The position numbers were made by a program, and so were the translations under genes. The notes beneath the pieces were generated by a model. That model did no database searches, was not told the DNA's origin, and saw only the letters and a list, made by a program, of their open reading frames with translations. Below, one piece after another: positions 1 to 64,000 of a stretch of 64,000 nt of DNA (positions are counted from its first letter, which is position 1; every line of letters starts with the position of its first letter). The stretch is from Candidatus Omnitrophota bacterium (GTDB lineage: Bacteria > Omnitrophota > Gorgyraeia > JABMRG01), in NCBI GenBank assembly GCA_043823785.1, contig JBDRAM010000042.1:1563-65562 (forward strand), read 5' to 3'.

Positions 1-1
1 T

Positions 2-433
2 ACAGGGGTTGAGATACATCCTGGGGCGTCTATAGGAAAGGGGCTGTTTATAGATCACGGCATGGGCGTTGTTATAGGTGAGACGGCGATAATAGGCGAT
101 AATGTTACTCTTTTTCAGGGCGTAACCCTTGGCGGGACGGGCAAGGAGAGAGGCAAGCGTCACCCGACCATAGGAAACAATGTTGTTGTGGGAACAGGGG
201 CAAAGATCCTTGGCAATATTACGGTAGGGGACAACTCTTACATAGGTGCGAACGCTGTGGTTATTAAAGATGTGCCTCAGAGTTCTACTGTAGTGGGCGT
301 GCCTGGAAGAGTTACTAAACAGGATGGTAAAAAGATAGACATAAGCTTAGATCATATCCATGTCCTCGACCCCATAAAGCAGTCTATGGAGGCCCTTGAG
401 GAAAGGATCAGGGAGTTGGAAAGTAAAAGATAG
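2..433 (+). CDS. cysE: Serine O-acetyltransferase, 5'-truncated at the window edge (C-terminal hexapeptide-repeat LbH domain)
   Basis: Translation from nt 2 gives [41 protein letters not shown], the hexapeptide-repeat core typical of CysE. Stop codon at 431-433. Confidence 0.8.
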
Positions 434-479
434 CGTATTGCGCCTGCCTGCCGGCAGGCAGGTATAGCGTATAGATATT

Positions 480-1934
480 ATGAAAATATATAATTCACTG
501 ACTAAGATAAAAGAAGAATTTAAGCCTTTAAACCCGCCAAAAGTAAATATTTATACCTGTGGCGTTACTGTATATGATGAGTGTCATATAGGCCATGCCA
601 GAAGCCTCTATATATTCGATGTCATAAGAAGATACTTAGAGTATAAAAAATTTAAAGTTAACTTCGTCCGCAACATAACTGATATAGATGATAAGATAAT
701 AAACCGTGCTAATGAGCTTAATGCTGATTGGAAGGAACTGGTTGATAAGTACATTGCCAGCTATAATGATGACCTAAAATCTCTGGGCATAGACAAGGGT
801 ATATTAGATAAAGATAAGGAAGAACCCAGAGCTACTAAAAATATACCCGATATGATTAAATATATAAAAGGCCTTATTGACAAAGAGTATGCTTATGAAT
901 CTGGCGGCGATGTATATTTTAGCGTAAGAAAATTCTTTGGTTACGGAAAATTATCCGGACAGAGTATAGACCAGATGCTTGATGGTGTTAGGATTGAATC
1001 CGGAGAAAAGAAGAAAGACCCTCTAGACTTTGCCTTATGGAAGAAATCCAAAGAAGAAGAGCCTTCATGGGATAGCCCATGGGGAAAGGGTAGGCCTGGC
1101 TGGCATATAGAGTGTTCGGTGATGAGCCAAAAGTTTTTAAAGGCAGACACCCTCGACATACATGCGGGCGGCAGAGACCTTATATTTCCGCATCATGAGA
1201 ATGAAATTGCCCAAGCCGAGGCATTTACAGGAAAGCCTTTTACAAACTACTGGATGCATCATGGCTTACTTACTATAAATGGCCAAAAGATGTCAAAATC
1301 GTTAGGTAATTTTATAACAATAAAGGATGCGTTAAGTAAATACAGCCCGGATTCATTAAAGATCTTTTATCTCCAGGCACATTATTCAAGCGCCATAGAT
1401 TTTTCAGATAAAAACATAAAAGAGGCCGGGGCAGCGCTTGAAAGGTTAAGCATATTTATAGATAAGGCGGAAAGAATAGAGGATATAGCGGGCAAAGGCA
1501 AAAATATATTGCCTTCAACTCAAGTTTTTGTAGATCAGGTGAATAATCTTGAGAATAAATTCGTAGAAGCCATGGATGATGATTTCAATACTCCGCAGGC
1601 GCTTAGTTTTTTATTTGAGATGGTCAAAGAGGCTAATAAATGCGAGGTTTTAAAAGATGGAGATATTTTATATACAGCACGAAGCATTAAGAAGTTAAGT
1701 CGTATTTTTGGGCTATCGCTGAAAAGGGAAGAGATCGATACAGAGCTTAAAACATATATTGAAAAAAAGATAAAAGAGCGTGAAGACGCAAGAAAGACTA
1801 AAGATTTCAAAAGAGCAGATGATATAAGAGAAAAGCTGCAGGAAAAAGGGATTGTAATAGAGGATTGCAAAGAAGGAACAACATGGCGAAAGCACACAGC
1901 GCACATAGAAGTTAATGATGAGAGGAAACCGTGA
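480..1934 (+). CDS. cysS: Cysteinyl-tRNA synthetase
   Basis: Class I aaRS motifs HIGH (CHIGHARS) and KMSKS (KMSKSLGNF). 484 aa. Sits directly after cysE. Confidence 0.92.
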   Translation: MKIYNSLTKIKEEFKPLNPPKVNIYTCGVTVYDECHIGHARSLYIFDVIRRYLEYKKFKVNFVRNITDIDDKIINRANELNADWKELVDKYIASYNDDLKSLGIDKGILDKDKEEPRATKNIPDMIKYIKGLIDKEYAYESGGDVYFSVRKFFGYGKLSGQSIDQMLDGVRIESGEKKKDPLDFALWKKSKEEEPSWDSPWGKGRPGWHIECSVMSQKFLKADTLDIHAGGRDLIFPHHENEIAQAEAFTGKPFTNYWMHHGLLTINGQKMSKSLGNFITIKDALSKYSPDSLKIFYLQAHYSSAIDFSDKNIKEAGAALERLSIFIDKAERIEDIAGKGKNILPSTQVFVDQVNNLENKFVEAMDDDFNTPQALSFLFEMVKEANKCEVLKDGDILYTARSIKKLSRIFGLSLKREEIDTELKTYIEKKIKEREDARKTKDFKRADDIREKLQEKGIVIEDCKEGTTWRKHTAHIEVNDERKP

Positions 1935-2626
1935 CCAAGACTCTAAAAAAAGGATTATTCATAACAGTTGAGGGTTCAGAGGGAAGCGGTAAGTCTACCC
2001 AGTCTAAGATGCTTTCGGATTTTCTTAAAAATAAAGGTTTTAAGGTTGTTAATTTTCGTGATCCAGGGGCTACCAAGCTGGGTGAGGACGTGAGAAATAT
2101 ACTCTTAAAGCCGGGTGAGAAACTTGCCGCCACTTCAGAGACTTTACTTTATATGGCTGCCCGCGCGCAGCTTGTTTATGAGAAGATATTACCGGCGCTA
2201 AAGAAAAGAAAGATAGTCATATGCGACAGGTTTACAGATGCCACTGTATGCTATCAGGGCTATGGGTTAGGGGTTGATATAAAGCTGATAGAGGCTTTAA
2301 ATAAATTTGTGACAAATTCTACGATACCGGCTCTTACGTTATTTTTGGATTTAAATATAAAGAAAGGCTTAAAGCGCTCGCATAATGTTAAGGGGTATTC
2401 TGACAGGATAGAGCAAAGGAGCAATAGTTTTCATAAAAAGGTGAGAGAAGGTTATATTGCTCAGGCAAAAAGATTCCCGAAGCGAATAAAAAGAATCATT
2501 GTCGATGGAAACAGCAAGGAGAGAACGCAGGAGATCATAAGGGCGCTGGTTTTAGAGTGTATAAGTAAGAAGGAAAAATTAAAAAGTAAGCGCCTAAAAG
2601 GCGCGCAATCCACCGTAGCCCTATAG
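1931..2626 (+). CDS. tmk: Thymidylate kinase
   Basis: P-loop ITVEGSEGSGKST and a DR(F/Y) motif. 231 aa. The start overlaps the cysS stop (ATGA). Confidence 0.88.
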   Translation: MTKTLKKGLFITVEGSEGSGKSTQSKMLSDFLKNKGFKVVNFRDPGATKLGEDVRNILLKPGEKLAATSETLLYMAARAQLVYEKILPALKKRKIVICDRFTDATVCYQGYGLGVDIKLIEALNKFVTNSTIPALTLFLDLNIKKGLKRSHNVKGYSDRIEQRSNSFHKKVREGYIAQAKRFPKRIKRIIVDGNSKERTQEIIRALVLECISKKEKLKSKRLKGAQSTVAL

Positions 2627-2738
2627 TAGTATCCGCGTGGTAAGGGGCGAAGGCGGATAAAAAGTAAGCGCCTAAAAGGCGCGCAATCCACCGTAGCCCT
2701 ATAGTAGTATCTGCGTAGTAACGGCGAAGGCGGATAAA
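2582..2738. repeat. Tandem dimer of a roughly 79-bp REP-like element (family A)
   Basis: Unit aaagtaagcgcctaaaaggcgcgcaatccaccgtagccctatagtagtatccgcgtggtaaggggcgaaggcggataa at 2582-2660 and 2661-2738. Two internal hairpins, gcgcc-taaaa-ggcgc and tatccgc...gcggata. Confidence 0.8.
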
Positions 2739-2752
2739 AAAGGCAGTTTTAA

Positions 2753-3724
2753 ATGTCATTGAGCGATATTAAGGGGCAGGAAAGGGCGGTTGAGATTCTA
2801 AGAAGGAGTGTTCAGCAGGAAAGAATAGCTCACGCTTATCTATTTCTTGGGCCTTCCGGAACAGGGAAGAAAAAAACAGCTTTAGAATTCGCCAAACTGC
2901 TGAATTGTGAAAGCTCAGGAAGCGATTCCTGCGGGCACTGCTCTTCCTGCATCAAGATAGAGAAATCTATACACCCAGATGTATCAGTTATATTTAAGGA
3001 TGCTAACCTATCTTTTATACCCATAGATAAGATAAGAGATATACAGCGCAGGATAGCTCTGAAAGCCTTTGAGGCAAAGTATAAGATAGCTATTATCGCG
3101 GATGCTGAAGATATGAGCGAGGAGGCCTCAAACTGCCTTCTTAAGGTGCTTGAAGAGCCTACCCCTGATACCTTGTTGATATTGACTATATCAAGCCAGA
3201 GAAGGATACCTGCCACTGTTATATCCAGATGTCAGATAATAAGGTTTAGGCCGCTTACCATAGATGAGGTCAATAATATATTGATTAAGGATTTTTCAAT
3301 AGAGGAGAAGGAGGCCAAATTCTTATCCGCCCTTTCAGGGGCCAGTATATCAAAGGCTCTGATCTTGAAGGATAAAGACGCTCTTTTATGGAAAAACTTA
3401 GTTATCGATGAGTTTAATAGCTACAGATCCAGGCTTGGCAGCATTGAGGATTCTGTTTTATCCAATGAGCGCAAGATACATATGGAGGCCATGGACATAC
3501 TTATTGGCTTTTACCGGGATGTGCTTGTATATAAATTTGTCAAGGATGATAACATGATAATAAACATAGACAGAATAAAAGATATAGAAGACTTAGCCGA
3601 AAGAGCCGAGGCAGAGAAGATCAGTGAAGCGATCAAGGATATCGAAGAGGCCAGATCGTCCATATCTTCTAATGCCAATTTGAAATTGGCTATAAGTGTT
3701 CTTAAGGAGAATCTCGCTTTTTAA
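2753..3724 (+). CDS. holB: DNA polymerase III delta-prime subunit
   Basis: AHAYLFLGPSGTGKKK Walker A and a CxxC...CxxC zinc module (CGHCSSC). tmk-holB order as in many bacteria. Confidence 0.8.
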   Translation: MSLSDIKGQERAVEILRRSVQQERIAHAYLFLGPSGTGKKKTALEFAKLLNCESSGSDSCGHCSSCIKIEKSIHPDVSVIFKDANLSFIPIDKIRDIQRRIALKAFEAKYKIAIIADAEDMSEEASNCLLKVLEEPTPDTLLILTISSQRRIPATVISRCQIIRFRPLTIDEVNNILIKDFSIEEKEAKFLSALSGASISKALILKDKDALLWKNLVIDEFNSYRSRLGSIEDSVLSNERKIHMEAMDILIGFYRDVLVYKFVKDDNMIINIDRIKDIEDLAERAEAEKISEAIKDIEEARSSISSNANLKLAISVLKENLAF

Positions 3725-3732
3725 AAGCGTAT

Positions 3733-3820
3733 AGCTATAGAGGCCTAGGGTGCAGGCACTAGGGTCTTGGGTTTTAAGCAATTGTGCCCTTCACCCTACA
3801 CCCTACAACCTACAGCCTAT
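3733..3820. repeat. TAGGGT-rich long imperfect palindrome (family B), copy 1
   Basis: agctatagaggcctagggtgcaggcactagggtcttgggttttaagcaattgtgcccttcaccctacaccctacaacctacagcctat. Confidence 0.75.
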
Positions 3821-3847
3821 TATTTACAGTTTAATAAGGGAGTTACT

Positions 3848-4648
3848 ATGATAAAGGTCGTGGAGGTAAAACAAAGGGAAGAAGGAAAGGCCACATATTA
3901 TTCAATAGGTGAGCTTTCTCCTTCCGCGGGAGACTACGTAATAGTAGAATCAGATAGGGGCCTGGATTACGGACAGGTCTTGTCGGGAGAAGAGGTTCTT
4001 TTGGATACAGATATCCTTCCGGAGCCGCTGCGTAAGATTGTGCGTATCGCAAGCAAAGGCGACATGGAAAAAATAGAGCGTAACCAGCAGAAAGCAAAAG
4101 AGGTAATAAAGACCTGTGATAAAAAAATAGCAGAGCATAAACTTGATATGAAATTGATAGATGTAGAGCTCTCCTTTGACTGCAGTAAGATAATATTTTA
4201 TTTTACAGCTGAAGAGAGGGTTGATTTCAGGGACCTTGTAAAGGATCTTGCCAAGATATTCAAGGCCCGCATAGAACTGAAACAGGTAGGTGTGCGCGAT
4301 GAGACAAAGATGTTTGGGGGTTTTGGGCAATGCGGCAGAGAACTCTGCTGCGCAAGATTCCTCAAAGATTTTGAACCTGTTACAATAAAAATGGCCAAAG
4401 ACCAATGCCTTCCGCTTAACCCGACAAAGATATCAGGAGTCTGCGGAAGGCTTATGTGCTGCCTATCATTTGAACACAAGTGCTATAAGGAGCTTGCCAA
4501 GGGCTTGCCAAGGGCCGGACAGCGAGTAAAGACAAAAGAAGGCGCAGGCAAGATAGTAGATGTGAATTTTTTAAAGCGTACAGCGACTGTGGAAATGGAA
4601 GACGGCAGGCAGATTAAGATAAACTATGATAAAGAAAGTAAAAAGTAA
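3848..4648 (+). CDS. ricT: PSP1-domain protein RicT/YaaT-like (Cys-rich)
   Basis: Cys-rich PSP1 signature CGRELCCARFLKDFEPVTIKMAKDQ...CGRLMCCLSFE. The start is moved to ATG 3848 (MIKVVEVKQ), preceded by AAGGGAG; the track ORF begins inside the upstream repeat. holB-yaaT synteny. Confidence 0.8.
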   Translation: MIKVVEVKQREEGKATYYSIGELSPSAGDYVIVESDRGLDYGQVLSGEEVLLDTDILPEPLRKIVRIASKGDMEKIERNQQKAKEVIKTCDKKIAEHKLDMKLIDVELSFDCSKIIFYFTAEERVDFRDLVKDLAKIFKARIELKQVGVRDETKMFGGFGQCGRELCCARFLKDFEPVTIKMAKDQCLPLNPTKISGVCGRLMCCLSFEHKCYKELAKGLPRAGQRVKTKEGAGKIVDVNFLKRTATVEMEDGRQIKINYDKESKK

Positions 4649-4660
4649 AGCTTAGCGGTT

Positions 4661-4741
4661 AGCTATAGAGGTCTAGGGTGCAGGTCCTAGGGTCTAGGGT
4701 TTTAAGCCATTACACCCTACGCCCTAGAGCCTACACCCTAT
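4661..4741. repeat. Family B copy 2
   Basis: agctatagaggtctagggtgcaggtcctagggtctagggttttaagccattacaccctacgccctagagcctacaccctat. About 85% identical to copy 1. Confidence 0.75.
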
Positions 4742-4757
4742 AATACAGGAATTATAT

Positions 4758-6290
4758 ATGACTAAAAAGGTGTTTTACATTACTACCCCGCTGTATTACG
4801 TGAATGCCAAGCCGCACATAGGCCATTCCTATACAGAGGTCGCGTGTGATTGTATCGCGCGCTACAAAAGGATGAGCGGGGATAAGGTATTGTTTTTAAC
4901 AGGCACAGATGAACATGGGCAGAAAGTGCAGCGCTCTGCTGAGGCTGAAGGCAAAAATACATTGGAATTCATAGATTCCGTTGTTTTTAAATTTAAAGAC
5001 CTCTGGAAGAGATTGGATATATCCTACGACGACTTTATAAGAACCACTGAAGACAGGCACAAGAAGGTTGTGAAAAAGATATTAACCATACTCTACGATA
5101 AGGGAGACATATATCAGGATGAATATAAAGGGTTCTATTGCACGCCCTGCGAGACATTTTGGCCTAAGCTTCAGATAGAAGAGAACCTTTGCCCTGATTG
5201 CAAGCGAAAACTTGAAGAGATATCCGAGACAAATTACTTTTTTAAACTGTCTAAGTATCAGGGCTGGCTTAAGGATTATATAAAGGAACACGATGATTTT
5301 ATAAAGCCGGATTTTCGAAGAAATGAGGTTCTGGGGTATCTTGATGAGCCTCTGAACGACCTGTGTATATCGAGGCCGCGCCAGAGGTTATCATGGGGCA
5401 TAGAGATACCTTTTGCCAAAGGCCATGTTACCTATGTATGGTTTGATGCTCTGGTAAATTATATCAGCGCCTGCGGATGGGGAGAGGATGAGAATAGATT
5501 TAAGAGTTTATGGCCCGCGGATTTTCATGTCATAGGTAAGGATATTTTACGGCCCCATGCGGTCTATTGGCCTATGATGCTTTATGCCGCGGGCATCGAA
5601 CCTCCAAAATCCATATTCGCGCACGGCTGGTGGATGCTCAGCGGAGAAAAGATCTCAAAATCGAAGGGTAATATTATAGATCCTTTTGAGATGATAGAGA
5701 AATATGGCCATAATGCCTACAGGTATTTTCTGCTGCGTGAGGTAACATTTGGCTTGGACGGAACTTTTTCGGAAGAGGCCTTTATCACAAGATTTAACAG
5801 TGACCTTGCCAATGACCTTGGCAATCTGCTAAACCGTACCTTGACTATGGTCGAGAAGTATTTTGACGGTATTATACCGGATAGAGGCGAAATGAGCGAA
5901 GCTGATATAGAACTTGAAGATAAGTTGTATGCGCTGCCCGCTAAAATAGACAGTATTATCTTAGGATTTAATTTTAGCCAGGCGCTTATGGCTATATGGG
6001 AGATAATAAATAATGCCAATAAGCATATAGAGTCCCAGGCTCCGTGGCAGCTCGCAAAGGCCAAGCAGGCAGAAAGGCTCAAGGCTGTTATCCATATTCT
6101 TGTTAAGGTGCTTTCTCATCTAAGTTTTATTATATATCCCTTTATGCCTGACGCGGCCTTAAATATGATGGGCCAGATCGGCATGGATATCAAAGAAGAA
6201 GATATTTTATTGGACAAGCTAAAGGGAGAATTGTTGAAACCCGGAACAAAGATCAGCAAAGGAAAACCGATATTTCCTCGAATAATTTAG
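4758..6290 (+). CDS. metG: Methionyl-tRNA synthetase (short form, no C-terminal tRNA-binding extension)
   Basis: HIGHSYT and KISKSKGN motifs. CPxC...CPDC zinc knuckle. 510 aa. Confidence 0.92.
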   Translation: MTKKVFYITTPLYYVNAKPHIGHSYTEVACDCIARYKRMSGDKVLFLTGTDEHGQKVQRSAEAEGKNTLEFIDSVVFKFKDLWKRLDISYDDFIRTTEDRHKKVVKKILTILYDKGDIYQDEYKGFYCTPCETFWPKLQIEENLCPDCKRKLEEISETNYFFKLSKYQGWLKDYIKEHDDFIKPDFRRNEVLGYLDEPLNDLCISRPRQRLSWGIEIPFAKGHVTYVWFDALVNYISACGWGEDENRFKSLWPADFHVIGKDILRPHAVYWPMMLYAAGIEPPKSIFAHGWWMLSGEKISKSKGNIIDPFEMIEKYGHNAYRYFLLREVTFGLDGTFSEEAFITRFNSDLANDLGNLLNRTLTMVEKYFDGIIPDRGEMSEADIELEDKLYALPAKIDSIILGFNFSQALMAIWEIINNANKHIESQAPWQLAKAKQAERLKAVIHILVKVLSHLSFIIYPFMPDAALNMMGQIGMDIKEEDILLDKLKGELLKPGTKISKGKPIFPRII

Positions 6291-6296
6291 GATCTC

Positions 6297-7088
6297 ATGC
6301 TAATAGAAACACATGCCCATTTGGATTTTCCGGAGTATGATGACGATTTCGACGATGTTATAAAGCGGGCGAATGACTCCGGAGTCGGTATTATTATTAA
6401 TGTTTCAGCAAGCATAGAGAGCAACTTAAGGTCAGTAGCTTTAAGCCGAAAGTACGATTGCATATACTCATCCTGCGGCGTTCATCCCCACGACTCGAAA
6501 CTTGTTACCTCCGATACTGTCAATGAGATAAAGTCTCTTATATTATCATCAGACAAGGTTGTAGCGATAGGCGAAGTCGGTTTAGATTTTTATAAAAACA
6601 TATCCCCCAGAGACAGCCAGGAAAAGATTTTTGTTAAATTCGTAAACCTCTCCAAGGAATTAGATTTGCCGCTTATAATACACTGCCGAAATGAATCAGC
6701 CAATAAGAAAGACGCTTCAGCCCAGGCGCTTAAGATAATGAAACAGTACTTAGGCGCGCCCTTAAGGGGCGTTATGCATTGTTTTTCAGGAGATAAAACA
6801 TTGTTAAGAGAATATCTTGACGCGGGGTTGTATGTGTCATTTACCTGCAATGTTACCTTTGAGAGAGCAGAGGGCTTAAGAGAGGTGCTTAAATATGTTC
6901 CTGTTGAGAGGCTTCTTCTTGAGACAGATTGTCCGTTTTTAGCCCCTCAGGCAAAGAGAGGTGAGCGCAATGAACCGGCATATCTTCAATATCTGGTTAA
7001 TACTGTATCAGAATCTCTTAACATATCAAAGCAGGAAGTAGCGGACATTACCACACAAAACGCCAAGAGGTTATTCAATATATCGTGA
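6297..7088 (+). CDS. tatD: TatD-family metal-dependent DNase/hydrolase
   Basis: N-terminal ETHAHLDF motif, internal H/D/E metal ligands, 263 aa. Follows metG as in many genomes. Confidence 0.85.
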   Translation: MLIETHAHLDFPEYDDDFDDVIKRANDSGVGIIINVSASIESNLRSVALSRKYDCIYSSCGVHPHDSKLVTSDTVNEIKSLILSSDKVVAIGEVGLDFYKNISPRDSQEKIFVKFVNLSKELDLPLIIHCRNESANKKDASAQALKIMKQYLGAPLRGVMHCFSGDKTLLREYLDAGLYVSFTCNVTFERAEGLREVLKYVPVERLLLETDCPFLAPQAKRGERNEPAYLQYLVNTVSESLNISKQEVADITTQNAKRLFNIS

Positions 7089-8149
7089 TAAATAAAATAA
7101 GAGATATAATAAATAAAAACCGCCTTTATTCGTGTATGGCGGTATTTATTATATTGATCCAGGCCGCTGCTCTTATGACTGGTAATAGTGAGGATATATC
7201 TGAAGAAAAGAGATCCTTATCATCTGATGAGTTAAAAGAGCAGATGGAACTGAGGCAAGAGGCTTTCAGGCAGATCATAAAAAAAGACCAGAGGCTTGCC
7301 GCGAATATGGGGTTCTTATCTTTATTTATGATCATAATTTTTATAACAGGCATAGTATTTCTCGCAGATTATATTAATAAAAGGAAGAGATATAATATAG
7401 AACTTATACCAAAGACTCTTGACGCGCCACCGCCTCTTTGGTCACCCGGCGATGTTTTAAAGGTGATAATACTGATCCTGTTTTTCAGCCAGATTTTTTT
7501 CATATTTGCCGCTTTTTTAGATAAAATTTTTTATAACAGAAGCATGGATAAGCGCTCAGGGATAATAGCCTCAACAGTATTCACGGATATCCTTATTTTT
7601 ATGCTGGTACTTAAGGTTGTCATGGAAAAATATAGGCAGAGCATAGCGGCCCTGGGCATATCCTTTAAATCTTTTTTAAGAAACATTGGTATCGCGCTGT
7701 ATTCATATATAGGATTTCTGCCTGTGCTGGCAGTTATTTTTGTAACAATTTTAACAGCGGCAAAGGTCTTTAACTACAGCCCGCCCCCTCAACCCATATA
7801 TGAGCTTATATTTGAAGAAAAGCGCGTTTTTCTTCTTCTTATGATCTCAATTATGATTTCTATGGTAGGCCCTTTTATCGAAGAGGTTTTTTTCAGAGGG
7901 TTTTTGTACGCCGCGTTGAGGAGAAGGCTAAGCGCATCTTTAAGCATCTTCATAAGCGCGTTTTTCTTCTCTTTACTCCACGCGAACCTACTTGGATTTT
8001 TTCCTATTTTGGCACTGGGCATGTTTTTGGCATATTTAAGAGAAAAGACAAATTCACTCATACCTTCTATAGCTGTCCACATACTGCATAATACAGCTTT
8101 GACATGCATGATGTTTTTTGTTCGCGAGATAACATCTAAAACTATTTAA
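7085..8149 (+). CDS. CPBP (CAAX) family intramembrane glutamic endopeptidase
   Basis: Polytopic protein. CPBP motifs EEVFFRG (EExxxR), FxxxH (SLLHAN) and HxxxN (HILHN). Confidence 0.7.
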   Translation: MINKIRDIINKNRLYSCMAVFIILIQAAALMTGNSEDISEEKRSLSSDELKEQMELRQEAFRQIIKKDQRLAANMGFLSLFMIIIFITGIVFLADYINKRKRYNIELIPKTLDAPPPLWSPGDVLKVIILILFFSQIFFIFAAFLDKIFYNRSMDKRSGIIASTVFTDILIFMLVLKVVMEKYRQSIAALGISFKSFLRNIGIALYSYIGFLPVLAVIFVTILTAAKVFNYSPPPQPIYELIFEEKRVFLLLMISIMISMVGPFIEEVFFRGFLYAALRRRLSASLSIFISAFFFSLLHANLLGFFPILALGMFLAYLREKTNSLIPSIAVHILHNTALTCMMFFVREITSKTI

Positions 8150-8190
8150 AAGATAGGGCGCCACAAAAGTGACGCCCTTGATTACAAAGA

Positions 8191-9276
8191 TTGTCAAATG
8201 ACAGATTACAGAGATTGTTTATCGATCGGGAGGCGATTATGATATGTAAGACAATAGTATATAAAGGCGGCAGGCTGAAGATCATAGACCAGAGAGCCCT
8301 GCCTCAAAGGTTGATATTCAAACAATGCGGTAATATAAAGGATATTAATTATTATATAAGAACGCTTGCGGTAAGGGGTGCGCCGGCAATAGGCGTCTTT
8401 GCGGCATACGGACTTTATGTTTCAGTTAAAGACATAAAGATTTCAAACCAGAAGTTGTTTCTCGATAAGCTCAGCGATGCAGTAGGCTATCTTAAAGGGA
8501 GCCGGCCCACAGCTGTAAATCTTTTCTGGGCACTTGATAGGATGAAAGACGCCGCGTTAAAAAACCGCGATAGATCAGTAGGCAGGATAAAGAGGATTCT
8601 GCTGGATGAAGCAAAAAAGATCCATAAGGAAGATAAGCTTATGTGTGAAAGGATTGGCAGAAACGGCGCAAGGCTCATAAGGTCAGGCGATAGGATACTT
8701 ACGCATTGTAACGCGGGTTTGCTTGCGACATCCGGCGAAGGAACGGCGCTTGCGGTTATCTATAGAGCCAAGAAAGACGGTAAAAGAATAAAGGTCTACG
8801 CGGATGAGACCAGGCCTTTGCTGCAGGGCGCGCGCCTTACAACCTGGGAGCTTAAGAAAAGCGGTATTGATGTTACATTGATATGTGATAATATGGCAGC
8901 GTCTCTTATGAGGCAGAAAGGCATAGATAAGATCATAGTGGGCGCGGACAGGATCGCGAGAAACGGAGATTTCGCGAATAAGATAGGGACGTATGGCTTA
9001 GCTGTACTCGCGAAGGCGCACAATATACCCTTCTATGTCGCTGCTCCGAGCTCAACTTTAGACCTAGACTTAAGAAATGGCAAAGATATACCTATTGAAC
9101 ATAGAGACCCTGATGAGGTAAGAAAGATAAAAGGAATATATACAGCGCCTAGGGATGTGAAAGTTTATAACCCTGCTTTTGACGTGACTCCAAACAATCT
9201 TATAACCGCTATAATAACTGAAAAAGGTGTATTTAAAAAGCCGTTTAAATATCTGGCGAAAAGATCTAAATGCTAA
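8191..9276 (+). CDS. mtnA: S-methyl-5-thioribose-1-phosphate isomerase / eIF-2B-related family
   Basis: eIF-2B/MtnA-like length of 361 aa and conserved blocks GAPAIGVFAAYG and NLFWALDR. The start may be the downstream ATG (MICKT). Confidence 0.7.
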   Translation: MSNDRLQRLFIDREAIMICKTIVYKGGRLKIIDQRALPQRLIFKQCGNIKDINYYIRTLAVRGAPAIGVFAAYGLYVSVKDIKISNQKLFLDKLSDAVGYLKGSRPTAVNLFWALDRMKDAALKNRDRSVGRIKRILLDEAKKIHKEDKLMCERIGRNGARLIRSGDRILTHCNAGLLATSGEGTALAVIYRAKKDGKRIKVYADETRPLLQGARLTTWELKKSGIDVTLICDNMAASLMRQKGIDKIIVGADRIARNGDFANKIGTYGLAVLAKAHNIPFYVAAPSSTLDLDLRNGKDIPIEHRDPDEVRKIKGIYTAPRDVKVYNPAFDVTPNNLITAIITEKGVFKKPFKYLAKRSKC

Positions 9277-10961
9277 AAGATCAAAAATGTAATCTATGCG
9301 GTTTTGACCGTCAGGCCATGGTATATGAGGCGCCTGATAAGAAGGACGCGCATTCAGCTTTAGTATATTCTATTTCAGAATCTAATATAATTCCGCCAAA
9401 GCGAATTGTAAGATGTAAAAGCTGCGGTCTCATATATGCTTCGCCTATTCAGAGATGGGAAGACCTATATGCCGCGTATTCAGAGATGGAAGACGAAGCA
9501 TATATCAGAGAAGAAAAGGGAAGGAGGATCGCGGCCAGGTCTCTTTTAAAAAAAATAGGTAAGATAAAAAAATATAGCGCGGGCAGCAAGATGCTCGATG
9601 TAGGATGCGGCACGGGATTCCTGCTTGATGAGGCAAGGAAGGCCGGGTGGGATGCCCATGGCGTTGAGATATCAAAATGGGCAGCAAACTACGCGGATAA
9701 GGAATTGAAGTTAAAGGTATACAATACCACTCTTAATGAAAAGAAATTTCCTGATAAGAATTTTGACCTGATAATATTACAGGACGTTATAGAACATCTG
9801 ATAGACCCAAAGGCTGTTATTAAAGAGGCAAGGAGGATATTATCAAACGATGGTATATTATATATCAACACACCGGATATAGAGAGCTTGCCAAGCAGAT
9901 TGTTAAGAGCCCGATGGTGGGGCATAAACAGGTTTCATCTGTATTACTTTTCTAAAAAGACATTGGACACTATGCTTGAAGCAGCCGGTTTTAAGAGTAT
10001 AAGATATTGTTCCCATGCCAGGACATTTAGCTCAGGCTACTGGCTTGAAAGATTTAAGTCTTACAGCGTTTTATTTTATAAAGTTTTATTTTTTGTCAGT
10101 CGTATAACTTTTTTAGAAAAGAGGATTATTACGGTAAATCTTTACGACCAGATAGGGGCGTTTGCCAGAAAAAGCCGTAAGCTTGAATATATACATGAGT
10201 TTGAAAATGAGGAGAAAAGTTACAGTGAAAAAGAGAAGAAGATAATTATTGTCCTGCCATCATACAATGCCGCCAAGACGCTCAACGTCACATTCAACGA
10301 TATACCTAAGGGCATTGCGGATGATATTATTTTAGTAGATGATGCCAGCAGAGATAATACTAAAGAGATAGCAGCCGGGCTTGGAATAAAAGTCTTTAGC
10401 CATAAGAAGAACAGGGGCTACGGGGCAAACCAGAAGACCTGTTTTTCTAAGGCATTAGAATCAGGCGCGGATATCGTGGTCATGCTTCACCCCGACTATC
10501 AGTATGATCCGCGCGCTATACCTGAGCTCATCGCTCCCATAAAGAGCGGCCGCGCGGACGCTGTATTTGGCTCAAGGATGATGAAGGGAGGTTCATTGAT
10601 AGGAGGTATGCCCCTATGGAAGCACAATGCTAATATACTTCTTACGGCGCTTGAAAATATAGTTTTTAATACCTATCTGACAGAATATCATTCCGGGTTT
10701 AGGGCATACAGCAGTCAACTTTTAAGGAAAATTCATTTTAAAGAAAACTCTGATGGCTTTGTTTTTGACACCGAGATCATCGCGCAGGCGCTATTACACC
10801 GTTTCAGAATAGAGGAGATACCCATACGCACCCGCTACTTTGATGAGGCATCATCGATAAAGTTTTTCCCATGCCTTGTTTACGGGCTTGGAATACTAAA
10901 GACTCTTTTAAAATATATTTTACACACACGGAAAATTATACGTTTCAGGCAATTTGAATAG
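9270..10961 (+). CDS. Fusion protein: Zn-ribbon plus class I SAM-dependent methyltransferase (N-terminal) and family 2 glycosyltransferase (C-terminal)
   Basis: N-terminal half has CNLCGF...CKSCG and MLDVGCGTGFLLDEA (SAM motif I). C-terminal half has IIIVLPSYNAAKTL...VDDASRDNT, the DxD-type GT2 (dolichol-P-sugar transferase-like) signature. Confidence 0.7.
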   Translation: MLKDQKCNLCGFDRQAMVYEAPDKKDAHSALVYSISESNIIPPKRIVRCKSCGLIYASPIQRWEDLYAAYSEMEDEAYIREEKGRRIAARSLLKKIGKIKKYSAGSKMLDVGCGTGFLLDEARKAGWDAHGVEISKWAANYADKELKLKVYNTTLNEKKFPDKNFDLIILQDVIEHLIDPKAVIKEARRILSNDGILYINTPDIESLPSRLLRARWWGINRFHLYYFSKKTLDTMLEAAGFKSIRYCSHARTFSSGYWLERFKSYSVLFYKVLFFVSRITFLEKRIITVNLYDQIGAFARKSRKLEYIHEFENEEKSYSEKEKKIIIVLPSYNAAKTLNVTFNDIPKGIADDIILVDDASRDNTKEIAAGLGIKVFSHKKNRGYGANQKTCFSKALESGADIVVMLHPDYQYDPRAIPELIAPIKSGRADAVFGSRMMKGGSLIGGMPLWKHNANILLTALENIVFNTYLTEYHSGFRAYSSQLLRKIHFKENSDGFVFDTEIIAQALLHRFRIEEIPIRTRYFDEASSIKFFPCLVYGLGILKTLLKYILHTRKIIRFRQFE

Positions 10962-11852
10962 ATGAATACAATAAAGAGGCTAATGGATATAGGAGAATTT
11001 CAACTTATCAGCAAGATAAGGCGGAATATAAGCTTAGGCCCATCTACAATAAAGGGCATAGGTGATGACTGCGCTGTGCTTAAATATACTAAAGATAAGT
11101 ACCTGCTCTTTGCGACAGATATGATAATAGAGGGGTATCATTTTAGAAAAAACGCAAAACCTGAAAGCATAGGGCATAAGGCCTTGGCAGTAAATATAAG
11201 TGATATTGCCGCCTGCGGCGGCATGCCTAAATGGGCTGTAATTTCCGCGGGCCTTCCGCCAGAAATACCATATGATTATGTCCGCAGGATCTATAGCGGC
11301 ATTAAGAATTTAGCGCGCAGGTTCAAGGTTGATATAGTCGGCGGCGATACGAATTCATCCAAAAAAATAGTTTTATCAGTATCTGTTTTGGGAGAGGTTA
11401 AAAAGAAGAATTTGGCTCTACGCTCCGGGGCAAAGGATAAAGATATAATATTCTTGAGCGGCCCGCTAAGAAAAAAGCCGGATGACCTTAATTTTATGCC
11501 GCGCGTAAAAGAAGCGCTATACCTTGTTGAAAACTTTAAAGTAAATTCTATGATAGATATATCGGATGGATTTTTTTCAGATCTGGATCATATATTAAAA
11601 GAGAGTAGAAAAGGGGCTATTATATATGAATCTTTAATTCCATTTAAAGGAGAAAGAAGATCTTTGAGAGATATACTAAATACCGGGGAACAATTTGAGC
11701 TTATTTTTACTTTGCCAAGGTATTGTCTTAATGAACTGCCCAAGGGTATTTATCCGGTTGGTGAGATAGCAGAAAACGAGAGAGGTATTATTTTCATAAC
11801 GCGCAATGGCAAAAGAGAAAAGCCGCAATCGGGTGGGTATAGGCATTTTTAA
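10962..11852 (+). CDS. thiL: Thiamine-monophosphate kinase
   Basis: AIR-synthase-related fold: GDDCAVL...ATDMIIEGYHF...DIAACGG. Confidence 0.8.
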   Translation: MNTIKRLMDIGEFQLISKIRRNISLGPSTIKGIGDDCAVLKYTKDKYLLFATDMIIEGYHFRKNAKPESIGHKALAVNISDIAACGGMPKWAVISAGLPPEIPYDYVRRIYSGIKNLARRFKVDIVGGDTNSSKKIVLSVSVLGEVKKKNLALRSGAKDKDIIFLSGPLRKKPDDLNFMPRVKEALYLVENFKVNSMIDISDGFFSDLDHILKESRKGAIIYESLIPFKGERRSLRDILNTGEQFELIFTLPRYCLNELPKGIYPVGEIAENERGIIFITRNGKREKPQSGGYRHF

Positions 11853-11895
11853 AAAAGATTATTACTAGCTGCTAAAATGACAGGTCAAGTGAGAC

Positions 11896-13362
11896 GTGAT
11901 ATTAATTAATCCCAGATCTACGAAATTCGGTATTTTTGATAAATATATACCGCTGAGTGTCCCTATAGGTATAGGCTATTTAGCGGCTACACTGCTCGCC
12001 AACAATAAGAGAGCTAAGATAATCGATGAGCACATCGACCTTATTTCCAAAGGGCTGCTTAAAGATACGCTTAAAGGATTGAGCGAGCCTTACGTATTTG
12101 GTATTTCCACATTGACTGCCTGCGTAGCTCGAAGCTATGAGATAGCAAGCTTAATTAAGAATTTATATCCTAAATCAAAGATAGTTTTAGGCGGTATTCA
12201 TCCCACCGTGTTGCCAGAAGAGGTTTTAGGAAATAGCGATATAGATTTTGTTGTCAGAGGAGAGGGAGAAAATATAGTTGTCGAACTATATGATGCTATA
12301 AAAAACAATAAAGACCATTCACGCATAAAAGGTATATCATTTAGGGCGTCAGGTAAGGTAGTTAATAATCCTGAAGCGGAGATGCCGGATTTAAAGCGCT
12401 TGCCGGCATTTCCTTATCACCTTTTTGATAAAAATTCGCATAGATACAACTTTAGTTTTATTGCCAGCTCCAGGGGCTGTCCTTATAAGTGTATATTCTG
12501 CAGCCAAAGATCTATTTCAGGCCAACAGTTTCGCTATATACCCACAAATGTTGTCATAGATGAGATAGATATGCTTATCAATAAGTATGGACAGGCGCAC
12601 ATAAATTTTGTAGATGATAATTTCACAATAAATAAAACAAGAGTAGCGGAGCTATGCGAAGCTATTATAGGAAGAAGATTTCATGATAGGGTAAGCTTTG
12701 ATTGCCAGACAAGAGCAGATGCCGTAGATGACGAGATATTAGATTTATTGAAAAAAGCAGGATTTAGGCTTATAGATTTTGGAATAGAGACAGCTTCAGA
12801 GAGGCTTATGATACTGCTGAATAAAAAGGAGACAGTGCAAGACAATATCGAGGCAGTAAGATCCGCGAAGAAGCATGGATTTGGCGTATCCGGCACTTTT
12901 ATATTTGGTTTACCTTCTGAAACAAGATCTGATAGAACGCGGGCCTACAGGCTGGCCAAAGAGTTAGATCTGGATTATGTACGATTTAATAATGCTACGC
13001 CCTATCCCGGGACTGTCTTGTATGATATCGCTAAAAAGGAAGGGAGACTTTTTATTAAGGAGAACTGGTCTAATCTGAATGCTTGCGCGTCATTAGCGCA
13101 GGATTCCCCGACTGAGACTAAGTTGCCTTATGTCCCGTTAGGTTGTGATGAAAAGGTATTAAGGCGGGATATTGTTAAGGCCAACCTATTTTTTTCCTTA
13201 AGGCCTAAAAGAATATTAAAGCTGCTGGTTAAGAGGGTTGGCCCGGCTGGATGGTTTTATCTGCGGCCCAAATGGTATCTAAACCCAAGGGAGTGGCTTG
13301 GCCTTATCTATTTGGGATATAGACTTTTAAAAGCTCTAGTAATGGCATACGTAGGTTTTTAA
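11896..13362 (+). CDS. B12-binding domain radical SAM protein
   Basis: GTG start. N-terminal cobalamin-binding Rossmann-like region, then CPYKCIFCS (CxxxCxxC radical-SAM cluster motif). 488 aa. Confidence 0.75.
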   Translation: MILINPRSTKFGIFDKYIPLSVPIGIGYLAATLLANNKRAKIIDEHIDLISKGLLKDTLKGLSEPYVFGISTLTACVARSYEIASLIKNLYPKSKIVLGGIHPTVLPEEVLGNSDIDFVVRGEGENIVVELYDAIKNNKDHSRIKGISFRASGKVVNNPEAEMPDLKRLPAFPYHLFDKNSHRYNFSFIASSRGCPYKCIFCSQRSISGQQFRYIPTNVVIDEIDMLINKYGQAHINFVDDNFTINKTRVAELCEAIIGRRFHDRVSFDCQTRADAVDDEILDLLKKAGFRLIDFGIETASERLMILLNKKETVQDNIEAVRSAKKHGFGVSGTFIFGLPSETRSDRTRAYRLAKELDLDYVRFNNATPYPGTVLYDIAKKEGRLFIKENWSNLNACASLAQDSPTETKLPYVPLGCDEKVLRRDIVKANLFFSLRPKRILKLLVKRVGPAGWFYLRPKWYLNPREWLGLIYLGYRLLKALVMAYVGF

Positions 13363-13377
13363 CGAGGTACATCGAAC

Positions 13378-14499
13378 GTGGAAGTAAAAAGAGATATTAA
13401 GGGGTTATTATTTTTTCTCGCTGTAATAATAGCCCTGGTTACTATGCAGTGGCAGATCTGGCTGGGTGATAAACTGACTATTATACATGCTTGTTACGTA
13501 TTATTTCTATTTGGATCCTTTCTTTTTTTTAGAGATATAGCAAGATACAAAGTAAGCACCGCGTTTGCTTTTGTCTCCCTGGCATTTTCTTCTGCCGGCG
13601 TTTCTTATTTAAAACAGCATTCTTCTATCATTAGCGCTTTTCTTATACCCTGGATAGCACTCTCCGCGTTAAAATATCTAAGATTTAAACACCCAAAGTT
13701 TATATTTTATATAATAATTATGATAGGCGTCAATATCCCATGCTATTACTCGATCTTTTCAGGAGCAGCTGTTTCTGCAAACCCGCCTACCGCAGATTTT
13801 CTCACGCTTTTGACGCCATACTGGTTTATACTGCATTTTATAGATAGTGAATATATGTCCGCGTCTTTTTTGTATATAGGTTTAATACCGTTACTTTTTG
13901 CCGTTACCGGGGCCTGCCTTTCAAAGGACAGGCATAGGCCTGCTTTCATATTTGCCGTGTTGTTAATAATATTTTTGATGTTAGCCTTTCATATTTATCA
14001 GATCGCAATCCTTTTTATCTTTTGCCTGACTTATTTTGTCTGCATGGGCTTTGATGTAATATTTGATTCGGTGCATAAAAAAAGAACAGGTTATTACAGG
14101 ACTTTCCTGGTTTTATCTATTATAATAATATCCGCCATTTCGATATCAGTAAACTACAGCCTTTTTGATAGTTTTTTTAACACGACAGATAGGTATGTAG
14201 TTATGGGCGGTTTAGTCATAGATTTTTATAGCATAGCAGTAGGCGCTGTGAGCGCCTCGAACCTAAATATCCTATTATTTATAGCGGGTAGTATTATTAT
14301 ACTATATGTACTTAGACAGGAAAAAATGAATTTAAGGCTTAAGTATTTTGCGATAATATGTTTTATCATTGCCGACCTGCTTCTGTTTAATTTCGATATC
14401 ATTAAATTTATCACCATGCCGACGGGCAGTCCGGAGGACTTGTCCGCGCGTGGATTTGTTAACAATGAAGGTCCGAAAACATATGAGATCAATAGATAA
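13378..14499 (+). CDS. Polytopic integral membrane protein, uncharacterised
   Basis: GTG start. About 10 hydrophobic segments. No recognisable catalytic motif. Confidence 0.5.
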   Translation: MEVKRDIKGLLFFLAVIIALVTMQWQIWLGDKLTIIHACYVLFLFGSFLFFRDIARYKVSTAFAFVSLAFSSAGVSYLKQHSSIISAFLIPWIALSALKYLRFKHPKFIFYIIIMIGVNIPCYYSIFSGAAVSANPPTADFLTLLTPYWFILHFIDSEYMSASFLYIGLIPLLFAVTGACLSKDRHRPAFIFAVLLIIFLMLAFHIYQIAILFIFCLTYFVCMGFDVIFDSVHKKRTGYYRTFLVLSIIIISAISISVNYSLFDSFFNTTDRYVVMGGLVIDFYSIAVGAVSASNLNILLFIAGSIIILYVLRQEKMNLRLKYFAIICFIIADLLLFNFDIIKFITMPTGSPEDLSARGFVNNEGPKTYEINR

Positions 14500-16420
14500 G
14501 TTCTGTGAGATCTATGCCAACAAGCTTATATGTGTATTTATATTCATATATGTCCTGCTTTTTTGCTTCCTATGCTTTTTAAAATTTCATTCTTTTGAAT
14601 ATTATGATTGGGATTTTGCAAGTGATATAATCACATTGTGGAATAGTACCCATGGTAATTTTCTATACTACCCATTTTTGGAAGAAAATATCTTTGGGGC
14701 CCATCTATATATTATAATATTGCTAATAATACCCATATATGCTCTTTTCGAAAATCCGCTCACGCTTCTGTTTTTACAGAGCTTATTTTTGGGGTTAGGA
14801 GCTTATCCTCTGTATCTTTTGGCAAGATCAAAACTTAACAAGACGCTCGCCCTGGTTATAAGCCTGGCATATTTATTATACCCTTCACTGGGTTTCATGA
14901 ACCTGTTCGAGACACACTTTGAGATATATGTGATATTTTTTCTTTTTTTCGCGATATATTATTTTGAGATGAGAAGCTTCGGTAAATTCGCCCTATTTAT
15001 CATTCTTGCCATAAGTTGTAAGGAGAATGTAAGTTTTGTAGTTTTTATGTTTGGTATATACGCTCTATTTAAGAGGATGCCATGGAGGTGGGTAATTTTT
15101 CCCTGCGTTCTTGGCGCGGGCTGGTTTTTTCTGGCGGTAAAAGTCATTATTCCGCATTTTGCAAGAGACGCGGATTTATATCAAGGCGGTTTTATGTTCA
15201 GTAACTATTACCAGCACCTTGGCGGCAGTATATTTGAAATAGCAAAGACGGTATTATTCTCACCTTCTTATACTGCCAGGTTTATTTTTACGCCGGCCAA
15301 GGTTTTATATATGTGTGATCTTTTTATGCCGACAGGCTTCATAGGATTAATAAATCCTCTTATACTTATAATCACCGTGCCTGTTTTTTTGCAGAATATG
15401 CTTTCTTCGCAGTTATTGCATACAAGAATCCATTATCATTATGTCTCATCTATAGTACCTTTCATATTTTCATCGGTTGTCTTTGGATTTAAAAAGATTG
15501 TCGATGATGAGCTATTGCGTGAATATAGCAATAAGCTGATCTTATTTTTTCTGATCTTTGTTATCTTTTCCGGTATTTACCTGGAAGCGCCTCAGATATA
15601 TTTTTTCCAGCATCTGAATGCTTATAAGATAGATTATCTCGCGAAAGAAAAGAATAGGCTTGTAGAAATGATCCCGCCCGGGGCATCTGTCATGTCCACA
15701 TTCAAATTTTTACCTAAATTGGCTAACAGATTCGATCTCTATTCTCTTCATCTTGTTACAACAGGTTTTAGGATGTATACCAATGTAAGATATCAGCCGC
15801 CGCCGAACCTGGAATATGCTATAGTCGACTTTGCTGATCCGCTGTTGCACGGCTCCTTTTTCCCTGAGGATGCGCCTCGGAATATGCGTAATTTTCTTAA
15901 AGATGGGGATTGGAGAGTCTTTGACGGGTTTGATGAAAACATACTTTTCAAGAAATCCTATCCAGGGGGCAGCAGGCTTTATGAGGAATCGGATGCGCCA
16001 GAGATAGAAAATATTATAAATGCAAACATAGGCAACAATATAATATTTATTGGTTATGATGTTCTAAGAAATAATACCTCATGTGACGGCATGCTTCCTG
16101 TTATTTTTTATTGGAGGCCAGGCGCAAAGCCTTCTAGATCCGTAGGTTTTATAATGGAGTTTCTAGATAAAGATAATAATATAAAATTTGCAAAAGATTA
16201 CACTTTGGGCTATACTATTTATCCACCGACAGAATTGCCTAAAGAAAAAACAACCGGAATTAATCGCTTCATACTTATTCCCCCTGGTATAAAAAGCGGT
16301 CTCTATGATATAAGAATAAGATTCTATGATAAGGAGAGCGCGAAGACTTTATCGGTTTTATCGGGCCAGGCGAACGGGGCTGACTCGATTATTCTGAAAG
16401 ATATTTTGATAAAGGTGTAA
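14483..16420 (+). CDS. Large polytopic membrane protein with C-terminal soluble domain (DUF2079-like / possible GT-C-type transferase)
   Basis: Start moved to the in-frame ATG at 14483 (MRSIDKF), which overlaps the upstream stop by 17 nt. N-terminal multi-TM region, then a 250-aa hydrophilic C-terminal domain. Confidence 0.5.
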   Translation: MRSIDKFCEIYANKLICVFIFIYVLLFCFLCFLKFHSFEYYDWDFASDIITLWNSTHGNFLYYPFLEENIFGAHLYIIILLIIPIYALFENPLTLLFLQSLFLGLGAYPLYLLARSKLNKTLALVISLAYLLYPSLGFMNLFETHFEIYVIFFLFFAIYYFEMRSFGKFALFIILAISCKENVSFVVFMFGIYALFKRMPWRWVIFPCVLGAGWFFLAVKVIIPHFARDADLYQGGFMFSNYYQHLGGSIFEIAKTVLFSPSYTARFIFTPAKVLYMCDLFMPTGFIGLINPLILIITVPVFLQNMLSSQLLHTRIHYHYVSSIVPFIFSSVVFGFKKIVDDELLREYSNKLILFFLIFVIFSGIYLEAPQIYFFQHLNAYKIDYLAKEKNRLVEMIPPGASVMSTFKFLPKLANRFDLYSLHLVTTGFRMYTNVRYQPPPNLEYAIVDFADPLLHGSFFPEDAPRNMRNFLKDGDWRVFDGFDENILFKKSYPGGSRLYEESDAPEIENIINANIGNNIIFIGYDVLRNNTSCDGMLPVIFYWRPGAKPSRSVGFIMEFLDKDNNIKFAKDYTLGYTIYPPTELPKEKTTGINRFILIPPGIKSGLYDIRIRFYDKESAKTLSVLSGQANGADSIILKDILIKV

Positions 16421-16506
16421 AGTAAACATTTTTTATGGTATAGGAAAGTATAAAATACTTTCCTAACCACTAAAAATCGATTAAAAGTTATCGTGGAGCG
16501 ATTTTC

Positions 16507-17046
16507 TTGGAGGAAGCCCTTGTTATGAGTATACTGCCGTATGGTTTAGTAATATTTTTTTTGGCTATATTTTTTCATTTTATCATATGGAGGCTGAGCC
16601 TGCCCAAAAGAAATCAGAGTACAGTTCTGCTGGTGATATTCTACGGCGCGTTTATTATAAGTGTTTTTATATTGAAGAAATTTCCGGGACTTTCCGCTTT
16701 TGACACTAGCAATCCTCAGGCACTCTCGGACCATATCCATCTTTTTATTTTTTTTAGCTCTCTGACATTTTCGTATATTATCTCATATTCAGCGATCGGC
16801 GCGGACAGTCCCTCCATGAATATGGTATTAAAAATTGCAAGGTCAGCTCCGGATGGATTAGAGAGGGATAAGATAGCTGAGATGATGACAGATGATTATT
16901 TGATAAAGCCCAGATTGAAAGAGTTGATCAACAATAAGATGGTGTATATGATAAACGATGTGTATAGGATCAGCAAGCTAGGTGAGTTGTTTGTAAAAAT
17001 TTTTGTGTATTACCGGGATCTTTTAAATCTACCAAAAGGCGGTTAA
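16507..17046 (+). CDS. Membrane-anchored protein with C-terminal winged-helix-like domain (paralogue 1)
   Basis: Two to three TM helices, then a soluble domain (LKIARSAPDGLERDKIAEMM...RLKELI...YRISKLG). Paralogous to the next ORF. Confidence 0.45.
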   Translation: MEEALVMSILPYGLVIFFLAIFFHFIIWRLSLPKRNQSTVLLVIFYGAFIISVFILKKFPGLSAFDTSNPQALSDHIHLFIFFSSLTFSYIISYSAIGADSPSMNMVLKIARSAPDGLERDKIAEMMTDDYLIKPRLKELINNKMVYMINDVYRISKLGELFVKIFVYYRDLLNLPKGG

Positions 17047-17570
17047 TGCTGATGTCCAGCAGTTATTTTGCGATATTTATACCAGTAATATCACTAATAG
17101 TCAATATATTGTGCCAGATAATATATTACAAGTGCTTACCTAAGCCGGGATTATTGAATTCAATATTTAAGGGATTTGTCTTTGGGCTTTTTACTTTTTT
17201 GTTATTTGAGCTGTGTCAATTTCAGTCAGCTGTCTGCCCCTTACTGAAAAAGATAGATATTCTTATTGTGCATCTGATAACCTATGCATGCCTTAGCTAT
17301 TGTTACTTCCATTTTATAAATCTTGGCGAGACAGCGCGCAGGATCAGGATCTTACGAGAACTGGAAATTGTTCCAGAGGGCCTTTCTCTACATGATATAC
17401 TTACACGTTATAATGCAAATGAGATCATAGAGCGCAGGCTCACGCGGTTGATTAAAGATGGCCAGTTGATATTAGCTGGCGATAAATACCGCATAGGGAA
17501 ACCTGTTATGTTGTTAATATCAAAACTTCTGGCATTCGCAAAAGTTCTTTTTTTAGGGAAGAGCTTTTGA
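17046..17570 (+). CDS. Membrane-anchored protein with C-terminal winged-helix-like domain (paralogue 2)
   Basis: Same architecture as 16507-17046 (IRILRELEIVPEGLSLHDIL...RLTRLI...YRIGK). Start and stop codons overlap the upstream gene. Confidence 0.45.
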   Translation: MLMSSSYFAIFIPVISLIVNILCQIIYYKCLPKPGLLNSIFKGFVFGLFTFLLFELCQFQSAVCPLLKKIDILIVHLITYACLSYCYFHFINLGETARRIRILRELEIVPEGLSLHDILTRYNANEIIERRLTRLIKDGQLILAGDKYRIGKPVMLLISKLLAFAKVLFLGKSF

Positions 17571-17609
17571 ATAAAATTAGACGCTTGATTTCCTAAGCGA
17601 TGGAGCCTT

Positions 17610-18065
17610 ATGATAGCAAATAGCGTTAAAGATACACTGGCATTCGGCAGAAGGCTGGCTCATTTTTTAGAGGCAGGTGATGTTGTTGCTTTAACAGGCG
17701 ATCTGGGTTCCGGCAAGACGACTTTTACAAAGGGTATTGCGGCAGGGCTTAAGGTAAGCGATCCTGAATATGTTAATTCACCTTCATTTGTCCTGGTAAA
17801 GGAATATAAGGGCAGGTTAAACCTTTATCACTTTGACCTTTATAGGCTGGATAGAATGGATGACATGGAATATATAGGCATAAGTGAATATATGGATGGA
17901 GATGGTGTAGTTGTGATAGAGTGGGCAAATAAGCTAAAAGGCCTTTTACCTTCAGAATATCTGGAGATATGTATAAACATAGCAGGTAAGAACAAGAGAA
18001 AATTAGAGCTTAAGGCGCATGGAGAAAAATACCTTAATATTATCCGCGGATACATCAAGCAGTAG
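17610..18065 (+). CDS. tsaE: tRNA t6A37 biosynthesis ATPase TsaE
   Basis: ALTGDLGSGKTTFTKG P-loop, 151 aa, YjeE family. Confidence 0.85.
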   Translation: MIANSVKDTLAFGRRLAHFLEAGDVVALTGDLGSGKTTFTKGIAAGLKVSDPEYVNSPSFVLVKEYKGRLNLYHFDLYRLDRMDDMEYIGISEYMDGDGVVVIEWANKLKGLLPSEYLEICINIAGKNKRKLELKAHGEKYLNIIRGYIKQ

Positions 18066-18720
18066 ATTCAGCATAGCCCTGATAGAGCGAGGCCTTTTGA
18101 TCGATGAGCTTGAAGCAGCCTCTATTAACAGGCACTCATCAGATCTTTTGCCTTCAATCGATAAGATGCTTTCAAAGAATTCTTATAGATTGGATGATAT
18201 TACCGCCTTTTGTGTCGGCTTAGGCCCGGGATCTTTTACAGGGCTTCGTGTAGGCGTAACTACTATGCGGGGGCTTGCCCTATCTTTATCAAAGCCCATA
18301 ATAGGCATAGCGAGCATAGACTGTATTGCTTATAGCGCATTAGGTTATAAAGGAAAGATATGCGCTATATTGGACGCTAGGCAAGAGAAGGTATATGCGT
18401 GTATATACCATTCCAGCGGGAAAAGAATAGTACCGGAAAGCAAAATCTTGCTGATTGGCCCCAAGGACCTTTTAAAGCTTAGGCAGATCGCCGGGCCCAC
18501 AATATTTTTAGGAGACGGTTTAAAGCTGTATAAAGATGATATACTGAAAGAAAGGGGCCGCATGGCGGATTTCGCGCCTGAATCCTTATGGTATCCTAAG
18601 GCGGCAATAGCTGGAGTACTTGGGCTTGATAGGATAAACAGGAGAAGCTATGATAATGTATACAGCCTTTCTCCGCTTTATATATATCCCAAGGAATGCC
18701 AGGTTAGAAAGAGTTTATAG
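18019..18720 (+). CDS. tsaB: tRNA t6A37 biosynthesis protein TsaB (inactive Kae1 paralogue)
   Basis: ILSADTSSSRFSIALIE N-terminus typical of YeaZ/TsaB. Follows and overlaps tsaE. Confidence 0.8.
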   Translation: MEKNTLILSADTSSSRFSIALIERGLLIDELEAASINRHSSDLLPSIDKMLSKNSYRLDDITAFCVGLGPGSFTGLRVGVTTMRGLALSLSKPIIGIASIDCIAYSALGYKGKICAILDARQEKVYACIYHSSGKRIVPESKILLIGPKDLLKLRQIAGPTIFLGDGLKLYKDDILKERGRMADFAPESLWYPKAAIAGVLGLDRINRRSYDNVYSLSPLYIYPKECQVRKSL

Positions 18721-18880
18721 TTGATAGTTTATAGTATGGTGCAGCGCACAAGAACTGGGTTAGCAGCGCTGCTAGTAAAAATCCAAAGTAAAAAATAGTT
18801 TATAGTTTATAGTTGAGAGTTTATAGATAGGCGAACAGAGACGTTTTTAAAAATCCAACGAAATAGAAGAATAGATTAGA

Positions 18881-20059
18881 ATGAAAAAACCACGATATGC
18901 GATATGCGATATGCGATATGCGAGACGTAAAATCCAACACACACACTACCGCCCCACATGGGCAGAGGTAGACCTCGGTGCGATAAAGTATAACCTCTCA
19001 CAGGTCAAGAGAGTAATTGGAAAAGATACATCTATACTTGTAGCGGTCAAAGCGAACGCGTACGGCCATGGCATATTAGAGGTATCCAGAGTGCTGGTAA
19101 GCTCCGGCGTAGATTTCCTCGGGGTAGGTACTACCGATGAGGCTGTTCTTTTAAGAAATAATGGATTTAAAATACCTATATTGATATTAGGTTCTATACT
19201 TCCATCCGAAGCCGAAGCTGTTATTAAAAATAATATTAGCCATACGGTAGGCAGCATAGAGCTGGCTTCTTTCATTAACCGTGTATCTGCTAGGATGGGC
19301 CGCCGAGCGAAAGTACACATTAAGATAGATACAGGTATGGGCAGAATAGGTATATGGCATAAGGATGCCGTCTGTTTTATAAAAGAATTGGTACGGTTTA
19401 AAAATATTAATATAGAAGGCATATTCAGCCACTTTCCGAGCGCTGACGATAATGAACTCTTAACCCGAAAGCAGATAAGAGATTTCCAGGCGATCATAAA
19501 CGAAATAGAGAGTCTCGGTATAGATATAAGATATAAGCATATGGCAAACAGTACAGCTCTGGTAGGCTATAAAGAATCTCATATGAATCTTGTAAGGCCA
19601 GGGCTTATGCTATACGGCCTTTATCCGTTATCGTATTCCTCAAAAAGAAAGGCAATCCTTAGGCCCGCGCTTAGCTTAAAAAGCAGAATATCTTTTATCA
19701 AGGATGTGCCTTCCGGAAGAACTATAAGTTATGGCGGCACTTATAAAACCAGGCGGGCTGCTAAAGTAGCTACTATACCTATAGGATATGGAGATGGCTA
19801 CAGCCGCAGGCTTTCAAATAAAGGCCATGTTCTTGTGAAGGGGATAAGGGTAAAGATATTGGGAATCGTATGCATGGATCAGATAATGGCAGATGTAACT
19901 AATGTGCCCGGGGTAAGCGTAGGTGACAAAGTCACCTTGATAGGAAAGGATAAGGGCTGCGGTATTACAGTCGAGGAGATCGCCGAAATCTGCGAAACCA
20001 TACCATATGAAGTGGTATGCTGGTTCGACAATAGGATACCGCGTATTTATATAGAATAA
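18881..20059 (+). CDS. alr: Alanine racemase
   Basis: PLP-lysine motif VAVKANAYGHG and RPTWAEVDLGAI at the N-terminus. The true start may be the in-frame ATG at 18911 inside a heptamer repeat. Confidence 0.88.
   Translation: MKKPRYAICDMRYARRKIQHTHYRPTWAEVDLGAIKYNLSQVKRVIGKDTSILVAVKANAYGHGILEVSRVLVSSGVDFLGVGTTDEAVLLRNNGFKIPILILGSILPSEAEAVIKNNISHTVGSIELASFINRVSARMGRRAKVHIKIDTGMGRIGIWHKDAVCFIKELVRFKNINIEGIFSHFPSADDNELLTRKQIRDFQAIINEIESLGIDIRYKHMANSTALVGYKESHMNLVRPGLMLYGLYPLSYSSKRKAILRPALSLKSRISFIKDVPSGRTISYGGTYKTRRAAKVATIPIGYGDGYSRRLSNKGHVLVKGIRVKILGIVCMDQIMADVTNVPGVSVGDKVTLIGKDKGCGITVEEIAEICETIPYEVVCWFDNRIPRIYIE
18894..18921 (+). repeat. (GATATGC)x4 tandem heptanucleotide repeat at the alr translation start
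   Basis: gatatgc gatatgc gatatgc gatatgc gag. Each unit carries an ATG, and the third (18911) is in frame with alr. Confidence 0.85.
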
Positions 20060-20062
20060 AAT

Positions 20063-21733
20063 ATGAATAACAGATCTGATTTAATAGCGGTTATACTAAT
20101 AATTATTCTAGGAGTAGTTGTCTATTTTAATTCATTAACCGGTGAATTTATCTGGGATGACAACTCTCTTGTAAAAGATAACATTTATATAAAAGATTTA
20201 TCTCACATAACAGATATATTTATTAAAGGAGTAGATGAGCATACCGGCATAGGATCAAGTGCTATATCTTATAGCCCGATTAGATTTTATCGGCCGCTTC
20301 AGATATATACCTACCTTATCGATCATTCCTTATGGAAATTAGATGTAAGAGGTTATCATCTTACAAATATTATTCTGCACATATTGGTATCCCTGACTAT
20401 TTACTGGCTAATAAATATTTTGTTTAATGACAGGATCATATCTTTTTTGACTGCGGCTTTTTTTATAGTGCACCCAGTCCATGTTGAGGCAGTAGCATAC
20501 ATATCAGGAAGGGCTGATTCCCTCGCAGCTTTTTTTATGCTGTTATGCATGGTGCTTTATATAAAATATCTTAATTCCAGGTCCGGAGTTTTTTATATAG
20601 CAATGCTCCTGGCTTACGCACTGGCACTTTTATCAAAAGAAAACAGCTTAATACTTCCTGTATTACTTTTATTTTACCATTTTACATTTAAAAAAAGATT
20701 TCATATAAAAGAATTCTTGCCTGTCGTTTTGCTCACAGCTTGTTATGTAATTGTAAGATTGAAAATCCTGATGTTGTTTCCAGTTTCTGATTTAGGGCCT
20801 CACGCTCTATCGCAAAGAATACCGGGGTTTTTCGCCGCTATAATTGCCTATATTAGGATATTATTTATACCTGTTAGCCTGCATATGGAATATGGGAACA
20901 GATTATTCACCTTAACTGATGCTGATGTCCTTGCAGGAATATGTATCTTTTTTTTACTTTTAGCCGCCGCCCTTTTAAAAAGAAGAAGCGACAATCTTAT
21001 GTTTTTTTCAATATTCTGGTTTTTTATTTTACTTATACCTCAATCTAATATCTATCCCATAAATACCTATATGGCAGAGCACTGGCTTTATCTTCCCTCT
21101 ATAGCCTTTTTTCTTATATTAGCTAGATCCCTAAGGAGATTTTTAAATATTAAAAATTACAAGATTGCTGGTGTTGCCGCCTGTGTTTTCTTGCTTGGTT
21201 TTTTTTCTTATCTGACTATCAGGCAAAACTCTTATTGGCGCAATCCTCTGGTATTTTTCAAGAGGACATTAAGATATGCGCCAGGTAATGTCAATATTCT
21301 CAGATGGCTTGCAATTACCTATAATGAAATGGGATTTAGAGAAGAGGCTGTTGATACGTATAATAAGGCTATAGCTATTACTCCTTATGATTCATCATTA
21401 TATAATAATCTTGCTGCGCTATATTTTGCTTTGGATAATAAAGAAGAAGCGATCAGATTATTTAAAAAAGCCATCGAATTGGAACGCGATTCTGCCGATT
21501 CAGCCATATATTATGATAACTTGGCTGGTGCGTATCGCATTCTTGGAGAAGAGGAGAGAGCCATCTTTTTTCATAAGAGAGCTATTGAAGTTGATCCAAG
21601 TTTTATCAAGGCATACTGCAGCCTTGCGCAGACATACATCATATTTGGTAAGGAAGAAGAAGCAAAGGAGTCATATAAAAAGGCGCTGCAAGTCAATCCT
21701 GATTATGTAATACGATATTTTAAAATAAAATAA
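20063..21733 (+). CDS. Polytopic membrane protein with C-terminal TPR repeats (TMTC/PMT-like GT-C fold candidate)
   Basis: N-terminal multi-TM domain with an FIWDDN motif, then three to four TPR units (AITYNEMGFREEAVDTYNKAI...). Confidence 0.55.
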   Translation: MNNRSDLIAVILIIILGVVVYFNSLTGEFIWDDNSLVKDNIYIKDLSHITDIFIKGVDEHTGIGSSAISYSPIRFYRPLQIYTYLIDHSLWKLDVRGYHLTNIILHILVSLTIYWLINILFNDRIISFLTAAFFIVHPVHVEAVAYISGRADSLAAFFMLLCMVLYIKYLNSRSGVFYIAMLLAYALALLSKENSLILPVLLLFYHFTFKKRFHIKEFLPVVLLTACYVIVRLKILMLFPVSDLGPHALSQRIPGFFAAIIAYIRILFIPVSLHMEYGNRLFTLTDADVLAGICIFFLLLAAALLKRRSDNLMFFSIFWFFILLIPQSNIYPINTYMAEHWLYLPSIAFFLILARSLRRFLNIKNYKIAGVAACVFLLGFFSYLTIRQNSYWRNPLVFFKRTLRYAPGNVNILRWLAITYNEMGFREEAVDTYNKAIAITPYDSSLYNNLAALYFALDNKEEAIRLFKKAIELERDSADSAIYYDNLAGAYRILGEEERAIFFHKRAIEVDPSFIKAYCSLAQTYIIFGKEEEAKESYKKALQVNPDYVIRYFKIK

Positions 21734-21868
21734 GATAAGCTAATGTATAAGATTAAGCTAGTTTTTAGTAGATTTAGAGAGATTTTAAGAGAATTATGCT
21801 TAGAAAGAGCTTATTTATGGGCTTGACTAGTAAGTTTAAATACTATATACTTCTATTACTGTATATCA

Positions 21869-21884
21869 AGTGCTATCAAGCACT
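21869..21884. promoter_or_regulatory. Palindrome AGTGCT-ATCA-AGCACT upstream of the MerR-like gene (candidate operator)
   Basis: Perfect 6-4-6 inverted repeat about 70 bp upstream of ATG 21954. A TTGACT -35-like hexamer lies just upstream. Confidence 0.4.
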
Positions 21885-21953
21885 ACTTAGGTAACTCTAA
21901 GAGCTTTTAGAGCATTATGATATAATTTTAATAAAGGCGCAATATGCGTTCTG

Positions 21954-22157
21954 TTGTGGAGGTTTAGGATGAAATCTGAGAGATACTATTCTGCCAACGA
22001 AGTTGCCAGGGTATTAAGCATGTCCAAGCAGACTTTAGTGAGGTATGAGTCTAAGGGGATATTCCCCAGAGCAAGACGCAATAGAGTTAATGGTTGGAGG
22101 GAATATACTATTAATGAGATAAATCATCTGAGAAATATAATGGGCAGGACAACATGA
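21954..22157 (+). CDS. Small MerR/excisionase-type HTH DNA-binding protein
   Basis: YSANEVARVLSMSKQTLVRYESKGIFP is a MerR-like helix-turn-helix. 67 aa. Sits immediately upstream of the pilM operon. Confidence 0.6.
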   Translation: MWRFRMKSERYYSANEVARVLSMSKQTLVRYESKGIFPRARRNRVNGWREYTINEINHLRNIMGRTT

Positions 22158-22187
22158 TGATTATTTTATGTGTACGGGAGAATATAG

Positions 22188-23762
22188 ATGGCTAAGGAAG
22201 TTGTCGGTATATATATATCAGCAAAAAGCGTAGATATAGTAGAACTTAGTGGTTCTGCGCACATGCCCCGACTTAAGAATTTTATTCGTGAGGATATTGC
22301 TTCTTCGTCCGCGGATACAATAAAGGATAGCAAGGATGAGCTTGCTAAAAAGCAGGATACCCGCCGCGAGAGCATATCGCTTGCTATAAAAGAAGGCCTT
22401 AGTAAGATGAATATAAGGTCAGCCAGTGCCCGCACTGTTCTACATACAAGCGATGTTATGATACGCTATTTTAGCATGCCTAAAATGCCAAAGTCAGAAC
22501 AGGCGCAGGCAGTAAAGTTTGAGGTTAGAAAGTATATTCCGTTTAAGGTTGATAAATTAGCCTGTGATTTTAAGATACTACCGACTTCTTCCAGGTCAAA
22601 GAATGTTATGGATGTTTTCTTTATTGCCGCGACCAAGGACAATCTTAGCTCTCATCTGGATCTATTCAATAAAGCTGATACAGACGCTGCCGGAGTAGAT
22701 ATTATTCCTTTCGCGCTTGTTAAGGCCCTCATTTTATGCAGAAAGCTCACACCCAAAGATAATGTGGCGGTATTGTATTTTGATAATGACAGGTTATCCG
22801 CTTCTATACATATCATTGAGAGAGGGATACCATTTTTAAGCCGTGATATTACGGTAATAGCTGATGATAAGGAAGCATTTTTTGAAAAAATGGTCAGCGA
22901 AATAAGGGTTTCACTCGATTACTATCACCGCCAAAAACCCCAGACTGACGTTACAAAGGTTATCATATGCGGTGAAAGATTATATGAAGGCTTAGATACA
23001 TTTTTGTCCGATGAGCTAAAAGTCATAACCGAAACCCTGGATGGGTTTACAGGTTTAAGGGGAGCGGAAAAGGTAGACCCTTCCTTCGCTATTTCTATCG
23101 GAGCTGCTTTAGGCGGATTGGGAAAGTCGAATTATAGTATCAATCTGTCGCCTTTTGCGGGAGTAAAAGAAAAGAGAGATCTTGCCAATATAATTTATAT
23201 GGAGGCGGCTGCAACCCTTTTTATAGTAATAGCGATCTTTATTGTAACAAGTTTTCAGAGCGGCAGCTTATGGGCAAAGCTTAAAAAGATAGAAAGCCAG
23301 CAGCAGGATATTATGCCTGAGATAGCCTCTTTTAACAACACGGCATTGAAGGCGCTGAATACTAAAACAATAGAAGAGCTTAAATTCCTGGAACTTATTT
23401 TAAATGATAGGATATCGTGGACAGAGATATTGGATAGGTTAGCAAAAGATATACCTAATGAGATGTGGCTTACCGGATTTGACGCGAGAGAATATTTTTT
23501 AAAAACAGGTTCCTCGAGCTACCCTGAAAAGATGAGCCGAAGCCTTTCTATAGCAGGGAATGCGTTCTCTCTAAATGGCAGGAACAGAGAAATAGAGAAT
23601 ATAAGCAGTTTTCTCTCTATTCTTAAAGAAGATAAGATATTCGCGGATTTCTTTGACAAGATAGAATTAGGCCCTATAGATGAGAGGAGAGAAAGAGACC
23701 ATATGATATCTTCATTTGAGATAAACGCGAAAAGAGAAACCTTAGATAGAGGCAGAAGTTAG
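22188..23762 (+). CDS. pilMN: Type IV pilus assembly protein PilM fused to PilN
   Basis: N-terminal actin-like PilM region of about 340 aa, a single TM (LFIVIAIFIVTSF), then a 160-aa PilN-like periplasmic coiled-coil region. 524 aa in total. Confidence 0.7.
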   Translation: MAKEVVGIYISAKSVDIVELSGSAHMPRLKNFIREDIASSSADTIKDSKDELAKKQDTRRESISLAIKEGLSKMNIRSASARTVLHTSDVMIRYFSMPKMPKSEQAQAVKFEVRKYIPFKVDKLACDFKILPTSSRSKNVMDVFFIAATKDNLSSHLDLFNKADTDAAGVDIIPFALVKALILCRKLTPKDNVAVLYFDNDRLSASIHIIERGIPFLSRDITVIADDKEAFFEKMVSEIRVSLDYYHRQKPQTDVTKVIICGERLYEGLDTFLSDELKVITETLDGFTGLRGAEKVDPSFAISIGAALGGLGKSNYSINLSPFAGVKEKRDLANIIYMEAAATLFIVIAIFIVTSFQSGSLWAKLKKIESQQQDIMPEIASFNNTALKALNTKTIEELKFLELILNDRISWTEILDRLAKDIPNEMWLTGFDAREYFLKTGSSSYPEKMSRSLSIAGNAFSLNGRNREIENISSFLSILKEDKIFADFFDKIELGPIDERRERDHMISSFEINAKRETLDRGRS

Positions 23763-23764
23763 CC

Positions 23765-24304
23765 ATGGCAGTACATAAGATAAATATAAATGAGCAAACC
23801 AAGCTGATGGCTATAGGCATTGCCATAGCGTTGCTGACTATTCTTATCTCTTATGCTATGATTCGCAAATCGTATAATATAAGAAACAGCCAAACAGCAA
23901 AGATAGAAGAGGAGAAAGAGAGCCAGGTTTTAAGAAATAAGATAACCGGGCTATACGAGCTAAGGGGTAAATACCGCAAATATCTTTATGAGACTGAGGA
24001 TATAGATGTTTTAAGAAACAACATATCTTCTTTGGCCCTAAACTCCGGTATAGATATTGTTTCATTGCAGCCGCTTGAGCCGGAAAAAATAGGAAAGTAT
24101 TCAAAGGTCTCTTTTAATCTGCGCGTAAGATGCAGTTATGATAAGCTGGGAAAGTTTATAGAGAGCATAGAGACCTATCCCACGCTGACCAATGTCGAAG
24201 AGCTTACCCTGTATTCCGGCGCCTCAGAGACAGAGCGCAAATATCAGGGAGCTACTATTGCGGAGGTATCTCTTTTAGTCAATGCTTACTGCATGGGAAA
24301 ATAA
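23765..24304 (+). CDS. pilO: Type IV pilus assembly protein PilO-like
   Basis: N-terminal TM, coiled coil and C-terminal domain. Position between pilMN and pilQ. Confidence 0.6.
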   Translation: MAVHKININEQTKLMAIGIAIALLTILISYAMIRKSYNIRNSQTAKIEEEKESQVLRNKITGLYELRGKYRKYLYETEDIDVLRNNISSLALNSGIDIVSLQPLEPEKIGKYSKVSFNLRVRCSYDKLGKFIESIETYPTLTNVEELTLYSGASETERKYQGATIAEVSLLVNAYCMGK

Positions 24305-24321
24305 TCGAATAGAGTGATAAT

Positions 24322-24804
24322 ATGGATAAAGAAAAGCGCGAGAAGATAATACTTGCAATAATCATACCTATATTTTTAATAGGCCTGGGCTATAGTTTTA
24401 TGCATGGCAGGACGAAAAGCCAAGATGCAGGTACAGATGGTATTAATATTATAGAAAAAGAGCAGGAGATGGGTTTGCATGCGCAGGCTGATGCGGAGAT
24501 ATCCATACCCGATGGTATATTAGAGGTAAAATATGAGGGCAGCGGCAAGGATCCGCTTAAGGACCTGATGCAGGAGTATCTTAAGACACAAAAATATGAA
24601 GAGCCCAAGCTTGTAATGGGAGAGATGCCTTTGCCGGACCTAAAAATACAAGGCCTGCTCTGGAAATCCGACATGCCTCAGGTTATAGTAAACGGCCAAG
24701 TCCTTAAATTGGGCGATACTATAGAGGGCGTGAAAATATCAGATATAAAAAAAGAAGGTATAACAGTTGAGCACGGTGGCAGATCCGTGTTCATTAAAAA
24801 ATAA
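24322..24804 (+). CDS. PilP-like small bitopic protein
   Basis: N-terminal TM plus a beta-rich C-terminus, directly upstream of the secretin. Assigned by position. Confidence 0.45.
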   Translation: MDKEKREKIILAIIIPIFLIGLGYSFMHGRTKSQDAGTDGINIIEKEQEMGLHAQADAEISIPDGILEVKYEGSGKDPLKDLMQEYLKTQKYEEPKLVMGEMPLPDLKIQGLLWKSDMPQVIVNGQVLKLGDTIEGVKISDIKKEGITVEHGGRSVFIKK

Positions 24805-24885
24805 AAAGCAAGCGGCCGAAGGCCGCGTGAGTCCGCCGTAGCCCTCCAGTGGTATCCGCGTAGTAAGGGCGGAGGCGGATAAAAA
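24803..24885. repeat. Third copy of REP-like family A
   Basis: aaaagcaagcggccgaaggccgcgtgagtccgccgtagccctccagtggtatccgcgtagtaagggcggaggcggataaaaa. Same two-hairpin layout, with compensatory changes in hairpin 1. Confidence 0.75.
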
Positions 24886-24897
24886 GGAGAAGATAAG

Positions 24898-26397
24898 ATG
24901 AGGATATTAAATAGTAACGGTTGGATGATAACAAAAATATTATTGATATCCATACTTATATTTAATTATCCGTGCGAAGTTAGCGCACAGGGCTCCCCGC
25001 GCATTTCTATGGATTTTCAGAATGCGGAGCTTAAAGATGTGCTCAAGGTATTTTCGCAGCAGGCAGGCTTGAATTTTGTCGCTTCAGATAATATAGAGGA
25101 TAAGAAGATAACTCTTTATCTCGATGATGTTACAGTGCAGGATGCCCTTGACTCTATAATGAAGGCCAACAATCTTATATATGAACAGCCGCCTGAAAGC
25201 AATATATTTGTCGTAAAGGAATCCAAAGAGGCGGAAATCCAGATGGTCACAAAAGTATACAAGCTCAAATATGCCCGCGTTGCCGCCACAGGCAATGTTA
25301 TGCAGGAGCAGGTGGTAGATATCAGGACACTGCTAAAAGATATGCTTACAAAGAAGGACGGGGGCTCTTCATATGGCAGTATTGCTGTTGATAGACGTAC
25401 TAACAGCGTCATAATCACTACAGTTGCCGAGGACTTCCCTTTGATAGAAAGGACGATTAATGAGCTTGACTCTATGACTCCGCAAGCGCTTATAGAGGCA
25501 GAGATAGTTGAGATAAATACATCAGCCTTCCAGGCATTGGGCTTAGATTGGGGCGGTGCTACAGGAACATTTGTAAGCTTTACAGGGCCTGTAAAAAGCA
25601 CCAAATTCCCCTTTATAAGAGATCAAGGCATGTTTAAGCAAGGCCTTTTAGAGGGAGCCGAGACTGCTAATAGATTAGGCACTCTTTCTCTTGCTGAGTT
25701 CAGCGTTCTTATTAAAGCATTAGAGAGCGAAGGCATGGCAAGATATCTAGCGAAACCCAGAATGATGGTCTTAAATAATGAGACTGCCGAGATAAATATA
25801 ACATCAGATACCGCTGTAGGCATAGAAAGCACGACCATAACAGAGACAGGGGAGGTTATAAGAAAGGCAGAGCGACAGGAGACAGGGGTAAGCCTTAAGG
25901 TTACTCCTACTATAAATGAGAATGATTATATAACCATGACAATAGAACCGAATGTTTCAAGGCCTATACAATCAGAATTTTTTAGTGATTTTGTAGATCC
26001 TGCAAAGCGCAGCGCGAAGACCACGGTTATGGTCAAAGGCGGCCAGACATTAGCTATAGGCGGGCTTCTTAAATCAGATGACGAAGGAAGCAAGAGAAAG
26101 ACCCCCGGAGTAAACAAGATACCGTTTTTTGGTAATCTATTTAAATCAAAGGAAGACAGGTCATCCGGCACAGAGCTTGTTATATTTATCACAGCGCATG
26201 TTATAAGAGATGTTGCTGAACTCGGCGCGGATCTTATAGAGATAGATAGGCAGAAGGATAAAGGCCTGCCTAAGGAAGTTGAGATACTTGACGCGGAGAA
26301 ACAGCTAAGTGACGATAGAGAGTCAGAGATAAAAAAGACCGTTATAAAACTTAGAAAGAAAAGAGAACTCAGCAGAACCACAGATCGCACAGATTGA
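24898..26397 (+). CDS. pilQ: Type IV pilus secretin PilQ (short form, no AMIN domains)
   Basis: Signal peptide, secretin-N (NolW-like) region and secretin core (GGQTLAIGGL...ELVIFITAHVI). Confidence 0.8.
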   Translation: MRILNSNGWMITKILLISILIFNYPCEVSAQGSPRISMDFQNAELKDVLKVFSQQAGLNFVASDNIEDKKITLYLDDVTVQDALDSIMKANNLIYEQPPESNIFVVKESKEAEIQMVTKVYKLKYARVAATGNVMQEQVVDIRTLLKDMLTKKDGGSSYGSIAVDRRTNSVIITTVAEDFPLIERTINELDSMTPQALIEAEIVEINTSAFQALGLDWGGATGTFVSFTGPVKSTKFPFIRDQGMFKQGLLEGAETANRLGTLSLAEFSVLIKALESEGMARYLAKPRMMVLNNETAEINITSDTAVGIESTTITETGEVIRKAERQETGVSLKVTPTINENDYITMTIEPNVSRPIQSEFFSDFVDPAKRSAKTTVMVKGGQTLAIGGLLKSDDEGSKRKTPGVNKIPFFGNLFKSKEDRSSGTELVIFITAHVIRDVAELGADLIEIDRQKDKGLPKEVEILDAEKQLSDDRESEIKKTVIKLRKKRELSRTTDRTD

Positions 26398-26493
26398 CTT
26401 GTAAACAATTCACTCTACAGATAGCACAGATTTAGCGGGAGGAAACGAGCGAACGTGAAATCTGGGCAATAAACTAGTAAAGCAAATTAAAAT

Positions 26494-28197
26494 ATGCGTA
26501 AGTCCAAGCTTAGAATAGGTGAAATCCTGATGAGGGAGGGCACCCTTACTCAAGCGCAGCTTGATGAGGCATTAAGGTCGCAGAAGACGAGCGGCCGGAC
26601 ATTAGGCGATATAATAGTTGATAAAGGTTTTACATCGGAGAAAGACTTAGCCAATGCCCTGGCAAAGCAGTTGGATATACCGTTCGCGTCTTTAAACGAC
26701 GGTTCCTTAAAGCCCTCAGGCAAAGAGATGGCAGAGCTTGTGCCGGAATCCTTCGCGAGAAGCCAGATAGTTCTCCCGCTTTCAAAACATCTTAAATCGC
26801 TTACCGTAGCGTTCGCGAATCCGCTGGACCTCCTTGTAATAGATAATCTAAAGAAAATCACAGGTTGCGAGATAAATCCTATTATCGCGACAAAGAAAGA
26901 CCTCAGGGAAGCCGTAGATAAATTCTATGGGCACGTGGATCTTTTAAAAGAGGCTGTGGACAGCTCTTATTCTATAGAAGAAGAGGGCGCTGCAGAAGCG
27001 TTTGATGAGACTACGGCAGAAACCCTTGAGGACCTTATATCCAGGGCTGAAGAGGCCCCTGTGGTTAAACTGGTCGATCTTATGCTTATACAGGCAGTGC
27101 GTGAGAAGGCCAGCGATATACACATAGAGCCTTTTAAGGACAGGATAAACGTAAGGATAAGAGTTGATGGTATATTGCACCCCATAGCGCCGCCGTCTCA
27201 GCATCTTCTGCCCGCGCTTATATCCAGAATAAAGATACTATCCAATATGGATATAGCTGAAAGAAGGCTGCCCCAGGATGGGGGCTTTGTAGTAAAGATA
27301 GAGGACCGCCCTGTTGATATAAGGGCTTCTCTTGTGCCTACTATATTTGGCGAGAAGGCTGTTTTAAGGATTTTAGATAAAGGCGCTGTTTCGCACGACC
27401 TTGATAAGCTTGGATTTTCAAAAAAGGATCTGGAGGTATTTAAGAGATCTATTACAAGGCCCTATGGGCTTGTCTTTATAACCGGGCCTACTGGAAGCGG
27501 AAAGACTACCACGCTTTATTCCGCGCTCAGCCATGTAAAGAGTTCCACGAAGAATATTATGACAGTTGAAGATCCGGTAGAATATCAGTTGACCGGGATC
27601 AACCAGGTCCAGGTAAAACCCAAGATAGGGTTAACTTTCGCGGCAAGCCTGCGCTCTTTTTTAAGGCAGGACCCTGATATTATTATGGTAGGAGAGGTCA
27701 GGGATATAGAGACAGCCGGTATATGCGTAAGAGCCGCGCTTACAGGACATCTTGTATTTAGCACACTCCATACCAATGACGCGCCGGCTGCTATAACCAG
27801 GCTTATAGATATAGGCATAGAGCGCTTTCTTGTAGCGTCAAGCGTCGTGCTTATAATGGCCCAGCGGCTTATAAGAAAACTATGCCCGAAATGTAAAGAG
27901 CCGGCCGATATGCCGGATGAACTTATAAAACAATATGACCTGCCAAAAAAGAAGGTCTTTAAGGCTAAGGGGTGTGAATATTGCAGAAATACAGGTTATT
28001 CGGGTAGAATTGCCATAACCGAGGTCCTGGCAGTGGATGAGGATATAAGGGAGATGATAGTAAAGGGCGCTTCTTTGCCCAGCATTAGAGAAGCAGCGAA
28101 AAAATCAGGTATGACTACTTTGGTAGAAAGCGGGATAGAGAAGGTATTAGCGGGGGTAACAAGTGTTGATGAGATAGCAAGTGTTACTTTTGTATGA
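26494..28197 (+). CDS. pilB: Type IV pilus assembly ATPase PilB (GspE family)
   Basis: GSPII_E N-terminal domain. Walker A GPTGSGKTTT. C-terminal CxxC...CxxC tetracysteine. 567 aa. Confidence 0.88.
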   Translation: MRKSKLRIGEILMREGTLTQAQLDEALRSQKTSGRTLGDIIVDKGFTSEKDLANALAKQLDIPFASLNDGSLKPSGKEMAELVPESFARSQIVLPLSKHLKSLTVAFANPLDLLVIDNLKKITGCEINPIIATKKDLREAVDKFYGHVDLLKEAVDSSYSIEEEGAAEAFDETTAETLEDLISRAEEAPVVKLVDLMLIQAVREKASDIHIEPFKDRINVRIRVDGILHPIAPPSQHLLPALISRIKILSNMDIAERRLPQDGGFVVKIEDRPVDIRASLVPTIFGEKAVLRILDKGAVSHDLDKLGFSKKDLEVFKRSITRPYGLVFITGPTGSGKTTTLYSALSHVKSSTKNIMTVEDPVEYQLTGINQVQVKPKIGLTFAASLRSFLRQDPDIIMVGEVRDIETAGICVRAALTGHLVFSTLHTNDAPAAITRLIDIGIERFLVASSVVLIMAQRLIRKLCPKCKEPADMPDELIKQYDLPKKKVFKAKGCEYCRNTGYSGRIAITEVLAVDEDIREMIVKGASLPSIREAAKKSGMTTLVESGIEKVLAGVTSVDEIASVTFV

Positions 28198-28232
28198 TCA
28201 GTATCTTTTAAAGAGAGGGAGATTTAGAAGGT

Positions 28233-29456
28233 ATGCCTAATTTTAAATATATAGTAAGAGATAAAAACGGGAAACCTGTAGAAGGTTCTTTAGAAGCACA
28301 GAACGAAGATGAGCTTGTAGGAATGCTTCAGTCCCAGGATTATACCGTAGTCTCATTTAGCAGGGTAAAGGTGGGCGAGAAGGCAGATAAAACAAAAAAG
28401 AAAAAGAGGAGGATGCACCATGGCGTTAAGATAGATGACCTGATAGTCTTATCCCGTCAGCTTTCAACGCTCTTAAATTCAGGTGTAACGCTTCTTAGGA
28501 GTTTAGAGATAATAATAATGCAGGTTGAAAGCGTTCGTCTGCATACAGCGTTGGAGGCTGTAAAGAGGGATATCTCAATAGGAAGCACTATGAAGTCAGC
28601 TGTCGCGCGCCATCCTAAGGTATTTTCAAAGCTTTGGGTTAATGTCGTAGATACTGGTGAGACAACAGGACAGCTCCCGTTTGCGTTAGAGCAGCTTACC
28701 TCATACATGGAATCGACAGCTGAATTTAGCCGAAAGATCTTAAACGCGATAGTTTATCCGTCTATAATATTGTGTGTTACTTTTATAGCTATTGGAGTGT
28801 TTGTTTTTTTTATAATACCTATGTTTGAGGAGATATACGCGGGTTTTGACGCTACCCTGCCAGCATTTACCCAGTTTGTATTTTTTATATGCCGGAACTT
28901 AAGAAAGTATTCTCTGATTTTTGTTGGTTTGGGCGCGGCACTATTTTTTGGATTACGCTATTACGGCAGCATATACGAGGGTAGAAAGAATATAGACAGG
29001 TTTAAGCTGAATATATTTATTTTTGGCGATCTCATAAGAGAACTTGCGGCAGCAAGATTCGCGAACGCGCTGAATATGCTTCTTAAAAGCGGTACTCCTA
29101 TATTACAGGCACTTGATATAGTTATAGAGACATCGGGTAATGTGATAATAATGGAGATGCTTCAGAGGGTTAAGCAGAATGTGCGGGAAGGAAAGAGCAT
29201 GGCAGAGCCGCTTATAGAGGAAGGTATTCTGCCTGATATGCTGGCCCATATGGTGGCGATAGGGGAGGAGTCAGGTGAGCTTGCTAATATGCTTGATAAT
29301 GCCGCTGCCTTTTACAGCCAGAGGGTCGAGACTGTTGTCCAGAGATTGACTACATTGTTTGAGCCTTTTCTTATAATATTCGTCGGTATCATAGTAGGTA
29401 CTCTGGTAATAGCAATGTTTCTTCCTATCTTTGGGCTTGCTTCGGCAATAAAATAA
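28233..29456 (+). CDS. pilC: Type IV pilus platform protein PilC (GspF family)
   Basis: Two GspF repeats and three TM segments. 407 aa. Confidence 0.85.
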   Translation: MPNFKYIVRDKNGKPVEGSLEAQNEDELVGMLQSQDYTVVSFSRVKVGEKADKTKKKKRRMHHGVKIDDLIVLSRQLSTLLNSGVTLLRSLEIIIMQVESVRLHTALEAVKRDISIGSTMKSAVARHPKVFSKLWVNVVDTGETTGQLPFALEQLTSYMESTAEFSRKILNAIVYPSIILCVTFIAIGVFVFFIIPMFEEIYAGFDATLPAFTQFVFFICRNLRKYSLIFVGLGAALFFGLRYYGSIYEGRKNIDRFKLNIFIFGDLIRELAAARFANALNMLLKSGTPILQALDIVIETSGNVIIMEMLQRVKQNVREGKSMAEPLIEEGILPDMLAHMVAIGEESGELANMLDNAAAFYSQRVETVVQRLTTLFEPFLIIFVGIIVGTLVIAMFLPIFGLASAIK

Positions 29457-29517
29457 AAAATAAGTAAAAGACCGCTTGAGGTTGCAGAAATATTCATAAA
29501 AACCACTCCAGCAACCT

Positions 29518-29615
29518 CTGATTACTGAGATTATTGAAGATTACTAAGATTTTATCAACGATAATGAATCTCTGTAATCTAAGTTAATCTCTGCAATCAA
29601 GAGATTGCTCTATGT
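29518..29615. repeat. Diverged family C relative between pilC and pilA
   Basis: ctgattactgagattattgaagattactaag...aatctctgtaatctaagttaatctctgcaatcaagagattgc. Shares the core ctgattac...gattac...aatctctgtaatctaa. Confidence 0.55.
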
Positions 29616-29650
29616 TTTTAAGGTTTTTTCAGCAATTTCCACTTTTGGGC

Positions 29651-29679
29651 TTGACATGCTTTAACATCTAATGTATATT
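29651..29679 (+). promoter_or_regulatory. Sigma70-type promoter for pilA (TTGACA-17 nt-TATATT)
   Basis: ttgacatgctttaacatctaatgtatatt lies about 45 nt upstream of the GGAGGGAGGGGAGG RBS and the pilA ATG. Confidence 0.55.
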
Positions 29680-29726
29680 TATATGGTAAGGTAATATAAA
29701 ATAAACAGGAGGGAGGGGAGGAAGAG

Positions 29727-30104
29727 ATGAAAAAAGGTTTTACATTAATCGAAGTATTAATAGTTGTTATTATTTTAGGTATTTTAGCTACTATAGCGGT
29801 GCCCCAATTTACCAGAGTTGTTGAAAGGGCAAGGAGAGGCGAGGCCTTAACATGCATGGCCGGTATTCAGACAGGCCAGAGAATATACTCACTTGACATG
29901 AGTATATTTACAAACAATATAGCTGAGCTAGATGCCGTGATAGCAAATAATAAGTACTGGGCATATAATATGGCAGGCGCTAATGCCACAGCTTTTAACA
30001 TAAGAGCTACGAGGAGTGGTTCAGCATGGGTTGGCCAGACAATATTGCTTAATCAGAACGGCTTGTGGGCTGGTACATATGAGTTTGTTCCATCAAATAA
30101 CTAA
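29727..30104 (+). CDS. pilA: Major type IV pilin (prepilin N-terminal methylation domain)
   Basis: MKKGFTLIEVLIVVIILGILATIAVPQF is a class III signal with G-1/F+1/E+5. 125 aa. Own promoter and terminator. Confidence 0.88.
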   Translation: MKKGFTLIEVLIVVIILGILATIAVPQFTRVVERARRGEALTCMAGIQTGQRIYSLDMSIFTNNIAELDAVIANNKYWAYNMAGANATAFNIRATRSGSAWVGQTILLNQNGLWAGTYEFVPSNN

Positions 30105-30142
30105 AGATTAGCGCAAGGTTTTGTTTTTTTTAAATAAAAAAG

Positions 30143-30171
30143 GCATGTTATTTAAAAGACATGCTTTTTTT
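30143..30171 (+). terminator. Rho-independent terminator after pilA
   Basis: gcatgt...acatgc stem followed by a T7 run. Confidence 0.6.
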
Positions 30172-30184
30172 ATGTCCGTAATTC

Positions 30185-32254
30185 ATGAGCCATTATTTTA
30201 TGAATGATAAAAAAATAGCACTGCAATATCACATTCCGGCCTTTTTTTTGTTTTTAATCTTCTTTCTTTCTTCTCTTACAGAGGTTGTCAGTTTTGATTT
30301 CTGGCTGCATCTTAAGGCCGGTGAATGGATAATCAGCAATCTAAATATCCCAAGGCAGCAGCTTTTCTCATATGCGATCGGGCCCGCAGCCTGGATCGAC
30401 CATAGCTGGTTATTCCAGGCAATAATATTTTTAATATATAAATACGGCGGTGGGATAAATTCCCTCATAATACTACGCGGTATTATGCTTGTATTGCCTA
30501 TGTATCTTGCTTTTAAAAGTATCGCAAGAAAGGTATCTATTTATTGGCTGATCCCTGTAGCGGCGCTATGTTTTCACCAGGTGATAAAGAGGCCTCTCCT
30601 AAGGCCTGAACTCTTTAGTATGTTTTTTCTTGGAGCGTACCTTTATCTGTTGATCAGGCGCTCCGAGAGCAGGAAGATATATCTTATTATACCCTTGCAG
30701 ATACTTTGGGTAAATATGCACGGCTATTCTATTATAGGCCCGGGCTTAATGGGCATTTTTCTTCTATCAGAGCTTATTAAAGCAAAAGTGCGATTGCCTT
30801 TTGAATGGAATCAGGCAAAACGCGTAAAAAGTGATGAGAATTTCAAGCGTCTTGTTTCTGTATTTCTGTTGTCTATAGCTGTATTTATATTTAATCCCTA
30901 CTTGCTGAAAGGAGTCTTATATCCACTATATGCTGTGAAGGAAATTTTTATCTGGCCCCGCACAGCTTATCATACAGTACAGGAACTATTGCCCTTTTCT
31001 ATATATAATATAGTATATAGGCAAGACCACCTTACGATATCAGCGATTATATTTCTATTTTTTCTTGCTCTTATAACACATATAAAGAAGTTTGATATAT
31101 TCAATCTATTTATATTCCTCTCTTTCGGTTCCTTAGCTTTGTTTGCAAACAGAAACATAGGCATGTTTGGTATAGTGTCTGCTTTTAGTATATTGAATAC
31201 CTTAAATACTAAAGGCAACTATACTAGTTTATCTACTATTTTCCAGCATTCAAAGCATATCAGACATTTCTTGAGGGCTTTCGGCCTTATCCTTATTTTT
31301 GCGCTTGTCGTAATATATCTTTTTCCTATACATCTGTTATATGGAAAGTATTATGTGTATGGCTTATCTAATGTTTTGAAAAAGAGGGCGTTTGGAGTCT
31401 GTAAAATCAGCACACCTGAAGGCGCGTCTAATTTTATAACAGAAAATAATATAAAAGGCCCTATCTTTAACAATTTTAATATGGGCGCTTATCTCGCATG
31501 GAAGCTTTATCCGGAGCATAAGATCTTTATTGACGGACGGACTGAAGTGTATGGAAAAGATTTCTTGAAAGATTATTACGATGCTCTGACCGACTTTGAT
31601 AAGTGGCTTGTGCTGGATGATAAATATTCTTTTAACGTAGTTGTGCTTAATCATTATTACTCTGATAGCTGCTACGGCCTTATTTACAATTTATATAAGC
31701 ATAAAGACTGGAGCCTTGTCTATTTTGACCGCGGCTCATTCATATTTTTAAAGTATAATGAAGATAACCAAAAATTGATAAAGAAATATCAGATAGACTT
31801 AGAGGATTTCAAGGATATGGCGACTATGGAGAGTGTCTTGGCCGCAAAAGCTAAAAAGGCCTACCCTTACGATTATCTTTTAAGCGCGCGTTTTTTTATA
31901 AAGGCTATGGATATGCCTTCTGTGGCATTGGCTGAGCTGAATAAAGTCGAGATAATAGACCCGGGGCTTTATGAGCTGTATCAGCTTAAAGGTTATGCTT
32001 ATTTTGAAAAAGGCGATTATGATAATGCTTACAAAGCATTTTACAGATCAGCACTCATCAGGCCTGATATACCAGAACCATATGTTAATCTTGGCTATAC
32101 ATGCGGAAAGCTGGGGTTGCTTGATGAGTCAATCGTATTTTACAAGGAGGCCCTTTCCATAGAGCCGCGAGATAAAAGGGTGAGAGAGTCTGTAAGGCTT
32201 CTTGAAGAAGCAAAAGCCAATGAGAGATCCGGCACTCAGGACGTAAACAGCTAA
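30185..32254 (+). CDS. Large polytopic membrane protein with C-terminal TPR repeats (GT-C-like; candidate pilin/protein glycosyl- or oligosaccharyl-transferase)
   Basis: More than 10 TM segments with an FDFWLHLKAGEWI N-terminal motif, then TPR units (LKGYAYFEKGDYDNAYKAFYRSALIRPD...). Sits immediately downstream of pilA. Confidence 0.45.
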   Translation: MSHYFMNDKKIALQYHIPAFFLFLIFFLSSLTEVVSFDFWLHLKAGEWIISNLNIPRQQLFSYAIGPAAWIDHSWLFQAIIFLIYKYGGGINSLIILRGIMLVLPMYLAFKSIARKVSIYWLIPVAALCFHQVIKRPLLRPELFSMFFLGAYLYLLIRRSESRKIYLIIPLQILWVNMHGYSIIGPGLMGIFLLSELIKAKVRLPFEWNQAKRVKSDENFKRLVSVFLLSIAVFIFNPYLLKGVLYPLYAVKEIFIWPRTAYHTVQELLPFSIYNIVYRQDHLTISAIIFLFFLALITHIKKFDIFNLFIFLSFGSLALFANRNIGMFGIVSAFSILNTLNTKGNYTSLSTIFQHSKHIRHFLRAFGLILIFALVVIYLFPIHLLYGKYYVYGLSNVLKKRAFGVCKISTPEGASNFITENNIKGPIFNNFNMGAYLAWKLYPEHKIFIDGRTEVYGKDFLKDYYDALTDFDKWLVLDDKYSFNVVVLNHYYSDSCYGLIYNLYKHKDWSLVYFDRGSFIFLKYNEDNQKLIKKYQIDLEDFKDMATMESVLAAKAKKAYPYDYLLSARFFIKAMDMPSVALAELNKVEIIDPGLYELYQLKGYAYFEKGDYDNAYKAFYRSALIRPDIPEPYVNLGYTCGKLGLLDESIVFYKEALSIEPRDKRVRESVRLLEEAKANERSGTQDVNS

Positions 32255-33807
32255 ATTTTAAGCATACCCATTAGAAATATGTAGAAACCAAGCAAGGCAA
32301 ATGCAAAGCAACTGCTTAAAAGAGGTTTAGGGGCTGATTGTGTCGGCAGGCCCTTATCTTTTTTATTTGCCATTATATATATTTTGTAATCTTTTTCACT
32401 CTCTATTTTTATTGTATTAAAATAATATTTTGCCTTATCGTATATAATATTAAATTCATCTTTAGGTTTATCGATAATCAGCAAAAGCGCGGCATCGGTT
32501 ATATTTATAGAGTAATTTTTTTTGCCTACTTCGAGCAGTGCATTAGAAAGAGACGGCCTTGTGGTCAATGACCAGAGCATTGCTGATAAATAGCGGTTGT
32601 TTGACCATATAAACTCACCCTTTTTAGAATTATCTCTTACGTCTTCCGCCAATATATTGAATAATTTCTCGTCGAATACGCCTCTTGATAGAGCGTATTC
32701 CTCATCTTTCTCCTTTCCCTCAAACATAGAAGTAGGCAGTGAGCCGGATAACTTAGCATGAAAGCCATTTTTATCTGCATATATGCAGGGTGAGAAAAAT
32801 ATCAGATAGAGAAGCAGTGTAATAAGAAAAAAGCCGGCGTATTTTTTAGTGGTTTCTGTTTTAAGCAACAACTCATTTGTCCATGAGTAGATTCTTTCAA
32901 GGCCAATGCCCGCGAAGACCAGAAGCCCTGTCATGCCCTGAGCGCACCAAAAGCGGAAAGGATAAAAGATGCTCATAGGCACCAGAGATATAAGGAGCAT
33001 CAGGGGGACTTTGAACTTTTTTATTTTTACCAGGGCTATGGATAATCCTATAGTGAATAATATGGTTAAAACAGGATAAATCCTGACAGGCATCTTCGCG
33101 GTATTGTGAAAAGATACACTTGATATATTAAGCGCGATATGCAGAAGCCATGGCAAGCCTATCAGTAAAGACAGAGATAATATTATTAAAAATCTCCTTG
33201 TTTTTAAAAGGCCGAGGATCCTTGCTGCTATAATAAGGAATATAGATATCACCGCAATTCCTGTATGTGTATAAATGAGAAGGCCTAATATTAAGGCAGC
33301 TGATACTATTCGATTCCTTGATACCTGATATATCGCGGCTAGTAAAAATATCATTCCTAAGGTGGCGGCTGGGGTGAAAGAGGCACTGATTATAAATATA
33401 GAAGAGGAAAGCCCCAGGTATATTGTGAAAAACATAGTTCTTTTAGATAAAAAACTTTTAAATGTAAACCACATTGTAAATAATAGCAACGTAGGCATTA
33501 AGCAGCTTAGGAGCCTTAGTATATTAATACCGTCAAATCCTATTTTAAGGAATGCAAGTATAAGGATATGAATAACCGGAGGGTATAGATGTGCCGCGCC
33601 GAAAGGGCCATATTCCCAGAAGTTATGCCCAACTACGCCGTTAGCAGTTTCAAAGCCCTTTGCAACTGCCAGGTGGTAATACATGTCAAGGAAAAAAGGT
33701 AACTGCTGCCATTGCATGAGTAAGGCTAACAGGCAGAGGAATATGGAACTCAAGCTTAAGATATCCCAGATTTTGGCATTTGGGCTATATGATTTAATAG
33801 AACTCAT
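32251..33807 (-). CDS. Polytopic membrane protein with periplasmic C-terminal domain, uncharacterised
   Basis: 518 aa, about 12 TM segments, convergent with the previous gene. The only long minus-strand CDS in the window. Confidence 0.5.
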   Translation of the reverse strand: MSSIKSYSPNAKIWDILSLSSIFLCLLALLMQWQQLPFFLDMYYHLAVAKGFETANGVVGHNFWEYGPFGAAHLYPPVIHILILAFLKIGFDGINILRLLSCLMPTLLLFTMWFTFKSFLSKRTMFFTIYLGLSSSIFIISASFTPAATLGMIFLLAAIYQVSRNRIVSAALILGLLIYTHTGIAVISIFLIIAARILGLLKTRRFLIILSLSLLIGLPWLLHIALNISSVSFHNTAKMPVRIYPVLTILFTIGLSIALVKIKKFKVPLMLLISLVPMSIFYPFRFWCAQGMTGLLVFAGIGLERIYSWTNELLLKTETTKKYAGFFLITLLLYLIFFSPCIYADKNGFHAKLSGSLPTSMFEGKEKDEEYALSRGVFDEKLFNILAEDVRDNSKKGEFIWSNNRYLSAMLWSLTTRPSLSNALLEVGKKNYSINITDAALLLIIDKPKDEFNIIYDKAKYYFNTIKIESEKDYKIYIMANKKDKGLPTQSAPKPLLSSCFAFALLGFYIFLMGMLKI

Positions 33808-34095
33808 AGTAGATTTATTATAAGATATATCTGCTTATGGCGCAATATTATAAAAATATATAGCGGCATATTTTATATAATACGTAAAGCAAGCAAAGCA
33901 GGCCAAAATGGCGTAATGGGTGAGTTACGGTGGGGCGTAGAGGAGGCCCCTCTGTCGCGAAATATGGTAATATATTAGCCGTTCGCTTGGCTTCATTTGC
34001 TTCCTAAAAAATCTCTTCCATCCTACCTTTGTAAAAAACCAGAAAAAATAAAAAAAGACTGGCGTCCTCTTACGTTTTATGGTATAAAATAATCT

Positions 34096-34977
34096 ATGGG
34101 GAAAACATGGACTATCCGGGGACGTGAAATTACCGATAGTGATATTCTTCTCATCCGGGAAGAAATAGAAAAGTATTTTCATAAAGGCCGCAAATATATA
34201 TCCCGCCAAATATGCCACCGATGGAAGTGGTACCAGCCCAATGGACAAACCAAGGATATGGCATGCAGGTACATACTGCTTTTTTTGGAAAAGAAAAACC
34301 TCATCAAACTGCCTCCGGGGCTTCATTCTGGTAACAACAAAAAGAGAGTAACCGAAAGAATAGAATTAGCTGAGTCCGCTCTTGCGGGGAGAGTCAAGGA
34401 TCATGCTTCGGTTAAGCTTAGATTGCTCACCTGCGCAGAAGAATATAAGCTCTGGAACAGAATAGTCCATAGTTATCATTATCAGGGCCATCAAATCATA
34501 GTTGGGAAGTCTCTGAAATATATAGCCTATATCAATGATACACCTATAGCCTGCTTAGGCTGGGGGTCTGCTGCATGGAGTATAGCGCCGCGTGATAGAT
34601 GGATAGGCTGGAGGAAAGAGATAAAAGATAAAAATTTGGGCGGGATAGTAAATAACATCCGATTTTTGATCCTGCCATGGGTAAAGATTAAATATCTGGC
34701 AAGCCATGTTTTAGGATTAAGCGCAAAGGAAGTCCCCCGGGCCTGGTTAAGCCGATATGGAGAACGGGTTTATCTACTTGAGACATTTGTAGAAAAAGAA
34801 CGATTCAAAGGGACCTGCTATAAAGCTGCCAACTGGATTTACTTAGGCAGTACAAAAGGAAGCGCTAAACGAGGAAGCTCTCATCGCTATCATGGAAATA
34901 TAAAGGATATATATGCCTACCCCCTTTGTAAAGAGTTTAGAGACTATCTCACCAGAGATAATAACAAAGAAGCCTAA
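34096..34977 (+). CDS. Uncharacterised 293-aa protein encoded inside the IS (accessory/passenger ORF; not an IS66 TnpB)
   Basis: Basic, Trp-rich (HRWKWYQ, WGSAAWSIAPRDRWIGW). Lies between the left inverted repeat and the transposase. Confidence 0.5.
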   Translation: MGKTWTIRGREITDSDILLIREEIEKYFHKGRKYISRQICHRWKWYQPNGQTKDMACRYILLFLEKKNLIKLPPGLHSGNNKKRVTERIELAESALAGRVKDHASVKLRLLTCAEEYKLWNRIVHSYHYQGHQIIVGKSLKYIAYINDTPIACLGWGSAAWSIAPRDRWIGWRKEIKDKNLGGIVNNIRFLILPWVKIKYLASHVLGLSAKEVPRAWLSRYGERVYLLETFVEKERFKGTCYKAANWIYLGSTKGSAKRGSSHRYHGNIKDIYAYPLCKEFRDYLTRDNNKEA

Positions 34978-36331
34978 GAACAGGAGAGTTATAACCTGTA
35001 GAAAAGCAAGGCGCTGCATGCCTCTTGCTAATCTTAAGGAAGAAAATGCAACCTTAACTGAACATGTAAAGGAGCTGGAGCGCCAGATAAAGGATTTAAG
35101 GCGCAGCCTATACGGGAAGAGGAAGAAGAAAACTTCAATCAAACGAGAACCTAAGAAAAAAGGCGCGCCCTTTGGCCATAAAGGGGTGACCCGCCCTAAG
35201 CCTCAAGCTATAGATGAGGAGATAGAGGTTAGGCCTCATGCCTGTCCATGCTGCGGGAATGAGGAACTAATCCTTACTGGAATAGAACCGGAAGAGCACA
35301 TTCAAGAAGACATAGTGCTGCCAAAAAGAAAAGTAACCAAATACGTAAAGCCTGTCTTTAAGTGTGGTAAGTGTAATAGGCTTGTGCGTGGCGGCCTGGG
35401 AGAGGGTGAAATACCCAATGCCTATATTGGCCCTCAAGCGAAAGCCTTTGCAAATTATCTCCGATATAGTATAGGCATCCCCCAGCATAAGATAAAGAAG
35501 ATATTTCAAGAGATGTTTGACCTGCCATTTGACCAGACATCAGTGCCAGGATTTGAAAATCAACTAACCAGACGCGCTCAACCCATATATGATGAGATGA
35601 GATCCGCACTTCTTCTTATGAAACTACTCTATATAGATGAGACAGGCTGGAAAAAAGACGGCATCTTATACTGGTTATGGTGCTATTCCAACAAGATTCT
35701 TGTATTCTATCATATAGATAAAAGCCGCGGGGGTAAGGTTGTTACGGCAATCCTGGGTGAAAAATTCAACGGGATGATTATCAGTGATTTTTTAAGGGCA
35801 TATGCCCCCATAAAAAGTTTAAAGCAGAAATGCATCCCTCATGTGTTAAGAATGATTGAGAGATATTATAGGGACCAGAGAGATATAAGAGAATTCTGCG
35901 AAGAGTTAAAAGGGCTCATGAAGCGGGTTATATATTTGTTTAAACACAGAACAAATATAAAGGATTATCTCATTAGGCGGGCAAGCCTTATAGTAGAAAT
36001 AAAGAATCTCTTATCGCGGGAGGTAGCCCACCAAAGAACCGATGAATGGAGAAATAGATTATTGGTACATCAAGAGGAGTTATACGAATGTCTATTCCAT
36101 CCCAAGAGTGACTTTAATAACAACTTTGTAGAAAGGATGCTGAGGCCAAGTGTCATAATGCGTAAAATAACCTTCGGAAACCGAAGCGAGAGAGGAATCA
36201 AAAATCACTCTGTAATTATGTCTTTATTGCAGACAGCGAGACTTCACAATCACCATCCCGCGGAAATCTTCTACCAAATATTCACAAAACCTGATGATGT
36301 GCGTCTTGCCAATTTAATAAGAGCGCCCTGA
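34913..36331 (+). CDS. IS66-family transposase (TnpC-like)
   Basis: N-terminal leucine zipper, zinc finger CPCCGN...CGKCN, DDE motif LYIDETGWK and C-terminal NNNFVERMLRP...RKITFGNRSERG, which is IS66-typical. The likely real start is ATG 35018. Confidence 0.8.
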   Translation: MPTPFVKSLETISPEIITKKPKNRRVITCRKARRCMPLANLKEENATLTEHVKELERQIKDLRRSLYGKRKKKTSIKREPKKKGAPFGHKGVTRPKPQAIDEEIEVRPHACPCCGNEELILTGIEPEEHIQEDIVLPKRKVTKYVKPVFKCGKCNRLVRGGLGEGEIPNAYIGPQAKAFANYLRYSIGIPQHKIKKIFQEMFDLPFDQTSVPGFENQLTRRAQPIYDEMRSALLLMKLLYIDETGWKKDGILYWLWCYSNKILVFYHIDKSRGGKVVTAILGEKFNGMIISDFLRAYAPIKSLKQKCIPHVLRMIERYYRDQRDIREFCEELKGLMKRVIYLFKHRTNIKDYLIRRASLIVEIKNLLSREVAHQRTDEWRNRLLVHQEELYECLFHPKSDFNNNFVERMLRPSVIMRKITFGNRSERGIKNHSVIMSLLQTARLHNHHPAEIFYQIFTKPDDVRLANLIRAP

Positions 36332-36560
36332 TCATTAAGGCAATAATATGATTTTGAGAAACCAAAGCCGTTGGAAATTAATTCAGCAGGGAGGATGAGA
36401 TTTTGTCTCGTAAAAACTGGAGGCTGCCCGAACGGCTAATATATTACCTTTTTTATATTGCATAGGCAGTCCTTAGGAAGCTAAAATAGGGGTTTTTGGG
36501 AAATTCCCACTTGACAAATATCCCACTATAGTGTATACTTATTATGGAGGCGAGAAGATA

Positions 36561-36890
36561 ATGGATTTTTCTAAAGACGACGCTATAAACATTAATGAGA
36601 AGTTTTTACCAATAGAAACAAAAAGTATTGATTTTAAGAATCGCATTAACCTTGGAACAAAGATTATCAAGCTGATTTCGCGCATTTTCAACAGGGCAGA
36701 CGCTTACCAGGTTTTTATTGGTAAAGAAGGAGATATCTTATTAAGGCCTGTGGTGAGCATACCAAGCAGAGAAGCCTGGGTCTACAAGAACCCTAAAGTA
36801 ATAAAGCAGATAAGGCAAGGGCTTGATGAGGCGGCTAAAGGTGAACTTGAGAAGATAGATAATATAGATGAGTTTTTGAAGGATCTATGA
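36561..36890 (+). CDS. Putative antitoxin of a type II TA pair
   Basis: 109 aa from the ATG at 36561 after a GGAGG. Stop overlaps the toxin start by 4 nt (ATGA). Confidence 0.45.
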   Translation: MDFSKDDAININEKFLPIETKSIDFKNRINLGTKIIKLISRIFNRADAYQVFIGKEGDILLRPVVSIPSREAWVYKNPKVIKQIRQGLDEAAKGELEKIDNIDEFLKDL

Positions 36891-37183
36891 AGTTTATACT
36901 CAATTTTACACCAACAGCTAAGGAAGCCCAGAGACAACTAAAACAAAACTCGTTTCTAAGCAAAAGATATAAAGCAGTTGTCAAGGCTCTCAAGTTCCTG
37001 CAGGAAAATCCAAAACATCAGAGCTTGCAGACCCATCAGTATTACTCATTAAAAGGCCCCAAGGCTGAAAAAATCTTTGAGGCATATGCAGAGCAGAATA
37101 CACCCGCGGCGTATAGGATATTTTTTTATTACGGCCCAAGAAAAAGAGAAATAACTGTTTTCGCAATCACACCCCACCCATAA
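36887..37183 (+). CDS. RelE/ParE-superfamily toxin
   Basis: 98 aa. C-terminal AYRIFFYYGPRKREITVFAITPH matches the RelE/ParE beta-sheet core. Confidence 0.55.
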   Translation: MKFILNFTPTAKEAQRQLKQNSFLSKRYKAVVKALKFLQENPKHQSLQTHQYYSLKGPKAEKIFEAYAEQNTPAAYRIFFYYGPRKREITVFAITPHP

Positions 37184-37533
37184 TCGATTTCCTAGAAGCT
37201 CCCATTTTTAAAGCCATCTTTGCCAGCGCATAGCAGGTGAGCTTTGGGGTAACCTTCGCAAAAACGCAAAAAATTCCCCGGCGAGTAATTTCCCGCTATT
37301 ATGTTTATCAGGGCGGGGAACCTTCTTGTGTCAAGCTCTAGTTCGGCGGTTTTTTGCTCCGCATTGGCGCTCGCTCTTCCGCCTTTGGCGGAAACCATGC
37401 CCGCTCGCACCAATAAGGTTTTGCTCCGGTTACCCCAAAGCTCTATATGCGAATGAGTATTGTATAGTGCAAACTGTGAGAAATATGGGGACAGCGCCTG
37501 CCGGTTTAGTTGGTACTGTTTTCTTACAGGTGT

Positions 37534-37654
37534 TGCTGAATTAGATGTTTTTACAGGGACAGTCCCACCCATGCAACTACTTGGCTCGTTGGGACAGTCC
37601 CTGCGCTGTTTTCATTAGTTATGCTGAATTATGTGGTTTTATTTGGATAGTCCC
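37534..37654. repeat. Two about 33-bp direct repeats carrying three GGGACAGTCCC-type palindromes in the non-coding region upstream of pckG
   Basis: tgctgaattaGATGtttttacagggacagtccc at 37534-37566. tgctgaattaTGTGgttttatttggatagtccc at 37623-37654. Extra gggacagtccc at 37591-37601. Confidence 0.6.
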
Positions 37655-37813
37655 TCGCCACCGTTATTTTCTCTTGCACAAGCAGCCCATTTATGGTATA
37701 AAGAAGCATAAAAAACCACTGAAAATCGCAAAAAGTCATCGCCGAAGGTGATTTTCTTGTTGTATTATATATTCCCTATATATAATAAATCTACACGAGA
37801 GGAAGTATTTATC

Positions 37814-39589
37814 ATGACCAAACACAAGAAATTACTCCGATGGGTAAAAGAGTGCCAGGATCTGTGTAAGCCGGATAGGGTAGTCTGGATAGATGGATCT
37901 GAAAAAGAGAAGGAGCGGCTTGAGAACGAAGCTGTATCAACAGGTGAGATAATACGCCTTAATAAGAAGAAGCTTCCGGGCTGTTTCCTGCATCGCACAG
38001 CCATTAATGATGTAGCGCGCACAGAAGGCTTGACCTTTATATGTACCCCGACAAAGAAACAGGCTGGCCCTACTAACAACTGGATGTTACCGCGCAAGGC
38101 ATACAAGAAAGCAGCTGAGCTATTCGCAGGCTCCATGAAGGGCCACACCATGTATGTAATACCGTTTTCAATGGGCCCTGTCGGCTCTGAATTCAGCAAA
38201 ATAGGTGTTGAGCTTACAGACAGCATATATGTTGTCTTAAATATGCGCATAATGACAAGGATAGGCAATGCTGTTTTAGATAAGCTTGGCTCTAACGGGG
38301 AATTTACTAAATGCCTTCATAGCAAAGCAGAGCTTGATATTAAGCGCCGCCTGATATTACATTTTCCGCATGATAATACGATATGGAGCGTAGGTTCAGG
38401 TTATGGCGGAAACGTTCTATTAGGAAAGAAGTGCCTTTCTCTTAGGGTAGCAAGTTATTTAGCCAGGAAAGAAGGCTGGATGGCAGAGCATATGCTTATC
38501 ATGGGTATAGAAGATTCGAGTGGCCACATAGAATATGCAGCCGCGGCTTTTCCCAGCGCTTGCGGTAAGACCAATCTTGCTATGTTGATACCTCCCAAAG
38601 GGCTTAAAAAGAAAGGTTACAAGATATGGACAGTTGGTGACGATATAGCCTGGATACGCGTTGATACGGATGGATCTCCATGGGCCATAAACCCTGAATG
38701 GGGATTTTTTGGTGTTGCCCCCGGAACAAACTCAAAGTCAAATCTAAGCGCTATGGAAACAGTAAGGAAAGATACGATATTTACAAATGTATTATTAAAA
38801 CCCGACAACACCGTATGGTGGGAGGATGGCGATGAGCCTGCTCCTGCAAAAGGCATAGACTGGAAGGGCCTTGCTTGGAAACCGGGCATGGTAGATGATG
38901 AAGGCAATCCCGTGAAAGGAGCTCATCCAAATAGCCGCTTTACAACTCCGGCCACGCAATGTCCCTCTATATCCTATAGACTAAGTCATCATCATGGCGT
39001 TCCAATATCCGCTTTTATCTTTGGCGGACGCAGAGCGCATGTAGCGCCGCTGGTCTATGAGGCATTCAGCTGGCAGCATGGAGTATATGTAGGCGCGACC
39101 ATGGCTTCTGAACGTACCGCGGCGCAATTTGGCAAACAGGGTGAAGTGCGCAGAGACCCTATGGCAATGCTTCCTTTCTGTGGGTATAATATGGCAGACT
39201 ATTTCAGGCATTGGCTTGACATAGGTAAGAAACTTAAAAAACCACCGAAGATATTTCACGTAAACTGGTTCAGGCAGGATAAGAACGGAAAATTCCTATG
39301 GCCCGGTTTTGGCGAAAATCTTCGAATACTAGAATGGATATTTAAACGGTGCAGCAATAAGGTAGGGGCTAAAAAAACACCTATAGGTTATGTACCTAAT
39401 CCTTCTGATGTAGATATGACAGGGCTTGAGATCAGCAAGCCCAAAGTAAGTGAGCTCTACTCTATTGACAGGAAGGAATGGAAGCGGGAACTAGAGGGGC
39501 AGAGAGAGTTTCTTAAGATATTTAAAGGTGACCTACCGCCTGAAATATTAAAGGAATACTCAGCCCTTAAGAGAAGATTCGGATTTTAA
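37814..39589 (+). CDS. pckG: Phosphoenolpyruvate carboxykinase (GTP)
   Basis: MTKHKKLLRWVKEC N-terminus. Kinase-1a/P-loop AAAFPSACGKTNLAM. Length consistent with GTP-PEPCK. Start set at ATG 37814. Confidence 0.9.
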   Translation: MTKHKKLLRWVKECQDLCKPDRVVWIDGSEKEKERLENEAVSTGEIIRLNKKKLPGCFLHRTAINDVARTEGLTFICTPTKKQAGPTNNWMLPRKAYKKAAELFAGSMKGHTMYVIPFSMGPVGSEFSKIGVELTDSIYVVLNMRIMTRIGNAVLDKLGSNGEFTKCLHSKAELDIKRRLILHFPHDNTIWSVGSGYGGNVLLGKKCLSLRVASYLARKEGWMAEHMLIMGIEDSSGHIEYAAAAFPSACGKTNLAMLIPPKGLKKKGYKIWTVGDDIAWIRVDTDGSPWAINPEWGFFGVAPGTNSKSNLSAMETVRKDTIFTNVLLKPDNTVWWEDGDEPAPAKGIDWKGLAWKPGMVDDEGNPVKGAHPNSRFTTPATQCPSISYRLSHHHGVPISAFIFGGRRAHVAPLVYEAFSWQHGVYVGATMASERTAAQFGKQGEVRRDPMAMLPFCGYNMADYFRHWLDIGKKLKKPPKIFHVNWFRQDKNGKFLWPGFGENLRILEWIFKRCSNKVGAKKTPIGYVPNPSDVDMTGLEISKPKVSELYSIDRKEWKRELEGQREFLKIFKGDLPPEILKEYSALKRRFGF

Positions 39590-39590
39590 A

Positions 39591-40064
39591 ATGTCTGTAC
39601 TTGATGTAAGAAAATATCCTGACAAAATATTATGTAAAAGAGCAAACGAAGTGCCGGTTGTCGATGCTGAGGTAAGAAGGCTGCTTGATGATATGGCTAT
39701 GACCATGTATGCTGTAAGCGGTGTAGGGTTGGCAGGGCCTCAGGTGGGTATTGACATGAGATTAATCGTTATAGACGTAGGTAAAGGGCTGCTAAAATTA
39801 GTAAATCCAAAGATAATAGCAAGCGAGGGTGAATCTGTCCTTGAGGAAGGCTGCCTGTCTATACCCGATGTTACCGTAAGGGTAAAAAGGGCAGCTAAGG
39901 TAAGGGTGAAGGCGTTAAATAATGAAGGAAAGGATGAATTGATAGAGGCCGAAGGCCTTTTAGCTCATGCTTTTCAGCAGGAGATAGACCATCTAGACGG
40001 GAAACTTATAATAGATTACCTGCCGTTTTACAAGAAGATATTTATTAAGAAAAGATTAAGCTGA
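39591..40064 (+). CDS. def: Peptide deformylase (atypical motif 3: QEIDH instead of HExxH)
   Basis: Motifs GVGLAGPQVG and EGCLSIP are present. Third motif reads FQQEIDHLDG. Confidence 0.75.
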   Translation: MSVLDVRKYPDKILCKRANEVPVVDAEVRRLLDDMAMTMYAVSGVGLAGPQVGIDMRLIVIDVGKGLLKLVNPKIIASEGESVLEEGCLSIPDVTVRVKRAAKVRVKALNNEGKDELIEAEGLLAHAFQQEIDHLDGKLIIDYLPFYKKIFIKKRLS

Positions 40065-40193
40065 CAATAGGGGCAGGCCCTAATTTGTTGATGAGGACAT
40101 ATTTTATAAAAATGGGATATGTCTCTTTTTTTGTAGAAGCCTTGACTGATATATGGTATATTATTTTATGTAGTTTTAGTATAAGGAAAGAAT

Positions 40194-41759
40194 ATGAAAA
40201 GATGCCCTAAATGTTCTGTAGAATTTTCCGATATGTGGAATGTCTGTGATGTATGCAAGAGCTTGCTTACAAAGGATGTCTCGGCCAAGAAAGCAGAGAT
40301 CGATTCCCTTGAGGATAAAGCCTATCTTTGCAAACCTATAGAAGATATAGTAGATCAGGCTGCTACACTTTTTCTGTATCTTAATAAGGACCTTAAGCTT
40401 CTGATGTGCAACAAGGCATTGGAAGCAATCACAGGCTATAGCAGGGAAGAGATATTTAAAGATGATTGGCTAAGGCTTCTTTTTAAGGATTATTCCTCAA
40501 GAAGGGAGATCTTTAAGGCAGTGGCAGCCAGCTGTTTAAGCAGTATAAAGTCCCGCACCTATCAAGGCGCTGTTACAAAAAAAGACGGAAGCGAGTGTGT
40601 TCTTTCGTGGAGAAACACAGCTGTTGTTGATGGGGCAGGTGAGGTTTTGGGTATAATATGTACTGCGCAGGATATCACAGATTCAAAACATTCTGAAGAT
40701 AATCTTGCCGCGCAATCCGAACGTTTGAGAAATATATTTACCAGCATAAGAGACTATGCTCTGATAACAACTAATCTGGATGACAAGATAACCTATTATG
40801 GGAGGAGCTCCGCAGGCCTTTTTGGATGGAGTGAGGATGCCACCTTGATGGATATATCTATATTGTTTCCAGAGGATGACAGAGACAGTGCAAAAGTTAG
40901 GATAAGACAATCTATAGATGAGATAGGCCGGTTTGAGGAAGAGGTAGAGCTTTTAAGCAGCGGGGATAGGTTGTTTCCGGCAATGCTAACGGCGAACGCT
41001 CTGCTTGATAAAGAGAATAACAGGGCAGGTTACGTATATATAGCCAGGGATATAACACAGAGAAAAAAGCTCGAGAGCCAGATAATACAGAGTGAGAAGC
41101 TGGCAGCCATAGGACAACTTGCGGCAGGCGTTGCCCACGAAATGAACAATCCATTGCTGGTAATCCTTGGCAGGCTGGATATGCTTTCTATGGAGGATGA
41201 GAAGATATCTCCGGAGATCAAGCATACTGTTGAGATAATAAAGACGCAGTCGATACGTATGAGAGATATAGTTGATAGGCTTCTTACCTATTCAAGGCCA
41301 AAGGCATCTCATATGATATATTTGGATATACAAGAAATCTTAAAAACAGTCGCCCCTTTAGTAGCTTACCATCCTGTATTTAAAAAGATAGCGTGGAAGG
41401 AAGAGCTGCCCCAGGACTTGCCAAAAGTTAAAGGCGATTTTACCCAGCTTCAGGAACTATTTTTTAATATTGCTATAAACGCGTGCCAGGCTACTCCTGA
41501 AGGCGGGAAGGTGACAGTGTCAACGAAAGATACCAAAGACGGATTCATTGAGATAGTGGTTCGGGATACAGGAAAAGGAATAAAGAAGGAGGATCTCAAT
41601 AAGTTATTTACTCCGTTTTTTACTACCAGGGATAACGGAACGGGATTGGGCCTGGCAATATGCCAGAACATAGTTAATGCCCACGGAGGAAAGATAGAAG
41701 TTGAAAGTGAATTTGGCAGGGGGAGTATTTTTAAGATAAGGTTACCTGCTAAAAAATAG
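40194..41759 (+). CDS. Sensor histidine kinase (N-terminal Zn-ribbon, tandem PAS, HisKA, HATPase_c)
   Basis: CPKC...CDVC ribbon. H-box AAGVAHEMNNPL. G-boxes DTGKGI and GTGLGLAI. No TM segments, so cytoplasmic. Confidence 0.8.
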   Translation: MKRCPKCSVEFSDMWNVCDVCKSLLTKDVSAKKAEIDSLEDKAYLCKPIEDIVDQAATLFLYLNKDLKLLMCNKALEAITGYSREEIFKDDWLRLLFKDYSSRREIFKAVAASCLSSIKSRTYQGAVTKKDGSECVLSWRNTAVVDGAGEVLGIICTAQDITDSKHSEDNLAAQSERLRNIFTSIRDYALITTNLDDKITYYGRSSAGLFGWSEDATLMDISILFPEDDRDSAKVRIRQSIDEIGRFEEEVELLSSGDRLFPAMLTANALLDKENNRAGYVYIARDITQRKKLESQIIQSEKLAAIGQLAAGVAHEMNNPLLVILGRLDMLSMEDEKISPEIKHTVEIIKTQSIRMRDIVDRLLTYSRPKASHMIYLDIQEILKTVAPLVAYHPVFKKIAWKEELPQDLPKVKGDFTQLQELFFNIAINACQATPEGGKVTVSTKDTKDGFIEIVVRDTGKGIKKEDLNKLFTPFFTTRDNGTGLGLAICQNIVNAHGGKIEVESEFGRGSIFKIRLPAKK

Positions 41760-41761
41760 AT

Positions 41762-41912
41762 GCCCTATAAGCATAAAGAAAAGGGCATCTGATTGCAAAG
41801 ATTAAAAAAGAAGATTACAGCGATTGATGCTTTAATCTCTGTAATCTAAATTAATCACTGTCATTAGGTATAATCAGAGATTATACCTAATGATTATACC
41901 AAGGAGTAAGCC
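41762..41912. repeat. Roughly 150-bp conserved intergenic element (family C), copy 2
   Basis: atgccctataagcataaagaaaagggcatctgattgcaaagattaaaaaagaagattacag...ttaatctctgtaatctaaattaatcac...aggtataatcagagattatacct...attataccaaggag immediately before the ATG. Confidence 0.8.
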
Positions 41913-42305
41913 ATGGATAATAAAACAAAGGTATTAATAGTAGATGATGACCACGATGTATTGGAGCTCCTGAAAGACTTATTTACAAAAAAGGGTTATG
42001 AGGTAGAATGTGTTAACAGCGGGTTGGAGGCCTTGGATTTCACTGATAAGGCGAGCGTAGATGCGATACTGCTGGATATAAAGATGCCGGAACTCGATGG
42101 TATTGAAACGCTCGGAAGGCTCAAGAAGAAAAAACCTGAATTGCCCGTAGTCATACTAACAGCTTATGGTTATGATGACAATTTTATAAATAAGGCATTA
42201 GAGCTAGGTGCCGCCGGATACATAAGCAAAAACCTGCCGCTGAATCAGATAGTATACGCGTTTCAGACTCTCCTGGCCGCGGAGCAGAAAAAAAGGGAAG
42301 GATAA
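41913..42305 (+). CDS. Response regulator, receiver domain only (CheY-like)
   Basis: KVLIVDDDHDVLELL...ILLDIKMPELDG...K. 130 aa. No output domain. Confidence 0.8.
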   Translation: MDNKTKVLIVDDDHDVLELLKDLFTKKGYEVECVNSGLEALDFTDKASVDAILLDIKMPELDGIETLGRLKKKKPELPVVILTAYGYDDNFINKALELGAAGYISKNLPLNQIVYAFQTLLAAEQKKREG

Positions 42306-42344
42306 CCTTCCGGGAAACTCTCAGAAAAATAAGACCTAAATCGG

Positions 42345-42431
42345 GCCGAAGTGGCGGAACTGGCAGACGCGCTAGCTTCAGGAGCTAGTGGGAGCAATCT
42401 CATCGGGGTTCAAATCCCCGCTTCGGCACCA
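42345..42431 (+). tRNA. tRNA-Leu (anticodon CAG), type II with long variable arm, CCA encoded
   Basis: Acceptor stem gccgaag/cttcggc. Anticodon loop tTCAGga (CAG). T-loop GGTTCAAATCC. 87 nt manual fold. Confidence 0.75.
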
Positions 42432-42909
42432 CCCTTCGCCTTGCAGGTCATCCTTCGCCTATGGTTAGCAATTCATAGTAGCAGGCTACGGATGGCAGGT
42501 AGAGTTTCATAGCAGCTGGTTTACCCTCCGAAGCTTTAGCGCAGGAGGGCTTCGGGTGGCAGGCCATATACGAGTGGTACATGCCCTGAACCTGAGCAAC
42601 GAAGTGACGAATGGTTTAGGGCAAACTCTCAGGTACATGGCAGGCCACTTCCCTCCTCATAAGGATCAACCACAAGTTTCTTAGCAGATTCCCGCGTAGT
42701 TTTTAGCCGATATTTTCTTAATATATAGAGCTTTGGGTAATTAGCGGATAAAGATACAGACATTTTGATTTTTGTCCGGGAAACCGTAACCGACATCTAT
42801 AAGGAGACATATTCTCTGTCTTAATCCCGAGAAGTTCCTACAGGAGAGAAAAGATCGTTTTGAGAAGATAAAATCGATTAAGGTATATCTGGATAAGAAA
42901 AACAGAGGT

Positions 42910-43536
42910 TTGGCCCAGGCAAAAGGAAAAAGACACAGGGAGATATTAAGATATGAGCTTAAGAAGTATTTAGAGAGAAGATCCTCACAAAAGATCTTCA
43001 CATTTCGTCTTACCGCCAGAGGCAAGAGTTTCCACATAAATTATCGAGTTTCAGAAAGAGCTATTCAGGAGGCGGCCATACTGAATGGGCTATATGTTAT
43101 AATGAGCAGCGTAAAGGGTGTAAATGCTGAAACCTTAATCTCTGCTTATCAGAGCAGAATGGAAATAGAGAGAAGTTTTTATCAATTAAAAAGCTTTGTT
43201 GAAATTAGACCTATATACCACCATAATGAGGAACGCATAAGAGCCCATGTAAGCGTTTGTGTATTGGCATATCTGCTAAACAATACGGTTACACATCTAG
43301 TGAGGCAGAAAAAAGATTTTGATGATCTAACAGCGCAGTCGGTATATGGGTATCTCAGGAGTTGTAAGTTAGTCGAATTGAATGCGGGTGGTGAAAAACG
43401 ACTAAAGATCACATCGCCTACGAAAGAACAGATTCGACTTACAGAAATTCTATCGGATAAAGATCTTCTGAATGAGGAGAAGGTTCAAAAAGTTCTAAAG
43501 CAGCTATTAGTGCTAAAAAACACCCTTCATGAATAA
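42910..43536 (+). pseudogene. Truncated IS1634/IS4-family transposase, C-terminal about 208 aa only
   Basis: YQSRMEIERSFYQLKSFVEIRPIYHHNEERIRAHVSVCVLAYLL is the DDE-E region characteristic of IS1634/IS4 transposases. There is no N-terminal half, and a GC-rich remnant sits upstream next to the tRNA. Confidence 0.65.
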
Positions 43537-43664
43537 ATCCCCTGACGAGTGTCTCTACACATAATCAAAAAAGTGGCGAGAAAGGCTTGACATGTAATAA
43601 GGAATATGATAAATTAAATACTGGTAAGTATTGTTCAACAGAAATCAAAACCTTCCAAAACATT

Positions 43665-44150
43665 ATGAGACTATCTATTATCAAGACCTTTAAAAAGCGC
43701 TCTAATAACGGTTTTACTCTTATCGAAATACTGCTGGCAATAGGAATTGCAGCTTTTACCATTTGCGCTATACTCGCAACTTATATTTCGTGCTTCGCCC
43801 TTATTGAGACCGCTAAAAATATAAATATCGCGACAAACGCCGCATCCGGCCTAATGGAGGATATCCGCGCGACTCCTTTTAATGGAGTGAATAGTTTTAA
43901 CGGGGTTAATTTTATTGTAAATAATATACCTGCAAGCCGCGGCGTAGTAAGCATCGCGGATGTAACTCCAGCCGGCTGGCCGTCTGCGACTTTTCTTGAG
44001 GCAACAATAAGCGTCTGCTGGAACCAGCGCAACAGAATTATGGGTGAGGACGCGAATTTAAACGGAGCGCTTGATGCCGGCGAGGATGCCAACGGCAATG
44101 GGACAATAGATTCTCCCGTACAATTAACGACACGAATCGCGCAGAGATAA
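43665..44150 (+). CDS. Minor pilin / pseudopilin (prepilin N-terminal cleavage-methylation domain)
   Basis: MRLSIIKTFKKRSNNGFTLIEILLAIGIAAF. Start set at the internal ATG 43665; the track ORF begins at 43587. Confidence 0.7.
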   Translation: MRLSIIKTFKKRSNNGFTLIEILLAIGIAAFTICAILATYISCFALIETAKNINIATNAASGLMEDIRATPFNGVNSFNGVNFIVNNIPASRGVVSIADVTPAGWPSATFLEATISVCWNQRNRIMGEDANLNGALDAGEDANGNGTIDSPVQLTTRIAQR

Positions 44151-44153
44151 GAT

Positions 44154-44693
44154 ATGAGGGGTTTCACGCTTCTAGAAATACTTATTACGGTAGCCATATT
44201 TACCATCTTGGTGCTTGGGGTATTCCAGCTGATGGAAGCCGGAAACAGGTTTTGGCTTGAAGGCGGGGCATCGGCTGAATTGCGTCAGGATATAATAAGG
44301 GCGCTTATGAGAATGGAGTCTGAACTCAAAGAAACACGGTCCATATCGCCTGCGCCACAAATTAACTTAGCAATCGGCGCCAGCAGTCCTGCTCTTACTT
44401 TTAACATACCTCAAGTCGATTCCGCGACCGGCACAATCTTAAACCCCATAGGCGCTGTAAACTGGTCAGCCCCTATTACGTATGCGCTTAATGCCAACAA
44501 TCAGATAACAAGAACAGATATCGGCACCGGAACCGTAACTATAATTGCAAACCACGTTAGCGGCCTGGTGTTTGCAAGGCTCGCAACCGATCCGTCTAAT
44601 ATCTTACGGATTAATATTACCGTAGGGAAAACCACTCTTACAAGAAGGCAGTTGCAGGATACGCAGCAGATTAGAATAAAAATGAGGAATTAA
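44154..44693 (+). CDS. Minor pilin / pseudopilin
   Basis: MRGFTLLEILITVAIFTILVLGVF is a class III signal. 179 aa. Confidence 0.75.
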   Translation: MRGFTLLEILITVAIFTILVLGVFQLMEAGNRFWLEGGASAELRQDIIRALMRMESELKETRSISPAPQINLAIGASSPALTFNIPQVDSATGTILNPIGAVNWSAPITYALNANNQITRTDIGTGTVTIIANHVSGLVFARLATDPSNILRINITVGKTTLTRRQLQDTQQIRIKMRN

Positions 44694-44716
44694 TTAAAGA
44701 GGGGAAAGGACTTAAG

Positions 44717-46039
44717 ATGTTTATAGGACTTAGAAACAAAAAGGGCTCAGCGCTTATAACCGTTTTTTTAGTCATAACTGTTTTGCTTGTCCTTTCCGCC
44801 GCATTCGTCAGCGTAGCCATCAGCCATAGTCGCGCCACTGAGAGATTTAAAAACCGAACCGTAGCATTTCAGACTGCTGAAGCAGGGCTTGACCATGCTT
44901 TCGCCTGGCTGCAATACCGGCCTGTTCCGCCTGCCGGTATCCTGGTCAATCCTTGGGAAGCCGCAGGTGCCCCTACTCTTATCGGAGGAGGCAATTACAC
45001 AGTTATTATTACCAAGCTCGTTTCCCCAACCGGCGATTCGTCTATTATCAGATACAGCTTGACTTCTTCCGGTTCATTTGCGGGCGCAACTCGAGTTTTG
45101 ACAAGCTATGTGCAGACATCCAGCTTTGCGCGCTACATCTGGTTTACCAATGGGGAAACGTATAACGGCACAGCGGTGTGGTTTTGGTCGCTGGATTACC
45201 TGGATGGCCTAGTGCATACCAACGGACATTTTAATATCTACAAAAATCCCGTCTTTGCAGGCGCGGTAAGTTCAGCTGATGACTACATAAGATATTACAA
45301 TAATGGGAATAATATAAATTTATCACAAACCTCTAATCCGCCGCATGACCTGCCTAATTTTCAGCAAGGTATCAATCTTGGAGCATATCCTATCGTTATG
45401 CCTAATAAGGCGACTAAGTTACGGAATGCCGCTGCCTGCGGAGGACTTACATTAACAGGAAATACAACAGTTGTACTCAAAGACGATGGCACTATGGATG
45501 TTACTAATGCAGATAATAATTGGAATAATACAAATAGGCCTTTGCCTGACAACGGCGCGCTCTTTGTAACCGGCGGCAACTTGACTATCGAAGGAACGCT
45601 TAGCGGCCAATTAACTGCCGGCGCCGAGAACGATATAATTATCAGTGACAATATAGTTTATGCTGATGATCCCCGGGCTAACGCGGCTTCAACCGATGTT
45701 ATGGGTATTGTTTCAGAAGGCGATGTCGTGATAGATGACAGCGCTTCAGGCCCAGGCGGCAATCTTGAGATAAATGCCTGCGTTATGGCATTAAATGATT
45801 CTTTTATGTTGGAGAGCTATTGGATAGGGCCTGCGCAGGGAACGCTGACTGTTTACGGAGGCATTATTCAGGAAGAGAGAGGTCCCATTGGCACTTTTAA
45901 TGCCAAGGCTAATACTCAGATCAGCGGTTACGCTAAAAACTATACGTATGATTTAAGATTGCTTGGTTTTCCGCCGCCTTTTATGCCCACTACGGGCGAT
46001 TATGATATATTAGCATGGGAGGATAATAATAAACTATGA
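44717..46039 (+). CDS. PilX-N-domain minor pilin-like protein, 440 aa (candidate tip/adhesin subunit)
   Basis: GSALITVFLVITVLLVLSAAFVSVAISHSRATE plus FQTAEAGLDHAFAWL, a PilX N-terminal-type motif. C-terminal region is N/G/T-rich and beta-helix-like. Confidence 0.6.
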   Translation: MFIGLRNKKGSALITVFLVITVLLVLSAAFVSVAISHSRATERFKNRTVAFQTAEAGLDHAFAWLQYRPVPPAGILVNPWEAAGAPTLIGGGNYTVIITKLVSPTGDSSIIRYSLTSSGSFAGATRVLTSYVQTSSFARYIWFTNGETYNGTAVWFWSLDYLDGLVHTNGHFNIYKNPVFAGAVSSADDYIRYYNNGNNINLSQTSNPPHDLPNFQQGINLGAYPIVMPNKATKLRNAAACGGLTLTGNTTVVLKDDGTMDVTNADNNWNNTNRPLPDNGALFVTGGNLTIEGTLSGQLTAGAENDIIISDNIVYADDPRANAASTDVMGIVSEGDVVIDDSASGPGGNLEINACVMALNDSFMLESYWIGPAQGTLTVYGGIIQEERGPIGTFNAKANTQISGYAKNYTYDLRLLGFPPPFMPTTGDYDILAWEDNNKL

Positions 46040-46452
46040 AACCAATAATATTATACATATGTTTCGCCGGGCTAATAATTTTGATCTTGGTCAACATGTG
46101 GGCTGCTAAGGAGAGTAGAAAAAACCAGCTTGTTTTAGAGGAAAAGATAGAATCTTTGCAGATAGCGCCGCAGGCGCAAAAGACGTCCTTAGATTATGAT
46201 TATGAAACAGAAGTTCCCATTACCCCTGATGAAGGATCTGCCATTACCATAATCAAACAGCCAGAGCCCGTAAGATATGAATCAGATGAGATTCAAGAGT
46301 CAACCGTTTCATCTGACGTCAATTCTGCTGTTTCCCAGCAAGATGCGGAAGCCGCTGCTGACGAGTTTGATTCTGGCGTTGACGAAATCAACAAATATCC
46401 TTCCAAAACAGAGATCAAGGAGATGAAAGACCGCGGTGTCGTAGCGCTGTAA
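46036..46452 (+). CDS. Small bitopic protein with acidic C-terminus, unknown
   Basis: N-terminal TM (ILYICFAGLIILILVNMW). Overlaps the upstream stop. Confidence 0.4.
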   Translation: MKPIILYICFAGLIILILVNMWAAKESRKNQLVLEEKIESLQIAPQAQKTSLDYDYETEVPITPDEGSAITIIKQPEPVRYESDEIQESTVSSDVNSAVSQQDAEAAADEFDSGVDEINKYPSKTEIKEMKDRGVVAL

Positions 46453-46748
46453 TTTACATTAAGAAATATAAGGAAGCTCTATCAACTAATTCTTGCTGAG
46501 AAATTGCAAGAATTAATTCTTAGCCCAACCCGAGTTAAAACCCTCACCGCATTAGCTGGAAGCGAGCGGCCAAATGAGCGCCAAGCGAAGGCCTGCCTCC
46601 AGGGCCTTACAGTTTATCCCTCCATAATTACCATGCCCCCATCCCATAAATTTCTTGTATATAAAAGTTTTTTGTGGTAGTATTCTACAAAAGTATATAT
46701 AATATAATTGCGCGCAACTTTTTTATACAAGTTATATAAAGGGTTAAA

Positions 46749-48161
46749 ATGGCTCCAATCATTATCTATATAGTAACCATAGTTACCAGTGCTGCCATAG
46801 CCGGATTTTTAATACGCATGACCACTATGTCGTATTACGCGAAGTTGAAAGAAGATGAGAGGAAAAAAAACGATTTCTTTGCCAGGGATGATGTTACAGA
46901 TCATGAGCTAAAGGAATATGTAAATAGCGAGATACAAAATATAGTGGGATCTGAAAAGCGTTCTCGTGAGATAAGCAAAGTGGTCTCGGATATTATGTCT
47001 AAAGAGGTCAATAAGAAGGTAGAGCAGGCCAGCCAGCAGATAGGAGAAAGATACAATAAGGTCATCGAGCAGAAAATCCAGAACGAAGAGATAGCCTGGA
47101 AAAAATATAAGAAAGTACTCTCCAATAAGAAAGAGACAGAGGCTGTTATCAGAAGCGTTGCCGAAGGTTTAGTTGTGGCAGATTCAAAGGGGAGGGTTAT
47201 TATGATGAATCCTGCCGCGGAGAAGCTTCTTGGCGTATCAAAAAAAGACAAGATAGGTAAGCACATATTAGATAATCTTCAAAAAGGAGAATTGGTAACC
47301 CTGGCTAAGGGCACACCGGAGAAGGATAACATGACGATAGAAGCCAGGAGCCAGGAGGATGAGACCAGAAAGATATTAAGGTCAAGCAGCGCGGTTATAG
47401 AGGATGAGAACGGCCAGACCGTGGGTATGGTCAGTGTATTGAGTGATATTACGAAACAGAGAGAGCTGGATCAGATGAAGTCAAGGTTTGTATCCGGCGT
47501 TACCCACGAATTGCGCACACCCTTAGTATCCGCGCAAAAATCCATATCATTGATACTCAGCAGGGCGGCAGGTAAAGTCTCGGAAGCCCAGCAGCAGTTT
47601 CTTTCCAACGCGGAACGCAATTTGAATAAGTTAAGCGGCCTCATAGATGACTTATTGGACATGTCCAAGCTTGAGGCAGGAAAGCTTGAGATCAAACTTG
47701 AACCGCAGACTGTCGAGAAGATCATTAATGAATCTACAGAGGGGCTGAATGCGTGGGCAGTATCAAAATCTATAGATATTATAGAGGATATACAGGAAGG
47801 CCTTCCCAATGTTAATGTAGATATGCACAGAATAAATCACGTTCTCAATAACCTGATAGGCAATGCTCTAAAGTTTACACCAAGCAAAGGTAAGATTACT
47901 GTAAAAGCAGCCTTGGATAAAGAAGGCAGTGTTGAGATAAGCGTATCGGATACCGGCATTGGTATACCTGAAGCTGCTCTTCCTAAAGTGTTCGACAGAT
48001 TTTACCAGGCAGGTGAGAGGGTCGCGACAGATGTAAGCGGTACAGGCATAGGTTTGTCAGTTGCAAAAGAGGTTGTAGAGCTGCATGGAGGAAAGATATG
48101 GGTTGAGAGCCAGAAGGGCGAAGGGGCTACATTCAACTTTACCCTGTCCCCAGCAGCTTAG
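46749..48161 (+). CDS. Sensor histidine kinase (N-terminal TM, coiled coil, PAS, HisKA, HATPase_c)
   Basis: H-box SGVTHELRTPL. N-box LNNLIGNALKFT. G-boxes DTGIGI and GTGIGLSVAK. Confidence 0.8.
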   Translation: MAPIIIYIVTIVTSAAIAGFLIRMTTMSYYAKLKEDERKKNDFFARDDVTDHELKEYVNSEIQNIVGSEKRSREISKVVSDIMSKEVNKKVEQASQQIGERYNKVIEQKIQNEEIAWKKYKKVLSNKKETEAVIRSVAEGLVVADSKGRVIMMNPAAEKLLGVSKKDKIGKHILDNLQKGELVTLAKGTPEKDNMTIEARSQEDETRKILRSSSAVIEDENGQTVGMVSVLSDITKQRELDQMKSRFVSGVTHELRTPLVSAQKSISLILSRAAGKVSEAQQQFLSNAERNLNKLSGLIDDLLDMSKLEAGKLEIKLEPQTVEKIINESTEGLNAWAVSKSIDIIEDIQEGLPNVNVDMHRINHVLNNLIGNALKFTPSKGKITVKAALDKEGSVEISVSDTGIGIPEAALPKVFDRFYQAGERVATDVSGTGIGLSVAKEVVELHGGKIWVESQKGEGATFNFTLSPAA

Positions 48162-48218
48162 ATACCGGATTTATAATAAATAAAAATTTTAAAACATTAA
48201 ATATCGGAGGTAAACGCT

Positions 48219-48617
48219 ATGAGTAAAAGCAAAGGAGTAAAGATTCTTCTTGTTGATGACGAGCCTGATTTTACACAGCCTATAGAATTTTGGCTTAAAT
48301 CAAAAGGTTATACTGTATTGATAGCGCGGGAAGGAAAAAGCGCTTTAGAGATCATCAAAGCGGACTCCCCGGATATGGTTTTCCTTGACCTTAAGATGCC
48401 TGTCATGGATGGGATAGAGACACTGCGAAATATAAGAAAATTCAATACTGACCTGCCTGTTATTATTATAACGGTTGAATACGCAAACGATAAAAAATTT
48501 GAAGAGGCAAATAAATTGGGAAGTTCAGGGTTCTTCCCGAAAAAAGGAAGCTTTGAAGAGCTGGAAAGCATAATAGGAGTTACTTTAAGAACTCATAAGA
48601 CCTTAAAAGATAAATAA
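48219..48617 (+). CDS. Response regulator, receiver domain only
   Basis: KILLVDDEPDF...VFLDLKMPVMDG. 132 aa. Confidence 0.8.
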   Translation: MSKSKGVKILLVDDEPDFTQPIEFWLKSKGYTVLIAREGKSALEIIKADSPDMVFLDLKMPVMDGIETLRNIRKFNTDLPVIIITVEYANDKKFEEANKLGSSGFFPKKGSFEELESIIGVTLRTHKTLKDK

Positions 48618-48620
48618 TTC

Positions 48621-48670
48621 ATCCCCACACCAACTTCAATTCTGGAAGTTGGTGTAAAGTTGGTGTGGGG
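48621..48670 (+). promoter_or_regulatory. Alternative-hairpin leader immediately upstream of the giant coiled-coil gene RBS
   Basis: Left arm tccccacaccaactt can pair with either of two tandem agttggtgt(gggg) segments (48648-56 and 48658-70). AAGGAGG follows at 48674. Confidence 0.45.
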
Positions 48671-48688
48671 ATAAAGGAGGATAATTCC

Positions 48689-51600
48689 GTGCCCATAATG
48701 CGACCAACAATTAAGGTAAGGTTATGCATGGTTGCAGTTTTCACTATAACGGCTTTTTTACTTGCGGTACTTAGCTCTATCTCTACGGTGAGCGCACAAA
48801 CACCAAGAGAAGGCTCTGTTATCTACGCAAGCAATAAAGCAGGTTTTATTTTTATAAATTTGGGAAAAAACAATATTAATATCGGAGACCTGGTAGAGGT
48901 CTATAGAGACTCTTTACATGTTGGGACTTTTTCTGTCAAATCCGTAATGAAGAATATGTCAGAAGCCTGGGCCATAGATGAGAATAAGGATGTGCTGGTG
49001 AAGATAGGCGATAAGGCTATAATACCGGGCAGAAGCCAAGACGCTATTATGGGTTCCGGCCAGGAAGATTACGAATCGACACAGGAGGAGGAAGAGGCTG
49101 AATTCGAAGAGGAGCATATAGAATCAGCGCCCAAAGAATCTACGCTAACCTATACTAAGGCAGAGGCGGCGCTTTCTTCCAGCTATGCAGCAGATGCTAT
49201 GCAGAAGGATTACGATAATTTACAATATGAGGTCGATGCGTTAAAAGAAAAAATAACTTATTTACAAGGTGAGAACCAGGATATTAAAGGTACAGGCGCT
49301 ATATTAAAAGAAGAGATAGCACTTTTAAAGAAAGAGAAGTCTTCCCTTTCTTCACAGCTTGTTTCCGCCAAGCAGGCCTCGGAAAAGGCAGATGTTCGGA
49401 AAAGCACAGAAGCAACTTTAAGGCAAGAGCTCGACCGCCTCAGTAGTGAAAATAGCTCTATTAAAAAGGAAAAAGAAAGCTTAGAAGAAGAGATAGCCTT
49501 TTTAGAAGATGAGAAGTCTTCACTTGCTTCGAAGCTTGCTTCCGCGGAAGAGTCCAGCGAAGGCCTTGAGGATTTTAAAGATACAGAAGAGAGCCTGAAG
49601 GAAGAGGTGGAATATTTAAAAGATGAAAATGAAGACTTAAAAGATGTAGAAGGGTCACTGAGAGAAGAGATAGAATATCTTAATAAGGAAAAAACCTCTC
49701 TCACATCAGAGCTAACCCTGCTTAAAAAATCTTCTAAAGGCCAGGAGCAGTTAAAGGGCGCGGAAGAGAGCTTGAAGAAAGAGATAGAATATTTAAAAGA
49801 TGAAAATGAAGATCTTAAAGACGCTGAATCTGGTTTTAAGGATGAGATAAGAGATCTGAAAACTAAAAATCAGGAGTTAGAAGATGCGGAGGCTTTGTTG
49901 AGGCAAAAGCTTGCTTCCGGACTTGAAAGCGGAGCAGAGGATGATCTAAAGAACGAGATAGCTTCCCTTGAAGATGAGGCAGCGTCATTAGAGAATGAGA
50001 AGTCATCCCTCCTATCCAAGGTAGATAGTTTAGAAGATTCAAAAGACGAAGTAGAATCTAAGCTTAAGGATGAGATAGCCTCGTTAAAGGAGGCAGAGTC
50101 TGAATTAAAGAATAGAATAAATTTATTGACAGGCACTAAGAGTGAATCGGAAAAAGCCTTAAACACAAAGATAGCCTCTCTGGAAGACGAGCTAGTATCG
50201 TTAGGAGATGAGAAATCATCTCTTCTTTCCAAAATAGATAACTTAGAAGATTCAAAAGACGAAGTAGAATCTAAGCTAAGAGATGAAGCCAATACGTTAA
50301 AAGAAGAGGCAGCCTTATTGAAAAAGGCAGAGTCTGAATTAAAGAATAGAATAAATTCATTGACAGGCACCAATGCCCAGGCGGAAAAAGAGTTAAACGC
50401 AAAGATAGCTTCCCTTGAAAATGTGGCAGCGTCATTAGGGAATGAGAAGTCATCCCTCCTATCCAAGGTAGATAGCTTAGAAGATTCAAAAGACAAAGTA
50501 GAATCTAAGCTTAAGGATGAGATATATGTATTGAAAGAAGCAGAGACTGCCCTAAGGAAAGAGATAGCTTCTTTGACTGAGGATAAAGGCAGCACAGAAT
50601 CTCAGCTGCGTGCCAAGATAGCATCGCTGGAAGATTATATTTATGATTCGAATAAGAAGAATAACTCCTTAAGCGCGAAAATAGCATCGTTAGAGGAATC
50701 CGCGAAGACGATAGAGTCTAGGCTTAATGATGAGATTACTTCATTGGCAGGTTCCGAGATAGACCTAAAGTCTAAGATAAGTTCATTAACCAAAAGCAGA
50801 GATGATATAGAATCTGTTCTGACGGGCAAGGTAAAAACACTTGAAGAAGAGAGCCTCCTTCTAAAGCAGGAAAAGGCATCCCTGAATACGCGTATGCTTT
50901 CTTTAAAAGATTCAGGCGCAGAAGTAGAATCCAAGCTAAAGGATGAGATATCTTCTCTGAATGATGATAAGGGAAAGCTGCAGGATGATTTAACATCAAA
51001 GATAACTTTATTTGAAGAAGAGGCCTCTGCCTTAGATAAAGAGAGATCTTCTTTGAAGTCAAAAGTAGCTTTATTGGAAGAAGCGAAAAGTAAAACAGAG
51101 TCAATGCTGAAGGAAGATATAGTATCTCTGACCAAGATAAGTAACCAGACAGAAAAAGAATTGAGCGAGAAAATATTAACTTTAGAGGGCAAGCTGTCTT
51201 CTTTGGCTAAAGAAAACTTGTCACTTTCCTTAAAAGTTTCGTTACTTGAAAAATCAAAAAAAGACGCGGAAGAAAAATTAAAATCCGAAACAACAGCATC
51301 AAAAGAAACAGAAGCGGAATTAAGAAATAATTTAAGCCTTACAGCCAAGGCCAAGGCAAAGGCAGAAGAAAGCCTGAGCAAGGCCATAAATTCGCTGGAA
51401 AAGGAGATCTTGGCCTTAAAAAATGAGAATATATCTCTTGCAAAGCAGATGGCTTCTATGGGTGACGCTAAAAAGGAGACAGAGTATGAGTTGGGAGAGA
51501 AGATAAAGTCTCTTGCAATGTCCAATGTTGATATAAAATCCGATCTTATGAAGAATATAGAGTCTCTTGAAAAGGAGAAATACTCATTAATTACACAGCT

Positions 51601-54600
51601 GGCTTCGTTAGATGATTCCAAGAAGAAGACAGAGGCATTACTGAAGTCTGAAATAGATTCCTTAATAAATACAGATACTGATTTAAGGTCTAAGGTAGCT
51701 TTTCTGGAAGTAAAAAATAAAGATATGGAGGGGGAGGCCGCGGGCAAGATATCTAAATTGAAGGAGGAAAACGCTCTTTTAATTTCAAAGATCAGTTTAA
51801 TGGAGAATGCGAACAAAAAGACCCAAGCCCAGCTTGGGGAGAAGATAGATTCTCTAATAGACGCCGAGACAAAATTAAAAAATAACATAGCTGTCTTAGA
51901 AGATTCTAAGAAAAAGAGCGAGGCATCGCTTAGCGAAACAATAGTCGTATTAAGAGATGAAAAGAATTCCTTAAGCGCCGAACTGGTTTCCCTGAAAGAC
52001 TCAAAAGAAAAGACAGAGGCCAAACTTTCAAAAGATATAGCGTTGCTTATAGACGCAGAGACTGATTCAAAATATAAACTCGCTTCCCTATCCGATACCG
52101 CGGCTAAAAAAGAACAGGAATTAAGAGGCAGGATAAAGGAATCAGAGGATAAGGTTTCCCAGCTTAATAAGGAGAATTCCTATCTTACAACAACACTTAA
52201 TTCTCTTAAAGGGTCGGAGAGTAAGCAGAAGTCAGAGATCGACTTATTGATTAAATCAAAAAAAGAGCTTGCCTCGGATCTTAGCAATAAGATGGCGCTG
52301 CTTGAGGGTAAGATCTCCGCACTGAATAAAGAGAACGCCCTGCTGAATTCTAACCTTGTTTCCCTCACCGATTCCAAGAATGAGACAGAGGCTAAAATGA
52401 AGCAGCAGGCTGCTTCTTTGCTGGATGCTAAGAATAGTATCGAGTCAGAGCTAAGTGAAAAGATTGATACTCTTGAAAAGGAATCGTCCTCGGTAAACGC
52501 GCAGCTTAAAGCCCTGGAAAACTCAAAAAAATACATAGAAACCAAACTTAAAGACGAGATAACCCTTTTAATAAATTCAAAGAAAGAAATCGAATTCGCG
52601 TTGAATAAAAAAATAGAAGCTTTTAATAATAAGGTTACCTCCTTGGGGGAAACGAATAAATCGCTGTCTACTCAGATAAGATCGCTGGAGGAGTCGAGCA
52701 ATGTCATGGTTGAGAATCTAAGAGGCCAGATAGCAGCTTTAACAAAGGCCAGAGATGATGTCGAGTCGCAACTTAGCGGAAAGATAAAGGCCTTGGAGCA
52801 GGAGAGAGCATCGCTTGGTTCAAAACTCATCTTTCTTGAAAATACAGCCGGCAAAGTAGAGGCTAACCTGAGAAGCGAAATAGCTTTATTGACTAACGCG
52901 AAAATAGAGTCTGAAACTACTCTTAAGAAGGATTTAGATGCTGCCAAGAAGGAGAGGGACTCCCTCATATCCCAGCTGGCATCCTCAGAAGATAGAAGAA
53001 GAGACACAGAAGTACAGCTTAAGGGCGTGGTTGGCTCGCTGACATCTCAGCTTGCTTCCCTGGAAAACGCAAAGGCAGATACGGAGTCAAAATTAAAGGC
53101 TGAATTGACATCTTTAGCAAAGACAAGCAAGACAACAGAATCTGTTCTTCAGGAAAAGATAAAGTCCTTGCAGGAAGAAGCCGCAAGCCTTGTTAAAAAT
53201 AACAATCTTACATCCTCCGCGTTAGCTAAAAAGACAGAGGCGCTTAAAAGCGAAAAGGCTTCTTTATCGGCGAGGTTAGCGGAAACAGAAAAAATAAAGA
53301 ATGAGATGGCTAAAGATCTGAAATCGCAGATAGCCTTACTCGTAGAATCAAAAAACAAGACAGAATCAGCGCTTAGCGCCGAGATAAAAAAGCAAGAAGG
53401 CATTATAAGCGATCTTACTGAAAAAAACAGTACAACATCTTCTGCCTTAGCTAAAAGAATAGAGAATCTTGAGGGAGCAAATCTGGCATTGGCTAAAAAT
53501 CTGGAAGATGAAAAGAAGGCAAAGAATGATATCCAGGCCGTCCTGGAATCCCAGATAGCCTCATTGCTAAAATCGAAAAAGGAAGTCGAAACAGGTTTTA
53601 CAAATAGAATAACATCTTTGGCAGAAGAGATGACATCGATCAGCAAGGCAAAAAATAGCATCGAGTCAGAACTTGGCACCAAGATAAATTCTCTTGAAGA
53701 AGAGATATCTTTTTTGAATTCCGAGCTTACCTCCATGACCAATGAAAAAGATACCATGGAATCGAAACTTAAAAATGAGATAGCGTCCTTGGCCAGTGAT
53801 AAACATAGCAAGGAGATGGATTCCAGCAAGCAGATAAGTTTACTGGAGCAGGAAGCAGCTTCTTTAAATGCCCAGATCAGGTCTTTAGATGATTCAAAGA
53901 AGGATATGAAGGGTACATATATAGATCAGTTGGGCGAATTAAGGGATACAGAAAACAGATTAAAGCAAAGAGTATCGGTATTGGAAAACAGCGAATCTAA
54001 ATTGAAGACAGAAGTAGACTCTCTTTCCAAAGCAAAAAATGAAGCGGAAGCAGAGCTGAAGAAAAAGATAACATTATCTGATAAAGAAAAGTCATTTTTG
54101 ATATCCAAGATGAGCGGCCTGGAGGAGTCAAAAGAGGGAGAGGTTTCTAAGCTGAAGGTGGAACTCGACACCCTTAAAAAGACAAGGCTTGAAGATGAAT
54201 CAGCCCTAAAGGATAGGATAGCATATTTGGAAAAAGAGAGGTCAGAGCTCAACGCTAAGATCACGGATATGGAAAAAGAGAAGAGAGCGGATGAGATAGA
54301 GCTCAGAGACCAGATACTTTTACTTAAAGAAAAGAATGCCGAGGCCAATACGAATATCGCGTCTTTGAAAAAAGATAAGGAAGACGATATAGCGGGCCTT
54401 AGAGCCGGCATGCTCCCTCTTGAGGAGGAAAATTCTTATTTGAGAGCGCAGATAGCTGCTTTAAAAGACGCGAAAAAAGAGACAGAGGCAGAGCTTAAGT
54501 CAGAGATAGTAACATTAAGAGATTCTGAATATAGGCTTAAAGAAGAGTTATCTCTTTTGTCTAAAGAAGGTGAGGATGTAGAGTCAAACCTTTATAATAG

Positions 54601-55411
54601 GATAGCTTCATTGGAGCAAGACAAGGCTACGCTTGCTACAAAATATACCGCCATGGAGAGCGTAAGGGTAAGGCTTAAAGAACAGCTGGATGTTTTAGAT
54701 GATGAGAGAAGCATGCTTTCAGAAAAACTTAGCGGGCTTGAAGGAAGCAAGAAACAGGTCGAGGCCAAGCAGAGTGAAGAGATCAATAACCTGAAGGAGA
54801 GTGAGGCTAAGCTCATAGCGGAGAACGCGTTGCTTAGAGATTCGCTTAAAGAGGCTGAGGCTAATCAGAAAGCTTCTGAATATAAAGTCGGTTCTTTACA
54901 GCAGAAAAGCACAGACAGGGAAAAAAGTTTAGCAGATGAATTAGCCGCGCTTAAAAATGATAAAAAGAATCTGGAGAGCAGGCTAAGCATGCTTGAAAAT
55001 GATAAAGCTGAACTTAGCAAAAAAATTGAGGAAAAAATAGGAGTCGAGGCCGCATTAAGAAAAGAGCTGTCTGTTTCAGATCAAGCGCCGATTAAGGCCA
55101 TGAAAAAAGAGATAAAAGAATTGGAGCCAGAGACTCTGCAAAAAGAGCTTGCGAAAAAAATAGAAGCGAGAGATATGACGGGTATGGTCATAGGAAAAGA
55201 TGACGCTACAAGAGATATTCTTATAGATCTAGGGAATTCTAACGGAGTCTTTAAGGGCCAGATTTTCGAGGTATATCATGACAACTTAAAGGTCGGAACA
55301 TTAAGAGCAGTAAGATGTTATGATACTTTTACTAAAACAGAGACATTGTCCGCGGAAGAGTTTGACAGCATAGAGGAGCTTGATCTGGTGCGTACTTCTG
55401 CTGAAAAATGA
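48689..55411 (+). CDS. Giant secreted/periplasmic coiled-coil protein, about 2240 aa, with homologous N- and C-terminal beta-modules
   Basis: GTG start 8 nt after AAGGAGG. Signal peptide ...SISTVSA/QT. More than 1900 aa of heptad-periodic E/K/S/L-rich repeats. The roughly 99-aa units are near-identical at DNA level (for example 50030-50110, 50250-50330, 50470-50540). The terminal modules GDLVEVYRDSLHVGTFSV and GQIFEVYHDNLKVGTLRAV are related. Confidence 0.8.
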   Translation: MPIMRPTIKVRLCMVAVFTITAFLLAVLSSISTVSAQTPREGSVIYASNKAGFIFINLGKNNINIGDLVEVYRDSLHVGTFSVKSVMKNMSEAWAIDENKDVLVKIGDKAIIPGRSQDAIMGSGQEDYESTQEEEEAEFEEEHIESAPKESTLTYTKAEAALSSSYAADAMQKDYDNLQYEVDALKEKITYLQGENQDIKGTGAILKEEIALLKKEKSSLSSQLVSAKQASEKADVRKSTEATLRQELDRLSSENSSIKKEKESLEEEIAFLEDEKSSLASKLASAEESSEGLEDFKDTEESLKEEVEYLKDENEDLKDVEGSLREEIEYLNKEKTSLTSELTLLKKSSKGQEQLKGAEESLKKEIEYLKDENEDLKDAESGFKDEIRDLKTKNQELEDAEALLRQKLASGLESGAEDDLKNEIASLEDEAASLENEKSSLLSKVDSLEDSKDEVESKLKDEIASLKEAESELKNRINLLTGTKSESEKALNTKIASLEDELVSLGDEKSSLLSKIDNLEDSKDEVESKLRDEANTLKEEAALLKKAESELKNRINSLTGTNAQAEKELNAKIASLENVAASLGNEKSSLLSKVDSLEDSKDKVESKLKDEIYVLKEAETALRKEIASLTEDKGSTESQLRAKIASLEDYIYDSNKKNNSLSAKIASLEESAKTIESRLNDEITSLAGSEIDLKSKISSLTKSRDDIESVLTGKVKTLEEESLLLKQEKASLNTRMLSLKDSGAEVESKLKDEISSLNDDKGKLQDDLTSKITLFEEEASALDKERSSLKSKVALLEEAKSKTESMLKEDIVSLTKISNQTEKELSEKILTLEGKLSSLAKENLSLSLKVSLLEKSKKDAEEKLKSETTASKETEAELRNNLSLTAKAKAKAEESLSKAINSLEKEILALKNENISLAKQMASMGDAKKETEYELGEKIKSLAMSNVDIKSDLMKNIESLEKEKYSLITQLASLDDSKKKTEALLKSEIDSLINTDTDLRSKVAFLEVKNKDMEGEAAGKISKLKEENALLISKISLMENANKKTQAQLGEKIDSLIDAETKLKNNIAVLEDSKKKSEASLSETIVVLRDEKNSLSAELVSLKDSKEKTEAKLSKDIALLIDAETDSKYKLASLSDTAAKKEQELRGRIKESEDKVSQLNKENSYLTTTLNSLKGSESKQKSEIDLLIKSKKELASDLSNKMALLEGKISALNKENALLNSNLVSLTDSKNETEAKMKQQAASLLDAKNSIESELSEKIDTLEKESSSVNAQLKALENSKKYIETKLKDEITLLINSKKEIEFALNKKIEAFNNKVTSLGETNKSLSTQIRSLEESSNVMVENLRGQIAALTKARDDVESQLSGKIKALEQERASLGSKLIFLENTAGKVEANLRSEIALLTNAKIESETTLKKDLDAAKKERDSLISQLASSEDRRRDTEVQLKGVVGSLTSQLASLENAKADTESKLKAELTSLAKTSKTTESVLQEKIKSLQEEAASLVKNNNLTSSALAKKTEALKSEKASLSARLAETEKIKNEMAKDLKSQIALLVESKNKTESALSAEIKKQEGIISDLTEKNSTTSSALAKRIENLEGANLALAKNLEDEKKAKNDIQAVLESQIASLLKSKKEVETGFTNRITSLAEEMTSISKAKNSIESELGTKINSLEEEISFLNSELTSMTNEKDTMESKLKNEIASLASDKHSKEMDSSKQISLLEQEAASLNAQIRSLDDSKKDMKGTYIDQLGELRDTENRLKQRVSVLENSESKLKTEVDSLSKAKNEAEAELKKKITLSDKEKSFLISKMSGLEESKEGEVSKLKVELDTLKKTRLEDESALKDRIAYLEKERSELNAKITDMEKEKRADEIELRDQILLLKEKNAEANTNIASLKKDKEDDIAGLRAGMLPLEEENSYLRAQIAALKDAKKETEAELKSEIVTLRDSEYRLKEELSLLSKEGEDVESNLYNRIASLEQDKATLATKYTAMESVRVRLKEQLDVLDDERSMLSEKLSGLEGSKKQVEAKQSEEINNLKESEAKLIAENALLRDSLKEAEANQKASEYKVGSLQQKSTDREKSLADELAALKNDKKNLESRLSMLENDKAELSKKIEEKIGVEAALRKELSVSDQAPIKAMKKEIKELEPETLQKELAKKIEARDMTGMVIGKDDATRDILIDLGNSNGVFKGQIFEVYHDNLKVGTLRAVRCYDTFTKTETLSAEEFDSIEELDLVRTSAEK

Positions 55412-55650
55412 CGATATATTGATGTAGATTTTGTGCTCTATTAATCATCTCAATGAAGTTTTCAAGAATCAAGCCTATATAATTATGAACTTCCTTTAAG
55501 AATCCCGCCAAAAATTTTTTACAAATCAGCCCAAATTTCCTTGACAGGGTTTATATCTATGATATATATTGAAATTATGATAGATATGATAGTTACAATA
55601 GATTAAGCATTATGAGGAATAAAAAGCCGGCTAATGCGAGGAGAGTAAAT

Positions 55651-55887
55651 ATGCAAAAGGGAGAAAACAACATGATGTCTGCGAATGATATCGCGAAGAA
55701 GCATAATATCAGCTATCAGGCAGTCAACCATTATACTAATTTTGGCCTTTTGCCCGTATCTATAAAAAAAGGCAACATAAGGTTTTATGATAAGGCCATA
55801 GTTGATAAGCGCATGAGGAAGGTTAAAGAGCTTATGGAAGAGGGCTACTCTCTGGGCCTGATAAGAAGAAGATTGATAGGGATATGA
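55651..55887 (+). CDS. Small MerR/excisionase-type HTH DNA-binding protein (paralogue of 21954-22157)
   Basis: MSANDIAKKHNISYQAVNHYTNFGLLP. Start set at ATG 55651 after GAGGAGAG. Sits directly upstream of the ExeA-like/secretin operon. Confidence 0.55.
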   Translation: MQKGENNMMSANDIAKKHNISYQAVNHYTNFGLLPVSIKKGNIRFYDKAIVDKRMRKVKELMEEGYSLGLIRRRLIGI

Positions 55888-55941
55888 TGACAACAAGCTG
55901 CAAGCCGCAAGCAGCGAGTTAAAGGTTATAAAGGTAGATAT

Positions 55942-56820
55942 ATGAGTTATTATAAGATATTAGGTTTTGAAAAAGAACCATTTTCAACAAGCCCTGATCC
56001 TGAATTTTTTTACCTGTCTAAAGAACATGAGACAGCATTGACTAATATCTTGATTGAGCTCAGGCTAAAGAGAGGCCTTACCGTTATCCTGGGAGATGTA
56101 GGAACAGGCAAGACCACGCTTTCCAGAAAGCTTATACAGGAGATGAAGAGAAGAGAGGATTTTATATTTCATATAATATTGGATCCTTCTTTTGAGAGCG
56201 AAAACCTGCTTTTAAGCTCATTGGCTAAGAATTTTGCTATAGCGTTAGGAAATACGGCAGACAATCCTGTCCCGAACATACTTGATCTAAGAGACTCATT
56301 GAAAGGTTTTCTTTTCCAGAAAGGCGTAACAGAGAACAAGGCGGTAGTCCTTATTATCGATGAAGCGCAGAAGCTGAATGAGAATTCACTCGAGATATTA
56401 AGGGTCCTTCTGAATTATGAGACCAATGAGTTTAAACTTCTGCAGTTGGTCCTTTTGGGGCAGCTTGAATTACACGCGAAGATAATGAATATGCATAATT
56501 TTTTTGACAGGATAAGCTTTAAATACAGCTTGAACCCATTTGACCTGGAAGAGACCAAAGAGATGATAGAATTCCGCATAAGGCAGGCAGGCTATAGTTC
56601 GCACATGCACCTGTTTTTGAATGACGCGGTAAGGGAGATACATAATTATAGCCACGGTTATCCCAGAAAGATAACCATGCTATGCCATAGGGCTCTTAAG
56701 GAGCTTGTTATGAAGAATAGGGCTGTAGTAGACGGGGCTTCTATTCGCAAGATGATAGATGAGGAGATAAGATCGGGATGGCACAAGAGAGACCTGATAC
56801 TCCAGAAAAGCAGTTATTAA
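55942..56820 (+). CDS. ExeA/GspA/MshM-like AAA+ ATPase (secretin-assembly type, no peptidoglycan-binding domain)
   Basis: Walker A LGDVGTGKTTLSRKL. Walker B VLIIDEAQ. 292 aa. Confidence 0.7.
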   Translation: MSYYKILGFEKEPFSTSPDPEFFYLSKEHETALTNILIELRLKRGLTVILGDVGTGKTTLSRKLIQEMKRREDFIFHIILDPSFESENLLLSSLAKNFAIALGNTADNPVPNILDLRDSLKGFLFQKGVTENKAVVLIIDEAQKLNENSLEILRVLLNYETNEFKLLQLVLLGQLELHAKIMNMHNFFDRISFKYSLNPFDLEETKEMIEFRIRQAGYSSHMHLFLNDAVREIHNYSHGYPRKITMLCHRALKELVMKNRAVVDGASIRKMIDEEIRSGWHKRDLILQKSSY

Positions 56821-57467
56821 AATTAATAGAAGATCCTAAGTCTAAAACAGCTTCGAAGGCTCAGGCTGTAAAAAGGAAAGGTATAAGCCTGTTTTCTCCG
56901 GGCGCATGGCTCGGGAGGACATCTTTTTTAAAGAAAGGGCTTGGCAGCTGGCTTAAGAGTGAAGGCCTAAAGCTATTAAATGTAAAGGTATTAAATAGGA
57001 CATTAGGCCTGTGCAATTTTATGCTGATAGCCTATCTTGCTGTCAACTTTTCAAACTCTATGATAGAGTTTAAGAATAAGCCTGACCTTGGGTTGAGTGC
57101 CAAGATCGCTAAAAAATCTCCAGAAATAATAGAAGTGGCCTCGCTTCTTAAGGATGAGCCATATTATTTGAATAAAATAGGTGAAAGAAATATATTCGAG
57201 ATGGGCAAGATAGAAAGTGATGATATAATAGGTGAGCCGCAGGTGCAGCTTACTCCTACAGCATCACCTGCTATAGAAGCAACGCAGCACCTGAAACTAG
57301 TCGGCATATCGTGGTCTAATGAACCTGATGCTATGGTTGAAGATACAAGGGCGCTTAGGACATTTTTTGTAAAAAAGGGCCAACTGGTTGGTGAGGTTAG
57401 GGTTAAAGATATTCTTAGGGACAGGATTATACTGACATACCAGGGCGATGAGGTGGAATTGAGATGA
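56778..57467 (+). CDS. Bitopic membrane protein (GspB/ExeB- or MshJ-like candidate)
   Basis: Single TM (LCNFMLIAYLAVNF) after a basic N-terminus. Overlaps the ATPase stop and precedes the secretin. Assigned by position. Confidence 0.4.
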   Translation: MAQERPDTPEKQLLKLIEDPKSKTASKAQAVKRKGISLFSPGAWLGRTSFLKKGLGSWLKSEGLKLLNVKVLNRTLGLCNFMLIAYLAVNFSNSMIEFKNKPDLGLSAKIAKKSPEIIEVASLLKDEPYYLNKIGERNIFEMGKIESDDIIGEPQVQLTPTASPAIEATQHLKLVGISWSNEPDAMVEDTRALRTFFVKKGQLVGEVRVKDILRDRIILTYQGDEVELR

Positions 57468-59284
57468 GAAATAGCCACATCTGTATATCAAGGGTTTTTA
57501 AATTAATAGTTTCAGTAGTTTTTTTACTGGATTTTTCATGCATAGAGCATACGATAGCTGCTGAATCAGAGCTTACGCAATTGGCCCAGGCAGCTGTAAA
57601 CGCGCCCATGGAACAGACAGATATAGCGCCTATCATAAGCGGCATGGGGGGAAAGATCTCACTGGACCTTCGCAATATAGATGTAATGGACGCGCTTAAA
57701 TTCCTGGCTATGAAGACAAGGATGAATATCGTTGCTACAAAGAATGTTACAGGAAGGGTCACGCTTTCGGTAGACAATGTAATGGTAAGAGATATATTCG
57801 ATATAATGCTTCGATCAAACGAGCTGGCCTACGTGGAGCAGGGAAACATCTATAATGTTATGACAGAGGATGAATACAGGACACTTTTTGGCAGGAGTTT
57901 TTCGGATATGCGCAAGGTAAGGACATTCAAGCTTCAATACGTTATACCTGAACAGGGGTTTAGCCTTTTAGATACCTTAAAAAGCACCATAGGCAGAGTG
58001 CTTGTTGAGCCGGATTCGGGCACTGTATTGATCATGGATACGCCTGAGAAGATAGAGGAGATCGAAAAGGCCTTAGAAGAGTTCGAAACGAGAAATGAGG
58101 TAAAGGTCTTTGACTTACAATACGCGTTAGCAAAAGACGTGGAAGAACAGCTTAAGCCGCAGCTAAACGCGAAAAAGGTAGGTACCATAAAAGCGGATGA
58201 ACGTACAAATCAGATTATTGTACAGGCGCTGCCAGGCAGAATGAAGGAGATAGAGGAGTTGGTAATAGCCCTGGATCAGAAGACGCAGCAGGTCATAATA
58301 GATGCTAAGATAATAAAGATAAAGTTTACCGATGCAACAAAAAAAGGGCTTGAGTGGGAAGGTATTTTAAAAAGAGGCGAGCGCATAGGTTCAGCATATT
58401 TGGGCTCTTATCCATTCAGCGCTATCCAGGCAGCTACAGATGTATTCAGGACCAGAAGCCAGGTTTTAGATGATCTGGGTGGTGAGATAGGCTCTATTCC
58501 TTTTAGCGGCTACAGTACTAATTATGGAGGCACAACAAAGACTACTTTTGGTGAGGATATGCACCTGGGCCTCATACATCCTGAGGCAGATGTCGACCTT
58601 CTCATAAATTATCTTAATACAATAGGCAAGACGCAGATCCTTTCAAGCCCAAGGATATCCGCTATTAATAATCAGGAGGCAAAGATACATGTGGGTGAGC
58701 GCCAGGCTTATGTTACTACAACTACTACCAGCGGCCAGACGACGACAACCGTTTCAGAAGAGGTGACATTTATAGATGTGGGTATTCAGTTATCCGTTAC
58801 GCCGGTTATAAATGAAGAAGGCTATGTAAGGATGAAGATAAAGCCTGAGATATCAGCTGTGGTAGATACCTTGGTTACGCCATCGGGTAATAGAATTCCT
58901 ATAATAGATACTTCTACGGCGGAAACGACTGTTTTAGTAAAAGATGGAACCACTATCATAATAGGAGGATTGCAGAAGGAAGAGTCGACAGACAATAAGA
59001 AACAATTCCCTATTTTAGGCAATATACCGATATTAGGTTTTTTCTTCGGTACTGATACCAAGACAACGATAAGGACAGAGCTTATGATAATGCTCACCCC
59101 TACAATAGTAATCGGCGATAAGCTGACAACCGGAGATGAGAGAGACTTCAAGTATGAGCCCGCGAGAGGCTACGATGAGTATGAGAATTTCAGCGAGGAC
59201 AAAGATATGATAAAGCCCACGCAGGAGCCCGAGGAGAGGATAAAGCCTTATATGCCGTATGAGATGGAAAAGGGCGCGTCTTGA
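57464..59284 (+). CDS. Secretin (GspD/MshL-like), second secretin in the window
   Basis: Signal peptide, two secretin-N repeats, and secretin core TTIIIGGLQKEE...FPILGNIPILGFFFG...ELMIMLTPTIV. Confidence 0.8.
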   Translation: MRNSHICISRVFKLIVSVVFLLDFSCIEHTIAAESELTQLAQAAVNAPMEQTDIAPIISGMGGKISLDLRNIDVMDALKFLAMKTRMNIVATKNVTGRVTLSVDNVMVRDIFDIMLRSNELAYVEQGNIYNVMTEDEYRTLFGRSFSDMRKVRTFKLQYVIPEQGFSLLDTLKSTIGRVLVEPDSGTVLIMDTPEKIEEIEKALEEFETRNEVKVFDLQYALAKDVEEQLKPQLNAKKVGTIKADERTNQIIVQALPGRMKEIEELVIALDQKTQQVIIDAKIIKIKFTDATKKGLEWEGILKRGERIGSAYLGSYPFSAIQAATDVFRTRSQVLDDLGGEIGSIPFSGYSTNYGGTTKTTFGEDMHLGLIHPEADVDLLINYLNTIGKTQILSSPRISAINNQEAKIHVGERQAYVTTTTTSGQTTTTVSEEVTFIDVGIQLSVTPVINEEGYVRMKIKPEISAVVDTLVTPSGNRIPIIDTSTAETTVLVKDGTTIIIGGLQKEESTDNKKQFPILGNIPILGFFFGTDTKTTIRTELMIMLTPTIVIGDKLTTGDERDFKYEPARGYDEYENFSEDKDMIKPTQEPEERIKPYMPYEMEKGAS

Positions 59285-59414
59285 TTTTTGAAAGGATTTA
59301 AGATCCTTCGGTCCCCTGCGGGGACCTCAGGATAAATTCGCACTTATAAGTTATGTCGTTCTTCGACAAGCTTAGGACTCCATAACTTATGTGCTCATTT
59401 AGAAAGGGAAAAAA

Positions 59415-60506
59415 ATGAATAAATTTAAGATGATGGCGATATGTGTAGGTATTCTAGTTTTTGTAGAAGGCGCGGGGGTCCTCTATTTTGCTCACAGGGC
59501 TCAGGCGCTTTCCGAGGAGCTGGAGAATGTCGCTCCTGGATTGAAAGAGGAGTTAAACATTCTCAAAAAAGAGAAACAAAAGCTGGAAGAAGAGCGCAGC
59601 AGCCTCGCGGATGAGAACGAAAGAATAAAGAAGGATAGAGAGAATCTACTGGCGCAGACGAAGTTTCTCTTAAATCATAAAGCAAAGGCTGAGGAGCTTG
59701 ATAATGCCATGAAGGCCCTTGAGGCTAAGAAGCAGGAGATAGAGACGGGATTGACATCAAGGAATAAGGAGCTCGAGGATACCTTAAGAAGCGAAAGAGA
59801 GAAATTTGGCACAGAACACAGCGCGTTAAAACAGCAGAACAGCAAGCTGCAGGGTGTTGTAAAACAGCTTATGTATATACAGAAAGAGGTTGAAAGCGAA
59901 AGGGACTATCTTCAGGAAGCCTATGATAAGCTGAAAGATAAATCTACCATAACGGAATTTAAGAAAACAATATCCAATATTACCAAGGATAACAAGGACC
60001 TGGATAATAAGTTTAAGCTCGCGGAAAGAGACACTGAGAAACTAAAAGATCTAAAGAATAAAGCTGACGCGAGGATAGAAAGCTTAGAAACAAGCCTAGA
60101 TGAATATAAGAAGAATTATGATGATGCTAAGAAGAAAAACAATGCTCTTGAGAAAGAGGTAAAGAATATGCCTAAGAAGTTTCAAGAGCTATCCAGGCAG
60201 AACAGAACCCTTATAAAAGAGACAGCCAAGACACATTATAATCTTGGCGTTTTTTACACAAAAGAGAAAGAATATGATAGGGGCGCTTCTGAGTTCGCGA
60301 AGGCTGTTGAGATAAATCCGGATGACGCGTATTCTCACTTCAACCTGGGTTATTTATATGCTGAGCATATGGTAAACCGCAAAAAGGCGCTAGAGCATTT
60401 CAGGCATTTTTTAAGGCTTGCTAAGGGCAATGATAAGGATATAGACTGGGTAAGAAAATATGTACTTACCTGGGATACATACGAAGGCCATAGCGCGTTT
60501 AAGTAA
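59415..60506 (+). CDS. Membrane-anchored coiled-coil protein with C-terminal TPR repeats (MshN/PilF-like candidate)
   Basis: N-terminal TM, about 230 aa of coiled coil, then TPR (YNLGVFYTKEKEYDRGASEFAKAVEINPDDAYSHFNLGYLY). Confidence 0.5.
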   Translation: MNKFKMMAICVGILVFVEGAGVLYFAHRAQALSEELENVAPGLKEELNILKKEKQKLEEERSSLADENERIKKDRENLLAQTKFLLNHKAKAEELDNAMKALEAKKQEIETGLTSRNKELEDTLRSEREKFGTEHSALKQQNSKLQGVVKQLMYIQKEVESERDYLQEAYDKLKDKSTITEFKKTISNITKDNKDLDNKFKLAERDTEKLKDLKNKADARIESLETSLDEYKKNYDDAKKKNNALEKEVKNMPKKFQELSRQNRTLIKETAKTHYNLGVFYTKEKEYDRGASEFAKAVEINPDDAYSHFNLGYLYAEHMVNRKKALEHFRHFLRLAKGNDKDIDWVRKYVLTWDTYEGHSAFK

Positions 60507-60540
60507 GGTCTAGGCTGTAGGTTCTAGGTTGTAGGGTATA
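60507..60540. repeat. Family B half-copy
   Basis: ggtctaggctgtaggttctaggttgtagggtat resembles one arm of family B. Confidence 0.45.
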
Positions 60541-61055
60541 TGGCAAAAATTCTTCATATTATACTAATTCCAATCACAATATTATTTTTAACCATATCAT
60601 GCGGTGTTGCGCATGCCAAAGGCGTAGATTTTGTTATATCATCCGATAAGGCGGAATATAGCAAGGCAGATGCTATAAATATAACATTCAAAATAGTAAA
60701 CAAAAGCAAAGAAGAGATATATATCAATCAGCGCTTCTATATAAATTCTGCGGATACAGAAGAAGGAGAAAGGGAGGTCTACTTTAGGGTTACTTCTCCT
60801 TCAGGTGAAGAATTATCCTGTAAACATAAGAGTGACACAGGTTTTCCAAGGACAGATGATTTTGTATTATTAAAAACAGGTAATGAAATACAAGGGGACA
60901 GGCCTAAAAATATAAAAGGCCTTTTTGATTTTGATAGTACCGGAACTTATGAGATACAAGCAACGTACAAAAATATATATGGTAAAGAAATAGGGCTTGA
61001 TGTTTTTAAAGAAAAGATCGATTCTAAACCAATAAAAATAAAGATAGCGGAATGA
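60540..61055 (+). CDS. Secreted protein, unknown
   Basis: Signal peptide ILFLTISCGVAHA/KG. 171 aa. Confidence 0.45.
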   Translation: MAKILHIILIPITILFLTISCGVAHAKGVDFVISSDKAEYSKADAINITFKIVNKSKEEIYINQRFYINSADTEEGEREVYFRVTSPSGEELSCKHKSDTGFPRTDDFVLLKTGNEIQGDRPKNIKGLFDFDSTGTYEIQATYKNIYGKEIGLDVFKEKIDSKPIKIKIAE

Positions 61056-61077
61056 GTTATATGATATACATATACTA

Positions 61078-61173
61078 TCATTGCGAGGAGATTCGTAGTT
61101 CTGTCATTGCGAGCCGCCGAAGGCGGCGCGGCAATCTCTCTTTTTGGGATTGCTTCGCTTCGCTCGCAATGAC
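61078..61173. repeat. Family D element: direct TCATTGCGAG copies plus inverted copy and nested palindrome
   Basis: tcattgcgag at 61078-61087 and 61104-61113. Nested palindrome ccgccgaaggcgg. Inverted arm gctcgcaatgac at 61162-61173, which contains the PPIase start ATG. Confidence 0.7.
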
Positions 61174-62617
61174 GGTAGCGTTAATGTGCCTCTTAATTTT
61201 TTCGGGCCATGGCTTTTGCGAAGAGCAACCCTCGCAAAATGTAATAATGGGTGAGGCATTCGGTAAACCTGTTACTGTTGAGAATTTCAATTATTATTAT
61301 AAGACAGCCGCTGTTTTTACGCGCAGCGGTAAGGAGTCAAGAGACGAGGAAGATGTAAGGCAGGAGGCGTGGCAGAATCTGGTATTCAGGCATGAGGCCA
61401 GGGAACTGGATATTACCATAGAGCCCGAGAAACTAAAAGAGGACATAAAGCGCCTTATGGATGAGAAGGGTGTAGCGCATGGCAGCCAGGAGTACCGCGA
61501 TTGGGTTGAAAATGAGTTTGGCGAGGATGTTAAAACTTTCGAAAGACGCATCGAAGATCTATTGATAATAAACAAGTTTATTGATATAAAATTTAACCCT
61601 GAGATAATAATTTCAGAGGAAGAGGTAAAGCAGAAGTTCCTGAACCAGTACAACTCCTTTGAAAGTGAATATATAGGTTTTGAGAGCGAAGAAGATGCCA
61701 AGGAGTTCCATAAAAAGCTAAAGACTAACCCTAAGCTATGGAAAGATACATATGATGAGAAAAGAAAGCTGGGCCAAAAAGGGGCCGCATGGATAAACAT
61801 AATGACATTAGAGGCATTAATAGATCTCTGGAAGATACCTAAAGATGACGCTTACCGCATATTAAGCCGCAAGGAAGGGGATTTCATTGCGGCAAAGTAT
61901 TATTATGGCGACGCGGTATTTCGCCTCTTGCGCAGAAGAGAAGCGGATATGAGTATGTATACAGATAATAAAAAGGAATATCTAAGGAGCATGATATTAA
62001 GGCAAAGAAAGCAAAAGGCTGTAAGAGATTATTTCGAAGGCCTGCTTAAGAGGGCAAACCATAGGGATTATATACATGAACAGAAACTTGCTATTAAAGT
62101 AGAAGAGCTAAAACTTAAATCTTTACTTGCATTAGAGACAAATAGAGGTATAATAGTACTAAGGCTTTTTCCTGATATAGCGCCTAAGGCCTGTGAGAAC
62201 TTTATCGGCCTGGCGGAAAAAGGCTACTATGACGGTATAATATTTCACCGCGTGGTAAAAGATTTTGTTATACAGACAGGAGACCCCACAGGAACAGGCA
62301 CAGGCGGTGAATCGATCTGGGGTGAGCCTTTCAAGAATGAGATAAGTGAGGATGTTTCTTTTGACAAGCCAGGCATTCTAGGCATGGCAAATTCAGGCCC
62401 GGATACCAATAGCAGTCAGTTCTTTATAACTACCAAAGAAGCCCCGAGCCTGAATAAAAAATATACCATATTCGGCGAAGTAATAGAGGGCCTTGATGTT
62501 GTTAAGAAAATAGAAAGTACGCCTGTTGATGAGAAAGATAATCCTAGAAAAGAGCAGAAAATAGTAAAAGCATATATAAAAGGTATGCCCCATAAAGAGA
62601 AAGAAAAGGGCATCTGA
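61169..62617 (+). CDS. Peptidyl-prolyl cis-trans isomerase: SurA-like N-terminal chaperone region plus cyclophilin-type C-terminal domain
   Basis: Cyclophilin motifs FHRVVKDFVIQTGDPTGTGTGGESIWG and MANSGPDTNSSQFFITT. Start set at ATG 61169 (MTVALMCLLIFSGHGFC signal peptide); the track ORF begins inside a repeat element. Confidence 0.75.
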   Translation: MTVALMCLLIFSGHGFCEEQPSQNVIMGEAFGKPVTVENFNYYYKTAAVFTRSGKESRDEEDVRQEAWQNLVFRHEARELDITIEPEKLKEDIKRLMDEKGVAHGSQEYRDWVENEFGEDVKTFERRIEDLLIINKFIDIKFNPEIIISEEEVKQKFLNQYNSFESEYIGFESEEDAKEFHKKLKTNPKLWKDTYDEKRKLGQKGAAWINIMTLEALIDLWKIPKDDAYRILSRKEGDFIAAKYYYGDAVFRLLRRREADMSMYTDNKKEYLRSMILRQRKQKAVRDYFEGLLKRANHRDYIHEQKLAIKVEELKLKSLLALETNRGIIVLRLFPDIAPKACENFIGLAEKGYYDGIIFHRVVKDFVIQTGDPTGTGTGGESIWGEPFKNEISEDVSFDKPGILGMANSGPDTNSSQFFITTKEAPSLNKKYTIFGEVIEGLDVVKKIESTPVDEKDNPRKEQKIVKAYIKGMPHKEKEKGI

Positions 62618-62736
62618 TTACAAAGATTAAAAAATGAGATTATGACAGTTAAAACATTAATCTCTGTAATCTAAATCAATCACAGTAATCAGGTATAATC
62701 TTTGCTTATACCTGATAATTATACCAGGAGGAGTAG
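62584..62736. repeat. Family C copy 3; overlaps the last 11 codons of the PPIase CDS
   Basis: atgccccataaagagaaagaaaagggcatctgattacaaagattaaaaaatgagattatgacag...ttaatctctgtaatctaaatcaatcac...caggtataatctttgcttatacctg...attataccaggagg immediately before the ATG. Confidence 0.8.
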
Positions 62737-63579
62737 ATGGATAAAGGCGCATTTTATAAGATCTCAAGGTTGAGCATATTTTTGATAATGGTATCTTTAA
62801 TATTATCTTATCCTGTTCCAAGCCAAACGGCATGGGGCAAGGGTGAGGCAGAGGCAAAGGCCGCGAAAGAAGCCAAAGAGGCCGAAGAAGCGAAAAAAGC
62901 CAAGATGGCAGCCATTGAAAAAAAGAGGCAGATGATAAAGGTTGTAAAAGAGAAGCTAAACAATACTGCCTGGAATATAGAGATCAAAAAACTGGGCAGC
63001 GCTGGTAAAGACAAGAAGCCAGAGATCATTAATGATAGATTGAATTTTGTAAACAACCAGGTAGGGTCTGCTATGCTGGGGCGTGATGGTTTTTCCAATA
63101 CAAACTTCTCCGTAAGAATAAATGAGAGCAGAGGCCCTACAGGTAAAGATCTTATTATCTGGGAGACTATGCAGACAAGTGAAGAGAAGGGGCTTTCATT
63201 TTGGAGAGGTGAGTTTGAAGAAGGTGATACCACAATGCGCGGCGCGTTAAGCCGGCACTATGATAAAGAAAATATTGAGAATTATACGTTTTCCGGCGTA
63301 AAAGGAGATATTGCAGAAGCCCCTGCTCCTGAAGCAGAAGAAGCGGTTGTGGTTGAACCAGCTAAAGAGGATGTAGGAGCCCGCCTGCCCCTAGAAGCTA
63401 GTGGCGGACAGGCTGCCTCCGGCGGCGAATTAGAAGAGAAAGTAGTTGAGAAGGCCGAAGAAATAATAAAGAAAACCGAAGAAAAGGCGGAAGAAAAGAT
63501 TAAAAAAGCAGAGCCTGAAGAAAAGAAAGAATCCGCAGCCCCAGCCAAGAAAGAGAAGAAAAAAAGAGGGCTTTGGTAA
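62737..63579 (+). CDS. Secreted lysine/glutamate-rich low-complexity protein
   Basis: Signal peptide, KEAKEAEEAKKAK repeats, C-terminal EEKAEEKIKKAEPEEKKE. Confidence 0.5.
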   Translation: MDKGAFYKISRLSIFLIMVSLILSYPVPSQTAWGKGEAEAKAAKEAKEAEEAKKAKMAAIEKKRQMIKVVKEKLNNTAWNIEIKKLGSAGKDKKPEIINDRLNFVNNQVGSAMLGRDGFSNTNFSVRINESRGPTGKDLIIWETMQTSEEKGLSFWRGEFEEGDTTMRGALSRHYDKENIENYTFSGVKGDIAEAPAPEAEEAVVVEPAKEDVGARLPLEASGGQAASGGELEEKVVEKAEEIIKKTEEKAEEKIKKAEPEEKKESAAPAKKEKKKRGLW

Positions 63580-63592
63580 ATAATATATATAT

Positions 63593-63607
63593 TTCGTCAT
63601 TGCGAAA
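63593..63607. repeat. Family D partial copy, 140 bp upstream of the RAYT/IS200-like gene
   Basis: tcgtcattgcgaaac. Confidence 0.5.
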
Positions 63608-63643
63608 CAATCTCAATCCACGTGTTTCTTTAATCTTAAAAAA

Positions 63644-63667
63644 CCAGGCAACTCGCCTGGTTTTTTT
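63644..63667 (+). terminator. Rho-independent terminator
   Basis: ccaggc-aact-cgcctgg stem followed by a T7 run. Confidence 0.6.
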
Positions 63668-63748
63668 GGAGTCTTTTAACCACAGATGTTCACAGATATC
63701 TGTGCCAATCTGTGCAATGAACAAAAATATTTAAATAAAAGGAATAAC

Positions 63749-64000
63749 ATGGCACGGTTACCAAGGGTTTATGTCGAGGGTATTCTTTATTATGTTACTT
63801 CAAAAAGCGGACACAACGAAGACCTATTTTTAGACTCCGCTGATTACAAAGAATACATCTCTCTTATAGACAGATATAAGAGGCAGTATGGATTTAAACT
63901 TTACGCGTATACGCTCCTGCCAAAACACCTACACATGCTTATTGAATTAAAAAATAATATAGGCATCTCAAATATAATGCATGATATAAATTCACTGTAC
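63749..64000 (+). CDS. IS200/IS605-family Y1 HUH transposase or RAYT-like, 3'-truncated by the window end
   Basis: MARLPRVYVEGILYYVTSKSGHNEDLF...YAYTLLPKHLHMLIE. This is the HuH motif (HLHML) of Y1 transposases/RAYTs. There is no stop before nt 64000, so it is absent from the ORF track. Confidence 0.65.
   Translation, partial: MARLPRVYVEGILYYVTSKSGHNEDLFLDSADYKEYISLIDRYKRQYGFKLYAYTLLPKHLHMLIELKNNIGISNIMHDINSLY

Follow-up and report, generated by a model that had tools for sequence, protein, structure and literature searches.

The 64-kb stretch analysed here (the window), from a contig of a Candidatus Omnitrophota MAG, raises the question of why much the same sequence of about 150 bp recurs at several of its gene junctions. 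A sequence-only reading had taken these repeats for a mobile miniature element in three copies, which donates the C-terminus and stop of one gene together with the promoter and RBS of the next. The repeated element is real, and the features described for it are present where they had been placed. It is probable, at roughly three chances in four, that the 150-bp repeats arose by internal deletion from a selfish GxxExxY cassette of Omnitrophota about 0.5 kb long and are its non-autonomous (MITE-like) derivatives.

Four copies lie in the window rather than three (Table 1), the additional one being a half copy made of a hairpin and two forward units. The copies C and D are about 143 bp long each and have no ORF of their own. 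Every full copy has the same design, with a terminal hairpin (H1), two forward GATTAC-N3-GATTA units, two reverse units and a second terminal hairpin (H2). The units have 13 matches in the window against 1.8 expected, a count that none of 100 shuffles reached. The core AATCTCTGTAATCTAA is exact in three copies (at 29567, 41834 and 62659), as had been claimed, and nine matches are obtained with up to three mismatches (1.55 expected). The two full copies, reported at 41762 and 62584 as about 85% identical, align with 79% identity (118/149 columns; 80% ungapped). Both contain the hairpin ATGCCC-N17-GGGCAT (41760-41788 and 62585-62613), and these common ATGCCC stems are a within-genome subfamily signature. 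The GATTA repeats, described as direct, are present but arranged as two forward and then two reverse units, forming an imperfect palindrome. The AGGTATAATC/GATTATACCT stem is followed by ATTATACC(A)AGGAG and then ATG; this TATAAT stem, said to be perfect over 10 bp, is perfect over 11 bp in copy C and mismatched in copy D.

Table 1. Copies of the element in the window and the parts of which they consist.
Feature	Coordinates	Strand	Description
Half remnant (left half)	8155..8217	+	Between CAAX-protease-like gene and IF-2B/MtnA-like gene; hairpin AGGGCG...CGCCCT; forward units 8180-8193 and 8204-8217
Sister-subfamily copy, gene-less	29478..29640	+	Before pilA; hairpin GAGGTTGC...GCAACCTC; forward units at 29520 and 29539; reverse units at 29566 and 29585; hairpin AGAGATTGCT...AGCAATTTC
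Copy C, full, gene-less	41758..41900	+	Between stop of histidine kinase (HK) and native SD of receiver-only response regulator (RR); nhmmer 141 bits
Copy C, H1 (left terminal hairpin)	41758..41790	+	AGATGCCC...GGGCATCT
Copy C, two forward units	41791..41826	+	GATTGCAAAGATTA and GATTACAGCGATTG, then GATGCTTTAA
Copy C, two reverse units	41833..41865	+	TAATCTCTGTAATC and TAATCACTGTCATT; core AATCTCTGTAATCTAA inside
Copy C, H2 (right terminal hairpin)	41865..41900	+	TAGGTATAATC-AGA-GATTATACCTA; TATAAT at 41869-41874; outer repeat GATTATACC is the right terminus
Native SD AAGGAG, spacer and ATG of RR gene	41901..41915	+	Outside the element; ancestral
Copy D, full, gene-less	62582..62725	+	Between KAYIK of cyclophilin-type PPIase and native AGGAGG of next gene; nhmmer 135 bits
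Copy D, H1	62582..62617	+	GGTATGCCCC...GGGCATCT; translated as last 11 PPIase residues
Copy D, unit array	62616..62690	+	Forward unit GATTACAAAGATTA; decayed second forward unit 62638-62651; reverse units 62658-62671 and 62677-62690
Copy D, H2	62690..62725	+	CAGGTATAATC...CTTATACCTG; TATAAT at 62694-62699; outer repeat AATTATACC is the right terminus

The def-HK-RR synteny around copy C is conserved in relatives (RR 84% identical), and downstream of HK orthologues that are 79, 74 and 62% identical the RR gene starts after 11, 11 and 1 nt. The empty sites in two of the relatives (L061 and L063) read TAA followed directly by GGAGAG(A/G)GGCCATGG, and their alignment places the insertion point of copy C between ...AAATA(A) and (A)AGGAG. 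In the window, the HK stop codon TAG (41757-41759) is completed by the first AG of H1, whereas relatives have TAA and then GGAG at once. The empty sites already contain GGAG-N6-ATG; the SD of the RR gene is therefore ancestral, not an RBS donated by the element. At the other full copy, the PPIase ORF (61052-62617) reads through H1 and ends at the TGA of CTGATTAC (62615-62617). The proposal that its C-terminus derives from the element was borne out, as the tail GMPHKEKEKGI and the stop are encoded by H1 of copy D and 119 PPIase orthologues have ...KAYIK-like ends in common, followed by unrelated tails. In L041 and L042, the PPIase and the next gene overlap by 4 nt in conserved synteny, without the element. 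The orthologous HK-RR and PPIase-neighbour junctions of relatives consist of 1-11 nt gaps or 4-nt overlaps, and nhmmer found no copy of the element in the relatives that carry these empty sites. The empty orthologous sites with clean junctions thus support the MITE-like reading and an element-encoded PPIase tail.

The exact 23-nt core pattern was searched against genome representatives and metagenome contigs, and it was found at 8 loci in the former (six of them in Omnitrophota MAGs) and in 31 of the latter. All except three of these loci are genuine copies, and the majority have the full architecture and stand before unrelated genes. The family is spread over unrelated genes in many Omnitrophota MAGs and metagenomes. 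The empty sites argue for an inserted, repeated miniature element rather than a promoter that evolved in place. A duplicated operon boundary, with local copies only and the same sequence at the same genes in relatives, had been named as the result that would overturn the idea of a mobile element. No supporting point for it was found, and its probability is close to nil, since other MAGs have dozens of copies next to genes that are not orthologous, and the orthologous junctions of relatives are free of the element.

The sequence-only reading overlooked a parent element. In other Omnitrophota contigs, the same frame encloses the gene of a GxxExxY (PDDEXK_3) nuclease of 123-130 aa, which matches TIGR04256 (124 bits) and PF13366 (118 bits) and nothing else. 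The gene lies exactly between the forward and the reverse units in L006, L013, L014/L032, L037, L039 and L044; a forward unit contains its start codon, and the first reverse unit provides the TAA at which it stops. The full cassette begins with the left terminal hairpin AGACATCC...GGATGTCT and ends with the right terminal hairpin CAGGTATAATC...GATTATACC. The catalytic residues D68 and E78-x-K80 show no variation between the Omnitrophota proteins and the homologues of Bacteroides, Treponema and Fusobacteria, and neither does the GxxExxY motif. In Bacteroides finegoldii the gene is wedged between radA and the next gene, within a 30-nt, 90% complementary inverted pair of CAGAGGAC tandem units; the flanking inverted repeats of the Treponema and Fusobacteria genes are short (16-17 nt), and none was found for the Persicobacter gene. 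A structure model of the protein with moderate confidence (pLDDT 73.5) gave no significant Foldseek match in the PDB (best E-value 0.023). The family (TIGR04256 / PF13366 PDDEXK_3) has been catalogued as one of unknown function that was transferred multiple times (PMC3424549). In the literature searched, neither a description of the element nor a tie of GxxExxY to bounded, SD-adjacent cassettes and gene-less derivatives was found.

A 507-bp gene-bearing element is 503/507 identical (99.2%) between the HK-RR locus of L044 and L052 and the unrelated locus L049. The flanks of the two loci agree at about 45% of positions, as unrelated sequences do, and the boundaries AGACATCC...ACCAGGAG are sharp. 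This match points to recent movement of the whole unit. The window copies share all end modules with the 507-bp element, which may be their mobilising parent. The gene can be lost when the stretch from its initial GATTAA to its final GATTAA is deleted; what is left is a forward-forward-reverse-reverse palindrome between two hairpins, as in the window. Partly deleted remnants are found in L003, L023, L025, L028-30, L036 and L040. The gene-less copies keep ...GATTAATGnTTTAATCTC, the RLMV* end of the GxxExxY gene, and GATGCTTTAA in copy C is what remains of the 3' codons and stop of the gene that was lost there (compare ...AGATTAATGGTTTAATCTC, RLMV*, in gene-bearing copies).

The reverse order of events is that the hairpin-array-array-hairpin is a pre-existing host repeat into the centre of which GxxExxY genes home, the window copies being unoccupied targets. 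PD-(D/E)XK homing endonucleases exist, the gene is always at the exact centre of the palindrome, and several contigs have more gene-less than gene-bearing copies. However, the gene-less copies carry those remnants of the last codons, and the graded internal deletions keep N- and C-terminal codons both. Furthermore, the whole gene-less module is missing at orthologous sites and is therefore an insertion regardless of the history of the gene, so homing into a host repeat appears decidedly unlikely. The window itself contains no GxxExxY gene, and its two full copies are only 79% identical, which speaks against taking current activity of the element in this genome as given. Identical deletion junctions in L008/L009 and in L027/L035 are, like the ATGCCC stems of the window, within-genome signatures; gene conversion rather than transposition could account for them. 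In line with a multi-copy element, three contigs (L011, L012 and L038) begin and end inside it, one contig of 2.9 kb carries three copies, and most GxxExxY homologues are on contigs shorter than 2 kb.

The cassette is inserted in sense orientation in the short gap before a host gene, immediately 5' of the AGGAG SD of that gene, and insertions separate neighbours that adjoin each other directly in relatives. From the left end, a stop is reached in each of the three reading frames within about 16 codons; therefore, an upstream gene that overlaps the SD of its neighbour acquires a short element-encoded tail, while one that ends before the SD keeps its own end. AG flanks the element at 20/22 left and 24/27 right junctions. 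These letters could be a 2-bp duplication, but they could also belong to the hairpins or to the native AGGAG, and no clear target-site duplication was found. Some copies may have a native terminal AGGAG and others one that came with the element; in L012 and L038 it persists about 25 nt upstream of the functional SD. A point against the cassette reading is that the element is accompanied by no recognised transposase or recombinase. The GATTAC arrays are putative binding sites for the GxxExxY nuclease and the hairpins putative sites of structure-specific recognition or cleavage; acting in trans, the nuclease would then move copies with and without the gene. Expression of the downstream gene would be maintained by the native SD that is retained and possibly by the TATAAT of H2. 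To our knowledge, no PD-(D/E)XK protein of the GxxExxY family is known to move DNA.

The GATTAC-unit inverted arrays are sub-terminal, with a hairpin beyond each of them that differs from the one at the other end. Of 61 distinct array ends, 75% have a perfect stem of 7 bp or more that ends within 3 nt of the outermost unit; at random positions the share is 2.3%. These hairpins comprise at least 10 different stem sequences. Compensatory changes occur in H1 and H2, and the outermost pair of H2 in copy C covaries (T-A in copy C, C-G elsewhere); the terminal hairpins appear to be under selection. A host-useful structured intercistronic RNA module, spread by recombination, conserved for its function and acting in the mRNA, for instance in 3'-end protection of the upstream cistron, as an RNase III site or in SD access control, would fit an element that is always in sense orientation between co-directional genes, a consensus fold of three hairpins with compensatory pairs (single-sequence z-score -2.5), the G-U-type substitutions that H2 of L001 and L027 accepts on the sense strand, and an H2 5' arm that can pair with either of two GATTATACC copies beside the SD. 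Such a module is nonetheless unlikely. A nuclease gene lies within the sequence, which has the character of an insertion, and the N3 and spacer bases of the outer units are non-complementary while GATTAC is conserved, which indicates a sequence motif and not a stem. No Rfam 15 family matches the element at the gathering score, the sole match in the window being a tRNA-Leu. An intrinsic terminator would have a GC-rich stem, a short loop and a U tract; in H1 the stem is 6-9 bp long, the loop measures 12-17 nt and no run of T follows, and a scan for such terminators found none. The RNA module is a proposal about effects of the element, and a mobile origin would be consistent with it.

The promoter that the element had been said to donate is only a candidate: TATAAT is present in both full copies, but it is also the arm of a conserved hairpin; a scan of copies C and D found no sigma70-type promoter and no acceptable -35 at 16-18 nt spacing. 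The copy before pilA, described as diverged, belongs instead to a distinct subfamily, in which other hairpins form the two termini and the TATAAT/SD module is absent; it is followed by a host sigma70-type promoter, TTGACA-N17-TATATT, and then by pilA. The same design with covarying stems occurs in L031 and L033. An operator array with a promoter, serving a transcription factor or response regulator and either recruited or evolved in place, would explain GATTA motifs that recur at about 9-10 bp and 19-22 bp spacing, a perfect TATAAT that follows the arrays and has no -35, a layout known from activator-dependent promoters, and one copy that precedes an RR gene. That RR is receiver-only, without a DNA-binding domain, the same arrays flank a nuclease gene, and the downstream genes elsewhere are functionally unrelated housekeeping genes (folE, guaA-C, iscS-like, rplI, mutE, PilZ and others); for these reasons, the suggested response-regulator array is not supported. 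The insertions inside tight operons and the separate canonical promoter used by the pilA-type subfamily, despite its arrays, also speak against an operator, which we consider very improbable.

Among known systems, the Correia elements of Neisseria are MITEs with effects on neighbouring genes, and the present element is likewise small, non-coding and multi-copy, with presence and absence at orthologous sites. Both are about 100-160 bp long, have an inverted-repeat architecture, occupy intergenic gaps, are co-transcribed with their neighbours, fold into long hairpins and are able to alter expression signals. In contrast to Correia elements, the ends here are hairpins with two-unit arrays instead of simple TIRs, there is no TA duplication, the full-length relative encodes a PD-(D/E)XK GxxExxY protein and not a DDE transposase, and insertion is sense-oriented and immediately 5' of an SD.

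REP/REPIN-RAYT systems also have short palindromic units as inverted pairs, the same repeats around a small gene, structure-specific hairpins, high copy number and genome-specific subfamilies. Membership is ruled out, as the enclosed gene matches only TIGR04256 and PF13366 (PDDEXK_3) and is not a Y1 HUH (RAYT/IS200-like) transposase. Furthermore, the gene-less copies here come from gene-bearing ones by internal deletion, and the gene occurs in multiple copies, in contrast to the single, domesticated RAYT. The palindromic elements of Rickettsia (RPE) similarly add translated residues to host proteins; unlike RPE, the elements here are not in-frame internal insertions, and only C-terminal tails are replaced, a by-product of inserting 5' of the SD of the next gene. 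Free-standing homing endonuclease genes and ORF-bearing rRNA intervening sequences resemble the cassette in having a small nuclease-type ORF between undisrupted genes and flanking inverted repeats that could form a stem around the ORF, but they have one cognate site, against many loci per genome here, where gene-less derivatives are abundant and nuclease activity and RNase III processing are putative. The ORF of the full-length relatives is a clear member of the GxxExxY family, with its D...ExK residues intact.

The 150-bp element, framed as hairpin H1, two forward GATTAC-N3-GATTA units, two reverse units containing the core, and hairpin H2, is an insertion at both junctions where empty sites are available. 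Orthologues of the histidine kinase (HK; 79, 74 and 62% identical) are followed by the response-regulator (RR) gene after 11, 11 and 1 nt, in a conserved deformylase-HK-RR order and with 84% identity for the RR. The empty HK-RR junction (caret) reads gctaaaaaataa^ggagaggggccATG in relative L063 and gctaagaaataa^ggagagaggccATG in relative L061, and the occupied one in the window reads gctaaaaaatag[atgccc...gattatacca]aggagtaagccATG, which shows ~143 bp cleanly inserted after the stop codon and ahead of the native Shine-Dalgarno (SD) sequence. The HK and RR of another relative, L041, were rejected as orthologues, being 32-35% identical to those of the window. In two relatives with the synteny AAA-T2SSC-secretin-x-x-PPIase-next gene, there is a 4-nt overlap between the PPIase and its downstream neighbour, whose SD falls within the last PPIase codons. 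The empty junction of L042, attaaaAGGAGGgcagacagATGA, corresponds in the window to ataaaAG[gtatgcccc...aattatacc]AGGAGGagtagATG, with the element directly in front of the native AGGAGG. The ancestral tail overlapped this SD and was therefore lost, the ORF now reading on through H1 as far as the TGA of CTGATTAC. The C-terminus that the sequence-only reading had ascribed to the element is therefore borne out for the PPIase, and the window tail GMPHKEKEKGI is unique among the 119 orthologues listed, in all of which a conserved ...EQKIIKAYIK-like segment is followed by unrelated tails. The ribosome-binding site supposedly donated to the RR gene is refuted by the empty site, which has its own SD. 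A 507-bp gene-bearing unit, 503/507 identical between two loci with unrelated flanks (about 45% identity), points the same way, to insertion and recent movement; at the first locus a dCache HK and an RR-PilZ gene flank it, and at the second it occupies another gene's 5' UTR, 3' of that gene's own TTTACA-N17-TATAAT promoter. The alternative of duplicated operon boundaries, in which relatives carry the same sequence, is contradicted by the comparison, as no copy was found in any element-free relative compared.

Coordinates of the repeats, cassettes and neighbouring features
Feature	Source	Coordinates	Setting
Full copy	window	41758-41900	between HK and receiver-only RR genes
Full copy	window	62582-62725	between PPIase and next gene
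Sister-subfamily copy	window	29478-29640	before pilA
Left-half remnant	window	8155-8217	
Second repeat family	window	3726-3812	
Second repeat family	window	4654-4740	ends ...CCCTATAATACAGGAATTATAT just before ATG of gene 4758-6290
Third repeat family, tandem	window	2580-2646, 2658-2724	
Third repeat family	window	24803-24869	ends ~20 nt before an ATG
tRNA-Leu(CAG), then transposase ORF	window	42345-43536	directly after RR gene
Truncated DDE_Tnp_1 transposase ORF	window	42910-43536	
2248-aa ORF	window	48665-55411	
GxxExxY ORF with in-frame TAA	L006	5184-5555	between molybdopterin oxidoreductase and its 4Fe-4S subunit
GxxExxY gene	L068 (GCA_043826355.1)	9926-10540	between two pseudopilin (N_methyl) genes
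Inverted pair around GxxExxY gene	L055, Bacteroides finegoldii plasmid	2446-2475, 2888-2917	starts directly after radA stop, ends 5 nt before next ATG
Palindrome	L067, Gemmatirosa kalamazoonensis plasmid 1	987-1059	~75 nt downstream of GxxExxY-like ORF

The ATGCCC-N17-GGGCAT hairpins, the GATTAC-N3-GATTA units, the exact core AATCTCTGTAATCTAA, the AGGTATAATC/GATTATACCT stem and ATTATACC(A)AGGAG before the ATG are present as first described. With at most one mismatch, GATTACNNNGATTA occurs 13 times in the window (1.8 expected), and the core with at most three mismatches 9 times (1.55 expected); no shuffle reached either count. The full copies match in 118/149 aligned columns (79%). The earlier count of three copies missed a fourth, half copy, and the copy before pilA is not a diverged copy but a member of a sister subfamily, which has other terminal hairpins and lacks the TATAAT/SD module. 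The units are not plain direct repeats: two forward units are followed by two reverse ones, so each copy is an imperfect palindrome. A hairpin abuts each array end, its 3' arm stopping at ..CT^GATTAC. The H1 stem is AGACATCC...GGATGTCT in most copies and AGATGCCC...GGGCATCT in the window, that of H2, on the other strand, is AGGTATAATC...GATTATACCT, and the differing stems of other subfamilies are all paired (GAGGTTGCTGA/TCAGCAACCTC, AGAGAGCACTG/CAGTGCTCTCT, GAGATTTCTG/CAGAAATCTC, AGGGCG/CGCCCT and AGACACCC/GGGTGTCT). At 75% of 61 distinct array ends a perfect stem (≥7 bp) finishes no more than 3 nt from the outermost unit, vs 2.3% of random positions, and compensatory changes are found at three pairs in H1 and also in H2. 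In the arrays the GATTAC/GATT letters are conserved, and in the outer units neither the N3 nor the spacer bases are complementary, which suggests that the arrays act as sequence motifs, candidate protein-binding sites, and the hairpins as structural signals. A tally of sense vs antisense wobble in the arrays was discarded as invalid, since the palindrome matches on either strand. The proposal of a response-regulator binding array was rejected.

Other repeats and features were seen in the window. A second intergenic family (two copies, 83% identical) has the same design with another motif, three forward TAGGGT and then three reverse ACCCTA units. A third consists of a hairpin GCGCC-TAAAA-GGCGC and then an outer pairing AATCCACCG...CGAAGGCGGAT, and had no Rfam match at gathering score. 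The tRNA-Leu/transposase stretch beside the HK-RR copy is a possible integration hotspot. The 2248-aa ORF, K/E-rich and coiled-coil-like with many 63-234-nt tandem coding repeats, is a typical example of the giant repetitive proteins that have been reported in Omnitrophota.

The distance from the core to the host ATG is 76-81 nt across distinct copies, and AGGAG or AGGAA directly follows the right terminus TTATACC in 22/27 junctions. In the two empty-site comparisons this AGGAG is the host's own SD, and the constant spacing is therefore explained by sense insertion just 5' of the SD. The left end closes the three frames, one by the loop TAA, one by the TGA within CTGATTAC and one by the TAA within the first GATTAA, and the ends of the upstream ORFs vary accordingly: just before H1 (L001, L007, L035 and the window's HK-RR copy, where the element's AG completes the upstream TAG stop), in the H1 loop (L006, L008 and L009) or at the TGA (the window PPIase and the HK of L044). 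Most copies are flanked on both sides by AG, which may reflect a duplication of 2 bp or just belong to the hairpins. The TATAAT is nearly invariant and doubles as an arm of the conserved H2 hairpin; no -35 box was found, and a scan of the element returned neither a sigma70-type promoter nor a terminator. Promoter activity of this TATAAT is possible. A role in mRNA processing or stabilisation would be compatible with the sense orientation and with a predicted three-hairpin fold (z = -2.5).

Beyond the window, the 23-nt core pattern matched 8 genuine loci in species-representative genomes (six Omnitrophota MAGs, one labelled Nitrospinae and one Syntrophaceae) and 31 metagenome contigs. L004, L015 and L019 (an Epilithonimonas ORF) were set aside as chance matches; the remaining pattern loci are genuine. 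Most of the genuine loci carry the full architecture before unrelated genes, including those for GTP cyclohydrolase I, DUF2231, PilZ, the GMP synthase C-domain, an IscS-like protein after an Rrf2 regulator, MutE, an AMP-binding enzyme, ribosomal L9 after S18 and an M24 peptidase. These contigs hold further copies, and some start and end inside the element, as expected of a multi-copy repeat. Scans of viral contigs gave no match or chance 16-mers only.

At many loci an ORF of 123-130 aa lies exactly between the forward and reverse units, in a parent cassette of ~0.5 kb. It encodes a GxxExxY protein (TIGR04256, 124 bits; PF13366 PDDEXK_3, 118 bits), whose GxxExxY motif and D...ExK nuclease residues do not vary, even in comparison with Bacteroides, Treponema and Fusobacteria homologues. 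Its start codon falls within a forward unit (GATTACAATGATTAAA or GATTACAGTGATTAAAGA), and the TAA within the first reverse unit, TTTAATCTC, serves as its stop. The loci form a graded series from intact genes through internal deletions that retain N- and C-terminal codons to gene-less copies, where the last codons of the gene are still kept (...GATTAATGnTTTAATCTC; GATTGATGCTTTAATCTC in the window copy). Given this series, the 150-bp form would most simply have arisen by deletion between the GATTAA at the gene start and the GATTAA at the gene end. The MITE-like interpretation is thus supported in a sharper form, as gene-less derivatives of a GxxExxY cassette inserting 5' of the SD; the window itself holds no GxxExxY gene. 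In-place decay of a single locus, from L039 (full gene) to L017/L021/L022 (deleted gene), was considered and dropped, as the left flanks differ and the common right flank may itself be another insertion. At these loci the second reverse unit is broken after AATCTTAGTCA by a common sequence, gaagggttatgaaagactaagtctgtggcccatcgatg..., which occurs with different left flanks and may be another mobile sequence targeting the element. The L006 GxxExxY ORF is broken by a single in-frame TAA in a conserved place (VHK*LGPGF) and is probably a fresh pseudogene. The L068 gene has extra forward GATTAC units on both sides, irregular relative to the standard frame.

A PDB sequence search gave no match, and the protein structure model (pLDDT 73.5) had no significant PDB neighbour; PADLOC returned only a weak Cas4-like match and PHROGs none. 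PDDEXK_3 has been listed as of unknown function with multiple transfers (PMC3424549). The element was not found described in the literature searched for GxxExxY, PDDEXK_3 and Omnitrophota repeats. We infer that the GxxExxY protein would be the enzyme mobilising the element, since the two are co-located, the catalytic residues are intact and distant homologues have similar frames around them. On the B. finegoldii plasmid the gene lies within a 30-nt, 90% complementary inverted pair of CAGAGGAC tandem units, in whose arms 2/3 mismatches are G-T, would-be wobble pairs in the sense RNA. The G. kalamazoonensis palindrome, from a high-GC phylum, is 32 nt long and 91% complementary, with three CGCGGAT-type units per arm in the array-palindrome design of Omnitrophota. 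Short inverted repeats accompany the Treponema and Fusobacteria genes, and an inverted repeat was looked for and not found at the Persicobacter gene. A more far-reaching reading, which we hold tentatively at a probability of about 0.4, is that GxxExxY (PDDEXK_3) proteins are the nucleases of widespread, unrecognised tiny mobile cassettes, which would end in a structure-specific hairpin plus an inverted array whose units are 9-10 nt long (GATTACNNN in Omnitrophota, CAGAGGACN in Bacteroides, CGCGGATNN-type palindromes beside the gene in Gemmatirosa), insert in sense directly 5' of SD or start regions, be tolerated there by operons and decay to MITE-like palindromes.

If true, this would tell what a large family of proteins of unknown function does and add a type of mobile element, in which a PD-(D/E)XK nuclease is combined with hairpin-plus-array ends. 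It would further illustrate how tight operons can harbour a selfish insertion, which lands shortly before the ribosome-binding site and closes the reading frame upstream. For annotation, it accounts for odd C-terminal tails, 150-bp gaps in two-component and other operons, and broken Omnitrophota MAG assemblies. Like MITEs, the window copies are small, non-coding, multi-copy, missing at orthologous sites and share their ends with a longer coding element, while the pairing of palindromic repeats with a small flanked gene resembles REPIN-RAYT systems. Unlike both, the element has hairpin-plus-array ends, its partner is a PD-(D/E)XK protein and not a DDE or HUH enzyme, and it is inserted in sense orientation next to the SD.

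Follow-up and report, generated by a model that had tools for sequence, protein, structure and literature searches.

In a Candidatus Omnitrophota bacterium, a single gene encodes a 2240-residue protein in which two FlgT_C-type beta-barrels stand at opposite ends of a giant coiled coil. The FlgT_C-type domain is known, whereas the giant barrel-coil-barrel layout of this undescribed protein family is new here. To our knowledge, FlgT_C/TsaP barrels have been characterised solely as builders of rings around outer-membrane machines, namely the PilQ belt and the H/T rings of the flagellum. In the present protein, such a ring-building barrel sits at each end of a coiled coil that is among the longest continuous ones of bacteria in the searched set; the gene occupies a conserved secretin-operon slot in a phylum presumed to make its living by attachment to other cells. 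Our tentatively preferred reading is that the protein may be a periplasmic, secretin-associated rod or tether. We infer its function, including periplasmic retention, secretin binding, oligomeric state, chain orientation and physiological role, from domain homology and gene order, for an accessory gene of an uncultured organism. In the following, the window denotes the whole analysed stretch of 64,000 nucleotides, the sequence of which is Omnitrophota-like.

The giant gene and its genomic neighbourhood

The original prediction of an ORF of about 2240 codons was reproduced, as the plus strand is open without interruption from 48665 to 55411 in an ORF scan and a Shine-Dalgarno sequence with a probable GTG start defines the reading frame listed in Table 1. 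An ATG at 48698 is a less likely start because it lies 17 nt from the Shine-Dalgarno sequence. The nested RNA hairpin preceding the ribosome binding site has a minimum free energy of -32.2 kcal/mol (z -4.2 versus shuffles), and reading of its sequence revealed no T-run. Inspection of the protein's N-terminus identified a K/R n-region, a hydrophobic stretch of ~23 aa and the motif VSA followed by QT. It is Sec-signal-like, in line with the signal peptide proposed from the sequence, with a predicted cleavage between VSA and QT, and equivalent N-termini are found in the orthologues L014 and L022. No lipobox is present in this region. Long antisense ORFs within the gene (e.g. 50641-52023, minus strand, 460 aa) result from the purine-rich repeat with its scarcity of stop codons and are not genes. 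Exact-sequence look-ups of the giant protein (both starts) and of the neighbouring secretin matched no record.

The surroundings described earlier, a kinase/receiver pair, a secretin module and pilus genes, were likewise confirmed. The gene order of the secretin-assembly module is common to 80 Omnitrophota loci. A strong sigma-70-like match precedes the MerR gene, and a separate promoter is thus probable for the secretin operon downstream. The window also encodes a PilQ-type secretin at 24.9 kb.

Table 1. Features of the giant gene and its neighbourhood (window coordinates)
Feature	Position	Strand	Remarks
PAS histidine kinase; single-domain receiver	46749-48161; 48219-48617	+	Upstream of secretin module, conserved across Omnitrophota
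Nested RNA hairpin	48623..48670	+	Between receiver gene stop and ribosome binding site of giant gene
Shine-Dalgarno AAGGAGG; probable GTG start	48674-48680; 48689-48691	+	GTG 8 nt past Shine-Dalgarno
Giant gene	48689..55411	+	2240 codons plus stop
Sec-type signal peptide, or possibly uncleaved signal anchor	48689..48796	+	VPIMRPTIKVRLCMVAVFTITAFLLAVLSSISTVSA, then Q; read from translation
N-terminal FlgT_C-type six-stranded beta-barrel module	48797..49027	+	
Acidic low-complexity linker	49028..49240	+	GSGQEDYESTQEEEEAEFEEEH..., translation
Heptad-like coiled-coil segment	49241..49927	+	aa ~182-410, period 3.45-3.5, 59-aa repeats; DNA repeat families D4, D6
Main rod	49928..55087	+	~1720 aa, roughly 55-60 diverged units, 32- or 39-aa spacing
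Super-repeat array	49956..50577	+	Three copies, 213-234 nt (71-78 aa), 69-85% identical; only recent tandem duplication
Short proline-containing linker	55088..55165	+	Prolines aa 2131, 2144; precedes C module
C-terminal FlgT_C-type beta-barrel module	55166..55408	+	Six strands plus capping helix
Sigma-70-like promoter match	55541..55570	+	TTGACA-18-TATATT, 11/12, ahead of MerR gene; consensus match only
Conserved secretin-assembly module	55612..60506	+	The five genes below, in this order
MerR-type regulator	55612-55887	+	
ExeA/GspA/MshM-like AAA_22 ATPase	55942-56820	+	
GspB/C-like protein	56778-57467	+	
Secretin	57464-59284	+	
TM + coiled-coil + TPR protein	59415-60506	+	

Both ends of the protein are diverged FlgT_C-type barrels

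That the two ends are homologous, as noticed originally, is substantiated by a BLASTP alignment of the N and C modules (17/41 identical, E 2e-6), by the match of each to one family profile at about 1e-24 and by the same six-strand barrel in AF2 predictions. In both modules a helix tops a six-stranded beta-barrel (beta-roll), and the fold superposes on FlgT residues ~292-377. In the window protein, the Pfam model FlgT_C (PF16538) finds the C module alone, and its 13.8-14.1 bits (E 0.065-0.079) fall short of the gathering score of 27 bits. By contrast, of the 60 homologues that the module profile retrieved, 37 are recognised by FlgT_C at E<=0.01, the best at 1.8e-10. A 32-sequence module profile matched TsaP 3jc8_Ta with an E-value of 1.8e-6, covering both barrels (TsaP 209-283 and 314-401); against TsaP 6ve2_O it reached an E-value of 0.57 only. 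The end modules belong to the FlgT_C-type barrels (PF16538 superfamily) and are homologues of the two domains at the C-terminus of TsaP. The architecture is thus only in part as unmatched as first believed: its modules represent a domain already known from a similar secretin setting, whereas no characterised giant coiled-coil family corresponds to the whole protein.

The ends are not the identical anchoring domains initially proposed, as their identity over the full domain is just 23-26%. Among orthologues, the N modules are 42-64% and the C modules 40-46% identical. This combination indicates that each end is under its own constraint and hence suggests two different binding surfaces. Pfam/NCBIfam scans of the giant protein found no adhesin, lectin, enzyme or anchor domain, no beta-barrel or sortase anchoring signal was detected in it, and a profile search of the window recovered no second FlgT_C-like (TsaP-like) protein.

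The coiled coil follows a 32/9 periodicity

The composition of the coil agrees with its earlier description as rich in E, K, S and L, since these residues make up 53.5% of the protein and a single proline (aa 1907) occurs between aa 145 and 2131, leaving a helix-compatible stretch of ~1950-1980 residues. Its periodicity does not. Instead of more than 1900 heptad-periodic residues, the canonical period of 3.5 is confined to aa ~180-420 (power 1.86 at 3.5), while aa ~410-1950 follow a hydrophobic period of 3.556 (32/9) with a normalised power of 6.8 versus a shuffle maximum of 1.5; at 3.5, the power for aa 430-1950 is 0.15. The acidic linker lacks hydrophobic periodicity. Each unit of the main rod (consensus SLKSKIASLEDSKKDTESKLKEEIASLEDEN) comprises 32 residues with 9 core positions, corresponding to three heptads plus one hendecad. 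Repeat units are also less alike at the nucleotide level than the near-identity originally claimed: the best DNA pair is 85% identical over 175 nt, and TRF reports one array in the gene (50091-50520, period 234, 82% matches).

The hydrophobic seam is phase-continuous across ~1500 residues: between aa 407 and 1367 its phase remains in the range of 0-80 degrees, after which it drifts smoothly with zero jumps. Together with the single proline in ~1985 residues, this continuity fits a single rigid rod and supports one unbroken helix, the fully extended length of which would be ~0.29 µm (~290 nm), close to the ~0.3 µm estimated before. Coil stability and oligomeric state are uncertain because three of the nine core positions in the consensus unit are polar. 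An intramolecular SMC- or adaptor-like hairpin that pairs the N and C barrels in the manner of TsaP CI-CII is unsupported; at the rod midpoint (aa ~1110-1210) the seam keeps a power of 1.2-1.5, its phase does not jump and Gly or Pro residues do not cluster. Matches of the rod to Pfam Rab11-FIP3, and of homologues to many eukaryotic coiled-coil families, are compositional noise.

Orthologues and the wider barrel family

The same layout of N module, coil and C module beside secretin genes was found in seven further loci (L014, L022, L006, L043 and L081-L083). In all eight loci the gene lies between a receiver gene and the secretin operon, directly upstream of (MerR)-ExeA-like-GspB/C-like-secretin, and its product combines N- and C-type end barrels with a coil of period 3.55-3.58 (27-39% coil identity across the loci). 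Complete orthologues comprise only 714-781 aa compared to 2240 aa in the window, and hence no constant dimension of the envelope dictates the length of the protein. Most close relatives with an equal secretin operon lack the gene (e.g. L002, L004, L009, L013 and L017); it is thus accessory, and the secretin does not need the giant protein. A metagenome scan added three loci only, all truncated inside the gene.

We defined the barrel family by an exhaustive HMMER search of 1.84 billion representatives, which retrieved 255 at E<=1e-3. Predicted proteins that join a coiled coil to a FlgT_C-like barrel accordingly form a widespread, unannotated family of 255 representative clusters; the members checked are annotated as 'hypothetical' or mis-called EnvC. 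In word-indexed protein searches the N and C module queries matched nothing, and the module profile matched P0003 only. Among the best 150 of the 255 representatives, 73 consist of a coil and a C-terminal barrel, 24 of barrel-gap-barrel and 20 of tandem barrels. Barrels in relatives are typically spaced by 80-110 aa with a maximum of 585 aa (P0001, the orthologue of locus L014), compared to ~2050 aa in the window protein, which by its predicted sequence is the extreme of the barrel-coil-barrel layout and by far the longest family member found. Fusions exist to a TolC-like OEP domain (P0037, E 9e-42) and to an OMP-like barrel (P0026). Two small members (P0006, from Omnitrophota, and P0048) are encoded between rluD and murA-mreB-mreC-mreD-PBP2-RodA, linking part of the family to the cell-wall elongasome, and L087 carries a bona fide MreC alongside a small barrel-family member. 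TonB_C-like C-termini were suspected in the downstream barrel-coil giants L028 and L035; Pfam gave no confirmation.

Comparison with characterised systems

The closest counterpart is TsaP (PDB 3jc8 chain Ta, 6ve2 chain O), whose CI and CII barrels are homologous to those of the giant protein and whose two FlgT-C-like domains encircle PilQ as a C7 belt (10.1101/2020.05.29.123786). [quoted passage not shown] Its barrels stand in tandem with a short linker, whereas those of the giant protein are separated by ~2050 residues of coiled coil, and TsaP belts a secretin, whereas the giant protein is connected to one by gene adjacency to the secretin operon only. The C-terminal domain of FlgT (PF16538; PDB 3w1e, 8z5n), a Vibrio flagellar motor H-ring protein, shares the barrel type and scaffolds the flagellar T-ring (10.64898/2025.12.02.691832). 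Unlike the giant protein, FlgT has N and M domains, no coiled coil and flagellar loci; the window contains no flagellar genes. The same module family includes uncharacterised proteins of ~250-350 aa with a signal peptide, a coiled coil and a C-terminal FlgT_C-like barrel, as well as small barrel-coil-barrel relatives of ~330 aa, the two members beside murA-mreBCD differing in that they do not adjoin a secretin.

MreC is a protein with a transmembrane segment, a coiled coil and a beta-barrel. Its coil is short, its genes lie in mreBCD operons and its similarity to the modules is at the fold level only; Pfam MreC (PF04085) does not match the window protein, and mreB and mreD are not nearby. Periplasmic adaptor (membrane-fusion) proteins of tripartite pumps possess a short intramolecular coil hairpin with lipoyl and membrane-proximal domains. 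Neither these domains nor a hairpin apex were detected in the giant protein, and no pump genes are adjacent.

Possible roles of the giant protein

As a secretin-associated rod or tether, the protein would be exported by Sec and remain in the periplasm, with the N barrel followed by the acidic linker, a two- or multi-stranded coil of ~1950 residues and the diverged C barrel. Its end barrels may attach to ring-shaped complexes of the envelope or oligomerise around them, comparable to the TsaP-PilQ belt and the FlgT_C T-ring, so that the protein could serve as a long tether or scaffold on the secretin machinery 2 kb downstream and/or on the PilQ-type secretin. The rod greatly exceeds the width of the periplasm and would thus have to run parallel to the membranes; it might connect two sites lying far apart or hold the second barrel at a distance from the first. 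A periplasmic or outer-membrane link is supported by FlgT, TsaP and the TolC-like/OMP-like fusions within the module family. The originally suggested ruler spanning the periplasm is unlikely in light of the shorter orthologues in the same slot and the many close relatives without the gene; moreover, ~290 nm exceeds the cell size of roughly 0.2 µm reported for Omnitrophota. If the barrels bind secretins, the family would represent a new type of secretin accessory and offer a natural series of rods (560 to 2000 residues) in which the purpose of long coiled coils in the periplasm could be addressed. More specific versions are quite improbable, namely that the rod, being longer than the diameter of a ~0.2 µm nanobacterium, girdles the cell in the periplasm and couples the PilQ-type (24.9 kb) and ExeA/GspB-type (57.5 kb) secretin machines via its two different barrels, or that it is a retractable host tether threaded through the secretin with one barrel kept on the periplasmic side. 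Either would define a new secretin-accessory class in which a TsaP-like belt domain is turned into a long-range mechanical link.

A surface fibre, exported past the outer membrane possibly via the neighbouring secretin and serving as an attachment stalk of up to ~0.3 µm for host or prey contact, would resemble the long coiled-coil surface fibrils of other bacteria and suit the lifestyle of Omnitrophota, inferred to be roughly 0.2 µm epibionts, predators or parasites with pili linked to attachment (PMC10066038). The accessory nature of the gene, the threefold length variation among orthologues and the recent internal duplications are typical of surface structures, and the adjoining secretin operon does not include its own ATPase or platform gene. 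We nevertheless consider such a fibre unlikely, as FlgT, TsaP and the fusions of the barrel family are all periplasmic, the protein lacks the domains and anchoring signals searched for above, lipobox included, and orthologues preserve both barrels well, in contrast to the variability of adhesin tips. Equally doubtful is a role as scaffold of the cell envelope or as periplasmic cytoskeleton. The protein would then be an enlarged relative of the small coiled-coil + barrel neighbours of murA-mreBCD-pbp2-rodA and organise wall synthesis or shape, in the manner of MreC or of a periplasmic filament, independently of an incidentally adjacent secretin. The loci of P0006 and P0048 and the MreC-like succession of segments speak for it, and the rod would amount to about one third of the circumference of a 0.2-0.3 µm cell. 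However, a secretin-operon slot kept in 8/8 loci at 27-39% coil identity is hard to call incidental, the Pfam MreC model does not match, and absence from most relatives is unexpected for a core shape determinant.

Collapsed, expanded or chimerically joined repeats might have given a real ORF a wrong repeat number and size; five of the eight homologous contigs (L006, L043, L081-L083) end inside the gene, indicating that short-read assemblers struggle with it, and the only complete orthologues are the short ones. Such an artefact is highly unlikely considering that the frame is open for 6.7 kb, that DNA repeats of <=85% identity and <=234 nt are too diverged for easy mis-joining and that the seam keeps its phase over the whole rod. 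In addition, the C-terminal 490 aa align colinearly with the partial gene of L006 at 38.7% identity, and two other Omnitrophota loci (L025 and L035) encode coiled-coil proteins of 1930-2090 aa with the same N module.

The giant gene and its product

The giant gene is a single open frame on the forward strand, which according to ORF listing and translation extends from 48665 to the stop codon at 55409-55411. An AAGGAGG motif at 48674-48680 is followed 8 nt later by a GTG (48689), whereas the earliest ATG of the ORF, at 48698, lies 17 nt from the SD motif. Because of this spacing, the start at 48689 and the length of about 2240 aa given in the original prediction remain the best call. The N-terminus, VPIMRPTIKVRLCMVAVFTITAFLLAVLSSISTVSA before QTPREG, resembles a Sec signal peptide: it has a basic n-region, about 23 residues form the hydrophobic core, and a V-S-A site is present. 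It may be cleaved or act as a signal-anchor; no lipobox was seen on reading this N-terminal sequence. Over half of the residues of the protein (53.5%) are E, L, K or S, and its sole proline between residues 145 and 2131 is residue 1907.

On the nucleotide level, the repeat units had been described as almost identical, which overstates their similarity: the best direct repeats in the gene share 85% identity over 175 nt and 77% over 234 nt, and Tandem Repeats Finder reported one array (50091-50520; period 234, 1.8 copies, 82% matches). One region of the gene, 49956-50577, resembles a triplication of fairly recent date, and no other does.

The terminal modules belong to a known domain type

The two ends of the protein are homologous, as anticipated: BLASTP aligned them with 17 of 41 identities (E 2e-6), and AlphaFold2 models calculated from module alignments (C module, pLDDT 95; N module, pLDDT 90) agree in their six strands and in strand order. 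Contrary to the original suggestion, the two ends are not identical, with just 23-26% identity over the whole domain. A profile of two module sequences retrieved 255 matches at E<=1e-3 from 1.84 billion representative proteins. When 60 module homologues were scanned with Pfam, 37 matched FlgT_C (PF16538) at E<=0.01 (best 1.8e-10); with about 14 bits against this model, the window protein itself stays below the cut-off of 27 bits. Among PDB sequences, a 32-sequence module profile matched both barrels of TsaP (3jc8_Ta) at E 1.8e-6, followed only by matches of E 0.26 or worse, and Foldseek ranked FlgT (8z5n and 3w1e) at the top. Given these Pfam, TsaP and FlgT matches, the modules represent a known domain type. 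The idea of a giant coiled coil with homologous ends holds, while the fold of these ends is not novel. In TsaP, two barrels of the FlgT-C type build a C7 belt round the PilQ secretin (10.1101/2020.05.29.123786), and in FlgT the barrel is a scaffold of the T-ring (10.64898/2025.12.02.691832).

The rod follows a 32-residue period

Fourier analysis of the hydrophobic positions revealed one sharp line at 3.557 residues, i.e. 32/9, corresponding to a 32-residue unit of three heptads and one hendecad. Between residues 430 and 1950 the normalised power is 6.8 at 32/9 compared to 0.15 at 3.5, with 500 shuffles as a control averaging 0.2 and peaking at 1.5. The earlier designation of the coil as heptad-periodic thus applies only to residues ~185-410, to which a period near 3.5 is confined. 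An iterated repeat profile detects about 55-65 copies of SLKSKIASLEDSKKDTESKLKEEIASLEDEN in the rod; three of the nine core positions of this consensus are polar, and the coil may be two- or multi-stranded.

The phase of the 32/9 seam stays within 0-80 degrees from residue 407 to 1367, about 30 repeat units, despite unit spacings of 32, 33, 38 or 39 residues, and beyond residue 1367 it drifts smoothly, without jumps anywhere. As loops joining separate helices would lose the seam phase, these findings point to a single uninterrupted helix of ~1950 residues, which would measure ~0.29 µm at 0.148 nm per residue. The seam analysis gave no sign of a hairpin midpoint, and an intramolecular hairpin pairing the N and C barrels in the manner of TsaP CI-CII is therefore unsupported by the seam at the middle of the rod.

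A variable gene in a conserved locus

The adjoining ExeA-like ATPase retrieves 80 genome loci with 57-78% identity, whose titles are mostly Candidatus Omnitrophota or Omnitrophica, the remainder being uncultured Planctomycetia/Planctomycetales, Margulisiibacteriota, Brocadiaceae or plain 'bacterium'. Common to these loci is the order PAS kinase, receiver, (MerR), ExeA/GspA/MshM-like AAA_22 ATPase, GspB/C-like protein, secretin, a protein with TM, coiled coil and TPR, two unknown genes and cyclophilin. The predicted setting of the giant gene, with kinase and receiver upstream and a secretin module downstream, thus recurs in related loci. Besides the window, L014 (781 aa; 776 aa as representative protein P0001) and L022 (714 aa) have a barrel-coil-barrel gene in the slot between receiver and MerR/ATPase, and the gene is also present, cut by contig ends, in L006, L043, L081, L082 and L083. 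The homologues of the same layout beside secretin genes that were to be sought therefore occur in seven loci other than the window, with L014 and L022 being complete. Most close relatives (e.g. L002, L004, L009, L013 and L017) have just a gap of 250-450 nt in this slot.

Over its last 490 aa, the window protein aligns colinearly with the L006 fragment (38.7% identity), and the 700-aa orthologues align to its first and last ~600 aa each, so that the extra length is mostly an expanded middle. An unusual period of 3.55-3.58 is common to the barrel-coil-barrel orthologues. Among them, N modules are 42-64% and C modules 40-46% identical, and each end is thus conserved in its own right.

The TM, coiled-coil and TPR gene after the secretin ranges from about 330 aa to 1629 aa across Omnitrophota, the window copy (59415-60506) having 363 aa. 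It shows canonical heptads (3.50) in L052 (11687-16573) and L059 (15495-19652) and a non-canonical peak at 3.556 in L044 (13467-17210). Downstream of the TPR gene, other Omnitrophota encode coiled coils of 800-2090 aa with the same N-terminal barrel only and a period of 3.60-3.61 (L011, L025 at 12057-18326, L028, L032, L034 and L035 at 14648-20437). Given these giants and the length range of the TPR gene, long coils of variable length are a recurring feature of the secretin locus. A TonB_C-like C-terminal domain considered for the N-barrel-only giants was not confirmed by Pfam. In another Omnitrophota clade (L033, L041, L042, L046, L047, L049, L053, L055, L059, L060 and L065), a coiled-coil protein of 420-700 aa in which no barrel was detected lies between the ExeA-like ATPase and GspB/C-like genes.

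The wider module family

Among the best 150 of the 255 representatives, 73 consist of a coil and a C-terminal barrel (about 250-350 aa), 24 are barrel-spacer-barrel proteins, 20 contain tandem barrels, and in 15 an N-terminal barrel precedes some other part. In this set the spacer between barrels usually has 80-110 aa and never more than 585 aa; in the window protein it is ~2050 aa. Fusions back a periplasmic location of the module: P0037 (749 aa) joins an N-type barrel and coil to a TolC-like OEP domain (E 9e-42), and P0026 (1272 aa) combines three to four tandem barrels with an OMP-like C-terminus ending in F. P0006 (L087:8001-9092, Omnitrophota) and P0048 (L086:8001-8807), small proteins with signal peptide, coiled coil and FlgT_C-like barrel, sit between rluD and murA-mreB-mreC-mreD-PBP2-RodA, a hint that some family members function in the cell wall or elongasome.

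Names were obtained for four of ten clusters looked up ('hypothetical', plus one automatic 'EnvC'), the other six having none. Two published Omnitrophota surveys covering giant ORFs and pili make no mention of coiled coils or secretins, nor does FlgT occur in the one examined for it, and a literature search on FlgT-like proteins yielded no description of such a family. The giant gene is the extreme member of an undescribed Omnitrophota barrel-coil-barrel family, whose building block is a domain known from secretin and flagellar rings.

Possible functions

For an exported protein with two diverged FlgT_C/TsaP-type barrels, a continuous non-heptad rod and a fixed slot beside a secretin-assembly operon, we tentatively favour a periplasmic role. 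The protein would stay in the periplasm and its barrels would dock onto ring-shaped assemblies of the envelope, with the secretin or its accessories as obvious candidates. As ~290 nm cannot cross the periplasm and exceeds the cell size of ~0.2 µm reported for Omnitrophota (PMC10066038), the rod would run parallel to the envelope, serving as a tether or scaffold. The original proposal included a periplasm- or surface-spanning ruler; a fixed ruler is unlikely, since orthologues range from 714 to 2240 aa and the gene is often absent.

The same accessory nature and variable length would suit a surface attachment fibre exported via the secretin, but the domain type is periplasmic and Pfam and NCBIfam detected no adhesin or anchor domain, which renders this rather improbable. 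A scaffold of the elongasome or of cell shape, independent of the secretin, seems similarly doubtful: the small paralogues in the murA-mreBCD context and the MreC-like fold speak for it, the slot conserved in eight loci against it. That the length is inflated or mis-assembled could be suspected as five of the eight homologous contigs break inside the gene; with a frame open throughout, diverged repeats and a continuous seam, we consider this very unlikely.

Further features of the window

The opening 14 kb of the window contain housekeeping genes. A type IVa/MSHA-like set is complete at 22.2-32.3 kb (PilM-N fusion, PilO, GspB-like protein, second secretin, PilB/MshE-type ATPase, PilC, pilin and TPR protein), and minor pilins are located at 43.6-46.5 kb. 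The window thus holds two secretins; in many related loci (e.g. L044, L052, L054, L061, L064 and L068) secretin-TPR pairs are doubled in tandem. Mobile and defence DNA lies between the two pilus/secretin clusters.

Features accompanying the giant gene in the window
Feature	Coordinates	Strand	Remarks
PilQ-like secretin	24898-26397		within pilus set (22188-32254)
518-aa ORF	32251-33807	-	directly after pilus cluster; no Pfam match at E<=0.001
DruA-like (Druantia) gene and IS66-family transposase	34096-36331		DruA-like gene overlaps IS66 start
Truncated DDE transposase	42910-43536		
Second-operon secretin	57464-59284		ExeA/GspB-type operon without own ATPase or platform gene
Two conserved genes, 171 and 280 aa	60540-61055, 62737-63579		no Pfam or NCBIfam match

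In most Omnitrophota loci, the 171- and 280-aa genes accompany the secretin operon together with a gene for a cyclophilin-type PPIase. A strong nested hairpin (15 + 6 bp; 48623-48670) lies inside the 56-nt gap between the receiver stop and the SD motif of the giant gene, with an RNA MFE of -32.2 kcal/mol (z -4.2). The lack of a T-run sets it apart from classical terminators; a role in processing, stability or attenuation is conceivable.

Follow-up and report, generated by a model that had tools for sequence, protein, structure and literature searches.

GspB carries a transmembrane (TM) segment and an HR domain, binds the N0 domain of the secretin, and is the partner of the AAA+ protein GspA; pairs in which GspA is entirely cytoplasmic and GspB has the TM-plus-HR form are a described archetype (PMC9239104). 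In Omnitrophota, T2SS-like loci have been reported beside giant genes (bioRxiv 10.1101/2023.11.21.568195; repeated in 10.64898/2026.06.07.730766). According to its text description, the reported giant-gene locus contains gspE, gspF, rcpC, and class III signal-peptide genes and would thus be Tad/T2SS-like with a motor (bioRxiv 10.1101/2023.11.21.568195). The locus analyzed here lies in a stretch of 64,000 nucleotides (the window) from a Candidatus Omnitrophota MAG, a member of an uncultured phylum.

The five predicted ORFs of the module were all confirmed in place on the plus strand (Table 1). ORFs and domains agree with the make-up proposed in the first-pass annotation, namely, a MerR-like helix-turn-helix protein, a GspA/MshM-like AAA ATPase, a bitopic protein, a secretin, and a TPR protein. 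The five genes do fill the proposed span of 55612 to 60506, but the 3′ end had been set too early: the operon runs on past 60506 through p171, a SurA_N-cyclophilin protein, and p280, ending at 63579.

Table 1 Coordinates of features in the window
Feature	Positions	Strand	Basis or remark
PilM-like protein	22188-23762		First locus
PilO/GspM-like protein	23765-24304		First locus
T2SSB/HR protein	24322-24804		First locus
First-locus secretin, 499 aa	24898-26397		
PilB	26494-28197		First locus
PilC	28233-29456		First locus
Pilin	29727-30104		First locus
Pilin-like genes	43587-46039		Follow transposase fragment
PAS histidine kinase (HK)	46749-48161	+	Pfam HisKA/HATPase_c/PAS
Stand-alone receiver (CheY-like) response regulator (RR)	48219-48617	+	Pfam Response_reg, E 1.2e-26
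Giant Sec-dependent coiled-coil protein, 2248 aa	48665-55411	+	Sequence, composition, heptad periodicity
Sigma-70-like promoter candidate, TTGACA-18-TATATT	55541-55570	+	Consensus match only
MerR-type HTH ORF	55612-55887	+	Pfam MerR_1, E 9.9e-10
AAA+ ATPase ORF	55942-56820	+	AAA_22, E 3.5e-19
Bitopic GspB/GspC-type adaptor ORF	56778-57467	+	Profile match to GspC HR domain
Secretin ORF, 606 aa	57464-59284	+	Pfam PF00263
Coiled-coil/TPR protein (TPRcc)	59415-60506	+	TPR families
p171, small exported protein	60540-61055	+	N-terminal hydrophobic segment
SurA_N-like + cyclophilin PPIase, periplasmic chaperone-like	61052-62617	+	Pro_isomerase, E 4.5e-53; SurA_N_2, E 2e-4
p280, exported, conserved ~110-aa domain	62737-63579	+	Family in 28/36 loci
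Intrinsic-terminator-like hairpin, CCAGGC-AACTC-GCCTGG then T7	63644-63667	+	Read from sequence; absent from pattern-scan list
Y1_Tnp (IS200-like)-TM-p280-domain gene, 5′ part	63749-64000	+	Translation

The AAA+ protein has a Walker A motif (GDVGTGKTT, residues 51 to 59, positions 56092 to 56118) and a Walker B motif (LIIDEAQ, residues 137 to 143, positions 56350 to 56370). Sequence and domain scans found neither a hydrophobic segment nor a peptidoglycan-binding domain in it. Together with the AAA_22 match, these features bear out the earlier description of a GspA/MshM-type ATPase lacking a peptidoglycan-binding domain, and the protein is predicted to be a soluble GspA/ExeA/MshM-like ATPase. 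The bitopic protein consists of a conserved cytoplasmic N-terminal motif, a single hydrophobic (TM) segment at about residues 71 to 91, and an HR domain that occupies the C terminus from about residue 168. As a single sequence it matched T2SSC only weakly (E 1e-3). A 43-sequence profile of its C terminus (A1) matched the GspC HR domain (PDB 3oss_C; E 5.6e-5), and hhalign paired the HR domain with the T2SSB-type protein of the first locus at a probability of 82%, in keeping with its designation as GspB-like. These matches strongly support a periplasmic HR domain of the kind that docks on secretin N0. The AAA+ and bitopic genes overlap by 43 nt in 48 of 65 species pairs, and an ATGA overlap joins the bitopic and secretin genes in 53 of 72 species; translational coupling of the AAA+ gene to the bitopic gene is thus strongly supported by gene arrangement.

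The secretin matches PF00263 (159 bits, E 8.4e-47), with two Secretin_N matches and a weak STN/N0 match, and is laid out as a signal peptide, N0, two ring-building domains, a barrel, and a disordered acidic/aromatic tail. Its scores fall under the cutoffs of the GspD, PilQ, and MshL equivalogs (for the MshL model, 183.8 against 250.2). An AF2 model (pLDDT 65.6) shows the domain pattern, and Foldseek placed PulD, ExeD, and GspD on top, followed by InvG and PilQ. Hundreds of orthologues are 56 to 80% identical to this secretin, whereas the first-locus secretin is only 27% identical. TPRcc has an N-terminal hydrophobic segment, a coiled coil of about 240 aa, and a C-terminal TPR domain, with weak PilW and Tgl matches and no canonical lipobox. 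It was present in 34 of 36 well-covered loci at lengths from 306 to 1628 aa, and its TPR domain has a mean column identity of 60%. From these features TPRcc is predicted to be an exported or anchored MshN/TadD/PilW-like accessory of variable length.

As in GspA/GspB (ExeA/ExeB)-GspD assembly, an AAA+ gene is coupled to a gene for a single-TM protein with a periplasmic HR domain, beside an N0-bearing secretin, and, as in the Alteromonas/Pseudoalteromonas archetype (Zhang et al. 2022, PMC9239104), the ATPase lacks a periplasmic or peptidoglycan-binding region. In contrast with GspA/GspB-GspD systems, the module has no GspC-M, GspE, GspF, or pseudopilin operon nearby in 80 species, its secretin has N0 and two ring domains instead of N0-N3, and the operon further encodes a coiled-coil/TPR protein, a SurA-like PPIase, and p280 proteins. 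It also occurs in Omnitrophota and not in Proteobacteria, with all sequence scores under equivalog cutoffs. The MSHA block MshK-MshL-MshM-MshN (Denise et al. 2019, PMC6668835) offers a second parallel, with an MshL-like secretin, a soluble MshM-like AAA+ protein, an MshN/TadD-like TPR protein, and a PilP-like HR protein. Unlike MSHA loci, the module locus lacks the mandatory MshA, MshE, and MshG, its gene order is M-K-L-N, its secretin does not reach the MshL cutoff, and its TPR protein has a long coiled coil. The HR protein, secretin, and TPR accessory also recall T4aP PilP-PilQ with a TPR pilotin (PilW/PilF/Tgl), but the module has no AMIN domains and no PilMNO, and its TPR protein has no canonical lipobox.

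To place the locus in its phylum, it was compared with 80 species-level relatives, with flanks of ±10 kb; counts refer to 36 well-covered loci. The order AAA-bitopic-secretin-TPRcc was invariant in L001 to L004 and in all long-enough loci of the 80-genome set, and the AAA, bitopic, and secretin genes were present in 36 of 36 well-covered loci. No PilB, PilC, PilM, or PilO homologues were found within 10 kb of the module in the 80 relatives, and pilin genes occurred near it in L059 only. The absence of motor and platform homologues from these flanks makes the "orphan" status a phylum-wide design, and the earlier view that the secretin module lacks a GspE/PilB ATPase, platform, and pilins of its own holds for the window and, apart from the L059 pilins, for the relatives. 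Judged by this synteny, the operon is conserved across Omnitrophota and is not a one-off oddity. The label "unusual arrangement" was too strong for the core, given the GspA/GspB archetype (PMC9239104) and the reported Omnitrophota T2SS-like loci.

A different reading takes the module as the outer-membrane portion of a type IV filament machine (T4aP, T2SS-like, or Tad), served in trans by a motor, platform, and (pseudo)pilins such as PilB/PilC at 26.5 to 29.5 kb and the pilin-like genes at 43.6 to 46.0 kb, while the AAA+/HR pair only assembles the pore. We consider this reading rather unlikely, although several observations speak for it. To our knowledge, no secretin has been characterised that operates apart from a type IV filament motor, a T3SS, or a phage assembly ATPase. 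The genes of T4aP are typically distributed among several loci, and MSH loci depend on a borrowed prepilin peptidase (PMC6668835). HR-domain proteins normally link the secretin to an inner-membrane platform (PMC9239104), and the composition of the module is similar to that of the MshL-MshM-MshN block. The window itself offers one PilB/PilC set and the extra pilin-like genes. Tad systems are frequent among Omnitrophota (PMC10066038), and the module could be partnered by a Tad set or a second GspE/GspF set located elsewhere in the genome. Against this reading, the PilB/PilC locus is compact (PilM-PilO-HR-secretin-PilB-PilC-pilin) and has its own secretin and HR protein, no motor or platform gene lies within 10 kb of the module in the relatives, and the window's pilin-like genes, which a transposase fragment precedes, had no counterparts near the module in the 80 genomes (±10 kb). 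A tblastn search of the window found one copy each of PilB, PilC, and the other first-locus proteins and no second PilB/PilT-type ATPase. The first locus had been called a complete T4aP set with its own PilQ; it does have its own secretin, but with single copies, no second PilB/PilT-type ATPase, and no PilD among the ORFs scanned, "complete" was an overstatement.

The ATPase and its surroundings bear on another alternative, that the pore exports a nonprotein polymer (exopolysaccharide or "slime") or a glycoconjugate, as proposed for cyanobacterial and myxobacterial PilQ/GspD nozzles, with an ATPase akin to that of PEP-CTERM/EPS loci. The best NCBIfam match of the AAA+ protein is TIGR03015 (XrtA/PEP-CTERM system-associated ATPase; E 1.1e-53), but its score of 182.5 bits is far under the cutoff of 324.5. 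GT2, PMT, STT3, and B12-radical-SAM genes directly precede the module in several lineages, and there is published work implicating secretins in slime secretion (PMC12475490). This neighborhood is, however, missing in many lineages, the window's included, and STT3 with PMT speaks for glycosylation of proteins, not for export of polysaccharide. Comparison of the loci with the window proteins and with Pfam labels for L001 to L004, L085, and L087 revealed no Wza/Wzc, ABC, or synthase export genes. We regard polymer export as improbable.

Downstream of the secretin, every protein has an N-terminal hydrophobic signal segment. The p171 family occurs in 19 species, with only weak arrestin/CS-like matches, and its fold is probably a beta-sandwich. 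The SurA-like gene was found in 25 of 36 well-covered loci; in some lineages its product is 315 to 374 aa, with a weak Rotamase_2 match in place of cyclophilin. The p280 domain had no Pfam or PDB match, and relatives have two to three p280 paralogues per operon. The hairpin between p280 and the next gene counts against an export link to the downstream genes. Orthologues of that next gene are 420 to 477 aa (Y1_Tnp, E 3e-14), and in relatives c10 and then the large c12 gene come after it; the closest relative has, in this order, p280, Y1_Tnp, c10, a 282-aa gene, and c12 of at least 1003 aa.

This Y1 transposase-like gene after the operon could mark the module as what is left of a mobile element, filamentous-phage-like or of another kind, with a pIV-type secretin and an assembly ATPase. 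Filamentous phages pair the pIV secretin with pI(-pXI), an inner-membrane P-loop ATPase; the module would work in a similar way, with no pilus and with a P-loop ATPase other than GspE attending the secretin by way of a periplasmic segment. The secretin matches PHROG 1012 (M13 protein IV, E 1e-54), and the ATPase matches a MuB-like "DNA transposition protein" PHROG. Any secretin, however, matches pIV, the module ATPase belongs to AAA_22 and is not homologous to Zot, and Zot-type ATPase, coat, replication, and other phage genes are absent. The GC content of the operon is unremarkable, and the Y1_Tnp gene is itself syntenic, fused to a TM segment and a periplasmic p280 domain. The chromosomal context is the same in 80 species, with ATPase identities of 57 to 78%, and this phylum-wide vertical conservation effectively refutes an origin from a phage or other mobile element, which we regard as extremely improbable.

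Upstream, the histidine kinase is 54% identical to the L001 kinase that stands directly before RR-MerR-AAA. A kinase was found in 17 of 36 well-covered loci, with orthologues upstream of the module in many relatives, and the HK-RR pair is syntenic. The MerR gene probably starts at 55651, where GGAG lies 8 nt upstream and the product is 78 aa, as in relatives. It was present in 49 of 84 related loci mapped, its L001 orthologue is 64% identical, and in tandem-secretin lineages a second MerR copy precedes the second secretin. The promoter candidate (11 of 12 matches) is the top-scoring site within 46.4 to 64 kb and falls in the 200-nt gap between the giant gene's stop codon and MerR.

The pilin-like genes and the giant coiled-coil ORF noted upstream of the module are indeed present. 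The giant protein has a signal peptide, an FlgT_C-like beta domain (residues 45 to 125), a coiled coil of about 2000 aa, and a second such domain (residues ~2166 to 2248). Orthologues with both end domains occupy the same position in L018 (776 aa), L026 (710 aa), L010/L085 (at least 494 aa), and L047 (at least 705 aa). FlgT_C was matched by 8 of 12 end-domain copies, all below threshold, the window protein's included; relatives found with an end-domain profile reach the FlgT_C gathering score. The AF2 model of the beta domain was not usable (pLDDT 53), which, like the subthreshold match, weakens the FlgT_C assignment. The end domains recall the T4aP peripheral ring protein TsaP (weak match to 3jc8), but a LysM domain is missing from the giant protein, whose two beta domains are separated by 2000 aa of coiled coil. 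By sequence comparison, the gene is a lineage-specific, repeat-expanded insertion between RR and MerR, and the FlgT_C-like ends of its product hint at a strut or tether in the periplasm that binds rings such as the secretin, rather than at cargo. These data do not support a dedicated conduit for the giant protein, as proposed in the first-pass annotation: the gene occurs in only four close relatives, where it encodes 710 to 776 aa, it lies upstream of the region's best promoter-like site, and its ends suit a periplasmic structural protein better than cargo.

In modified form, the conduit idea survives: long Sec-dependent proteins turn up beside the module again and again. The small protein c10 and, after it, c12, an Ig-repeat protein of about 2,800 aa with a signal peptide and Kre9_KNH Ig-like repeats (E 1.5e-37), lie downstream in 13 to 16 of 36 loci, including that of the closest relative. 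Other loci have coiled-coil families c13, c23, or c31 or a long TPRcc (up to 1628 aa), and at least one long Sec-dependent partner (c12, a coiled-coil family, or a stretched TPRcc) was present in 30 of 36 well-covered loci. Enrichment was modest, with 13 ORFs of at least 1000 aa in ~808 kb compared to 2 in ~350 kb of upstream flanks, and in L087 the c12 block is present without the module within 10 kb. Like the reported giant-gene locus, the module sits in Omnitrophota with a secretin (there gspD) and a PPIase near very large genes for which surface export was proposed (bioRxiv 10.1101/2023.11.21.568195). Going by that locus's text description, the module is set apart by a GspA-like ATPase in place of any E/F gene within 10 kb and by linked proteins of 0.7 to 2.9 kaa rather than more than 30,000 aa, and the two may partially overlap.

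We propose that the AAA+ and bitopic proteins form an inner-membrane complex, like GspA/GspB (ExeA/ExeB), that would drive secretin assembly and tether the secretin to the inner membrane, with TPRcc as a pilotin-like or strut-like accessory. We know of no precedent for export of Sec substrates through such a pore without a pseudopilus, which counts against a stand-alone pore, and in the systems known to us GspA/GspB serve secretin assembly only and not transport, which counts against an export reading. A role of the pore in exporting the linked large proteins is inferred from their recurrence; the finished pore would be an outer-membrane exit or display site for co-encoded long Sec-exported proteins, the candidates being the Ig-repeat protein c12 in many species and members of coiled-coil families elsewhere. 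On balance, this locus, the window's representative of an operon found throughout the phylum, has about an even chance of encoding a GspA/GspB-type module that builds and anchors a stand-alone secretin pore, which would serve as the exit or display site for linked long proteins.

The secretin module is encoded by five plus-strand genes, and all five open reading frames (ORFs) listed in the first-pass annotation were present (see table). The true start of the MerR-type gene is probably at 55651. A Candidatus Omnitrophota MAG encodes a protein with 100% identity to the secretin (SEC), which had hundreds of orthologues at 56 to 80% identity. The order AAA-type ATPase, 229-aa protein, secretin and ~350-aa protein recurred on three long contigs. 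Related loci were gathered with the ATPase (AAA) as the probe, using one genome per species, which yielded 80 loci with 57 to 78% ATPase identity, nearly all titled Omnitrophota. When 22 proteins of the window were mapped onto these loci, the order AAA, BIT (the bitopic protein), SEC and TPRcc (the coiled-coil/TPR protein) was constant in every locus whose contig was long enough. The AAA and BIT genes shared a 43-nt overlap in 48 of 65 pairs, and BIT and SEC overlapped by ATGA in 53 of 72 pairs. These overlaps argue for translational coupling and a stoichiometric complex.

Features of the secretin operon in the window, and their occurrence among well-covered related loci
Feature	Coordinates	Strand	Description	Loci (of 36)
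Promoter-like match	55541-55570		Sigma-70-like, 11/12 positions	
Short direct repeats	55575-55611		ATGATAGATATGATAG...; candidate operator	
MerR	55612-55887	+	MerR_1 HTH, Pfam E 9.9e-10	20
AAA	55942-56820	+	AAA_22 ATPase, E 3.5e-19; Walker A GDVGTGKTT, Walker B LIIDEAQ	
BIT	56778-57467	+	Single hydrophobic segment; T2SSC match weak as single sequence	
SEC	57464-59284	+	PF00263, 159 bits; Secretin_N x2; weak N0/STN match	
TPRcc	59415-60506	+	N-terminal hydrophobic segment, ~240-aa coiled coil, C-terminal TPR	34
p171	60540-61055	+		
SurA_N-cyclophilin (SurA-like)	61052-62617	+		25
p280	62737-63579	+		28
Hairpin	63644-63667		With T7 run	
Y1_Tnp-like gene, 5' part	from 63749		Runs off window end at 64000	
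HK				17
c10				16
c12				13

To define operon content, all ORFs of the loci were clustered, and a locus counted as well covered when at least 3 kb of upstream and 9 kb of downstream sequence was available (36 loci). The operon extends past 60506 and is longer than the first-pass annotation stated. Its typical order is an optional histidine kinase and response regulator (HK and RR), then MerR, AAA, BIT, SEC, TPRcc, p280a, p171, a SurA_N-PPIase and p280b, followed by a Y1_Tnp-like gene, c10 (which encodes a small exported protein) and the large gene c12, and the window keeps this order to its end. Searched as profiles, p171, c10 and the p280 domain had no significant match in the PDB. Tandem secretins (two copies) were found in 11 of the 36 well-covered loci. 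Among all loci, they were seen in L046, L048, L051, L053, L056-L058, L063, L065, L068, L071-L073 and L078. A coiled-coil/TPR protein of 400 to 1628 aa lay between them, often together with a second small MerR gene (SEC-TPRcc-[MerR]-SEC-TPRcc); in L078 the secretins were directly adjacent.

SEC matched PF00263 with 159.3 bits (gathering score, 27.5; E 8.4e-47) and Secretin_N with 73.1 bits, and Foldseek related it to PulD, ExeD and GspD at E 1e-25. Models of individual secretin families scored it below their cutoffs: 250.1 bits for T2SS GspD (TIGR02517; cutoff, 351.35), 243.2 bits for T4aP PilQ (TIGR02515; cutoff, 284.35; no AMIN match) and 183.8 for MshL (cutoff, 250.2). GspD has the architecture N0-N1-N2-N3 and belongs to a gspC-M operon, whereas the SEC model has N0 and only two ring domains. 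PilQ is found in the context pilMNOPQ, whereas the module has no PilM or PilO homologue nearby in any locus. By the MSHA definition of the Denise et al. 2019 model (PMC6668835), the locus contains only L-like and M-like genes, with no ATPase, platform or pilin. In sequence, SEC was equally far from solved PilQ and GspD structures, with near-equal PDB scores. An AlphaFold2 (AF2) model (pLDDT, 65.6) contained N0, two beta-alpha-beta-beta-alpha ring domains, a barrel and a disordered tail. Foldseek ranked T2SS secretins at the top with T3SS and T4P secretins close behind, a slight leaning of the model toward T2SS that is not decisive for class. An inovirus or prophage origin was rejected, since comparison of seven module proteins with PHROGs gave only a generic pIV match to SEC and no Zot or coat match.

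By way of its HR domain, the single-TM protein GspB binds N0 of the secretin and holds the pore to the inner membrane, and its usual partner is the AAA+ ATPase GspA (PMC9239104). Like GspA/ExeA, the module ATPase has a cytoplasmic AAA+ domain with Walker A and B motifs, and its gene lies next to a gspB-like gene, overlapping that HR-protein gene by 43 nt. Typical Vibrio/Aeromonas GspA/ExeA proteins carry a TM segment and a periplasmic PF01471 domain, whereas the 292-aa ATPase of the window had neither a TM segment (maximum hydropathy, 1.08) nor a match to the peptidoglycan-binding domain PF01471. In this it is like the Alteromonas-type GspA archetype, GspA without a periplasmic region having been described in Alteromonas and Pseudoalteromonas (Zhang et al. 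2022, PMC9239104). Its best curated match was the PEP-CTERM-locus ATPase model TIGR03015, but the score of 182.5 bits lay far under the cutoff of 324.5 for XrtA/PEP-CTERM system-associated ATPases.

BIT has one TM segment (aa 71-91) and, by profile-level evidence, a periplasmic HR domain, the architecture of GspB, GspC and PilP. Its N-terminal peptide carries the motif PEKQLLxLIE. The BIT sequence alone scored 19.4 bits against Pfam T2SSC, under the cutoff of 27. A 43-sequence BIT profile matched the GspC HR domain of the GspC-GspD N0-N1 complex structure (3oss_C; E 5.6e-5), and hhalign of BIT against the T2SSB-family protein of the first locus (24322-24804) gave 82%. These matches suggest that each window secretin has its own HR-domain partner. 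AAA and BIT fit the cytoplasmic-only GspA/GspB archetype. From what is known of GspA and GspB, AAA and BIT would drive secretin assembly and link the pore to the inner membrane, with the BIT HR domain predicted by analogy to dock on the secretin N0.

The first locus had been described as a complete T4aP set. It does encode a PilM-like protein, a PilO/GspM-like protein, a T2SSB-family protein, a 499-aa secretin, PilB, PilC and a pilin. The PilM-like protein (22188-23762) has 524 aa, and its PilM match is confined to the first ~200 residues; as no separate PilN gene was seen, it may be a PilM-PilN-type fusion. PilB and PilC are each present in a single copy in the window, which yielded no PilT-type gene, and no PilD-type gene was seen among the window ORFs scanned. 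The two window secretins share 27% identity, and a metagenome scan with the first-locus secretin gave one match, at 28% identity. Within 10 kb of the module, none of the 80 loci encoded PilB, PilC, PilM or PilO homologues, counterparts of the partner set of the first-locus secretin, or GspE, GspF, GspL or GspM. The main rival explanation is that the pore is powered in trans by PilB/PilC or by a Tad motor. Tad and T4aP systems are widespread in Omnitrophota (PMC10066038), and we consider such borrowing possible, if on balance unlikely. The data show the gene content and order, the coupling of the genes, the HR domain and the lack of a motor nearby. The module core is best read as a stand-alone, phylum-wide secretin of the GspA/GspB-assisted kind.

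The first-pass annotation was right about the pilin-like genes (43587-46039) and about the 2248-aa coiled-coil ORF. Pilin genes were rejected as conserved neighbours of the module, as a pilin N-terminal motif was present near it in L059 alone. The T4aP locus is separated from these pilin-like genes by a DruA-like gene, an IS66-family transposase and a DDE_Tnp_1 fragment (34096-36331; 42910-43536). The cluster of pilin-like genes comes immediately after the transposase fragment and is without a counterpart near the module in relatives.

TPRcc differs from known TPR pilotins. Against models of the TPR pilotin/accessory class (PilW/PilF/Tgl; TadD/MshN), it scored 29 bits for PilW (cutoff, 154) and 19.5 for Tgl (cutoff, 225), and its profile retrieved generic TPR structures from the PDB with no pilotin-specific signal. 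TPR pilotins are outer-membrane lipoproteins, whereas TPRcc has no canonical lipobox and carries a long coiled coil ahead of the TPR domain. The C-terminal TPR domain is strongly conserved (mean column identity, 60%), and the coiled coil varies from ~300 to 1628 aa across lineages. By comparison with the TPR accessories PilW, Tgl, TadD and MshN, TPRcc may assist or brace the pore.

The product of the Y1_Tnp-like gene has an IS200-like Y1_Tnp domain at its N-terminus, followed by a TM segment, and its C-terminal domain is a paralogue of the periplasmic p280 proteins; the orthologues have 420 to 477 aa (e.g., L007:17872-19158 and L085:10452-11738). Its synteny across at least 15 species points to a domesticated transposase that serves as a regulator at the membrane, not to a mobile element. 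Directly upstream of the module in several lineages lie genes of protein-glycosylation type (STT3, PMT and GT2) and several B12-binding radical SAM genes (e.g., L002:1-8297, L004:1-8403, L019, L051, L053, L057 and L063). Similar genes are present in the window at 9270-21733, 35 to 45 kb upstream of the module.

In L085, the closest relative (secretin, 70% identical), the operon goes on to Y1_Tnp, c10, a 282-aa gene and then c12, the last encoding at least 1003 aa before it runs off the contig. Just past the window end, these genes are probably present as well. Complete c12 proteins have 2770 to 2850 aa; they begin with a signal peptide, are conserved at the N-terminus of the mature protein and contain Ig-like repeats of the Kre9_KNH type (E 1.5e-37). 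The mature N-terminus, straight after the signal peptide, reads A-[AV]-Q-[IV]-K-[RK]-V-Q-x-G (e.g., L001:14771-, L004:15036- and L085:13066-), a motif that could act as a sorting or recognition signal. A homologue search with c12 gave four matches only. Linkage of c12 to the module is frequent and not obligatory: in L087, a c12 block had no secretin module within 10 kb upstream. In the same locus, a nucleotidyltransferase/HEPN toxin-antitoxin-like pair (9256-9997) is inserted between c10 and c12. Other long proteins occur as well. The coiled-coil protein c13 sits between AAA and BIT in some lineages, c23 (up to 2070 aa) follows TPRcc and has an N-terminal beta domain of the same kind as that of the giant protein, and TPRcc itself is much elongated in some lineages. 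At least one long partner protein was present in 30 of the 36 well-covered loci. From this synteny and the signal peptides, the pore is predicted to serve the long Sec-exported proteins of its neighbourhood; that it is instead a polysaccharide nozzle is a weak alternative.

The giant gene upstream of the module encodes a signal peptide, a beta domain of ~80 aa, a coiled coil with heptad periodicity over ~2000 aa and then another beta domain of the same kind. Orthologues with both end domains were found in L018 (776 aa), L026 (710 aa), L010/L085 and L047, all between RR and MerR or AAA. The 710- to 776-aa orthologues at the same site suggest that the gene is lineage-specific and has grown about threefold in the window. 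A tandem duplication of 234 nt (78 aa) within it (50091-50520; 1.8 copies, 82% identity) is a recent, visible trace of this expansion. A downstream homologue of the giant gene in relatives was rejected, the large downstream c12 genes being unrelated to it, as was a shared beta domain in c10 (hhalign probability, 1.6%).

FlgT and TsaP are ring-forming proteins of the periplasm that encircle outer-membrane complexes. The giant end domain matched Pfam FlgT_C in 8 of 12 copies, with a best E of 7.7e-4 that was under the gathering score. A profile search over 1.8 billion representatives retrieved 462 relatives of the end domain; ten sampled relatives, retrieved at E 1e-18 to 1e-10, included nine with an FlgT_C match, seven of which reached the gathering score (27.3 to 47.8 bits). 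A homologue search with the end-domain profile gave four matches only. The end domain also weakly matched TsaP of the Myxococcus T4P machine (3jc8_Ta; E 0.042), and TsaP was seen as a component of 3jc8 and 6ve2 among the structure matches; TsaP carries a LysM domain, whereas the giant protein does not. An AF2 model of the N-terminal beta domain, built from a six-sequence alignment, had a pLDDT of 53, too low for a fold search. Given the possible kinship of the end domains with FlgT_C and TsaP and the ring-building role of FlgT and TsaP, we tentatively take the giant protein for a periplasmic strut or tether and not for cargo. The proposal that the module is a conduit dedicated to this protein found no support, since the gene is lineage-specific and its putatively FlgT_C-like end domains fit a structural protein of the periplasm better than cargo; what stands of that proposal is a link of the module to long exported proteins in general.

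The giant gene follows HK-RR after a gap of 48 nt. Between the giant gene and MerR lies the best sigma-70-like match in 46.4-64 kb, a consensus match that suggests that the module has its own promoter. The short direct repeats between this promoter-like site and the MerR start could be an operator.

These features are compatible with an ambitious reading in which Omnitrophota possess a secretin pathway that is new to the literature and independent of a pseudopilus. The GspA-like AAA+ protein, acting through the GspB-like HR adaptor, would assemble and gate or energise the secretin; long Sec-exported proteins (Ig-repeat c12 and coiled-coil fibres) would reach the surface; and giant coiled-coil proteins with an FlgT_C-like domain at either end would act in the periplasm as tethers or rulers that connect secretin complexes around ~0.2-um cells. 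Taken as one joint claim, this is speculative and, in our estimate, improbable. T2SS/T4P-like genes adjoining giant genes in Omnitrophota have been reported (West-Roberts et al. 2023, bioRxiv 10.1101/2023.11.21.568195; 2026 preprint, 10.64898/2026.06.07.730766). As described there, those loci contain gspD, gspE, gspF, rcpC, class III signal peptides and a Rotamase_2 PPIase beside genes of >30,000 aa. Compared with the loci as so described, the module differs in having a GspA-like ATPase, an HR adaptor and TPRcc and in lacking E/F genes. A weak Rotamase_2 match of the short SurA-like genes hints at partial overlap. No description of this module (GspA-like ATPase, HR adaptor and TPRcc, no E/F) was found in the literature searched.

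Omnitrophota are ultra-small, probably predatory or parasitic bacteria with enormous surface proteins, and the module is a concrete candidate machine for taking such proteins across the outer membrane. The operon is compact, phylum-wide, invariant in gene order and motor-less, with an unusually conserved AAA+ ATPase and a recurrent link to long Sec-dependent proteins. If it is pseudopilus-free, the known range of functions of secretins and GspA/GspB-type factors would widen; if it borrows the T4aP motor, it would be a case of one motor serving two pores. Whichever reading holds, the giant coiled-coil gene fits the role of an expanded periplasmic accessory better than that of a unique cargo.
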